This document shows positions 1 through 46,597 of a DNA stretch of 46,597 nt, piece after piece. The stretch lies in NCBI GenBank assembly GCA_049724395.1, contig JAUGWO010000133.1, positions 62,001 to 108,597 on the forward strand. Direction: 5' to 3'. Each line of letters starts with the position of its first letter. Within the stretch, counting starts at the first letter, position 1. The position numbers and the translations under genes were made by a program. Origin of the DNA: Spongospora subterranea f. sp. subterranea. Lineage: Eukaryota. Below the pieces are notes generated by a model. It was not told where the DNA came from and did not search any database. It saw only the letters and a program-made list of their open reading frames with translations.

Positions 1-164
1 TAAATATTATTAACGGTGAACAGATGGTTGGAAGATCACGTACGAACCGGGGACACTGCTTCCATCATTAAACCAATCATGGAAATACTGATTGTCTTCC
101 ATCAACTGGAGCTGGCAGTATGGCCAACCTGTAAACTCTGTTCATCGCAATCAAAGTCCGTTTT

Positions 165-235
165 GCTCAGGTCCCGCCACCGTTTTTGAAGACGTTGAAG
201 GTCCTCTCGACCAACATTCAATCACTGGAAGGTAA
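165..235 (-). mobile_element. Possible PIF/Harbinger transposase relic (C-terminal catalytic-Glu motif)
   Basis: Minus strand reads SSD*MLVERTFNVFK, then after a frameshift RWRDL, resembling the Harbinger motif SSxRxxVERxFGxLKxRWRxL; very short and degenerate. Confidence 0.3.
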
Positions 236-1174
236 ATATGTTCGGTGTATTGTGTTGTGCTGCCCAATTCGTGATCAACTAGTTCCTGTTAGGATCGTTT
301 TCAGTTCAAGATGGCGACTGCTGGGACACGCTCCACCGGTGTTATACAACCGTAGTTGGGGTGTCGACAGTGGGATCTATGGTGCATGCAACAGAGACTC
401 TTCCCAGGGCAGAAGGACCGCCTTTGAGGCCCGGCGTGGCGCGCAAACCCTTACGACACACGTCGACGCGCCAGCGAAACCACTCACTGCTCAGCCGGTT
501 GAAACGCCAGCGCCAGAATAAACGTCAAGAACGCCAGGAGAGTGGGGATGAATCGACGCAAACACGTATGGTGCCCGCCCAGGACGGTACGAAGTTGTGG
601 TAAATTGCGATCGATTTGCCCATTCCGAACATACATTGTTTCTAGTAAACGTCAGTTCCAGTAAACGTCAGCACTTCCGTATCCCTAGGGATGTTGTAAC
701 TCAGCGTGTTTCCAGTACAAGCATCGGCGCTCGAAGTAGAAGTAAATCCTGAAAATCTTTCTAAGCAAAATGGTAAAGGACAATGTGTTCGTGAAACCAT
801 CGACAATCAACACAGAAGCATGATCAAGTGGATAGCAAGATTTGAATCGTTGGAAAAGGAGCAGTCGAATTTTGTATTATATCAAATTTGAATGTTTTTT
901 TTGTGAACAATTGCAATAGTTGATGATTCGCTGTCAATGACGATTCCGATCATATTTCTGCGAATTCCGAGATTATTTTGAAAACTTTATCGAATCCGAT
1001 TTTGAAGTGACAAATGCCTTTCAACCGAACGATGCCTTTGGTCGCATTTTTTAAAAAAATCGGCCAAGCCTTTTTGACGAAGACAAACTGCTGTATGACC
1101 ATGATGCAGTTGCTGATGTTGGCGATGATTACCGACATGTCCAAGATGGCACGACGAATGAATATGAGAGAAAC

Positions 1175-1480
1175 AGAGGAATCGAGCGATCCACTTGAGG
1201 ATGATATTGGCGGCAATCGACAATCAATATAGAAGAATCGGGTGATCCCCTCGATGATGATATTGGCGACAGTCGACAATCATTATAGAAGAATCGAGCG
1301 ATCCACTTTATGGGTTTTGTTAGGACCATGAACAGTCAAAACAGAAGAATAGAGGGCGCCACTTGATAACAGTAATCGAGACCTCGACAATCAAATCAGA
1401 AGAGGGTGGTCCATTTGATGATAGTATTCGCGACGATGGAGATTCAATACGAGAGGAATAGAGCAATCCATTTGAGATAG
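1175..1480 (+). repeat. Degenerate tandem array, ~6 units of 54-56 bp
   Basis: Units start at 1175, 1231, 1287, 1343, 1398 and 1452 with core AGAAGAATCGAGCGATCCACTTGA..GATGATATTGGCG..CGACAATCAA. Confidence 0.85.
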
Positions 1481-1507
1481 GGCCTCGCAGCACCATCAAT
1501 GAAATTA

Positions 1508-1984
1508 CTCCCTCTGTCCCATAATGTCTGGCCGGTATGTTTATTGAGTGGGCGATACTGTCAATCGGGTGAGCTCAATCAGACTCGGCTGACCGTCTTC
1601 AACCCGACAGAGAAATGACCAGCAATCTCTGCAAACTCACCCTTCATGGCGTAACTTGGTCAGAAGCAATTAGTAGATTGCCTGGCGCTGCTCGTTGCTT
1701 GAAACGACATGGTGGTTTGCTTGCTCATCTTCCCCATCAATCTGGGAACCGATTACCATTATTTTTGAAGACTGAGCGGGTCATTCCGTCATGGTCAATG
1801 CAAAACCGCATTTTTGGCACTTCACATTTTCGCAACTGTTGGGGAACATTTGTCACTCTATAGGTTGCTGGGTAGATCTTGCGGAGACCTTTCCATCAAC
1901 CTATAAAACTACCTCCATGCGCTAAAATTCACCTTAATCCCACAGAGTAAAGTGTACCGGCCAGACATTATCGGAACGAGGGAG
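1508..1984. mobile_element. Stowaway-like MITE (mariner deletion derivative), 477 bp
   Basis: ~30-bp TIRs CTCCCTCTGTCCCATAATGTCTGGCCGGTA / TACCGGCCAGACATTATCGGAACGAGGGAG; TA on both sides (1506-1507, 1985-1986); CTCCCTC terminus typical of Stowaway/DD39D mariners. Confidence 0.9.
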
Positions 1985-3364
1985 TATATGATAAACCACA
2001 ACAATCAATATTCGAACGACTGACGGGAGACTTCAGTCGGCTGATTTGAAAATTGTTATTGACCGCCCTTGTTAAGCCTTCTCAACTCATGATGAGGGGC
2101 ATTACCAGGTCTCGCATACTAAACTGAGTTCTGTTGACACAAATGCCGACCATGGAATGTCCTGAAGATTAATTCTCTTCAGAGCAACGCCTGAAGATCA
2201 GCTCAATCTTCGAAGCCTAATGATATGAAGGGGGATTTGACATTCTCCCAGACGGGTTTAGCATTAAACAGTGGTGAACGATAGTTTATTGTAGATGAAA
2301 CTGTAATAAAATTCAGTTATCAACGGCCATGACCAGATCCAGCACGGAATCTGGATGTGGCCGACTGGATTCAACGAAGTTGTTACGTCCGAAGAGAATT
2401 TCTCCATGAATTCATTGCCGCCCAGTTTGGGGCAATTTCACTGATTAGTGCTGTTTGGGTGTCATCTACTGACCGATTCAAGTTGTCCGAACACTTGTGC
2501 TTTGATAATGGTTTGAAAATCACTGTTCCAATTTGGCCAACTGCTGTCGGCCAATAGCAGTCTCGGACTTCGTTCGGACTTAACAACGAATTTGATTCGC
2601 TGATGCGTATTTGACCAGGTGCCCAACGACTTCAGCTTGTCGCTTGTGGTGTATTCTATGCGCTAAATTCCATTATTATCTCCCCAACGATTTGCCGATT
2701 GACCGCTGGTTCTCTCTCCCGCTAATCATCTTAGCGCCGTTTCATCGACCACTCCATGTTCCTGATATACATGTTTCGACGATGCGGACATGACTAAATG
2801 GTTAATGCATCAAATAAACGACCTCGTTTCGCAAACCATTAATCAATTCTTCAAAAAGTAAAACGATTTTGAATAGAGTTCATTTTCGATGTTCCCAATT
2901 TGCGTTGCATTGTTATCGTTTCAGCGAAATTGCCTTGAAACAATACGTTGCCTAATTAATATCTAAATCGCCTCTTTTCATATTTTTTATTTGGAACTGC
3001 AAAGTTTGAAAAGCGTAAGGTTTGGCCGTGAAACCTCTTGAATCGGAACCGGTAAAGATGAACAGGGTAACGGGGCGCCGTTGTTCATCCTGTTTGGCGC
3101 CAAAATCAGGATTCATCCTGGTGTGCGCTCGCCAAGTCGATGGTATCTCGGATCGTTGAGACAGCGGCCTGGTTTTGGAACCAAATAGCGGCAAGTCCCT
3201 CATCACGAATTATGTGGTCTTCGAAATGACAAAATCATATCGGCAACACTTTGCCAAATACTCAGAGGGCCGAAAGAAGGTGCGTCCGAGTCTGGAAGAG
3301 ATCTGGAAATCGGGTTCGCGTGCCCAAACAATTAACATCACTGACCATTTTCATAAGAACGCCC

Positions 3365-5606
3365 ATGGGATGCTGTTGCTCGACGCCGCCAAAGCCGAAC
3401 GAGAAATGCGTCGACGCGTCTCATTTCCAGTTCATTCGCGCCGTTGGCAAAGGCAAATTCGACTCCATCCCGCCATTGAAAAACAGGTATCCTGATGCGT
3501 TTGCTTTTTGATTTCAGGTGGATTTGGTACTGTTCATGCAGTTAAGGTAACGCTTGTCGGGTAAATTCTGAATTGAAATCGGTCCCGAACGCGGTTCGAT
3601 AGAAACTAACGCCATCCGCGGTCTCCGATGGGCAGGGCTTCCTAGCGATCAAGAAGATGGCGAAAGCGCAGCTGATCGCCAGCGAATGGAATATGAGCGC
3701 TGCTTGGCTAGAGAGGAACATCCTACGTTTGCTCCAGTCGCCGTTCGTTCCTAAACTGTATTGGGCGTTTCAGGACGAAGCCTATCTATATCTTGTTATG
3801 GATTTCTTACCCGGTGGTGATTTGGGTAAAAAACCATCTAATTGGTTTTGAAACTTATTTGGTCGACCAGTTTCCCGAAACCAAATGCTGTTTCTTCTTC
3901 GAAACAGCGCTTATTTTTTGTTTTATAAGACAGCGACAGCGATCGTAATGTTCTTTACTAACCCTAATTATGATAAATTATCAGGATTTTATATCAATAA
4001 AAGCGCGTTCAACGAAAGTACAGCCCGATATTTTGCGGCCGAGTTGGTGATAGCTTTGGAGGTCAGATAACATGTTGCTAGTTGTCCAAATTAGCTGATG
4101 CAATTGCATTGGCAACGTTTTCCTTCAGTTTGTTTCTTCAATTGTTCTCGATTCTGACATCGTAATTTTGTCAGGATCTTCACCAGTGCCACATCGTCCA
4201 TCATGTAATTACCGCATTGTAATCAACATTCCCCTCTTAAACGTCCTGCTTTGCCATTTCCTCTATTCTCAGGACGTGAAACCATCGAATATACTACTGG
4301 ACGCGAGCGGTCACGCTCGTCTGATGGACTTTGGTCTTTCCGTTATTCTTCAACCCGATTCCGGCTATACCAGTAAGAATTACAATCAACGACCTATGCC
4401 AAACTATGGTCATGTTTTGCTACATTCCACGATTAAAATGTGGATTCTTCGAAGAAGGAGTGATACTGTTATTGTTATAGCACGTTTAGGAGGTGGTACG
4501 CCTGGATTTGTGTCCCCCGAATCGCTCAATGGTGAATCTCACGGAACCGAACCCGATTTCTTCGCGTTCGGTGCCACGTTGTACTACTTCCTGAAAGGGC
4601 GGGCGCCATTCCAAACGGAGGCCGAGATGATCGAACGCCACGCCGAGCCTGCATCGTGGAATCGTATCGGGAATACGGCCCATGATTTGATCAAAAATTT
4701 GTTAGCCTACAATGTACAGGATCGAATATCCAGTTGGAGCATCGTTCAAAAGCACCCATTCTTTGAATCTGTTGATTGGGCAACAGTACGCCAGGTACTC
4801 AACACAGGTTTTTGCCACTCACAGCAGATTGTCGTTGTTTTATGATTGTTTGAGGTCATCTCGCTCAATGCAGAAATCAAACTGATGTCAGAGACGCCGG
4901 CAGCTCTGAGTGATGGACGGACTGAATCACACGTTACACAGTTTGGCATTGAAACAATGTTACATAGTGGTTCATGTACGGCACACTGGTGTAACGGGAC
5001 CTGACCCACGTTACGGTTTTGCCATCAGCATTATTCAAATTACGGCGATACTTGTCGGTTTTGCGGGTTTTATTGGCACAACAAACTGTTTGTTGGGCAG
5101 TGGGTCCCACTTGTTTTCGTATCATTTCTCGCCGTCGATTGGGATTGTTTGAGAGCTCATCTATCTTTTATGGGTCTTAGCGTCAAGGAATAGGTCCAAT
5201 TACTATAGACCCCAATGCAGCCGCCAATTTTCCTGCCGATGTTTATGCGGTAATGGTTGTCGTGGTTGCTGTCTCATTCGCATGCCCTCAGATTTCTTAC
5301 TCATAGAGGGACGTTCTAGCACCCGAAGAGGTCGTAAAGATTGACGACCAGACTCTATTCAGCGGTTATGAATATGATCATTTACTCCCTAATGAGGAAA
5401 TTGAAGAGAAACCAACAACGCACAAGAAAATGACGTTCCGTCGATGGGACACCAATGATACAAAATTCGGACCGAACTCTCGGGGTCGACCTGTCGATGG
5501 CAATAGCGGGCGAAACACAACTCATAGCCAGCCTGCTTTTAGGAATGGTTTAGCTACCATTAAAGGGCAATCAGTAAAAAATATAAACTGTGAGTACACT
5601 GTATAA
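3365..5606 (+). CDS. AGC-group Ser/Thr protein kinase (STK32/YANK-like), N-terminal MGCCCS, 9 exons
   Basis: Exons 3365-3452, 3518-3546, 3603-3825, 3985-4061, 4175-4204, 4273-4372, 4481-4794, 5181-5249 and 5307-5606 splice in frame. Motifs: HFQFIRAVGKGGFGTV, LAIKK, LYWAFQDEAYLYLVMDFLPGGDL, HHDVKPSNILLD, DFG, GTPGFVSPE, HPFFESVDW and an AGC hydrophobic-motif-like FSGYEY. Confidence 0.92.
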
Positions 5607-6609
5607 ATAATGATATTTTCATTCCTTGTTGCTCTACTCTATCACACATTGAATTTGGTACAAAAACTCTTGATACTCTCCAGACATTTTAAGGGTGCCG
5701 ATTGGGGGTTTCCTGTGCATTGACATTGGTGTTGGGTGATTATTTTTCATCTACGACACAACTTGGGAAGCCACTTGGGCTTCTGTGCCTCAATACAATT
5801 TATGTATTTGATATCGCGGTCGATTTCGGAAATCTAGAACGTACTGTTTGTCGACTGCGTCGTGGAGAAAGGGTAAGGACTTTGCCAGAGCGAAGACTTG
5901 CTCCTCTGTTCACCTCGTCGTCATCGTTGGCACTCTTTGACCGCTGAAGCGTTCGTTTTTCCCCTTCTTCCGTTGTCGCAATCGCCGCGGCGACAGCGAC
6001 GTCGTTCTCGAAATTCTCGCCCGGCGCCGTTGCCATTGTTTGACTCGGGATTTGGGATTCTTTAAAAGATGGTAAAACACAAAGATGGCGATAGTCCAGG
6101 AAACCAGTCCAAGAACGGCGAACTGAAGAACGATGGGAAATCGGTCCGATTCAATATGACTATAAGGAGATTGACGTAACCAGCTGATACCGTTCGAAAT
6201 GGCTTTCGAACGCGTCGTCTTCATTCGAGTTTCGATTGTGCGAAAGAAACCGTCCAACGCATGGGGTCGTGTCGCGTGCCTGACCAGAGCATGATTCACC
6301 ATACACAAAACCCGCACATTATCGTTTTAGGAATTGGACGGCCATCTTCGATCGGATTCAGTAAGTTGATTCCAGATGAGCATATAAACACATGAAAACC
6401 GGGGGATGAGTTTTATGTTCGAAGCAATGGACAACTGTTTTATGGGGGATTGTCATGTCGAGACAAATGAAGTACAATTAAGTTAGTCCAGGAAAGTCAC
6501 TGTTTGAGGAAGTCAACAGAATTTCCAAACCTTTGTTTGATATGCAGTTGCTCATAAACGAGTATTACAAAGACGGAGACGCATGCGGGGATGGAGTCTT
6601 GAATTAGCG

Positions 6610-9600
6610 TTATCTGTTGTGATAAAACGAGTTGAAATCCAGGCGAAGGAGAAGATCGCGCGCCAAGGCGGTTCCGTGCTCGAGAACCAGGCGTTCTTGA
6701 ACACGATGCAGGAATGCAACGTCGCTATCGAACCGATCGACGCAATGATTAAACAAGTCGCCGTCCAGTGATGTTTTCTGACCAACCATCGTCTCGAACC
6801 TAAACAAGATGACGTCAATTGTACAGGCAAGATCGATTGACGCAAGCAAAAAAATCCGAGAAACAACAGCTGCAAACGAAGACTAAATGATTTCAACGAG
6901 CGGACAAGCTTTTTTGCCACCAACGTTTTAGACTGGAACCGAATAAACGTTGCAATTACCCGAGAATAATGGCGAAAATATTTCGAATCAAAACGCCGAT
7001 ATGTTTCGTCTTTGCAGACAGAAAGAACCCGTTCAAGAGACCGACAATGAACAGGTCATGAAGTTCTCGAACTTCGCCCGCTGTTTGGCAACCAGCAAGA
7101 TTCGACTGAAATTCACATTGCCTCTTGTTCAAAACCTAACAGGTGTAAATTAGTGACAAACGGTGAAGAAGCTTCAAATCATCCGTCCAGAAAAAAATAT
7201 AAACACAAAGGATTACTTTTATTGCTTGGAACCTACGGATGAACAAAACTCATCAACTTGTAAACACCTGAGATAATAGCAAAGAAATACAAACAAGTTG
7301 ATTCCGAAAAGATGAAAAATACGACGGCCAAGTGATTAAATAGAACTAAATATTGTGAATCACAGTAGCTTTTTGTTAGAAGAAAAAAGAAAACAAGAAC
7401 CGATTACTTCGGATGTAATATAATCTTGTAAGGTGACAAAAAAGTGTCGCATTCGCTGTACGAATAGGAACTGGCGAACAGAAAGGCTCGACTGTCGAAA
7501 ACCCTGCCATATTATCCGTAAGGCAAAAGCAATCCGCTTGACTTGCAGCAGAAACCCGAATACGGTTGAATAGCCTAAACAAGATCGTTGATCATTAGGG
7601 GAAACAGATTATGCACAACAGCAGAAGGAATTGATAGCCACTCCGATGGAAAGCTAGCAGACGATTGACGCGAACTGTGAAAATCGAAATAAACTGGCCG
7701 CATTGTTACATAGAAACTCGCGACTGCAGATAGGAAAAACAGGAAATCGAGAGGCTGAAGCGGGAGATGAAAAGAGCGAAAATTGGAAAACCCTACTGTA
7801 GTCAGATAAACCGGAATAGAGATTGTGAAATTGTCAATTGTAAAGATAGAGATGGGATGAATGAGAAGAAGCACAAAACGGTAGGATGGAACTATTACCG
7901 TCCAGGGATTGTTGCGATATAATATCGATGAGGGATTCGTTCACTGTGTAGACGAATCGAAACCCAGAGAGATCAGCGGGCTTTTGGTTGGAGTCGACGG
8001 CGAGGAACTTCATGGAGCCGATATCTTCATGATTATATTGTGATGAAGAAACCTGGGATATGAACAGCCGATTGATGTATGTAGCCGTTGGAAGCGGACT
8101 GATGAGAAACAACGATTCGCAGAAGCTGTCGAACAAGTCGCCATACCCCATTAGCATAAACGAGTGCAAACGTGACAAATGTGTTGAAAGAGACAGCCTA
8201 TGGTTGTAGAAATCGATTCAGACCTAATGCCGATAACACATTTTCATAAAACGAAGATACTGCAGAACTAAAGCGGTTTAGGTGAAAACCCTCACAGAGC
8301 ACAGGCTGAAATTGAGAATCCAAACAAGTCAACGCAAGAGATGAGACAAGACAGTTTAACGCAACTTCGAAATCTCAACATAATAATGTACACATTGGTA
8401 GAGTAAATAAATGAAGAAACCAATTCATTAACGATAGCATTGTTGATAAAACGGTCACCAAGATTCAGGAAATGTCCAGGATTATGCAATGTACCCATTT
8501 GGAGAGAGAGCCCAGAAAAGAAACAGGGTGTTAACTTGACGACACCGCTGGCGGATACGATCTGCAATCAACATTTTTATAGCGACTTGCAATGGAGCAT
8601 CGGCAGCAACATATTCTTCCTCGGCATGACCCGTATCGCACCTCATGAATACCTGAATCGGAAGTCCAGAAAATCCATTGCAACTTGCTGAGACCGTATC
8701 AGATGGCACCACATCAACCGCCGATTGGTGTTTTACGGAATCGTGAGCAGGGGAACAGACTGCGTCATCAGGAAAAGGATCTACGGGGCCAGTGAACGGT
8801 TCTGGCGCCGCAACCACAGACTGTCCTGACTCAGATTCGTTAACTTCAGTCAGTACGCCCACTGAAGTCTCATCAATGGCTTGTTTTGCACTGGAAAATT
8901 GGGGGCGGTGTCCGATATCAACGGGCGCACTGTCGTTGCTGTCATAACCCAGAAGGGCATCGCCATAGCGCCGAGAATATATTTGAAAAAGCTCAGCTCG
9001 ACCCTGTCGTTGCTCGTTCTCATATCTAACCCTAATGAACACCGTTCTGTGATCAAAATGTGAAATGAATGCTAAAACTAAAAACCAGTGCAAGTTTCGA
9101 ATAATGGCAAAGAAAGCACAATCCTCAAAAAAATACGGTGACTGAATGTTCGATGAGAGTATTACAATATTGGACTCACTGATTAGCCTCAAGCCGTTCC
9201 AAATCCTGGGCCCTTTCGGAAATGATTGCCAGGCGTTTTGATTCTTTTTTAAAGTTGGCGGCGCTCTGAAGTTCACTATAGAGCATTTGTTTCGTTTTGC
9301 GAACCTGAACCACAGCGTGAGTGTGGATTAGTGACGATCGCCAGGTTGCCATGTAGCACCTTCTGACGAGCTGTGTCAATGATCTCAGCATGAACAGTCA
9401 GCTCCTTAATCGCCGCTTCGTGTTGAGATTTTGGATTGACGGAAACATCGTCAAAAGAATCGCGTAACGAGCGCAATCGTTCCCTAAATGCGAGTTCGTC
9501 AGACGCAATTGCGGCGCGAGCGCGTTCAAGGCAGTTGTCAGTGTCGAACGCTAGACTCCACATGGAACCGTCGTTATACTCGAGACACTCTAAGTATGGA

Positions 9601-12197
9601 TTTGATTGAGGGACCTAAGAAATAATACATTCACTAAAGGCATCACCGAATTATTGTCTGAGCCAATATAATTTTTGATTTGACGCCGAACGTCATGCTC
9701 ATTGCAAAAGGGCACAGTTGCAACAATGAAACCTTCAAATAATAGATTGTGCTCTATGGCTTGAGTGTCTGGGTGCAAACTGACTCTAAGGTACAGCTTT
9801 CGCAAAGATTGTGATGCGATAGTACAATCTTGAGCGAGATCAGCTAGGAAGGTGGGGAAGGATAATGGCTGAGACTCAGATAGACTCAACGACTTTGGAA
9901 AAACACACTCAACAATATGGATACAAAACACACGGAGCGAGAATGCGAATAGCATGCGTAAAGTCGACCCAATGTGAACCTGGTATGGAATCAGTACAGC
10001 GTGATGGCAGACACAAAAAGACATGAACTGAACAATTTGGCAACACGTTGTTAACTGAATTGGGAATCAAAAACATGAACGACGAGTATTCCTACCATGT
10101 TTTCGTGCTGGATGCACTGATTGAAAAGTCCTGAAAGAAAACCGACATCGGACCTGAGGGATCGTGATTAGAAAAAAGTAGAGATTGCGGTTGTGGCTCA
10201 AGCGCTTACGCATCGGTTGGAATCAGTTTTAAAACGGTAACCAGATGGCAAAAGCGTCGGACAGAGAGACCAACTGGCTGTGAAGCAGAATGAAGATTAA
10301 ATAAAGAGGATATCGACTGTCTGGAGGACGCAACGAGCTGGTAATAACCAAGGACGTGATTGTGCAATGCGCGTTGAAATCGGCGACGAGGAGATTCCAT
10401 GTCAAATTCGATATTGATGATGCTCTGGATCTCAAGGGCAGCATTGCCACCTGCTGCAAACACAGCCAGCATTGACATGGTATTTTCCCGACTGAGATTC
10501 ACCTGTAGAAAACATGGTCATTATCCCACGACAGAGCTGCAACAAACGCAGATAGATTCGAGTCCAAATCCTAGCAGAACTCTTTGAACCCCCTCTGAAA
10601 AAACCGAAATTCGTGAAGGAAATAATGGTAAATGAGAACCCAAAATTGGTGTACAGGTAGCGTACGATTCTGCAAGGCCGAATAGTTATTTGACCCTCAG
10701 CACTGATTAGGAAGGGCTCAGTGACGATGCCCTGGAGTACCAAACATGACGACTCGATCAATGCCGATTCGGACATCAACACTGCATCACATGCAAACAT
10801 CGATCGTCGATATTCGTACTCAAACGAGATAAGATCATTCGCCCAAAATCCCTTAACAATACAGAAAGTCAATTGAGGCATTTGTAAGAAGCTAGACATT
10901 TTAAGAAATCAATATGAAATGAACGCGAAATTGCGTAACAGAAAACCGAGAAATTGTGTTTCAAAACGAAACAAAAACACATACTGAGATTTTGTCAGAA
11001 GGTGAATTACACGGGTTTGACAATAAATCCAGGAAATTACTCCTTAGATCAAGGTCGGTAGCGTAGGGCTGAGCACGATTGACGGGATCAGGAGAAGGAG
11101 CTGGGGCAGCACCGAGCAGAAACAAAGGATATTCAACAGTGGACGTCTTTTTTTCCTGGCGCTGATGATATTCGCGTAGAGTCGGCAACGTTTGAAGGGC
11201 CTCGCATGGCATTGGATGCGACCAAACTAAGAGCTAATCAGACAAAGGAACCCAATGATATCCGGTTAATAGCCCTACAAGTCGTCTCGGTTGAAACCTT
11301 ATACTCAAGATCGTCATTAAAAGGCGATTGAGACAAAGAGGATGACTCCAGAAACAGCGCGTCCGCTTCTCGTTCTATAAAGGTTCAGAGCTCCCAAAAT
11401 TGATTTATCGTGACGATATACGTTTGAACTTGGGACGAAACAGAGATAACAGAACGTATAGGACCGGATATAAGCTTGTGAACTGCTGCGAACGTGCGGC
11501 TTCTCCTTCAACATCATTTAGGGCAACAAGGCGCATTCTAAACATGCCATATATCAGCAGACTGAAAAGTCTGGATATAAAGATATTGAAAGCAACACGA
11601 AATCAACAATCATCCCTTTGAGATAATCTCTGCTCGCCTCGTTAGGGAACAGATTCGTCCAAACATGTGAAATGGAATTTTTCGTTGAGAGTGCAATTGG
11701 TTGGACTTACGATTTGGCGGTTTCAATTAAGCGTTGAAATCGAGACGATTCATCAGATTGGTTGTTGGAACAAAGGGTGAGATGACATTGGAGAAGACGA
11801 TCATGGACGAATGAGGCGATGAACTCCGAGCTTGGATTCGCGATTTGCGCTGATGCTGGCAAAAAATTCTAAGCAAAACAAATGCAAATTAGGCCGTTTT
11901 CTTCAACAAGTATTTCTCGTTTATGCCGTATCACACAAAACTGGATCCGAAGTGTGACAATTGGTCAGGACAGATAAAAGAAAGTAATTTGAAAGAATTC
12001 GAACAAACTGTCACTGGAAAAATAGAGGATCAAATATGAAGAAGAGACTTGAGATCGGCGCGACTGACATTCAATAACAACTTATAGGTCAAGTATCGAG
12101 TTGGCGGATCGAAATCTTTATCCACATCAGGAACACGGGAAAGGCGCTGCTCAAAATAGTCGATGGCTTCGACGATACTGTGGCCATACGCGACCAT
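6610..12197 (-). CDS. TUBGCP6: Gamma-tubulin complex component (Spc97/Spc98 family), GCP6-like, multi-exon; start codon tentative
   Basis: Exonic motifs: MSESALIESSCLVLQGI and FQRALHNHVLGYYQLV (GRIP1), a central coiled-coil/low-complexity insert, FMLMGYGDLFDSFCESLF and FVYTVNESLIDIISQQSL (GRIP2), and C-terminal LARDLLLRLDFNSFY* ending at 6610. The long N-terminus and central insert point to GCP6. Putative start MVAYGHSIVEAIDYFE at 12197. Confidence 0.75.
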
Positions 12198-12359
12198 AGA
12201 TTGAGGATTCGTGATGACCTGAAAGTGAAACCCGGAAAGGCGGTTAATACATATGGTGATATATGGCGGACATTGGAGTCGTCCTTCTGTTGTGTGTGTA
12301 GAGCTCCCCCTCCCAAGATGGATGGAACCGGGCTGTAGTCAGAACCAGCTGAAAACCCC

Positions 12360-13490
12360 ATCACCTAACTATTTCCCTGACCTGTTGCAGTATTGCCTAC
12401 GACTTATAAGCTTCGGATGTCACATCACGTTCATTTTTTGATTTACAGAAAAAAATCTTTGTTTATCATAATGCGTCGATAATTGTTTCAAAAGGCAAAC
12501 GGCGTTCAAAAAGTGAGCTTTATGGCGGTGCTAGGAGCATTTTTTAAAGAAGGGCCCTGATCGATAACGGCATCAACAATAGCTTCAACTCGGGCAGAGG
12601 GCAATGGGCCCACGATCTGATATTATCGAGTAAGCGCAGTGAAAGTGAGTTTGCGACAATATCAATTGCTATTCCATTTAAATTTGGTTGAAGATAATGG
12701 AAAGCGCATCGGGTATTTTGAAATACGTTCGGCCTTTGAGGTTGTATTTACCACTGGTGACTGGGGCCAGGATGATCGCTGAAATGTGACCAGATTGCCG
12801 TTGCTCCAAACGGCCAATGCAGGAGTGCCAACTACGATATCAACATTACCACTTTAGAATCAGAACCAACATTTTAGTTCCGACCAATGATGTCATGCGA
12901 ATGGCAGAAATCTCGCTGAAACTATATTTAGAACGCTCCTGCAAGACTGATTATATACCTCGATATCTTCGTTGACACAGTAAACAACTGCATTGTTAGA
13001 CAACGGAGGTGTTTGAGCGTCTTTCAGCATTCGATCCATAAAGCTAGAGCTGATATACAGCCATTCTGTGCCCAAACAAGCAATTACTAGTCTAGATAAC
13101 GTCAGAGAACCGGAAGCGCTCGACCCAAACAACCGACTTTGTTGGTTGTGTTCTGGCAATGGTGGCGATGTCGTCGATGGTGACATATCGGATGGGTGTT
13201 TTCGGTATACTAACGCAATTCTCATTTCTCTGCAGAACAGCCGCCATTACCGAAAACGGAATTGCCAACCGGTGTGGTGTGAAATCACTGATATGGCAAT
13301 GACAGTCCCACTGTTTCCTATTGCTGCTGTGTCGTCACTTGTAAAACAATACAAGTCAAAGGAGGACACGGCAATATGCGCTATAACAGAGCTACATCCG
13401 ACGTCATTCACATTGTGATCACATCTCTACCGAAACGCCTCCGTAAAAGGTACAGAGATTTCCCATATACCAATATTCGTGAGTATCATT
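12360..13490 (-). CDS. Hypothetical multi-exon gene, boundaries uncertain
   Basis: Open exon-like segments bounded by GT/AG-like sites on the minus strand; no recognisable domain. Confidence 0.25.
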
Positions 13491-13711
13491 TTGCGGTGAT
13501 CTGCTTTGTGATAAGGATTCAACATCGATAACAGAACAGAGGGTATTGGAGAAAGAAAACCTTGAGATTTGTCTGAGAACAAGTGGAAAAACACAACAAC
13601 GGAATAAAAAAATAAACACATGCCGCCGAAGTTGAATTTACAGCATGTTTCGGTCTGTATTCGAGGTCCGTGTCCAAAACAGTAAATACCGTCGAAGCAA
13701 AACAATTTACG

Positions 13712-13785
13712 TGTCCCCGAGGGGATTCGAACCCCCGACTTCCGGCTCATAAGACCAGCACTCTAACCGACTGAGTTACGAGGAC
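13712..13785 (-). tRNA. tRNA-Ile(UAU), intronless
   Basis: GTCCTCGTAACTCAGTCGGTTAGAGTGCTGGTCTTATGAGCCGGAAGTCGGGGGTTCGAATCCCCTCGGGGACA folds to a cloverleaf; anticodon loop CTTATGA. Confidence 0.95.
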
Positions 13786-13897
13786 ATACACCTATAAAAC
13801 TTCATCCGCGTCTTTAATAAATGTGTTAAGCGGGAGTCGTTTTTCAGAGCTGCCAAGGCTCATCGTCGTCGCCAACGCTGTTGTGATCGTCGTAGTG

Positions 13898-14171
13898 AAC
13901 TGAAATGTATCCCGAATCTTTTTGAGACGACATAAATACCGGTGCTAAAGGCCGGGTGGGCAATTTCATGAAATCGAATCAGAAAGTTCATGTTTAATCG
14001 TTTGCTCAGCGAGACTTGACGCTCAATCCTGACACGTGCGTTGATCAAATCATTAACAAAGGACCAGAAGTTAGCTTGGTGTGTAGCATTCCTCATATGG
14101 AAAGGGTCGTGCTAGAGTGATGGATTGCGCCATTGAGTTGGTTTCAAAACGGTACCAAGATATTGCAACTA
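13898..14171 (+). repeat. Copy A of a ~275-bp dispersed direct repeat
   Basis: Colinear with 16495-16770, sharing blocks such as TTTAATCGTTTGCTCAGCGAGACTTGAC, GTGTAGCATTCCTCATATGG and TTTCAAAACGGTACCAAGATATTGCAACTA. Confidence 0.92.
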
Positions 14172-14946
14172 CATTTCATTCTGAATTGCTCATGCACATT
14201 CGATTTTGAAAAGTACCTGGCCTTATTCAGAAAAAAATCCTTTTTTAACTAGCCTTAAGAACTAACGTGGTACGTTTTGAAATATTTAGAGCCCCTGTTG
14301 TGTGTATCAGACCGCGAAGGACAGTTCACAAACTATTTTGTTCTGAATATTGTATGTCGACCACTTTTCACATTCAGAAGCACATGAAGCAATGTATTCT
14401 TAAGAATTTTTAAGGCATGTGCATGATTATCGTCAAAAAAGACGAGACCCAAGAAGAAATTATTCTTATCGGGGATGTGATCCCCGATAAGATTCATTCG
14501 TTAATCATCCTCTTCATCAAGGTTTACCTTTCAGCCTCTCGATAAAATTAATATTACATGATGACTGATAAAGACTTGTTCATGAAACTTTTTCCGATGT
14601 TTTTTCTTTGAAATTCGTAGGGGCTCGTCGGACCAAGTTGTTCACCGCATCGAGAATGTGAAAGGGATCATAATGAAAACAAATAGGAGTGACATCAGGC
14701 CAATGATTACACCGTTCTTGAATCACTTTGCTCGCATTTACCTTCGTCATCATCAGCTTCGAGAAAATAATTTGCCCCAAAACAGGGATATCTTACCGCT
14801 TTCATCTCGTCAAGATTAGTTATTGCATTCGAAAATCCCGTATTTACCATCGCCGATGTCAATCGCTGCAAAACGTCAATGATCCAAGCATTGATTTTTT
14901 GACGAATGTAAAACGGGACGTTCAATGTTCTCTACAGGGAGGTTTA

Positions 14947-15223
14947 GCAAGGTGTAATCCTCTGACCTACGCCCAACAGAACAGGTGGATGCGAGAACTA
15001 CCGTTGTTAATTGTTAACTCAATTCCTGGCAGAGATGGCTCAACAAGTAGTGAGGAAAACGATGGCGATCTTGATAGGCCTCAACAAGTTGTTGATAATC
15101 ACTACTTGATGAGCCGTCTCTTCCTGTAATCGCTGAACAACTGACTTTAGACAGCAGAGTTACCAACGGTGGTTCTAGAATCCACCTGTTCTGTTGAGCA
15201 TCGTTTAGAAGATTACAGATTGC
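14947..15223. repeat. Imperfect inverted duplication (arms ~14947-15053 and ~15097-15223)
   Basis: CAACAGAACAGGTGGATGCGAGAACTACCGTTG is mirrored by the reverse complement of CAACGGTGGTTCTAGAATCCACCTGTTCTGTTG; both strands translate as AQQNRW...GRDGSxSS. Confidence 0.8.
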
Positions 15224-16010
15224 GGGTTTCTCCAAAAAAAAGGGCTCAATACCCTAAAATGAAGTTGAGACGGTCGTCGGCAATGCAGCTCTGGCTCCTC
15301 AATGGATCGGAAATTGTCAGCAGAGCGCCCACCGGACCTTGTGAGTTGGACTCGGTTGTTGCCATAACTTGCACTTGAAGAGTTGCATAACTGGCAAATA
15401 TGATTGTGCTGGATTCTGCCCAGATCCGTTGAGCTGGTTTGGAGCAATCTTAAACTGCGAGACGCTCGACTATTTGCTTCATCTGTTTTAACACCGAAAA
15501 TCATGATAAGCCGTTTAAAGGTATACATATGCCACGCTCACTGTTTCCTCCCTTCCGTCGAAAACCCATTAACGGCCACAGATTCAACCTGACTCTGGCA
15601 CGTATGAGGGATCAACTCGTCGGCAATTCCGGCAGCGGAAGTTTCTGCAGTGCCCCGATAAGAAGTCGGTCGCAATGGGCATGCTCTATTGTGTAAACAG
15701 CGATAATGACCGCTTTATCATTACGAAAACGATGGAAAATCAGATTTCTTTGCGTTGAAACGAAGTCGTTGCTGTTCGGGTCATTGATTCATTGGCAACA
15801 AATATGATTACCGAAGGTCCTGACTGATCAGTGATATCCATGGATAACTGTGAGCCAGTCCGGGTTCAAAAAGGTTCAGAATTGTTCTGTTGCTTCGGTA
15901 TGCAGTATCACTCTGAAAGATCAACAGTAAAAAGCTACTTAACAGCGATTCGACAACCGATTGTGAGAGGTGGTGGCATTGGTCGTGGATTGCTTAAACA
16001 AACAAAATGA

Positions 16011-16083
16011 TGCCAACATCGCGGATCGAACGCGAGACCTTACGATCTTCAGTCGTACGCTCTCCCAACTGAGCTATGGCGGC
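16011..16083 (-). tRNA. tRNA-Phe(GAA), copy 1
   Basis: GCCGCCATAGCTCAGTTGGGAGAGCGTACGACTGAAGATCGTAAGGTCTCGCGTTCGATCCGCGATGTTGGCA; cloverleaf, A/B boxes, downstream T-run. Confidence 0.95.
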
Positions 16084-16309
16084 CTTTTTGCGACTACACG
16101 CTTCTAGTCACAGTAAAACTGATTCGCCACTCCTCTTCCACCCTAACATCGTGTACCTGTTGGTGAGATCAAAGCTATGGGGAGCAGAAGAAGAGCCTCC
16201 AACAAAACGAACAGGACACCGAGACTAACAACTCGCCAAACCAACAACGACAACAAAACTCGGAACACCTCCTACCGCAGGAAGTCGACCTGTCGAAACA
16301 CGCCAACGG

Positions 16310-16425
16310 CCTTACAATCAGAGTTCACAGAAACAAATTGGGAAGAGTTCAAACGAAAGACCGAGATACAATATTGGGTTATCGGATAGAAACATACCTG
16401 ACGTACACACCCAATCAGCTCAATC
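16310..16425 (+). mobile_element. Copia gag N-terminal relic upstream of tRNA-Phe copy 1
   Basis: QSEFTETNWEEFKRKTEIQ / GYRIETYLTYTP aligns by eye with IPEFDGKNWEIFRRKLETQSIRMGIETFLEFLP of the gag at 23580. Confidence 0.7.
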
Positions 16426-16494
16426 GTTCGAGAAAAGGAACGACCAATTGGCATGTCGTTTTGGCGTCTCGTCGCAGTGCAGCGGATTCATGGA

Positions 16495-16770
16495 AACTGA
16501 ATTTTATCCAGAACCTTGTGAGACGACATAAGAACCGGTGTTGAAGGCCGGTTGGGCAATTTTACGACGTCGAAAATCAAGAAGTTCCTGTTTAATCGTT
16601 TGCTCAGCGAGACTTGACTCTCAATCCTGTGACACATGCGTTGATCAAATCATCAACAAAAAACCAGAAGTTAGCTTGGCGTGTAGCATTCCTCATATGG
16701 AGAGGATCGCGCTAGATTGATAGATTGCGCCATGAGTAGGTTTCAAAACGGTACCAAGATATTGCAACTA
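16495..16770 (+). repeat. Copy B of the ~275-bp direct repeat, ending 72 bp before the 7TM-RGS start
   Basis: Colinear with 13898-14171. Confidence 0.92.
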
Positions 16771-16842
16771 AATAATCGAGATTCCATAGGGGGGATTGAT
16801 CCGCTATAGCATGAAAAAGTGACCTTGCCCAGCAGTAGCGCC

Positions 16843-18635
16843 ATGAACACTGTAGACGCCAAGGTCACATTATTAACTTTATGGTGGTGTTGGGGCGCCG
16901 TTCAGCTCATCTACCATATTACTGTGTTTTTCCTGTTTTACCAGCGGCGCCATTTGTCTCCAATTAGATTTTTGAATCCAAACTATATGCTGATTGCCAT
17001 AATGTTTGCGTCCTTGTTCTCTCTGTCGATTACCGCCAACTATGTCATTCCAAATGTTCAGGCGTTTTATGCTGTCGTCGTTCCCCAGGCATGTATGTCG
17101 GCAAGCTGCGATATGTTCCTCATTATTGGCATTAGCCTTTTCCTAGCTTTTAACCGTACTCGGGGGCAACTGAAGTTCGCTCGGGAGTGCAATGAACCAG
17201 CGGAGCAAAATCGGCTGATGTTTTCTATCAAGTTGTCCAAGATTTTACTCAACTGGAGGGCCCAATTAGCCTACGTCATCATGAGCACGCTCTGCCAGAT
17301 CGCATTTCAGTTGAACTACGCGTTGGGTCATAAAGATGTGCTATTTAGACCCGTTGCCGAATTAGAAATCGGCAACGCCAACGTGGCAGAGGTTGAGGGA
17401 ATAGCTGGCAAAAAAACGGTCATCTCCTTTGCAATTTTTCTCTTATTGGCTTTACGATTGCGGATTGTTGTCGATGTTCACGGGATCAAACGCGCCTTGA
17501 GAAGAACGGTCATGGTGGGAGCATTCGATTTCATTATGTATTTCCTGGGCAGCGTGATAATGAGTCAAGTCAACTCTGAAGAGCAGAAATCCATTATGAG
17601 TATGATCACATTCCTTATGCATACAGTTGTGGGGAATCTCATAATTACATCGTAAGCGCGGACAATGACATTGTTGAGGATCGAGTGATTTCTACTTCGC
17701 CGAATCCCAGGTCGTTTACATGAAAAACGCATTTGAATCCAATCAATCTACTGTTCGACGGTTTATTTTACCGCTTTCTTCATCTGAAGACGTTGCTGAT
17801 CGTTGTTGGCTTGTTGGGAATTTAGGAACATCACGGTTCCGTTATGGCAATCCTATAGGACACAAGCGGCCAATTCAGCGCTTTCACCCAGGGGATCACA
17901 AATGGGCGTCCTTGAAGCGTTTCTGAAGACGCAAACAGGCTTCGAATCATTCAAGTATACAACTTTTCAACGACTCATTTTTTGTCCCTACTGTCAAATT
18001 AACAATCAGTTTCCCCTATTGCCATGCAATTTACGCCGTCATTTCAGACTACGTTTATTTGTACTAGTTTGCTGTTGTATTGCGGCCAAATCAACCATGA
18101 CAAATGAAGGTTTAACCTGTGCATGTATGATACATCAACGTATTGGTAAATTAATATCATGTCAATGTCTCACAGAACTATGCTGGAACGCGAATTCGCC
18201 GTCGAGAACATTCTGTTCTGGGACGAATGCGAGAAGTTTCGAATGGATTCCTCTGTTTTATTCATGGAAAGAGATAACCGAGAAGTCAAGGACTCGATGT
18301 CGGGTGCCGATCTATTCCTAGCGGGTCGCGCTAAAACAATATTCGACAGATATTTGGCCACAAATTCTTTATTAGAAGTGAACCTACCAAGTGAAACCTT
18401 GGAATCATATCGATCTTTATTTGAGGAAGATTATGAGAGCTCACCGCGGATCAACAAGGATCTGTTCGTAGAAGCCAGCAAAATGATCTTGGCGCTGATG
18501 GAGGCCAATTTCTTATCTAGATTCTGTGATATGGAGACCGTCGTCTGGAACAAGTTTGTGGAGGAACGGCGGGAAAACGTCGTCTTAGAACTCTATTTAA
18601 ACAAGTCTGACAAAATCCCATCTCAAGATAAATAA
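16843..18635 (+). CDS. 7TM-RGS protein (multi-TM domain fused to a C-terminal regulator of G-protein signalling domain), 3 exons
   Basis: Exons 16843-17651, 17826-17954 and 18176-18635 join in frame at GT-AG introns. About seven hydrophobic segments precede RGS motifs LEAFLKTQTGFESFK, LEREFAVENILFWDECEKF, AKTIFDRYL..SLLEVNL and LFVEASKMILALMEANFLSRF. Confidence 0.9.
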
Positions 18636-19919
18636 AATATTTATACACTGACTCATTGGTCCAGTGTTAAAGAAAGAACAAACAACGACCGTCCAAAGAT
18701 TATGGAAGGACAGCGATCGGTCGATGATGCGTTGTTTCAGGGCCTGAAACCGCATTTCAATCATCACATTATCGCTATTTTTCATTTTTTTGGCACTGTC
18801 GAACCGAAATATGTTTCAACTCATCATATTTTTTCCCACAATGCTGCGAACGTTTGTAAAATGTGTTGACGAGGTTTAACGAGTTTCGCGGGATGAAGTC
18901 TCTCAGTTTACATTCTTCGCGCTTTGAAATCAAATTTCTGTTTCAATTGCACCAGACAACAAGCTGTGGACTCGAAAGAAAGAATGAGGGCAGACAGACC
19001 TCTTTCCGGCAGATCTGCGTTGGATGGCCAACCGACAAACTGACATCTGGTAAATACTGCATGGACATAAACCGTCATCAACACAAGACCTGGAATCTTT
19101 TCTAAAACAACTTCAACCCCTGACTGAAATTACCACAATGTCAAATTTACAGCAAATCAAGGTCGGCCCTTATTGAACGCAATCAATCAATCAATATTCC
19201 AAAGGAAATCATCGAGGCAATTGATTACAACGAAAGGCAAATCGCTAAAATAATGCGATGTCCCGCAGTGGCATCTGAGCGCGATCGGCAACTCAATTAC
19301 AAAGATTGCATCATCTTAAATTTTGGGGAATTCAATTTTTATTTGGAGTTTTGGTTCTCGAGAAAAAATCAAAAGGACTATTGAAATTGAAATACTCTCA
19401 AAAAGTTACGTCAACAAATTGGAGGGATATTTCAAAGGCCCCAGCAACTGCATAATCCTTACTGGTGAAAGTTTCGCCTGATGGTCCCAAAATGTCACCG
19501 TCACCATGGCTCCCGCCTCCAGTTCCGGCGTCGAGTAGTGCTCCCATCCTGGACTTTGGGCTTTGATTCGTAATCGAATTTTCTCTGTACGTGTTAAGTT
19601 TGTTGTTTACTTGCGCTGGTAAGTCGGAAAATCGAATCAAATATACAGGATTCGCCGAGGGAAGAGAGGGAACGACGAATGAGGGAAAGTGCAATAGACA
19701 GCGAAGTCGATGGTGAATTAAGATAACATGTGAAGATATCCCCAGCGACCTGCGATTCATCGGGGTTTCCACAAAAAATCCCGAAATTGTCCAATGTCCG
19801 ATTAATCGTACACCTGAAATCAACGTTTTTTCGTTTTTGTGAGTTTTCATAGTGCTGTCACAATAGAGTTTGAGGGTAGTGGTGGTACCGATGGGTCTTC
19901 TCTGGTTCATTTCGCAATC

Positions 19920-20890
19920 ATGACTCCAAACAACGGAGCTGTGCAAGCAACGGTGGTTTGCGTTGCCCCGCAACCTTCTAGAGAGGAGGATCGCGCCAGA
20001 GGATCCACTGGACGAGGCAGACTACCTATCGCCAAATCAGAAACCGAAATCGAGGCTCGTCAGGATGACGAATTCAGGATGAATCCGAATTTCCTCAAAT
20101 TGCAGGACGATTTTGTGGGCAAGACCTTGACGTTGAGGAGCAGACTTTACTGTTCCGCGGTCGTTGAAAGGCTTGATCATGCCTTATTAGCAAAACGTGC
20201 CGAAGCAACTCGCACCGGAATCTTTACCATGTTCGCTATTTTCACGGTAGATTTGGTTGTCTGCTGGGTCAACGAACATATTTGTTTACCCTTCCATCTC
20301 AATCTCTGGATTCTAAGCCAGAAATATATAAGTTCTTGGCGGTCGTGCTATTCTCAAATTGCAACAATTGGGACATTGCCACGTCGCTGGATGTACTTTG
20401 CAGAATCCTTGAAAACAATAAGTGAAAGTCAAATATTTCCGGAAAGATGTCGAGTGATATCGAACAATGTCAGGGCTGACTCTGTGGTGAACCGTGCAAG
20501 CTCAGGCAATTCCAGTTGGAACGGCGCTCGAGACGAAACCGTCCATGTCGAAGAACTCGAGAAATCATTGTTCCGGTCTTCGAATGAAATGTTTCCCGCA
20601 ACCAGGTTCCAAACAGTAACTTTGGATGATGACCTTCTCGGGACAAGGGCATCTGATAACCAGGTCAACATGCTTAGTAGCGCAAAGCTGACAAAAAGGG
20701 CCATTCAGCTGACGAGCTAGCGGACCCTCTATTCTGGACGGCGTTGAAATTTGAGATTTCGGCGACGAGGAGTCACACAGGACAGTACTGTAATGTTCAA
20801 GAGCTGCACAAAAACATTTCCTAAAAACAATTGTTCTTTAAATTTAAGAAGACTTCGGTTAGCCGGTGATCGAGGTTATGCCAACCATTT
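19920..20890 (+). mobile_element. Degenerate piggyBac-like DDD transposase relic
   Basis: VTLDDDLLGTRASDNQVNMLS, then (frameshift) KADKKGHS, later LRFRRRG and LAGDRGY; the layout echoes piggyBac D1 (DE..F.GR..KPxKxG) and D2 regions. Frameshifts and stops present. Confidence 0.45.
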
Positions 20891-20999
20891 TTACCTCCAA
20901 AGGATCAGAAAAGTCGTCGCTCTGAAAGACAAAGGTATGATAAATAGCACCACAACAGAAACCCAACAGTCTCGACGATTTTCATTAGCCAAAAACATG

Positions 21000-21072
21000 T
21001 GCCAACATCGCGGATCGAACGCGAGACCTTACGATCTTCAGTCGTACGCTCTCCCAACTGAGCTATGGCGGC
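21000..21072 (-). tRNA. tRNA-Phe(GAA), copy 2
   Basis: Identical to copy 1; T5 terminator downstream on the minus strand. Confidence 0.95.
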
Positions 21073-21160
21073 CTCTCTTTTAAGTTAATTAGCCAACTCT
21101 TCTATTATCATTCTAATACCGAGTACTGTACTACATATCTCCATCAGGTTTCAAACTCAA

Positions 21161-21790
21161 ATACCGCAATTCCCCGGATCGAACTGGGATGAGTTTGAAA
21201 GGAAACTCAAAGATCAATTCACCATCATGGGAAATTGAGTCCTACTTAACGGACCTACCAAACCCCACATCGCGACATGAACTGAGAAATGACAAACCAG
21301 ATATGTATGCGACTCCCACAACCTCAGTACAGACAAGTATGACAATGTGAATCAACATGCGCTATCTGGAGCCGTCTAGGTCTCTAACACGACCCGGCGC
21401 GTACAATATCAGTAGTATCGGAGAACTGGCACTTTGCACGAAAGCACTAAATGGACTACTGGAATCTTACCAACAGATCAAGGCAGCAGCCAGGGCATCG
21501 AAAGTCAACACGATCCTCAACCTCACGAATCCCTTGATGTCAGCCGAAAGAGATGCCAAGTTGAAAACGACCATCATGACTCCGAGTTTCGTCAACGCGA
21601 ACTCAGAAAATGAGATACCGGAATCCACAAAACCAAGAAGACAGGGCAAATACTGTTTAAAGTGCAAAAATGGAAAACCAATCCAACAAAGAATGTGGCA
21701 TACTTCACCCGGAACAGAACCGGAAAACAAATACGATGGCGAACAGAACATCTTGATCTGTTGGTAAGATTCCGGTAGTCGAAGGCAAGG
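21161..21790 (+). mobile_element. Copia gag(-protease) relic upstream of tRNA-Phe copy 2
   Basis: IPQFPGSNWDEFERKLKDQFTIMG/IESYL..ELRNDK and IGELALCTKALNGLLESYQQIKAAARASKVNTILNLTNPLMSAER match the 23580 gag; a degenerate CxxC knuckle and a W*DSGS protease-like motif follow. Confidence 0.85.
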
Positions 21791-21869
21791 CCACCCTGAA
21801 TCACATAATCAGATAAAGGCAGCCTTCAACGAAATTTGAGCGGTTAAACTCGATCGCGTTAGTAGGGTA

Positions 21870-22190
21870 ATTCTTGACTCTTTCCGTTGAGTGGGAAACC
21901 TCTGCAGACGTCGTCTCGTGTGTTGCTCGAATGGACGCTTTAGCATATCCACAACTTTCGGGGTACTGCCGCCCATCTGAGGCTTTGCACATTGTGCAGT
22001 TTCTTTGATTTCGGTGTCAGTTATCGCATACAGTCGTATTCGTTGATTAGGTTATCCAGATACATATTTGATTGACTGCGTTCCCTGTTTCTCAGATCTG
22101 ACGACTTGGAATACTCAGGGTGGATTAGCCGTGCCTTGACTTTTAATGTAGTTTTTGTAGGCTATTTTATATTCGTAGATGGTTTTGCAT
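21870..22190 (-). mobile_element. Second, inverted copia gag relic
   Basis: Minus-strand YLDNLINEYD, IKETAQCAK and PESCGYAKASIRA correspond to YLDRLIETYH, MGEIALCTK and SQVYEQAKAAAR of the 23580 gag. Confidence 0.55.
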
Positions 22191-23134
22191 GACTCAATTC
22201 GCTTCGATTGGAAATGACGAGAACTGAGAAAAATTGTGATTCTGCGAGTGGCCATAGCTGCTGTCACAGCTGCGATCTGAATCGAGTTCGGTTCGGTTCG
22301 CCATGGCCTCCAGGATTCTTCAGAAGTGACGAGAGACAGAACGGGTATTGCGTCTATTGACGATGCAATTCATGATAGGATAGACTGTGCTCACCAAAGT
22401 TGCCATGGACATAAGATATCCTGGCAGTTTGGGTCAGAGAATGCTGGGATATCGCAACCGACTCATCAGTGAGATTGAACAACAACTTTCCAGCGATTCG
22501 GCAGAAAGTTTTGCGGAACTGTCAACAAAAGTCTGTCCGCTCAGCCGGAAGAGAAGATTCTCAATGAGGCGTGTTTGCGTTATAAAGTCACTGAAAACAA
22601 GGAACTCAAATACGCGGATGCCTTCACGGTTTTGGAACCAAGACCAAGTTTAATGCTGTCCAGCCAGAACGAACCCACATCAACACATGTCCAGACGGAG
22701 CAAATGAGTGAGGGTTCTTTTGTACCTACATTGGGGCCAAAAGCGAGGGATAAACGTTCACTGGACAGCGTTGGGCTTTGTTTTGAAACCTTGAAGGAAA
22801 AGCCTCACTTGTTGTTGCATAATTTGTTGACACATTCGGAAGACTTGTTCACGCGTCGCTGTACAGTTGTCCAATGGCAGACTGGGATCTTCTGGCATTC
22901 TCTATGACGCAAACTGTAGGGGCACCCTTTCGCCAAAACGTCTCGGCATGTTGATCAGCGCCGTTAATCGCTTTCAAGAAACAGCTAGCCAGCAAGATGC
23001 CACACTTGGAAGGTATGGATGGTTTCCACAGCTGCCGGTGTGACACGACGAAACCTCTTTGACAACAGTAAAGAGACCGGTGGAGCTATAGGAAACATAC
23101 GGAGCGTTTTGAGAGGATCAAAAGGCAAAAACAT

Positions 23135-23207
23135 TGCCAACATCGCGGATCGAACGCGAGACCTTACGATCTTCAGTCGTACGCTCTCCCAACTGAGCTA
23201 TGGCGGC
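23135..23207 (-). tRNA. tRNA-Phe(GAA), copy 3
   Basis: Identical to copies 1 and 2; T5 terminator downstream. Confidence 0.95.
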
Positions 23208-23218
23208 TATCATCGTTA

Positions 23219-23340
23219 TATCAGACTATGCGCTAACATATGAAGATTATCATTACTTAACAGAGAGAGTACACTCTAATGACTCACCGAAGGAACTTGA
23301 TAAAGTTTAGTTCGCTATCAACCTTCTTGCGCATCTGTAA
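23219..23340 (+). repeat. 5' LTR (122 bp)
   Basis: TATCAGA...GCATCTGTAA; matches 24569-24674 apart from a 16-bp indel and a few substitutions. Confidence 0.9.
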
Positions 23341-23358
23341 GATTAAGAGTCCCAGCTC
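23341..23358 (+). promoter_or_regulatory. Primer binding site complementary to the D-stem/anticodon arm of tRNA-Lys(CUU)
   Basis: GATTAAGAGTCCCAGCTC abuts the 5' LTR; its reverse complement is GAGC-TGGGA-CTCTTAA-TC (anticodon CTT in a 7-nt loop). Confidence 0.8.
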
Positions 23359-23579
23359 TCGAAGCTCAGGGTCAAGTGAACCATGTCCGACGATGAAAGG
23401 ACGGCAAGACGCGTCCGTCGGGCAGAAACCAACGACGCTCAACAAGAGCATGAACACACAGATCAACCAGCATTTGCCCAAGGAGAGCAAGGCCGAGTAA
23501 GATCTAGCGGAACAAGGGACACATAGAAAATGTTCATCTTCTGCAGACAGAAGTTGATCTTCAGCAGTACGCAACTGGT

Positions 23580-24160
23580 TTGAATCTAATTCCCGAATTT
23601 GATGGAAAAAATTGGGAAATTTTCAGAAGGAAACTGGAAACACAGTCTATCCGCATGGGCATCGAAACTTTCCTCGAATTTCTACCAGGCACATCAACGG
23701 CCGAGATAAGAAACGACCGAATCGCTTACGCAGAAGTTACTATGAGACATTCTCAACTTGCATACAAGCAAATTGCATCATGTCGCTATACCAAGGACGT
23801 ATGGGAAAAATTGTGTGAAATCTATGACGAGAAGAAAGATGCTCAAGCTTCTACAAAATTCGTAAAGTTCATCGAGGACAAGAAAAATTTCACCGAGACG
23901 GTGAAGATCTACCTAGACCGCTTGATTGAGACGTATCATGACCTCATCACGATAGGCATCAACATGGGCGAAATAGCCCTATGTACGAAGGCCCTGCACG
24001 GCCTCTCACAAGTTTATGAACAAGCCAAAGCGGCAGCTCGACCTTCAGAGGTCAAGACGATCGCGAAACTGACGAATCAATTGCTCGCGACAGAACGCGA
24101 AAAGATTGGCAACAAGCCAAAATCCAGCGACGACGCGCAGACACCGGAGCTTAAAGCATT
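23580..24160 (+). pseudogene. gag: Copia Gag (truncated)
   Basis: IPEFDGKNWEIFRRKLE, TKDVWEKLCEIY, ETVKIYLDRL and KALHGLSQVYE are retrotran_gag_2-type motifs. Confidence 0.85.
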
Positions 24161-24163
24161 ACA

Positions 24164-24586
24164 TTGGGTGAAAATCCGATTAAAAAATCCAAAAAGCAAG
24201 GATGCGTCGCATTATCGACGACGGAAGCTGAATATATAGCAGCATGTTCCGCAACTAAAGAAGTTATTTGGCTACAAGACCTTTTGATTGAGCTTAGGCT
24301 CCTGAAACAAGTGCCAAAAACAATGTTATATCAGGACAACCAAGGAGCGTTATTTATTGAAAAGAACGACTGCTCCAGTCAAAGATCGAAGCATAAAGAT
24401 ATCCAACACCATTACGTTCGAGACATGATTAAAGAACAAAGGATCGACGTAAAGTACGTCCCGACGAACAATATGGTTGCCGATATACTTACGAAGCCTT
24501 TAAATGAATTAATCTTCAAAAAGCTCAGGGTTTTCCTGACGAATGATGGTTCAGTTAGCCAGGGAGCGTATCAGATCATGCGCTAA
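24164..24586 (+). pseudogene. pol: Copia RNase H C-terminal part
   Basis: SKKQGCVALSTTEAEYIA, YQDNQGA, RSKHKDIQHHYVRD and VPTNNMVADILTKPL. Confidence 0.93.
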
Positions 24587-24674
24587 CATATGAACAGAGA
24601 GAGTACACTCTAATGACTCTCCCAAGGAACTTATCAAAGTTTAATTCGCTATCAACCTTCTTGCGCATCTGTAA
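24569..24674 (+). repeat. 3' LTR (106 bp)
   Basis: Follows the purine tract directly; matches the 5' LTR. Confidence 0.9.
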
Positions 24675-25353
24675 TGAATGTGAAAATGTTGACATCGCAC
24701 TACCAACATATTCTCAACAAGACCCATCAAGCATAAGTCAACATTGTCCATTACCGTCTTGACAATAATGAACCACGACAGAAGAGCCAGCGGACGGGTG
24801 TCGCTTCATACAGCGCGCTCTAAGCCCAGTGTTTCTTTTGCGAGCTCGATCGTTTGTTTTTGTTGTTGAAATCCGATATTGATGCGGCGTCATCTCAGGT
24901 GGCCACGACAATGAACACCACCGACAGGATGTCAAAGATTATAACACAAATAGCGACCTGAAATATAATCCAATTACAACTGTGTCCCCAACTGGTGTCG
25001 ATCGTGATCCGTATTGCGATTGAGGTGTTTATCTGTTGTTGTGTGATCCTACAGTTCTAGTCCTGGTGCTCAATGTGCTGTATAGGGAATACCATGTCCA
25101 TCCATACACACATGACCTGTTTATGGCGATGAAGGCGCATCAGCTCACAGCAGGATTCCATTTGAGCCAGTCCTAATGAAGCAACTGAGTCGTGACGACG
25201 ATCAGACCAACCGTCCTCGGAGTCAAGAGGATGATCGCCGTCGTTGGTCATCGTAGACTCACACGACTGCTGTTTTAACAATACCACATTCTTTCATAAT
25301 CGTTGGACTTGAGTTCAGACGATGCCGATCACGTTGTCCATGATGAGAAAGCG

Positions 25354-25840
25354 TCAAAGTTTGTTATCGTTGACAATACACAGGTCGTAATTGATTGACA
25401 TGAATGATAACGAGCCGACCTCATCCTCTCTCAGAAACAGTTTACAGGCAATCAGGGTCATTGTCCATATCATCAAATCCCACACTGTGTTCTGGCTTAT
25501 CAGATGCGTCCGCATTGAAATCAGTTCCAATGGAGACAATGGTGTATCGCCCTTTGCCACATAATCAGGCCGGTCAATCTTGGTCCGCTTCACAGCATTT
25601 GTCAGCAACTCTGACTCCTTGGGATGACCCTTTCGCCACAGCAAGCCCAGACCCACTTTATTGTTGATCAGGGCGGTATAGATCGGGGATGTGTATTGCG
25701 ACAGACGTCTTTCTATCAACACGGTGATTGTGATGGAGTATATAATATCCTTGTGCTGGTGACCCAGATCAAATCAACACTACGAGCTATCATTTCTCGA
25801 GATCGACGCGATAGACCTGCCAAATTCTGCCATTGTATCC
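25354..25840 (-). mobile_element. Crypton-like tyrosine recombinase relic (N-terminal half)
   Basis: LLWRKGHP..DYVAKGDTPLSPLEL..WTMTLIACKLFLREDE contains the first catalytic Arg box; ~118 bp are nearly identical to 44259-44376. Confidence 0.7.
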
Positions 25841-26233
25841 CCGTCGTAATGGGGCCAGCCAAACAGAATCTTTCCGATGCAGGAATAGGAAGATTGAATG
25901 GCGTTCTTAAACAAAACAAAATGTTTGAAAATAACTACCCGCCAATATTGCTCTGATTAACAGATTGAACCAAACATGACAGGTTGAATGTCCTCTTTCC
26001 TACGACATTGGTTTCGATAAGTAGTCAACACGTTATTCATCATGTAGTTGACCAACGCACCAATCAAATGTTGAACTAAATCACAGCAGGAAAGGCTGAT
26101 AGATGAAAGAGAAGAATCGGGGATCTTAACCCTGTGTAAAACACCTAAAACCTTTCGTTTTCATCCATGACTCTGAACTCATCCTTGGCCCATTGATGAA
26201 CCGCCCAACTGTTGCGCCACATCACATTAGTTC

Positions 26234-26387
26234 AATGGGTGTTCTCAAGTTGTTGGTATTGCTGCTGGTAGCGATCAGACCGACTCGATCTGTGATAACC
26301 GAACATGGTCATGGTTGGGACGAACGGCTTGATTCAGGTCAGGTCAATGCCGCTACACGAATCGCCTCCTCGACTTTATCGGTATGA
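26234..26387 (+). pseudogene. Signal-peptide-like ORF start, interrupted by a stop
   Basis: MGVLKLLVLLLVAIRPTRS is a signal-peptide-like hydrophobic start; downstream frames are broken. Confidence 0.35.
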
Positions 26388-26587
26388 ATGACGGAATGTC
26401 GTTCCAAAGAATTGCCAAATTCTGAGAGCATTGGCCCTTGCAGGAAACCATGTCGCAGGAGTTGGCCATGGTCCACACCAATACCCAAGATTTACACAAT
26501 CGAGTATTCGAATATTCGAAATTGGAGTCAAATTTGCTGCCAGACAATTCTTTGTTGACGTTGGAGGTTTACAATATCAATCGTGTC

Positions 26588-26943
26588 GACCAGTTTGGTG
26601 AATGTTCTTCCATGATTGTAGTCGTTCAGTTCATCTTCATATAGATATTCGGCTTGTTAAGTGCTTGTTTAGGAATTGGACTCGAGCCCGGGTTCGAAAA
26701 TTGACGAGTCCCATATCAGTATCGTTTCTCAACAATTGAGCCAAGAGGGCGAGAACCCCCATTGCCTTATCGATCTAAATCGAATTCCTATTGATACGGA
26801 AATTTTGCCTTCAAAAGACTCTCTTGAGAATCTCGTGCCCGCTACCAGAAACGACAACCAGTTTGGTGAAAGTTCTCCGATCAATGTAATCGTTCAGTTT
26901 CATCTTCATATTGACATTCGGCTTGTTAAGTGCTTTTTTAGGA
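26588..26943 (+). repeat. Local direct repeat, ~87 bp (26588-26674 and 26856-26943)
   Basis: ACCAGTTTGGTGAA..TCGTTCAGTT(T)CATCTTCATAT..ATTCGGCTTGTTAAGTGCTT occurs twice. Confidence 0.85.
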
Positions 26944-27002
26944 GCCACAATCCTCGAAGTGGTCTTGATGGTTTGGTGAGTCATTGGAGGGTCAACCTTT
27001 AT

Positions 27003-27533
27003 CTAATATTGGGATGAGCGAAAATCATAATGACAGATATCAGATTCCTCTCTGCCTGTTCCAGGACAGTAATAGCGACTCAACTTGTGGAAGAATACTG
27101 ATTCTCCCCATCTCCGAACAAATTCCTGAACACTTCCAGCGCAATGACGATGTAAACAATTGACCAAAGGACGGTTTGGGTTTCTGATGTTGGTTAGGAC
27201 CGGGATTCGAGGGCATCTCATTGATACGTCTTCGTAATCACGAACTTATCAGTAATGATGGTCAACAGTCAATTGGAAAGCGTAGAGGACCAAACTTTCG
27301 ATTGCCGCATCGAAAATTACGATTAATTTCAAATAACCAGCCTCTTGACGTTCATTGATAATTTCTTGCCAGTAGGCGATTGCCGATAATCGTGATAACC
27401 AATACCTGATTATGGCGTTCCAGGATACATTTTCGCAACAAACTCGCAAAATGGTAAATTTCCGTAATAACAAGTATTTGTTGGAACTGAGAGTGATCTC
27501 TCCGCTCTTAAACTGGGACCTGAATGAGGTCAA
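27003..27533 (-). pseudogene. Frameshifted paralogue of the Cys/His-module gene
   Basis: DKFVITKT / MRCPRIP..RPLVNCLHRHC..; the upstream part is broken. Confidence 0.65.
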
Positions 27534-27773
27534 AGACTATGATAGCCTATGTGTGTTTCTGGTCAGATCTCTGGTTCCCAGCTCTGTCTAAGATTTGATG
27601 ATCACTCGGTTTTTGAAAGGAGACGAATCCTGAACAAGTCGAGTTTGACGACAGTGTCGCCAAAGACTGAACACATCATGAAATCTACTGTCGCGAGGAA
27701 AGTCGGGGGGGGGGGGGAATAACGTTGAGGTCGGACAAAGCAATATCGATGTTCCTGATTACAGGCGATTTTC

Positions 27774-28746
27774 GTGATCTTAATTTCGAATTTTGTTTTG
27801 AAACTGGTCTCTGGCAGAATATCGGACTGCAGTATTAGTCGTAAGGTGAAAGATTGTCTCAAGCGCTTCTGTTTCCCCGTCCTTCAATGTCTTGTGAAAT
27901 GTTGTGGCAAAGACATTGACCAGTTCCAGACACGTTGGGGAACGCGTTTCAAACACGGTCATTTTGGAGTGGAATGCTGCCCCGGTCGTGGATCAAATCA
28001 TAACACCTGCGGTTACCAGATGACGAAAATCGTCAGAAACCCTGAAAACAGGTTTTTTTTCGCCAGCTCTAGAAAAACTGATGAACATTTGTCCTTTCAG
28101 AGACAACGACTCCGGTTTATTGAATCTCAAAGCTCTTGTTGTTGCTGTTTCATTGTCAAAAACCGCAGAAGAAAAACTCAAACTGTGTTGTGAATTCTAC
28201 GAGAAATACCGATCAAGTGGCCCCATGGCTCAAAAGGTTCTTCGATCATATTATCACCATTATTCGAAAGCCATCTGGGGGTGCTTTGTTCATCACTGTG
28301 GCCAAGATATAAACGAATGGATTCGAAAATGGGGCCCTCAATTCGCACATTGGGAATTCGGCACTCGGAAATGTCATGGTCTGAAGTCCCATCAATGCGG
28401 ATCGATCGACCGACCATTTGAAATTCCTGCAAGACGTAATCTTCGCTATAAATCAACTCAAGACCTCCTCTCAGCGCTTTCCAAAATTCGTGAAGAGTAC
28501 GATAAGTTCGTGATTACGAAGACAGCATCAATGAGATGCCCTCATCCGGGTTTAACCACTTTCATCAGAAAGTGCCGTCCTCTTAACAATTGTTTACATC
28601 GTCATTGCGCTGGAAGTGTTCAGGAATTTGTTCGGAGATGGGGAGAATCAGTATTCTTCCACAAGTTGAGTCGCTATTACTGTCCTGGAACAGGCAGAGA
28701 GGAATCTGATATCTGTCATTATGATTTTCGCTCATCCCAATATTAG
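27774..28746 (+). CDS. Protein with three tandem Cys/His modules (one frameshift or intron near 28080)
   Basis: Modules PVLQCLVKCCGKDIDQFQTRWGTRFKHGHFGVECCPG, AIWGCFVHHCGQDINEWIRKWGPQFAHWEFGTRKCHG and PLNNCLHRHCAGSVQEFVRRWGESVFFHKLSRYYCPG. Confidence 0.7.
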
Positions 28747-30320
28747 ATAAAGGTTGACCCTCCAATGACTCACCAAACCATCAAGACCACTTCGAGGATT
28801 GTGGCTCACCAAAAACTAACACCACCATTTCTTCTAATAATGATAAAATCCCTCGATTCTCAATTTTTGACCAAAAACAAACTCATTTTGACGCTTTCAG
28901 AGCGGTTAACACTTTCTGTTGCATCTGTTGACTTCTCTGTTTTCAGAGGTTGTGTCAGTTGATCACGCAGGTCCAGGTTTGGACTTGGTTATCTGGAAGG
29001 ATTTCGGAATTCACATTTCCAGTAGCGCCCATTCGACGCGATCTCCACCGCGTAAGAAGAAGGCGACCAACTCAGCGATCAGCCGAAGTGACGAAACCAG
29101 GTCGGGCGGATGAATATTTACAAAGCGAACGAGATAGATTGTGCATAAGCAATTCCTTGTTGTTTATATGTGAATTTAATTGTAAATCACTCAGCACTGA
29201 ATGGGTCATACTGGAAAAGATATGATCATGTAATGTCGTATGGGAACAAATCTCGACTCTGTTTCGCAACCAAAGTCTTCCAATATTCGACATTCGAATC
29301 AGATATAGGCGTCACTGGACTGGTCACGAGAGGAATAGACTCAATGTGTCTGATCTGGTCGGTTTCGCGATAAGTGTTCACTAGTAATTGACACAATTCT
29401 CAATGAGCGATACCCAAACAATGCAGTGATCGGCGGCGCATTTATTGAGAACAAAATCAAACTCCATAGGTGGATCCTGTATCAATTCGTCACGTCTCGT
29501 CATTCGTCAATGCTTTGAAGACTCGAGAATATTCTACTTTTTGTTGATCGCTCTTCGAAGAATACCCAATTTTGCTACCACAGCAGAGTATCAACAAACA
29601 TCACACAAACTACCCAAAAAACAATCATACCCGTGCTTCAACAAACCCACCAATTTTTCCACAAATTTCGCCAAGTCGTCCAGGCGGTTCGGTGCTGGCA
29701 CAGACATGTGCCTTTCAAAACTTTGCTTGATCAGTTTTGCCATTTCCTCGTCCCTATATCAGCAAATTAAGATAAAACATAGATTGTTCATGAGGATCCT
29801 TTACCTAAATTTATTATAGTCACACAATTTTTCGTGGGTATTGGGAATCGAAAATTGTTGAAAATAACGAATATTGATAAGCGCATTCAATAACAATCCG
29901 CTTTCAAGATCTGCCGACAGCAAATGATCACTGTGAAAATCGAAACATGAATATTGGGATGTAATGGACAGGACGATTATTCGAGTTGACACCACCATGA
30001 TTTCTTTGCCATAACTGACATCGACATCGACCTAAACAGCTTGCGATTATTCCCCAATGTTTCACTACGAAGATCAAGGTAGTCAAAGAATTCAGTCAGG
30101 AAATCGTTCCTGTTCAACGATGATTAGCGGACTATGGCGATAATTAGAGTGGACCGGGGAATACCAATCCGATTCCGTGAATGGTTTGTGTGTTTGGTCA
30201 CTCAGGGTCCTGATAATAATCAAATAAACTGAGTTCACATATAGTGCTCCAGTTCCGCCATTACCATTGCAAACACGATAATTTGATTGCTGAAAGCTGA
30301 GCAAGAGCAGAGTTCCCATC

Positions 30321-30385
30321 TTTAGGTTTGGGAGGGATTCCGACTTTAGGTTTGCGAGCGATTCCGACTTTAGGTTTGCGGACGA
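30321..30385 (+). repeat. 24-bp tandem repeat, ~2.7 copies
   Basis: TTTAGGTTTG(G/C)GAG(G/C)GATTCCGAC repeated. Confidence 0.9.
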
Positions 30386-31519
30386 TAAATGAAATAAGCC
30401 ACTTCACCAAAATATGACGTCTGGGAGATTCAGTTAACAGTAAAACTCAGACAAGGAATGGGACACGAGTGGTTCTGTCCCAATAGAAACACGAACCGAA
30501 CTGAAAGAATTATATCTCTCGATTCTTGAATTTCCTTCCCCACCAATTCAACCAAATCTTTATTGAGCCCGATACGGTTTTTTTCTGTTTTTTTCAGATG
30601 AAGATCAAGGTATTTGAAAAACGGTGAGAAAATATCGTCCCTAGTGAACTTCAAACTTAGCACCCGATGAGGATGGGGAGAGTCATCAGGTTTACCAATC
30701 CGATTCCATCAAATATTTCGCATCACCAATGACCCTGATAATTACAGCATGAAATGTGGCCCGCGACCCCATTTATTGCAGCAATTACCGTTTCAAATTC
30801 ATCGCTTGTGCCCCGACACAAACAACATGTTTGAGATCGATCATCGACATGAGTTGAGACAAGAACGAATCGGGCCTGGGACAAATATTCAGTTAAACAG
30901 CTAACCCTCAGATGCGGAATGAGTTATTCGGCAGTGCTTTCCTACCGATCATTGTGATTCAACAGCGCATTTCTCTCTGCTTCGTTTATCTCATTCTGGA
31001 CTATTTCCACCATATCGGTATTCCCCAAAAAATCCGCAATCGCTTTGGGAAACCATTCACTAATTGACATCAAACGTTAAAACCGAACAATGCATGTGAT
31101 AACTCGAAAAAACCGACCGCAATGCGGTTCTTATCTCGTGTAACAGAGTAAGCCTGAGCCCAGGATACATTTTGAGCGTCCTCAATCGATCCGGAACAAA
31201 CCTATCGTCATCTCGGCTTCGAATACCGTAACAATGACCGCTATTGATGAACAGACATGAACCGGTGAAGAAAACGAGAATCTCAAATCAGATTACTCGA
31301 TGCCGGTATTCGTGACGGCTTTGATCAACAATTCTTCATCGTTTGGAACCTTACTATCAACATGATGTCAAACACAGATGATCATGAAGACGGCATTTAA
31401 CATTCACGAACAAAATTTGACAAAAGCCTTTCAGGGCTTTGGCAACCGGATCAGGTTCGCCAGGCTTCAACATGCAAGACCACACATTGTATTTTTTGAT
31501 CAAGTTGTTTTCGTCAGAA

Positions 31520-33290
31520 AGTTTGCTATTGACAGGAAATCAGATATTGATTATTATCATGGAGGGAATTGGCAATTCCGTACAATATTGGATAAAGGTT
31601 CTCAAGGGCTCCCACCAAGTCAACAGATTTGCGAAATTCACCAGGCGGAAGGTTTCTGAGAAAAGATTGTACGAAATCATCAAACAAGATGTGCTGAACA
31701 ATCGCGAACAAATTTCAATACCGAATTTCTTGGGATCTGCGATCAGACCCAGAATTGAGCAACTTTCTCACAAGAGGCACAACAGGGGCAGGGGGGTTCC
31801 TGTGGATAGAAATTTCAAACACTGATCAAGGCGGTGAACGATTTCGTACAAAAGTTGAAAAAACAATTCTTCAAGATTTGTCGCGTCTGATTCACTCTTG
31901 TCCAAGTTCCATGCATTACGTGCATATTTTGGAGGAATGTTGCTATGGTAAAAAGAAATGAGAATATATAATGATCATAACGGGGATGGACGGTTTTGTA
32001 CAAATCCTGAAGCAACGGTGCTGCTGATCCAATATGGCATCCAGCATTGATCGCCCTGATGACAATTCGGGCTGCGTTGGGAAAATCGTTGCTATGGATC
32101 AGCAATCAGATCAAGACTTCAATCAAGAGGAGGCAAATCGATCACGAACAAGAACCTAAACAGATTTTGGAGATCTTTATCGTCACTACGATGTCTTAGA
32201 ACCAGATTCACAAGGCGCATTTTAGAGGAAGAATGTTCGCTGATGATTACAAAATGAGTTGGTGATGATGACATGAAGAGAGAGGGTGATCTGATACAAA
32301 AGCGATAGCAGCGCTGCAAGTGCATCCGCATCTGCACCAGATTCGACCAACTTGCTCAAATGACTTTTAAAATTGCGAGGAAGACAGCTATCAGAGGAAT
32401 TACAAAAATGCTGATGATAATGACGGAAAGAACGATCCATTACAAGGTGGAAAAAAACCGAAATTCCAGAGCTTTAACATAGGAATTCGGAAGGGGCGGG
32501 ATAGTTCGAGAGGGGGACCTATGCACGATTAGATTATAACTGATTGACGCAGCTGAACGATTCCGTATACATCAGGGAAATCAGTTTTTGACGGAGTTCC
32601 TTCCTCGACAAATATTTCAGCACCCATTTCACATTGGTTTCATTGTCGGAGGGATAAACGCTGTGGACAGGAATTATGTTGGTGATTCTGACAAAGACAA
32701 ACCTCAACGATCCCATACATCAATGAACACAGTCCTTCAAGTGCTTCCCCATCCGCACCGGTTTCGAGAAAGCTCTTTGCAAGACGCAAAACATTGGAAG
32801 TATGGTCGCTATGGACAATCAATTTCAAAATAACTATGAACAGGACAGTGCTGAGCGATACCGTACAAGACTGAAAACAGGTCTTGAAGTGCTTCCGCAT
32901 CTGCACCAGACTCAACCAATTTCTGTCCAAGATGTGCAACATGTTGAGGAAGGTCTCTATTGACACCAAAAAGGTGATGATGATAATCCTGAGGGAGCGG
33001 AACCATCCCTTACAGGTCTGAAAACAAATGTTGATGGGTTCCCTTCTTGGCATAACGATCGATTATCTTCTTGGCCTTTTGCGCATTATCCGAAGGGGGT
33101 TTGCTGTGGAATAGGAGTTGGGATAATGACTACGATCATAATCAGGCTGAACGATCCCGTACAAAATTGACATCGCGTTGTCAAGAGCTTGCATGGGATT
33201 GTGTAAAAACACTGTGGCTGCACTGGACAACGGCATTTCACAACACGAAAAAACCGAATCTTCGATAACAAACCGACACCATAACATTGA
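31520..33290 (-). pseudogene. Degenerate helical-repeat protein of unknown family
   Basis: Recurrent minus-strand motif: ALDNAMSILYGIV, KLVESGADAEALQDLFSVLYGIA, SFLETGADGEALEGLCSLMYGIV, KLVESGADADALAALLSLLYQIT, GALENLYPILYGIA; many frameshifts. Confidence 0.6.
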
Positions 33291-34009
33291 TCAATTTTTT
33301 TTTAAGGTGAACCGTCATCGCTGTCCGCTCGGACTCTGGCACTCCATTGGACATGATTCCTTTGACCAACTCGCCCAAAATCCGATTGACAAATCGGAGA
33401 AAGTAAACGCTGCGATAACCAGATATAAATGGGCGGATACATTAAGGGCCGGCACTATCAACTCACTCAATGTCAATAGGTTCTGAAGAATCAGACACAC
33501 TGCCAGATTTGGCATGAAGCTGGGCACCGTGTCGACACTGTTCGTTATCGCACAAGAAAGGAAACATTTCATTGACGACTTTCGTCACCGCATCATAGTC
33601 TTTCTCTCTAGATGATAACAGGGGGTTTCCCTGACTGGAAAGTGATACAATGGTCAGAAAACGATGGGTGTCATTAAGAATCTGACCCTGTTTTACCTAT
33701 CGGAGGAACCTAGATACCAGGAAAATCATGGACGCAATTACAATAGTGAACACCGACGCCATGGAACACATCATTATGGAAATGGCGCTTTTTGATCGCG
33801 CAAGTTGTTGTCGGACTTCTGTGTACTGGGTGTTAGTCCGTAGTGGTTTGCACGGTCCGGTCCGCGGCTACAACTGGTCCCGAAATATTCCCGGACCGGT
33901 TCTAGCGGTCCCTAAACCACGGAGTCAATCGTGACGGGCGGCTTGAAAAAGCAGACTGCGAATTAACTCTCTAATCAACAGGATTTGAGTAGATTTGAGC
34001 AAAGTTATT

Positions 34010-35100
34010 TCACATTTGCAGTTTATTGAATAGCTGAGCCATCTCATCATCCACGGTGATCATCTTCGCATTCGCGACCGATTCCACGGAACAAGGTAGT
34101 GCAATTGGGAGCTGTCCTGCCCTTTGTAACTTCTCTTTCCCTATGTGCTGGATTTTGAATCTGTTGCCGCCATCATCGTCCATGCAGGACTGCAGCACCG
34201 TTTGTAGTGTCAAAAAATTCGAATTGATTTTTACAGGGTCCAGTTCGTCAAACTACTTCACCGACAATACCACTGCCGTGATCAACTCATCCAAGTTCGC
34301 CGTTGTTTTTTGTTGCTGCAGTGACTGGATTGCACTAAAAAACCCAAGATTCAAAATGTTCATATCCGGACTATTTGGGGGTTGACAGAACAAATTGATC
34401 TTGTATCCACCCTCTTTGGCAGCAAGAAAAGGATCATGATGTGGCCGAATACAAGGTCTTGCATTATCTTGTTGGATTATGATTGGTATGTCATTGGAAA
34501 ACTTGGATTTAATTGCGGGCAAAACCTTCCTTATCAACATCTCCGCGTAAATCTGCTGGTCAACAGTTACCACCGAAGTGACAAGTGCTCCCTTCACCCT
34601 GTTTTTACTGGACCGTTTTGCAGGTTCCGAAGTTGCGAACGGCCACATTCCGATTTTGCCGTCAAAAATACATTTGAATTTCTCGTCAAAACGTGGCCCG
34701 CTATTGCGGCAAGAAACATCACTTTTCTAATAAACCTTTTGCTCTTACATGTTCGATAAGGCTCTTCTTCGTCGTTTGCCAGGTAAAATGTGTTATTTAC
34801 TTGTGTGAGATTGAACCACTTTTCGTCAATGTGCACTGTGTCAAACATCGGTTTGACTTTGGGCGACATCGGCATAGAATCCTGGTCTATCATTGGTAAA
34901 CTAAACTTAAGGCGAAGAATTTTGTTGCTTTCCGTAAGTACTGGCTTGATAGAGTTTGAATGGCGACGAATGTTGCCATTTTTTAGATTGAGATGTAAAG
35001 TTGTAGTGGAAATGGCTGTATCCGCTGATAGACTTCGCAAGTCCCTCTTGACTTCAAAGGAACTGCACTTACAGTTGAAGAGATGTCGGCATACTTGCTT
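34010..35100 (-). mobile_element. Plant-mariner-like (DD39D-type) transposase pseudogene
   Basis: IKPVLTESNKILRLKF, VHIDEKWF, KSKRFIRKVMFLAA, IIIQQDNARP, QPPNSPDMNILNLGFF (third Asp is Asn) and GGNRFKIQH; several frameshifts. Confidence 0.92.
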
Positions 35101-35639
35101 TTACGTCCGCATTGCTTTTTGAAAGAATTAACATCCGCTGAAACCGCTCCAGAGATTATTGAAGATGTTGCACGCTTCTAAATACGGCTTGCTGTCTTCC
35201 AATAAACGCCAACTTCTTGTCCAACTTTGGTGAAAGCACCTTTCTTTGGTCTTCCGTTGTCATCCAGCATCGTCAGGAGCCGCTCATAAATTCCTCTGCG
35301 TTGGTCGGCACCAAGCTCTTTCGATTTGACCGTTTCGCGTCAATGGCTGCTGCTCTTGGTTTTGTAATGATTACCGAATCGAATGTTAGGAGTGTGCACG
35401 AAACACATGACCTCATGAGGACCCTGTCGTGCACCAAAGGGATCGTGTACCGCAGAGCAACGACGGTTCGTATTCGTAGGGCGTCGCTCAGTTTTATTGA
35501 ACGTGGGTTATGAAGAAATTATCAGGAAACCTACACATGGCGACGAGACATCTCAGAGACCATTTACGATGTACGCTAACTTCTTGACAGTAATCGACAG
35601 ATTTGTTAACTTAAATAAAAAAAATGAGCTTAATCGGGT

Positions 35640-36860
35640 AAAAAGAAGCGTACTGGCCAACTATTTCCGAACGGAGGTAGTAAATTACGAAACTCACGAC
35701 AGACTTATTAGGCATTGTTGTCGCATTTGTACAATGGAGGCATCTCTTGAAAGGCGCTGCACGTCGGATACAAGTCGTTAGCGACCACAAAAACCTCAAA
35801 TATTTCGCAACCTCAAAAAAAACTGAACCGTAGACAGCCAGGTGGTCGATGATTCTATCCGAATATGACCATGAAATCCTCCCTCGAGCGGGATCGTTGT
35901 CTGGAAAACCGATGTCCATCCCGTAGACCGGAATTCGAGATCCCCAACGACCCTGTTTGGGCTCAACAGAAAACTGTACTTATTCGAACGGAACAACTCA
36001 CTTCACAGCCAGTTCGAGTCTGTATTACAAGCACGACCGAATCAACCGCGTCAGAAGAGCATTTTCTTCAAGTAATTCGAGAGTAACAAAGCGTTGATTC
36101 GCTCTGTTCAAGAATGATGGTAAAACCCCAAGGACCGTTCAGCATCAAAGAAGGGTTGGTATTTCGGCAGATCAACTGGTGGTTCCAGACTGGGCGGGTC
36201 AGCTGCAAATTTTGTCACAACGTCAATATCACCTCCTGTCATGACACCTTAAACGCAGGAAAACAGCAGCACGGACTCAACGCGAATTTTTTGACCGACG
36301 ATAAGGACAAGCGTCAAAAAGTATGTCGAATCCTGTGATCATGTCAATGTACGAAACCGTCGCGACATAAGCCATATGGGCTCCTTCAGCCACTTCCTAT
36401 TCCGACCAGATTATGGGGATCCATGAGTTTGAACTTCTTTGTCAAATTTTCCAAATCCAAAGGCTACGACTCAGTCATCGTCGATCGATGTTCTAAAATC
36501 GCCCAATTCGTTTGTTGGAACGAGACTGATACGCTTAAGGACCAGCCAAATTGTTTTATTCTAAACGTATTCAAACTACTTGGACTATCGGAGGAGGAGA
36601 TAGTGTCAGATCCTGGCCCCCAAAGGGTCTCTAAATTCTGGGGTCATTCGTTGAGGAATCTGAACATTCAAGCGGAAGCTGTCATCTTAGCGACACCCAC
36701 ATACAAATGGGCAAATTGAACGTGTTAATCAGTTTTGTGCTTACAGCCAGGACGACTGGTCCGATATGGTATCGCTCGCCGAATTCTGCTACAACAACGC
36801 AGAACATGGAAGTACCTGCCTCCACAGTTTTCCGCGAACTACGATTTCTACCCAATATTC
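35640..36860 (+). mobile_element. Ty3/gypsy pol relic (RNase H and integrase)
   Basis: NYETHD, DHKNLKYFATSKKLNRRQ, CDHVN/KPSRHKPYGLLQPLPIP, VIVDRCSK, IVSDPGPQ, HPHTNGQIERVNQ and AEFCYNN; heavily frameshifted. Confidence 0.88.
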
Positions 36861-37171
36861 GCAACCCTCCACGGCACGAAGGCCTCCGTTTGTTCAACCG
36901 CTGGAGAAAGGGCACTCCACCTGCAGAAAATACGCACGTTGATCGTTATCGCGCATATGTCGCACATCCGGTTTGATGTCGCACCATAGTTCATGAGGTG
37001 TCCTCCATTGAATCGATTTCGTCGGTAATCTGTTCTGTGTATAAACGGCATAGCGCACGGCGAATATCCAGAATTCTGGTGGGAGACCGGCATCAATAAG
37101 GATCGTTGTTCATTATCGTCAGGTTTCGTCGTTCTGCTGTTCCCTTTTGTTGAGAGCTGTACGGTATCGTA

Positions 37172-37990
37172 CATCAGGACTATTGGTCACCATAATTGGA
37201 ATTTACGTTGATGATTTACTGATAACCGGAAATGACAAAGTGAAGATCGCAGAATCGATCAGATTTTACATTCAACGTACCGAATGAAAGATCTCGGAGA
37301 AGTAAAAACGTTTTTAGGAATCGAGATCCTACACTAAGAAGCCAACTCAATCATAACCCAACATGCCTACATCCTACAACTCCTAAAACGCTTCAAACAA
37401 GTAAATTGCAAACCAGAACCCACTTCAGCGACAGGTTGCGAAATTACAGACGAAAACATCGTGCCGAACACCTACCCAATTAGAGAAACTTTAGGAGGAC
37501 TCATGTTCATTGCGAACGCGATCGACCAGATATAGTCTACATCGTTAACAAACTGAGCCGATCCGTGTCGAAACCAACAACACAACTCTGGAGAAACGTC
37601 CAACGGATATTTAAGTACCTGAAGGGAACGACAAATTATGGACTAATGTTCGGCAGGCCTGATGAGACAATCGCCTGTTATGCCGACAGCAGCTTCGCTG
37701 ATGACGTTAATGATCGCAAGTCCACAGCTGGATGGTTATTGATGTTCGGACAAGATATGGTGATCAACTAAGCAGAAATCTGTGGCGCTATCAACCACTG
37801 AATCAGAATATATGGCCTGTTGTGATGCGGCAAAGCAAGCTATTCAAATGAAGAACTTATATTAAGAAACGTTCGAATCGAAGAGGCGCGTCAGATAGAG
37901 ACGATCCTAACGTACTGTTGATCCTTATTCCTAACGTACGATTTTTCATAACTTCTAAATAAACTCTTCTGTCTTTCCTCCTAATCTATA
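37172..37990 (+). mobile_element. Copia RT-RNase H relic with putative purine tract and 3' LTR (~37890-37990), ending just upstream of tRNA-Arg
   Basis: IGIYVDDLLITG, MKDLGEVKTFLGIEI, RPDIVYIVNKLSR, IFKYLKGT, YADSSFA..DRKSTAG and KQKSVALSTTESEYMA; then GAAGAGGCGCG-TCAGATA, resembling AGGGAGCG-TATCAGA of the 23219 element. LTR limits are tentative. Confidence 0.88.
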
Positions 37991-38019
37991 CGCTACCGGC
38001 AAATAAAAACAGGAATATG

Positions 38020-38092
38020 GCTTGTGTGGCCCAATGGTCAAGGCGCGTGCCTACGGAGCACGAGATTCCGAGTTCGAATCTCGGCACAGGCT
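38020..38092 (+). tRNA. tRNA-Arg(ACG)
   Basis: GCTTGTGTGGCCCAATGGTCAAGGCGCGTGCCTACGGAGCACGAGATTCCGAGTTCGAATCTCGGCACAGGCT; cloverleaf; T8 terminator at 38097-38104. Confidence 0.95.
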
Positions 38093-38229
38093 TACCTTTT
38101 TTTTACCTCAGCGAGGCGGCGTCGAGCCAAAGCGACCAACGCTCGCGGGAACCGGGGAAACTCATTATGATTTTGACAGGTATTGCTGGAATGTCGGTAC
38201 AACTGGTAGGAGGTGTTGGATTTTTATCC

Positions 38230-38640
38230 ATGTTTGTTGTCCCTTTCGGCCGACCTGGTCTCTTCTTGCCAACCACTGAAGGGGTTTCGTAGTTACCGGG
38301 TCTCTTCTTGCTAATCACTGAAGGGGTTTCATTGTTCTCATGTCGTTGAGTGGTACCTTTCAATTCAACACAATTCACTGATGCATTGGAACCATGCAAG
38401 AATTAGTTAGTCATTATTGGGCGCTCGTCCGTCATTTAATGCATGGAGTTGTCTTCTGGTCGCTCTCAGCAATTTGATTACTTTTTGCTGAGAATGACAA
38501 CATTGCAACAGTACCATATCTAACAGTTCGACCAAGCAACTCAATAAGATTGCTATCATCTCTGACATTGTCGCCAAATTCTGAATCTAAATTCCGTTGC
38601 GATTCAAAAATGCGACATGCGACACTCTCTTTCAACCTAC
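38230..38640 (-). mobile_element. Possible MULE/FAR1-like 3' relic with AT-hook and 42-bp duplication
   Basis: KKRPGRPKG AT-hook, duplicated ETPSV..KKRPG and ACRIFESQ (degenerate SWIM-like). Confidence 0.3.
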
Positions 38641-39412
38641 ACGGTCTTGCTTTTGGAAAATTGGTCCTGATATTATTAAATAGTTAAGTTGATTTTGACC
38701 TGTTACCTTCATTGCTTCATAACAGGCATACAGCATGCTTCCATGATCAATTGCAGAAATTTGTCATCATTGTCATTGTCCCACAATGGCATGAGTGAGG
38801 TCAATCCGTTGAGCTGAGCAAATAAAGTGCACTCCAACCTTTCACTAGAGATTTTGAGTCGGCCTTTACTTCGGAAACAATCGGAACAATGCCATGTGAG
38901 TTAAAGATTTTGCTCGCCAGCAATGTCATATCAATAAGTTTCAGCACTTTACAGAAATATAAGCATTATTGTGGATTTCACTAAAAATGGACAGTCTGAG
39001 GAGTATATAAAACCCGGTCCGCAGTTTCCTTAAACATGGCTCACCACGGATTTTTTAATCAAGAACTACCATTAGAGCTGGTGGTTGGCCCGTTCCAGAA
39101 TCGAGACGTCTTTGGAGACGAATTTTAATCTTGTTTCATTAAAACACTCGTGGGAAATGTGTTATTTATTACATCACGAATGATAATAGCGCACAACACG
39201 TCATAATCAAGTCATAACATGCATTGAATACTATTCAATATCTGCAGCAGCAATGTTGTCGTCTAAATCTCCTTTGAAAACGGTATCTTTGCGGTTGTAG
39301 TTTTGGGATGGCCTCGGTCATTTGACAATGAATGACGTGGGAAGCATGAGTCAATCACAGTTGACGTTATCTGTTTATTCTACTCTGCATGTCATAAGTC
39401 ATTCATCGCCAA

Positions 39413-40273
39413 ATGGACGAGACCGTCCCCGACAATTTGACCGCATCCTTGACCGTTTTCAAGGGAGATGATACTATCAGCAGACGGCACCATCATGCTG
39501 CTGCAGAAACTGATAGTATTCAATGGACTCTGTCACTAGGATTTTGCGTTCTGCACGCCATCATTGTTCGCCACTTACGAATACATCTTCCCAGGTCGAG
39601 TGTTCCTGATGAAATCAAACTGAAAATCAAACCTGCTGTCCAAGCACCCCAAAGCAGGTTCATCGACCTTTCTGAAGACAATTTCGACGTGACTGTTCGA
39701 CGCGTATATGCACAATCAGTGATTCGTCAGCGATTGTCGCCCGAAAACGTCCTCATTCCACTGGTCGTTTTTATTTCCGAACAGGCGTCTGTAAGAAATT
39801 CGGGATCAACAAACCCTTCTGGTTTGCGAAGGGCGACCATAGGCAGGGTCCGTCTGGCAACAGAAGAAATCGTTGCTGCCATCCAGGCAAACCCTCCCAG
39901 TCTTCCTGATCGAGCCGTAATTGGCGAGATAGCGACGAATATTTGGTCGAGGACCAGGGCGCGAGCTGTCAATCCTGAACCAGTCGAGCAATTGCCGGCC
40001 AGCAACACATTCCGGCAGGCGATGCGATTGGACTACCTCAGAAGTTCACTTGAAAATCAGGATGCGGACGAATTCGCCCAAATCGTGTTGCGGGTCAATA
40101 GGACTGAACTTGTCACTGTGGAGGTGAATATCGCAAGCCTTCGATCCGCCCTGGGCTTGCCACCATATCCGTTGTTCGGAAACGATATATTTCATTCCGA
40201 CGAACCCGTTCCGGCAGTTGTCGGACAAGACCTTAACGACGTCGATCATGTCCTATCGGACGACGAAAATTAA
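39413..40273 (+). CDS. Intronless 286-aa hypothetical protein, probable passenger/accessory ORF of the adjacent transposon
   Basis: Uninterrupted ATG-TAA ORF in an otherwise decayed region; its stop overlaps the transposase stop; C-terminal VNIASLRSALGLPPY. Confidence 0.75.
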   Translation: MDETVPDNLTASLTVFKGDDTISRRHHHAAAETDSIQWTLSLGFCVLHAIIVRHLRIHLPRSSVPDEIKLKIKPAVQAPQSRFIDLSEDNFDVTVRRVYAQSVIRQRLSPENVLIPLVVFISEQASVRNSGSTNPSGLRRATIGRVRLATEEIVAAIQANPPSLPDRAVIGEIATNIWSRTRARAVNPEPVEQLPASNTFRQAMRLDYLRSSLENQDADEFAQIVLRVNRTELVTVEVNIASLRSALGLPPYPLFGNDIFHSDEPVPAVVGQDLNDVDHVLSDDEN

Positions 40274-41274
40274 AGATAGACCCCAAACATTTCTTTATTT
40301 AGCTCAGTGTGACCGTACCCACAGGAATTGTAAAAATTATGACCAATATGTCTTAGATTCTTCATACACATTGGCATAGCCACTTTTAGAACAGCCTCAG
40401 GGCAAACCCTGAACGTCAGATCAGCATGTTTCTTGAGCCACTGCTTTAAAAGTGCAAAACCTTGCTCGATAGGGTTCAACTGTGGCGAATAAGGAGGCAG
40501 GAACATGAGTTTCGCGCCTGATCTGTGTATGACCTGTTCCAATTCCCGATACATATGGATCTGTGCATTATCTAAGATAACAATGCTCCTTGGAAGTGGC
40601 CACGGATTCAACTTCGGAGCGACGATTTCCAGGAAAGCATCATGGAACTTCTGGCGATTGAACGTCCCTTCGGTGCATTTCCAAGAGAAAAATCCCTTTG
40701 CATCAAACGCGGCGAAAACAGAGACTCTGTTCCCTCGTTGAAACGGTTGGCGTACTAGAGCTGGCGTATTGATCCTAGACCATCCATGACGACGCAAACA
40801 GTCGCGACCGTCTTTGCTCGTTTCGTCCAGGAAAACTAGTTGCTCAGGATATGAATAGATTCGCGAAAGCTTCTGATAAAATTCTCTGAGCTGTTCAGGA
40901 ACGCTCTCGCGAGCGCGCTTTTCCAGGACTTTTCTGGACACTTTAAGATCATGACGAAGGGCCCGGCAAATTGTCGCAGACGATATATTCGTCAGTTCGG
41001 GAAATCTGAGAGCCAGCTCCTCTTGGAGTTCTTCAATATAGAAACAGGGACTGTTTACGATGAAGGTGTGCACATAGTCGTAAACCTCGGTGGGCCATCT
41101 GGCAGACCTTTGTCGAACAGCGTCATTAACGACATTACCAGTCCTTTCAAACAGGGCAATCCAACGTTTGATGCTAGTTTTCCCAACACCAAGAAGAACG
41201 GAGACGTTCTCTATTGATGTAGAATAAACGTAATGCAGAACAATGCATCGCCAACGTAGATCTCGACTCCACAT
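40270..41274 (-). CDS. Intact IS630/Tc1-superfamily DD34E transposase
   Basis: N-terminal HTH (SRDLRWR..VSVLLGVGKTSIKRW), ISSATICRAL, VFLDETSKD, IVILDNAQIH and FLPPYSPQLNPIEQGF; 34 residues between the second Asp and the Glu. Confidence 0.93.
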   Translation of the reverse strand: MWSRDLRWRCIVLHYVYSTSIENVSVLLGVGKTSIKRWIALFERTGNVVNDAVRQRSARWPTEVYDYVHTFIVNSPCFYIEELQEELALRFPELTNISSATICRALRHDLKVSRKVLEKRARESVPEQLREFYQKLSRIYSYPEQLVFLDETSKDGRDCLRRHGWSRINTPALVRQPFQRGNRVSVFAAFDAKGFFSWKCTEGTFNRQKFHDAFLEIVAPKLNPWPLPRSIVILDNAQIHMYRELEQVIHRSGAKLMFLPPYSPQLNPIEQGFALLKQWLKKHADLTFRVCPEAVLKVAMPMCMKNLRHIGHNFYNSCGYGHTELNKEMFGVYL

Positions 41275-42949
41275 CCGTAATACCAATCTGATCAACCGCC
41301 CCGCAGTATTTCTACCGGGTAGGACCAAAGGATTAGTGCAGGTTTTGGGCTAGTTGAACTAGTCCAATCAGAGGGGAAATAGTAAAACATTGCAGGCCTG
41401 CACGTAATAGGCCGCTCTTTATTCAGAGAAGCAATGTTTTAACCAATTTTGGCAGTCAAACTGTCAAACTAAAAACCACCTGGGGTCAAACTAAAACCTT
41501 GCTCGGAGTTTGGTGACCCCCTTCGGACTTTTTTAAAACCACGCTCATTTAGCACTGGGAGCCCAAAATATATGAAACCCACAATAATGAAGCCTAAGGT
41601 GTGCCCATTGGAATAATTCATGACTGCCCCACACAAACGTTTGAATCTTGTCACCTTGTCCGGTAAAAACAACGATGGTTCAGCGGACTGAATTCTTGTT
41701 GAGGCATAGCTTAAAATCGCATTTCGTGCCCGATAATGGTCTCAAGTGAGTCCCTGCAACCAAGAAAAAGCCACTGGAACCCATCGCGAAGGCAAACCGC
41801 AATACACTGCGATTGGAATAAGATAGCCTCGATTAAAACATCGGAAACAGCGCCTTGGCCATCACGACCTGTAAATGAATCCACATCGACGAATCTAACC
41901 ATTATGTTGCAAGCTGAGAATCAGCAATTATCTTGAAAGATAAATTCAACTGTACCTTTCCAACATAAAACTCGAAGCAACAGTTACGTGCATTCCAGTG
42001 ATATGCTGGATATGACGGCAGTTTTGCCAAAAGTCAGATGGAACTCCAGGATGATCGCTGAATGAGTCACCAAACCCTAGATTATTTATATTTAAGCACA
42101 CTTGCAGACCAATCAAGGTACCGAGGTTAGTCTAACACCAAGGTCTTGCAATACCTGACGTCGGAGATACGCTACTCTTGAGAGGTTCCCGTAAAATCCA
42201 ATGATTGGCCTGCAGGTGACAAGCGTGACAGCTTTCGCCCTGGGACTAATACAGATTTTGTTATTAGTGAGCATCTTTTTTCAGTACAAGTTAGGCTTCA
42301 ACACATGTGGCACGACATCCAATGAATTCTATTTTACTCTGATGCTTTGCTGAATGTAGCTTCAGATCTAGTCAACCAAATTGCTGCAAATGATCAGGGA
42401 TACGAGGTCGAAGGAGTTGTCGACGCAGCTGAACATGACGAAGAAACTTGGGAGGCCTTGACACGTGGGAGCCTGTCTAGAATTTACTCCATGAGTGTCC
42501 AGTACACTTCCACAGTTTATTGAAGCGGTAAAAGATTCCTTCAGTGATGAATCTTGCTCTCGTTTTGAACGACGGGAATGTAGTGCCGCAGCGCTAGCTC
42601 GGATTGTAGATGGCAAGACTGAGGCATCCCTGCTAATAAAGTACCTTGGCCGAAAAACACTACAGGCATGCAATAAGTGACAAATATTTCGGAATGTGAA
42701 ATTGTCTTCGAAACGGTATTGGACTCCTTGTTTCAACCCAACTGTCGCATACGTTTTCTCGTTCTCCTTGTTAGTGTTGGGCTGGTTCGGTGTTATTTGG
42801 AAGGCGTTTATTAGCCAATAGAGCGTACATGTAATTTAAGAAACTTTTGTCAACTGTCATAGTTAAATAATCACAGGCTACGGTAGTATTGCGTGGTTTC
42901 AGTAATTTTACCTTTGGCGCAGTTCTTCTGAAATGTTTCAAGGGAACAT

Positions 42950-43594
42950 CCATCGATATTATTTTAGGCGAGCTTGAAAAGCCAGATTCTGGGCAAATCA
43001 CGGTCAATCTTTCTTCGAGGGCGGCTGCTTCGAACGATGGAGAATCAGAATGTGTGCAAGACCCGGCAGGCAGCGAGGCGAAACGTCGTCGGTGTGGGGA
43101 GATGAATACGGTGGGCAATTCGCAAATCAAAATGTGTAGGAGTAACAGACACTGACAATATTTATTCGGTTGCAGTTCATTTGTGTTGACTGGCTTTTCC
43201 ATTTCCAGTGCAAACCTTCTCACGGAATGTAGAATGCGCGATGATCGGATATCTGATCAAAAAATCACTCTGCGAGGATGCAAAATCATTGCTTAGACAA
43301 TTGATAATCGGCGTCACCACATTCAAGAAGAAGGTCTTGGCTTTAGAGGTGAGGTCACGCTGGTCGGCGACTGTTTGGTAAATCTTGACAACCTGTTCGA
43401 GTTTCTCGTGGGGCGCCAAGTTCTCAAACTGGTGGCGAACCGGAAGGTCGTCATCCCCACACCGACGACGTTTCGCCTCGCCGCCTGCCGGATCTTGTTC
43501 ACATCCTGATTCTTCCTCGTTCGAATCAGCCGCCGTTGAAGAAAGATTGATTTGCCCCGAATCTGGCTTTTCGAGCGCCGCTAAATATCGATGG
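42950..43594. repeat. Inverted duplication of a Crypton ORF segment (42950-43105 vs 43451-43594)
   Basis: LEKPDSGQI..QDPAGxEAKRRRCG is encoded on both strands. Confidence 0.88.
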
Positions 43595-44376
43595 AGCATT
43601 GTCCCGATATTTGCTTTTTGTTCAAGGTTGGTCAGGCTGTCGATACATTCGAAAAGCTGTTCTCGGGTAGAGAGCGTTGTCCGGTACTCAATTGTAGTCC
43701 GAACAATGTCGGATATCGACAATACCTCAGATAACGAGGCAGTGACACCGCAAACAGTCATCATGAAGTGTGTGGCCAAACGATCCAACCGCATGACACG
43801 ACTAGAGTTGGAGGCATTGATAGATCGTCTCATCTGAACATCGCGGCAGTAGATGGGGCGCCATTTCGACACGACCTGTTTGACGTTCCGTTGATTCCGC
43901 TTTGCAACACTTAACAGAAACTTGGCATCTTGCCGATACTTCATTGCACTGTTTGACGATTTGTGTCGTGCGCTAAGCATCGTATCATTTTCCTCACCTC
44001 CTCCCCAGATCGCCAACAAATACGCCGTCTTACGATTTCAATGGCTCCCAAAGGGACCGTCGCGTTTGAACAGCTTCAGACAGACTGATTTGAATCGCTA
44101 TGGCGCTCTCATGTGTTGAGTTAGATTCTCTTTCGAGCAAAATAAATATCCTTCGGCAATGCCGGTCAGATGAACGAGACACAGCAAGTATCGTATTGGA
44201 CACAACTCGGGGACGTCGTTATCGCCATAGCATGAGAGTTACCAAGACGTGATGGCTTCCCATGGAGACAGTGGTGTATCGCCCTTTGGCACATAATCAG
44301 GCCGGTCAATCTTGGTCTGCTTCACAGCATTTGTCAGCAACTCTGACTCCTTGGGATTACCCTTTCGCCACAGCAA
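43177..44376 (-). mobile_element. Crypton-like tyrosine recombinase relic (internally deleted) with C-terminal Cys/His module
   Basis: VPELCPIRYLL..EGYLF, GSH*NRKTAYLLAIWGG (HxxR box), SARHKSSNSAMKY (His..catalytic Tyr) and C-terminal PIINCLSNDF..DFLIRYP..HSTF..VCTG. Confidence 0.8.
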
Positions 44377-44940
44377 GGGAGTGCCACGATGAAAGACACA
44401 TCCTGCCAACTGGCCCTTTTGGTCTTCAGCAATGCAGCGATCACATGCCTCGAGATGCTGGCCACGTTGCTGTCGAGGAGAGTGAATGCCGCTGACCGCC
44501 GACAGTAGCTGTGCAACGATCGCGGGATCGTTCCAGCCACCTGATCATTCACTTCGTGCTGATACATTAGCACAGATACTTCCCAATGACAATTTTTTTT
44601 TAATCCGCTTCATTATGCGACTGACTTTTCTCAGGTGAACGTCAAATTCAACCGCAATCTTCGTTCCACAACATTACGGTAATTGACTTGAGAGTTGTTC
44701 TACAGTAGTTTGGCAATGGTGTCAATGAAGAAATCTCTGTTCCTCAATGCGTTACTACTGTCACTACAGTTGTGTGTTTCCATTCGTGTTATTTAACTTA
44801 CCACTACCGGGTGCAGCCATGCATTCGAGTTCAGTGCAATCTCCAGATCAGATTTCAGTATCATAAAGTTGTGGAATTAATTTTCACCCAAATCTATATA
44901 GTGCGCGAATTGTGGTTATTCGTTTATTTGCTACGAATTA

Positions 44941-46597
44941 TTATTTATAACTTGACCCCGAGGCAGGTGCTGGTCCTGCTTTAGGAGACAGCGCGTAGTT
45001 GGGTCCTGGTGCAGGAGCAGACTTTGGCGCCGGGGCAGGTGGAGATTTTACCAGCCGGAGCGTAATTTCCTGCTGCAGGAATGGGCATTGGTGCCGGAGC
45101 GTAATTTCCTTTTTCAGGAATAGACTTCGGCGCTGGTGCAGGAGGAGATTTACCAGCCGGAGCGTAATTTCCTGCTGCAGGAATGGGCATTGGTGCCGGA
45201 GCGTAATTTCCTTTTTCAGGAATAGACTTCGGCGCCGGTGCAGGAGGAGATTTACCAGCCGGAGCGTAATTTCCTGCTGCAGGAATGGGCATTGGTGCCG
45301 GAGCGTAATTTCCTTTTTCAGGAATAGACTTCGGCGCCGGTGCAGGAGGAGATTTACCAGCCGGAGCGTAATTTCCTTTTTCAGGAGTCGACTTTGGCGC
45401 TGGTGCAGGAGTGGCCTTTGGAGCCGGAGCCGGGGTCTCTTTTGGAGGAGTTTTGGTAGATTTTTGTGGCGGTGCAGCGGTCGTTGGTGTTGCCTTCGGC
45501 GCAGCAGTTGTTGTCGGCTTCGGTGTTGCTTTCGGAGCATCAGGTTTCTCCTTTGGCGCAGTGCTGGGCCTTGCACAAATTTCAATGCAGCGATCGAGAC
45601 CCTGCTGTGCCTCTTTAAACTCTGGTGTCTGGTGTTGGCCGGCCGCCTTCATGTCATTACAGGCCTTTTCTAGTTTTGGCATTTTACCACGACATTCGGA
45701 TTCCGTTTCCTTTCCAGTAACTTTTGGACGTCAGGTTTCGGAGCAACAGGGGTTGGCTTGGGAGCAACCGTTGTAGGGAGTCGACGTCGGGGTGGGAGCG
45801 GTGGTCGGTTTTCGAATAGTCAGATGGGGGTTTCGATGGAGCAGTAGTTGGCTTCGGTGTCTTCATAGTAGTTGGCTTTGGAGTTTCCGTAGTAGTTGGC
45901 TTTGGAGTTTCCATAGTAGTTGGCTTTGGAGTTTCCATAGTCGTTGGCTTTGGTGTCTCCTGAGTCGGCTTCGGTGTTTTTTCATAAGGCTTTGGTGTCT
46001 CAATAGTCGTTGGCTTTGGTGTCTCCATAGTCGTTGGCTTTGGTGTCTCCTGACTCGGCTTCGGTGTCTTTCCATAAGGCTTTGGTGTCTCCATAGTCGT
46101 TGGCTTTGGTGTCTCCTGAGTCGGCTTTGGTGCTTTCCATAAGGCTTTGGTGTCTCCATAGTCGTTGGCTTTGGTGTCTCCATAGTCGTTGGCTTCGGTG
46201 TCTCCTGAGTCGGCTTCGGTGTCTCCTGAGTCGCTTCGGTGTCTCCTGAGTCGGCTTCGGTGTCTGGTCCATAAGGCTTTGGTGTCTCCATAGTTGGTCT
46301 TTTCTGAGTCGTTGGCTTTGGTGTCTCCTGAGTCGGCTTCGGTGTCTTTCCATACGGCTTTGGTGTCTCCATAGTCGTTGGCTTTGGTGTCTCCTGAGTC
46401 GGCTTCGGTGTCTTTCCATAAGGCTTTGGTGTCTCCATAGTCGTTGGCTTTGGTGTCTCCTGAGTCGGCTTCGGTGTCTTTCCATAGCTAGTCCTGAGTC
46501 GGCTTCGGTGTCTTTCCATAAGGCTTTGGTGTCTCCATAGTAGTTGGCTTTGGAGTTTCCATAGTCGTTGGCTTTGGTGTTTCCTGAGTCGCTCGGT
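44941..46597 (-). CDS. Pro/Thr/Lys-rich tandem-repeat (mucin/extensin-like) protein, 5' end beyond the window; several 1-nt indels
   Basis: [22 protein letters not shown] repeats, a 4-Cys helical domain ([20 protein letters not shown]), three 102-bp [34 protein letters not shown] repeats, and a stop at 44941. Confidence 0.8.

Follow-up and report, generated by a model that had tools for sequence, protein, structure and literature searches.

Why do degraded copia retrotransposons in the window, as we call the whole 46,597-nt stretch analyzed here, lie directly beside tRNA genes? ARAGORN and Rfam called five tRNA genes in it, each with a T-run on its 3′ side: tRNA-Ile(TAT) (13712..13785, minus strand), three tRNA-Phe(GAA) genes (Phe1, 16011..16083; Phe2, 21000..21072; Phe3, 23135..23207; all minus strand) and tRNA-Arg(ACG) (38020..38092, plus strand). 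The three tRNA-Phe genes are near-identical and all within 7 kb, and Rfam detected no further Pol III genes in the window. A copia census of the window by tblastn with 120 copia proteins and a clade HMM returned four clusters, all of them immediately before the 5′ end of a tRNA gene (Phe1, Phe2, Phe3 and Arg). Both the prediction that copia lies immediately upstream of four of the five tRNA genes and the prediction that no copia sequence of the window is more than 1.5 kb away from a tRNA 5′ end were thereby upheld. Under uniform placement, the four protein-defined edges would all come to lie in the 310 bp that precede a tRNA 5′ end with p = 1.9e-6, a value obtained with a threshold fixed after inspection of the data, with genes unmasked and from a single window picked for its striking appearance. 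The four insertions include both relative orientations and two tRNA types. Among ten other repeats, including a gypsy relic, mariner-type transposases and inverted-repeat elements, none lies less than 1 kb upstream of a tRNA gene (0/10); the nearest is the gypsy relic, 1,119 bp upstream, beside the Arg copia. In a window rich in transposable elements, the four copia copies all show age and decay. This layout is best read as insertion directed to the upstream side of tRNA genes.

The copy at Phe3 consists, on the plus strand throughout, of a 122-bp 5′ LTR with TA...AA ends (23219..23340, delimited by repeat comparison and a contig edge), a primer-binding site complementary to the 5′ half of tRNA-Lys(CUU) (23341..23359), gag (23511..24157, 62% identical to P0001), the C-terminal part of RNase H (24158..24553, 60% identical to P0001) and, after a purine tract, a 106-bp 3′ LTR (24569..24674). 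A deletion that took out protease, integrase and RT sequence truncates gag. As predicted, 11 bp separate the tRNA 5′ end from the LTR, whose first base is 23219; this boundary, the sole measured junction, is backed by a multi-copy contig of public run X2 that starts exactly there and by the other LTR, at 24569, which no tRNA adjoins. The two LTRs are mismatched at 8/106 bases (7.5%) and by a 16-base indel, and no target-site duplication of 4–6 bp was found. The tRNA–LTR junction is covered by no contig in public runs X1 and X2 (depth 0 at 23186–23213), and the private bases of this copy are absent throughout both contig sets; this absence proves little, because minor versions of a repeated sequence are expected to be lost when contigs are built. 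The 3′ junction (24569..24674 side) was found in both runs. Contig depth, which is no true copy number, suggests several to ~20 copies of this family. Beside other Phe3-type LTR copies, a tRNA end appeared at 0/4 readable flanks with 14–30 bases visible, in a one-sided check of a biased sample (12 of 24 rows among the matches listed); at the 3′ edge of the LTR, four loose ends are mixtures of two to three contigs and unreadable. At another genomic locus, contigs place two clade LTR pieces ~6 bases apart, the pattern that repeated landing at one site would give.

The junctions at Phe1, Phe2 and Arg are eroded, and internal deletions occur in every relic. At Phe1, a likely 3′ LTR end of another subfamily (16143..16166, plus strand) adjoins a degraded gag N-terminal relic (16167..16453, plus strand; best matches P0003 and P0012, E down to 1.6e-4). 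The LTR end agrees by eye at 21/24 bases with the X1 loose end at 23219, so that this sequence recurs elsewhere in the genome beside a Phe3-type LTR. At Phe2, a weak, possible LTR-end remnant (21088..21129, plus strand) resembles 16122–16160, with a score equaled by 7/806 tiles, and a gag relic extends up to the zinc knuckle (21161..21764, plus strand; best matches P0005 and P0012), beyond which a rearranged, partly inverted gag piece forms an inverted repeat to about 22260. Contigs of both public runs carry the Phe2 gag contiguous with the tRNA 5′ end. Of the gag relics originally placed ~90 bp upstream of Phe2 and ~230 bp upstream of Phe1, the former is as described (88 bp, 21161); at Phe1 the motif lies 231 bp away, but weak homology extends in to 83 bp (16167). 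At Arg, an inverted copia integrase fragment (36948..37170, minus strand; 45/52 residues identical to P0005) precedes an RT/RNase H relic (37165..37883, plus strand; best match P0007) and a segment comprising a polypurine tract (37880–37888) and a 3′ LTR from 37889 (37880..38006, plus strand; far end estimated). The tract and LTR start (37880–37889) outscore 1514/1514 and 1513/1514 window tiles against two intact relatives. This bears out both the predicted RT/RNase H relic with a putative 3′ LTR upstream of tRNA-Arg and its opposite relative orientation. The gap between the tRNA and the LTR end at Phe1 is 83 bp, and the distance from the Arg LTR start to the tRNA is 131 bp; both distances fit within the length of a single clade LTR, so these LTRs extended nearly to the tRNA genes. 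Because the far end of the Arg LTR is an estimate, so is the ~30 bp originally given between it and the tRNA; at the known clade minimum of 106 bp, an intact Arg LTR would end 25 bp from the tRNA. No match to the Phe3-type LTR was detectable at the Phe1, Phe2 and Arg flanks, where 577, 67 and 280 of 786 tiles, respectively, scored equally.

The window relics fall in different branches of one copia clade (support 100/100): Phe3 groups with P0001, Arg with P0005/P0007, and Phe1 and Phe2 with P0003/4/5/12. Elements of this clade have a single gag-pol frame of 1,240–1,390 aa, LTRs of 106–172 bp and an integrase–RT linker of 28–43 aa. The domain order of P0001, onto which the window pieces map, is Retrotran_gag_2, Pol_BBD, rve, SH3 and RVT_2. 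Copia domain order and RT are present, as expected of Ty1/copia elements, and so are two LTRs, a primer-binding site and a polypurine tract, these last three also in L001 and L002. Canonical TG...CA ends are absent, the ends being TA...AA in the window and TG...GA in L001 and L002, and the Phe3 copy lacks the 5-bp target-site duplication; copia membership by protein is left standing by this, the Phe3 copy being rearranged. The primer site, common to the window element, L001 and L002, pairs with the D-stem/anticodon arm of tRNA-Lys(CUU), one tRNA base being skipped, and its reverse complement is in register with the D-stem, anticodon stem and CUU loop. The pattern lies in tRNA-Lys(CTT) genes for 4/5 database matches, the host's own tRNA-Lys not being among them; it had no viral match and three chance bacterial matches without a tRNA. 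At Phe1, a candidate ‘TGG’ primer site for a tRNA 3′ end was dropped in favor of a decayed Lys site. A clade-alignment search of metagenome contigs gave five loci, two clade members and three distant ones (29% identity), none with a tRNA; L001 and L002 are collapsed on their own LTRs and have no host flank. Clade loci were absent from viral and prokaryote collections. The integrase C-terminus, named in the original prediction as the place to look for a targeting domain, has no known targeting motif in any of the clade proteins (0/11).

Independent insertion, proposed from the outset, is upheld by the different intact relatives, the silent-site saturation, the tRNA types and the presence of both orientations. 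That the four relics are separate insertions and no duplicated unit is supported because they belong to different clade branches and the silent sites of the gag copies have reached saturation (pS 0.83, pN 0.26, the latter lowered by choosing blocks for protein similarity). Between the Phe2 and Phe3 gag, 39/46 silent and 40/154 replacement sites differ over 67 codons (Fisher p 4e-12). Segmental duplication of a single ancestral tRNA-plus-copia unit could be read from the three near-identical tRNA-Phe genes inside 7 kb and from a nearby 280-bp local duplicate (13898–14174 / 16495–16773, 87%), but is very improbable: the flanks are unrelated past ~12 bp, each relic is at least as close to intact elements of other samples as to its neighbors, the Arg copy differs in both tRNA and orientation, and silent-site saturation with a conserved protein largely refutes it. 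Slightly more remote still is the idea that the tRNA genes travel with the element, like the tRNA-like sequence in Helenus LTRs. Elements of this kind, some mobilized by copia, are described in passages of PMC10886601; however, intact L001 and L002 contain no tRNA, the LTR at 24569 has none adjacent, and the window tRNAs lie outside the LTR, differ in type from one another and from the Lys primer and have kept their own terminators.

Insertion might instead have been untargeted or loosely biased, with copies surviving beside tRNA genes as harmless spots or in a graveyard of transposable elements. The TE-rich window, the age and decay of all four copies and the 0/4 flanks of other copies agree with such retention, which we nevertheless regard as unlikely, as ten other repeats of the window show no such placement and it leaves unexplained both the use of the 5′ side only and the lack of any clade relic elsewhere in 46 kb. 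A less improbable, though still doubtful, alternative is that the 11-bp junction at Phe3 stems from misassembly or from subsequent loss of sequence, which would make the precision an artifact and any targeting window wide and Ty1-like. It draws on the X1/X2 contigs, none of which covers the junction, on the missing target-site duplication, on LTRs that differ by 7.5% and an indel and on the internal deletions in every relic. Against it, the copy's private bases are missing throughout the contig sets, which makes the absence weak evidence, a deletion would have had to spare the intact LTR start at 23219, and there is little room at Arg and Phe1 too. This alternative concerns precision and is compatible with targeting.

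We therefore favor, with reasonable confidence, independent insertions of a compact copia lineage that likely steers to the stretch upstream of tRNA genes, probably as a preference rather than an absolute rule. The original prediction of insertion at the Pol III start site or close to it, with Ty3-like precision, is supported as regards upstream targeting; its precision stays tentative, with one 11-bp junction that has no target-site duplication and mismatched LTRs, the others eroded, and 0/4 flanks. The integration complex would be guided to the immediate upstream side of the tRNA gene, with the element facing either way, probably through contact with a component of the RNA polymerase III machinery. 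TFIIIB or TFIIIC are candidate host partners, made likelier by the short distance to the tRNA. A short acidic integrase tail with a conserved D-P-L/M-E-like motif is a candidate contact, although it may be just a protease cut site. A piece of tRNA-Lys, cleaved in its anticodon stem, would supply the primer for copying the element, and at least some landings would be no more than ~25 bp away from the mature tRNA 5′ end. Later deletions and inversions presumably wore the copies down, and two neighboring copies may have fused to give the one at Phe3. Only tentatively do we extend this to an ancient copia clade, resident in plasmodiophorids and perhaps in further soil protists, that lands position-specifically at the Pol III start site, 5–25 bp from tRNA 5′ ends and in both orientations, having evolved this independently.

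Known Pol III-targeting elements include Ty1/2/4, Ty3, Tj1 and DGLT-A (PMC5911963). The reviewed tRNA-gene targeters come from yeasts and social amoebae, and their copia members are only Ty1/2/4, with a wide window (PMC5911963, PMC5006619) of ~1 kb (PMC5911963); in the literature searched, tRNA-gene targeting by copia elements is found only in budding yeasts. Ty1/2/4 of Saccharomyces cerevisiae and the present clade are alike in copia domain order and in placement upstream of tRNA genes. In Ty1/2/4, passages of PMC7459421 describe an AC40-binding K-x-M-R-S-L motif that forms part of a bipartite NLS, whereas neither the NLS nor the motif occurs in the clade (0/11 proteins), which has its 28–43-aa linker, sits much closer to the tRNA gene and has a rhizarian host. 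The 11 bp at Phe3 are within the range of Ty3 (S. cerevisiae), Tj1 (S. japonicus), Tca8/beta (C. albicans) and DGLT-A (Dictyostelium); these are Ty3/gypsy elements, whereas in the clade integrase precedes RT and precision is seen at one junction. Drosophila copia, Ty5, Osser, Bryco, Bianca and rust-fungus copia share with the clade a primer site directly after the LTR that matches a tRNA 5′ half with its end in the anticodon stem, but the half-tRNAs named in passages of PMC6317226 and PMC10886601 are those for Met, Ile, Tyr and Asp, and Lys(CUU) is not among them. For Ty5 the target is silent chromatin, and the same passages do not mention tRNA-gene targeting for the others.

Targeting of tRNA genes is a textbook case of convergent evolution. 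If our reading is true, copia elements of Rhizaria would have invented it separately, without the Ty1 motif, maybe with Ty3-like precision and by a new tethering mechanism, and part of the repeat layout in plasmodiophorid genomes would be accounted for. On the tentative position-specific reading, they would be the first copia with such precision and, in Rhizaria, the first retroelement to target Pol III genes, combining an integrase almost tailless at its C-terminus with a half-tRNA-Lys primer. Intact public members exist (P0001–P0006, L001 and L002), and the mechanism is therefore testable. New here are the primer site for tRNA-Lys(CUU), the short linker, which is devoid of the Ty1 motif, and a fifth, faint LTR piece next to tRNA-Ile. 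This piece, a weak, possible LTR 3′-end remnant (13792..13817, plus strand), lies 6 bp from the tRNA-Ile 5′ end and matches the Phe3 LTR end at 19/26 bases, a score equaled by 1/786 other window tiles, with four tRNA flanks tested.

Five tRNA genes lie in the window (eukaryotic, rich in transposable elements, GC content 44%): tRNA-Ile (13712–13785, −), tRNA-Phe1 (16011–16083, −), tRNA-Phe2 (21000–21072, −), tRNA-Phe3 (23135–23207, −) and tRNA-Arg (38020–38092, +). ARAGORN and Rfam were concordant, and each gene is followed by a T-run. A tblastn search with 120 copia proteins gave four clusters, at 16206–16424 (Phe1), 21161–21749 (Phe2), 23511–24577 (Phe3) and 36921–37952 (Arg), each lying 5′ of its tRNA gene at a distance, measured from the protein-defined edge, of 83, 88, 303 and 136 bp; this bears out the original observation of copia sequence directly upstream of four of the five genes. 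Beyond these clusters, an HMM of related copia proteins (the clade) detected just weak pieces adjoining them. The chance of all four edges being so placed was 1.9e-6, as the product of four chances under uniform placement with a post hoc 310-bp threshold and genes unmasked. Among ten other window repeats used as a control (from self-comparison and Pfam), the nearest to a tRNA 5′ end lay 1,119 bp upstream. The copia–tRNA arrangement is real and non-random. As to the host, the window ORF at 39413–40270 shares a 90%-identity cluster with a protein assigned to Spongospora subterranea, the one member of that cluster with a name (two of eight window proteins were in the collection), which points to this plasmodiophorid (Rhizaria) or a very close relative.

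The element at tRNA-Phe3 comprises, in order, a 122-bp LTR (separated from the tRNA by the 11 bp originally noted), a primer site, gag, a deletion fusing gag to the RNase H end, a purine tract and a 106-bp LTR. The LTR pair shows mismatches at 8 of 106 bases and a 16-base indel, and a target-site duplication was sought and is not present, so the element may represent two fused copies. The Arg relic contains RT/RNase H and an inverted integrase piece; a purine tract closes it, and an LTR begins at 37889. Against 1,514 window tiles, the match of this LTR start to L001 beat all and that to L002 all but one, these being two intact clade elements from metagenome contigs. Clade LTRs measure 106–172 bp, which would place the end of an intact Arg LTR no more than 25 bp from the tRNA. 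At Phe1, 16143–16166 recurs elsewhere in the genome at 21 of 24 bases (by-eye comparison at a loose end, where a contig leaves the window sequence) and is read as the end of an LTR, with 83 bp between it and the tRNA. Phe2 has lost most of the LTR and of the gag start. A 26-base piece 6 bp from tRNA-Ile resembles an LTR end, with one of 786 tiles scoring as well, making a copia remnant at five of five tRNA genes a possible but weak reading. Inverted internal pieces, suggestive of fold-back-like rearrangements, occur in two of the four relics (36948–37170 and 21752–22260). The 3′ terminus of clade LTRs is GA or AA instead of CA, and some begin with TA instead of TG (L001 4342–4486, L002 4178–4349 and the window LTRs); structure-based LTR finders would therefore likely miss them.

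The Phe3 primer site is also kept in L001 and L002. With one base added, its reverse complement fell inside tRNA-Lys(CTT) genes in four of five database matches, where it lines up with the D-stem and the anticodon arm. Half-tRNA priming is established for copia (PMC6317226, PMC10886601); the available text of these two papers does not name tRNA-Lys as a half-tRNA primer.

Searching with the Phe3 gag yielded one full-length relative, P0001 (1,268 aa, 62% identity), with the domain order of copia. P0001 in turn retrieved ten more proteins (P0002–P0010 and P0012) at 43–57% identity, aligned over the clade domains, while other matches covering most of P0001 were below 40% among the best 120 of 1,511. 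Of the 118 usable sequences, 64 entered an RT tree: 10 from the clade and every second one of the rest, with named reference elements absent. The clade formed one side of a branch with 100/100 support in this tree. All 11 clade proteins lack both the targeting motif and the paired KKR of Ty1 integrase. Ten clade proteins share an integrase–RT linker of 28–43 aa, compared to at least 58 (median 98) in 106 others, and a [DEHY]P[LM][EAHQ] motif, defined on the clade itself and found in 10/10 versus 2/106 others. For P0005 and for P0007 the longest contig measures 21,757 bp, possibly a single contig with stacked copies.

The four relics have different closest intact relatives: P0001 for Phe3, P0005/P0007 for Arg (45 of 52 integrase residues), P0005/P0012/P0004 for Phe2 and P0003/P0012 for Phe1. 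A 67-codon comparison of gag between Phe2 and Phe3 shows differences at 83% of silent sites versus 26% of replacement sites, pointing to divergence while the elements worked instead of decay after duplication. Both observations uphold the predicted independent insertions and leave segmental duplication of one unit with practically no probability; carriage of the tRNA genes by the element is equally implausible. The tRNA-proximal habit is probably old within the clade, given that the relics trace to several of its deep branches. Passive retention of copies beside tRNA genes is an unlikely account, and directed insertion upstream of tRNA genes a probable one. In the most likely reading, the integration complex would be tethered to the Pol III machinery. 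Known contacts are Ty3 integrase–TFIIIB, Ty1 integrase–AC40 and DGLT-A RNase H–Tfc4, the last through RNase H and not integrase (available text of PMC5911963 and PMC7459421); given these differences, the clade contact need not sit in the integrase tail.

On Ty3-like insertion at or near the Pol III start site, as originally proposed, the window offers one exact junction (11 bp, at Phe3) beside the 4/4 upstream placement, and flanks of outside copies weigh slightly against its strict form. The locus is represented in two public DNA runs; among the long contigs listed, those of X1 are near-identical to the window and those of X2 carry scattered base differences. The Phe3 LTR was compared with both over 12 of 24 loose-end rows, giving three internal variants, four unreadable mixtures and five rows that reduce to four distinct readable flanks. 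None of the four, with 14–30 bases visible, shows a tRNA end, which argues weakly against strict precision; one side per copy was visible, with copies in both orientations. One flank abuts a Phe1-type LTR end, so that two clade pieces adjoin. Both runs carry unbroken sequence across the Phe2 junction, through the Ile region and over the distal end of the Phe3 element. The Phe3 tRNA–LTR junction is absent from the contigs shown for either, and repeat–repeat junctions therefore appear under-sampled. No empty site occurs among the joints listed (15 of 20). Precision at the Pol III start site is accordingly a tentative proposal, somewhat short of an even chance.

The reading that fits the relics best is a new copia lineage that seeks out tRNA genes in a rhizarian host; the strategy is already known, and the rhizarian copia lineage is the new part. 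In the table of targeting elements in the accessible part of PMC5911963, the copia entries are Ty1/2/4 only. The titles and abstract openings listed, with comparison literature available in part (PMC5006619, PMC6101501, PMC7459421, PMC6317226, PMC10886601, PMC12883290, PMC6823432 and PMC13746701), gave no copia tRNA-targeting outside yeasts, although subscription journals or preprint supplements could hold a case. Our searches found no literature linking copia or retrotransposons with tRNA in Spongospora or Plasmodiophora, where Repbase and genome papers could differ; the accessible text of two Plasmodiophora preprints (bioRxiv 10.1101/2024.04.03.587992 and 10.64898/2026.10.14.759018) mentions copia and lacks the word 'tRNA'.

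The window holds further features. A 280-bp sequence occurs twice (13898–14174 and 16495–16773, 87% identity), upstream of tRNA-Ile (by 112 bp) and tRNA-Phe1 (by 411 bp) and in both cases downstream of a tRNA-proximal relic; it had no Pfam match in three frames, and its contig depth in the public runs is low. A gene at 16843–18635 (+) encodes a hydrophobic region predicted to cross the membrane several times, with an RGS domain after it (Pfam E 7e-12), and partly matching contigs suggest a paralog. A gypsy-type relic with RNase H then integrase (35684–36939, +) adjoins the copia relic upstream of tRNA-Arg. An element at 26935–28815 has ~320-bp terminal inverted repeats (93%) flanking a 221-aa ORF without Pfam match, and a fold-back structure at 42949–43595 is related to it. 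The remaining features are a Tc1/mariner-type transposase relic (34253–35100, −), a DDE_3 transposase ORF that looks intact (40270–41274, −) and a coding region with mucin-like proline/threonine-rich tandem repeats (44941–46597, −).

Follow-up and report, generated by a model that had tools for sequence, protein, structure and literature searches.

In Table 1 of PMC5911963, all of the LTR elements whose insertions lie no more than about 30 nt upstream of a tRNA are Ty3/gypsy elements, and the copia elements in the same table (Ty1, Ty2 and Ty4) have a targeting window of about 1 kb. The passages on targeting in PMC7175516, PMC5006619 and PMC6101501 agree that tight placement belongs to Ty3/gypsy and the 1 kb window to copia. 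As described there (PMC5911963, PMC7175516, PMC6101501), Ty3 of yeast, DGLT-A of Dictyostelium, Tj1 and Tca8/beta insert no more than about 20 nt upstream of the 5' end of the mature tRNA, as the family reported here appears to do, and DGLT-A is given as inserting in either orientation, as our family also appears to do. In these accounts Ty3, DGLT-A, Tj1 and Tca8/beta are all Ty3/gypsy elements, whereas our element is classed as copia from its gag family and from the order of domains in its relative L132. It would share the targeting of Pol III genes with the copia elements Ty1, Ty2 and Ty4 of S. cerevisiae. A copia element with start-site-precise tRNA targeting was not found in the literature; this is a weak negative, as the same search missed the FunCo1 paper discussed below.

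Priming from within a tRNA is also well described in copia elements. Drosophila copia and yeast Ty5 are cited in PMC10886601 for anticodon-loop priming. These two and the plant elements Osser, Bryco, Gymco-II and Bianca (PMC6317226) have a primer site that adjoins the LTR, lacks TGG and matches the anticodon arm, as in our element; the primers there are iMet or Ile (Bianca has a half tRNA-Ile site), in contrast with Lys(CUU) here. Ty5, as described, targets heterochromatin, unlike our element. The same non-iMet half-tRNA priming with different tRNAs is reported for Tca elements of Candida albicans, which have internal tRNA-Arg(UCU) sites, some with extended homology to the tRNA as in our element (PMC4139406), and for rust-fungus Copia/Helenus elements, which have anticodon-loop sites for Tyr, Ile, Asp and iMet (PMC10886601); Lys is given in the primer data of the latter paper only as a 3'-end primer. 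Finally, an internal tRNA-Lys site is published for FunCo1, a clade of Copia elements in fungi (Donnart et al. 2017, PMC5445492). That site, ATTAAGAGTCT, is matched by our element at 10 of 11 bases, a likeness by site sequence only. FunCo1 is reported almost only from Pezizomycotina, and the passages on the clade give no cut position, D-arm extension or tRNA-gene targeting (PMC5445492).

The window is the whole stretch of 46,597 nt that was analysed. The element at 23219-24674 is an internally deleted, non-autonomous copy of a Ty1/copia LTR retrotransposon, and it is unable to move by itself. All of its features are on the plus strand. Two direct LTRs flank gag-pol: a 5' LTR of 122 nt (23219-23340), whose boundaries agree with the flanks of sister copies, and a 3' LTR of 106 nt (24569-24674). 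The pair aligns with 98 matches, 8 mismatches and one 16-nt gap. The gag region (23383-24161) is of the copia type (PF14223, E 7.6e-16) and its frame is broken near 23515 in this copy. It is followed by the C-terminal RNase H region of pol (24162-24538), which shares 47.7% identity (E 2.5e-33) with the end of the polyprotein of L132; this region alone gave no Pfam match. A short purine-rich tract (24561-24568) precedes the 3' LTR.

The junction between gag and RNase H (24161/24162) marks an internal deletion, and protease, integrase and RT are absent from the window copy. To examine sister copies we used contigs from six sequencing runs aligned to the element; such contigs drop minority variants. 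Three rhizosphere RNA runs, in which only 5% of the sequence words were present, were left out and say nothing on habitat. Contigs of other copies exit the window sequence at 24161 (runs X1, X2 and X3) and rejoin it there (X1, X2 and X6). The full order of gag, protease, integrase, RT and RNase H is seen in the relative L132, the window copy itself being deleted. A word-indexed protein search found one gag relative, 82% identical, and a HMMER search found 56 at E values up to 0.001. Protein-seeded scans found no relatives of the RNase H tail or of the L132 polyprotein in viral contigs.

The first-pass annotation had placed an 18-mer, GATTAAGAGTCCCAGCTC, at 23341-23358, directly after the 5' LTR and without a TGG start, and the sequence bears this out. 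It had read the reverse complement as D-stem 3' strand, anticodon stem, CUU loop and two bases of the 3' stem strand of tRNA-Lys(CUU). The match to the D stem, anticodon arm and CUU loop stands, but at the junction GAGC/TGGGA that parse passes over nt 26, a position that is filled in human and phage tRNA-Lys(CTT). The site is a 14-nt perfect match, then a one-base bulge (nt 26), then four to five further pairs. The core (23341-23354) is the complement of nt 40 to 27, and its reverse complement consists of a five-base stem strand, the loop CTCTTAA and two 3'-stem bases. GCTC (23355-23358) is the complement of nt 25 to 22, with nt 26 skipped. The site adjoins the LTR, has no TGG and complements the anticodon arm up to the 3' stem strand, in a comparison made with human and phage tRNA-Lys(CTT), which may differ from the host's own tRNA-Lys(CUU).

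The human tRNA-Lys(CTT) 5' fragment holds the 14-nt arm as nt 27-40, with A at nt 26, in the sequence given in PMC5493846, and the same arm is given as a LysCTT primer in PMC6932762. The 14-mer occurs at 120 viral loci, five of them within tRNA genes called by ARAGORN (all Lys(CTT)) and 115 outside tRNA genes; all five phage genes with the arm have one base at the nt 26 position. A relaxed primer pattern was found at nine loci in viral contigs, one inside a tRNA-Lys gene and none with a copia match. Duplex energies against phage tRNA-Lys halves were without a control and hence are not counted as evidence.

The primer site of Drosophila copia has the same nt 27-40 register as that of our element. 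In the narrow sense, the genus Hemivirus has half of the initiator tRNA-Met as its primer; the anticodon read from the window site is CUU.

We considered whether the primer could be another tRNA, such as Arg(UCU), or the match a chance one. Internal tRNA-Arg(UCU) sites are known in Candida (PMC4139406, in its account of the Tca elements). Against this reading, which we regard as highly improbable, the 14-nt match to the tRNA with anticodon CUU is perfect, and distant copia elements carry an identical site. Within the window the 14-nt core has no second match, even when two mismatches are allowed (one found versus 0.28 expected), and over both strands there is a single place with a Lys-CUU loop that two base pairs close. 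A generic anticodon-arm-like pattern is matched by 239 of the 93166 14-mers of the window on both strands. None of the five tRNA genes in the window (one Ile, three Phe and one Arg; ARAGORN and Rfam) is a tRNA-Lys gene, and priming by the window's own Ile, Phe or Arg tRNAs was rejected because the match is 5 nt at most.

The exact 18-mer is present at 13 loci in metagenome contigs. Two of these, L121 and L132, are copia elements in which the site lies upstream of gag, directly after LTR-like sequence. The other 11 loci, which fall into three unrelated contexts, gave no match to either copia protein. L132 is a circularly permuted contig with one LTR-like stretch of 172 nt and an intact gag-protease-integrase-RT-RNase H frame of 1303 aa. 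Its gag is 46.8% identical to that of the window element and its LTR shows no similarity. L121, about 24% identical to L132, covers gag, protease and the first part of integrase and is not matched by the window gag; its primer site comes after a stretch whose last bases are CA, close to the end of the contig. GCTC is identical in both. Additionally, the 18-mer is followed by four variable bases and AGCT in all three elements (23363-23366 in the window) and AGCT is found at that place in none of the 11 other loci. This AGCT complements nt 12 to 9 of the human tRNA fragment, and it could instead serve as the second arm of a local hairpin. On the reverse strand of L132, the last 10 nt of the LTR include an 8-nt complement of the primer site, equal to part of the tRNA-Lys anticodon loop, which can fold over the site.

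Within the family, we checked whether the Lys-type site is kept. All four X1 contigs that cross the site are of the Lys type and none has a TGG or iMet-type site. The dominant X1 contig (depth 495.6, versus 86.6 for the X1 contig on the unique right flank) covers 23313-23420 and has one difference, at 23371, outside the primer site. In a divergent X1/X2 contig, of depth 51.7 and with 14 differences and 13 gap letters over 195 nt, the site is substituted at 23344 and 23351. The two remaining X1 contigs have no listed difference in the site; differences near alignment ends are seemingly unlisted, which overstates constancy within the family. AGCT is altered at one base in one sister contig.

The LTRs of the family are unusual at their termini. 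The TG...CA that is usual, though not universal, in Ty1/copia elements is absent, and TA...AA is found in both window LTRs and at the sister flanks. One X1 contig departs from the window LTR at 23337. The LTR of L132 begins TG and ends GA, and the LTR-like stretch of L121 ends CA. The motif TCAGA, two bases in, is common to all of the related LTR starts. The LTR end gave no matches in metagenome contigs, and comparison of the 3' flank with the left flank found no target-site duplication around the window copy.

Taken together, these comparisons make it very probable that reverse transcription in the family starts from a tRNA-Lys(CUU) 5' fragment whose last base is nt 40. The proposal of half-tRNA-Lys(CUU) priming made in the first-pass annotation is supported at the level of sequence, by the 14/14 match to nt 40 and by the same 18-mer in two distant copia elements and in the main group of family copies. 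What does not hold is the implied surprise at a half-tRNA other than iMet: precedents are published for Arg, Ile, Tyr, Asp and Lys, and priming from a tRNA-Lys half adds one case to an already published type. Mechanistically, the element RNA would pair with nt 40-27 of the tRNA, bulge nt 26, pair with nt 25-22 and probably with nt 12-9. This three-part pairing would open the anticodon arm and the D arm, and a cut after nt 40 would supply the 3'-OH, as in copia and Ty5 with tRNA-iMet. The step in which AGCT may pair with nt 12-9 is less sure, because the same bases can fold as a small hairpin and because of the changed AGCT base in one sister contig.

The hairpin also enters into a different explanation, in which the primer is an intact or differently processed tRNA-Lys, or the motif is partly an internal hairpin (GCTC...AGCT), and no fragment is cut after nt 40. 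In its favour, two AGCT stretches fold on each other in the window element, L121 and L132, and 8 nt of the L132 primer site pair with the final bases of its LTR. However, in each of the three elements the tRNA match stops at nt 40, precisely where the LTR ends, and for extension a free 3'-OH is required at that point; within the window LTR, no complement of the primer site is longer than 5 nt. We consider this explanation improbable. Tf1-like self-priming from the LTR was rejected, as only a 5-nt match is present within the window LTR.

Probable priming from a cleaved tRNA-Lys half is one aspect of this element; its position is the other. A tRNA-Phe(GAA) gene at 23135-23207 on the minus strand (ARAGORN, Rfam) has its 5' end facing the element. 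The gap between the tRNA 5' end and the 5' LTR is 11 nt (23208-23218) and is crossed by no aligned contig. Tblastn of the L132 polyprotein over the whole window gave four copia clusters, all of them upstream of tRNA genes, at 213, 88, 11 and 136 nt (measured to the nearest match or LTR). In addition to the element there are three related remnants on the plus strand: a copia gag remnant at 16297-16386 (E 1.2e-4), 213 nt upstream of a tRNA-Phe gene (16011-16083, minus strand); a second gag remnant at 21161-21746 (E 2e-16), 88 nt upstream of another tRNA-Phe gene (21000-21072, minus strand); and an RT-RNase H remnant at 37186-38009 (E 1.6e-40) upstream of a tRNA-Arg gene (5' end 38020). Four of the five tRNA genes in the window have a copia cluster upstream and the tRNA-Ile gene is free. 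The rough chance of this placement of four clusters is about 3e-7, for random placement and with a threshold set after the fact.

An exact distance from LTR to tRNA is available for one cluster in the window (11 nt), and two of the remnants have no clear LTR. The remnant at the tRNA-Arg gene has a purine tract (37880-37888) followed from 37889 up to the gene by an LTR-like stretch that begins like other related LTRs, and its right end would lie about 10-13 nt from the tRNA. None of the other three remnants aligns with the element at the DNA level, nor do the clusters align with one another, and the tRNA-Phe copies share no upstream flanks. The four clusters are therefore taken as separate insertions, and duplication of one tRNA-plus-element unit was rejected on the same grounds.

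Two further stretches lie before the copia remnant at the tRNA-Arg gene: a decayed gypsy-type RNase H-integrase region (35600-36900), seen by eye in translation, and an inverted copia integrase piece (36951-37170), giving a pile-up of elements at one tRNA gene. Before the first gag remnant, 16143-16180 contains a possible LTR end, GATCAA and AGCT, which could be a deleted form of the primer site. One X2 flank resembles this stretch, suggesting a stacked or nested insertion.

We then looked at the genomic flanks of sister copies. Among the loose ends listed, eight are single-contig genomic flanks at LTR ends, rows mixing several contigs being left out; each flank was read over 30 letters, and likeness to a tRNA was judged by eye from 18-19 tRNA-like letters. 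A tRNA-like start is present in two of these eight flanks, at 12-13 nt and in both orientations. In X3 a tRNA-like 5' end with a complete A box begins 12 nt after the 3' LTR; it resembles tRNA-Asn. In X6 and X7 a tRNA-like 5' end with one A-box mismatch lies 13 nt before the 5' LTR. One of the eight resembles the sequence before the gag remnant at the first tRNA-Phe gene, and five contain nothing recognisable. The 3' flank in X3 starts with TCCAA and, in different runs, an X1/X2 5' flank ends with TCCAA. This shared sequence would fit one insertion with a 5-bp duplication and LTR ends TA...AA. An apparent LTR-to-LTR joint was tried as a solo LTR and rejected, as it looks like an LTR variant.

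The suggestion in the first-pass annotation that the element targets tRNA genes is supported by the 11-nt placement, the four clustered remnants and the flanks of sister copies. We judge it likely that the family integrates tightly, 11-13 nt upstream of tRNA genes. Insertion would occur in either orientation with a 5-bp duplication, and TFIIIB or TFIIIC, as factors of RNA polymerase III, would tether the integrase complex in the way known from Ty3 and DGLT-A. Alternatively, half tRNA-Lys priming could be combined with loose targeting of the Ty1 type, in which insertions fall anywhere in a window of as much as 1 kb before a tRNA gene, or selection in a gene-dense genome could simply have spared the copies that lie near tRNA genes. 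Known tRNA-targeting copia elements do use a window of about 1 kb (Table 1 of PMC5911963), six of the eight single-contig flanks listed have no tRNA start, and the coding matches of the two window remnants that have no clear LTR are 88 and 213 nt from the tRNA. Looser placement or survival nevertheless seems unlikely to us, since the distance from LTR to tRNA, wherever it could be measured, was 11, 12 or 13 nt (three of three). These distances, 11 nt in the window and 12 and 13 nt by eye in the flanks, are a small sample, and they lie within about 20 nt upstream of the mature tRNA in either orientation. Additionally, an insertion has a tRNA on one side only, so that half of the flanks should have none. 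If every copy had one on one side, about four of the eight flanks would be expected to show it, versus the two seen, a number that is low yet compatible with universal targeting.

Neither the window element nor L132 has the Ty3/gypsy domain order. The best PDB match of the L132 polyprotein is a 635-aa integrase, chain 7z0h_W, which we take to be the Ty1 integrase, and L132 matches residues 16-299 only. About 60 residues separate the SH3 and RT Pfam matches in L132. L132 thus appears by its sequence to be without a long Ty1-type targeting tail; the L132 contig has no flanks and its tail says nothing on how the window family aims.

The deleted copia element belongs, we think with reasonable confidence, to a family that does both things: it would prime from a 5' fragment of tRNA-Lys(CUU) and integrate 11-13 nt upstream of tRNA genes. 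On balance we lean slightly towards a wider reading. In it, a copia lineage of a microbial eukaryote from a poorly sampled group would have arrived independently at integration of the Ty3 kind, placed with near base precision at 11-13 nt upstream of tRNA genes; its LTR ends would be non-canonical, it would have no Ty1-type tail, and its three-part primer site would hold a tRNA-Lys half and open the D arm. As a lead, the tight, Ty3-like targeting by a copia family is better than the primer, and it rests on three distances and four clustered remnants. If tight placement holds genome-wide, a copia integrase reaches the same few bases at Pol III start sites as Ty3 and DGLT-A. Safe-harbour targeting would then have arisen independently once more, and there would be a new way to approach the docking of integrase to TFIIIB or TFIIIC. 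The skipping of nt 26, which is conserved, and the additional AGCT offer a concrete, mutable model for the capture of a tRNA half.

Several other features of the window were noted. A 280-nt repeat, 87% identical between its two copies (13898-14174 and 16495-16773), lies 110-410 nt upstream of a tRNA gene in each case (Ile and Phe). A 7TM-like frame followed by an RGS domain (PF00615) is present at 16810-18635; the 7TM frame is near protein clusters mostly from Zoopagomycota (Atlas), a nearness that does not place the host, and no relatives were found for the RGS frame, in a word-indexed protein search, or for one other host frame. A DDE_3 (Tc1/mariner-type) transposase frame lies at 39222-41349 and a second transposase fragment at 34597-35100; the stretch 39222-39525 is palindromic. 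At 44941-46597, open frames contain long tandem repeats (24, 39, 66 and 102 nt) and are likely to encode a mucin-like or wall protein. There is an inverted pair of 320-nt repeats (26935-27250 and 28501-28815; 93% identical) and a dispersed 121-nt repeat (25525-25645 and 44257-44377; 96% identical). Finally, the tRNA-Ile(UAU) gene (13711-13785) and the tRNA-Phe genes, the three of which are identical in sequence, are intronless; their counterparts in yeast carry introns.
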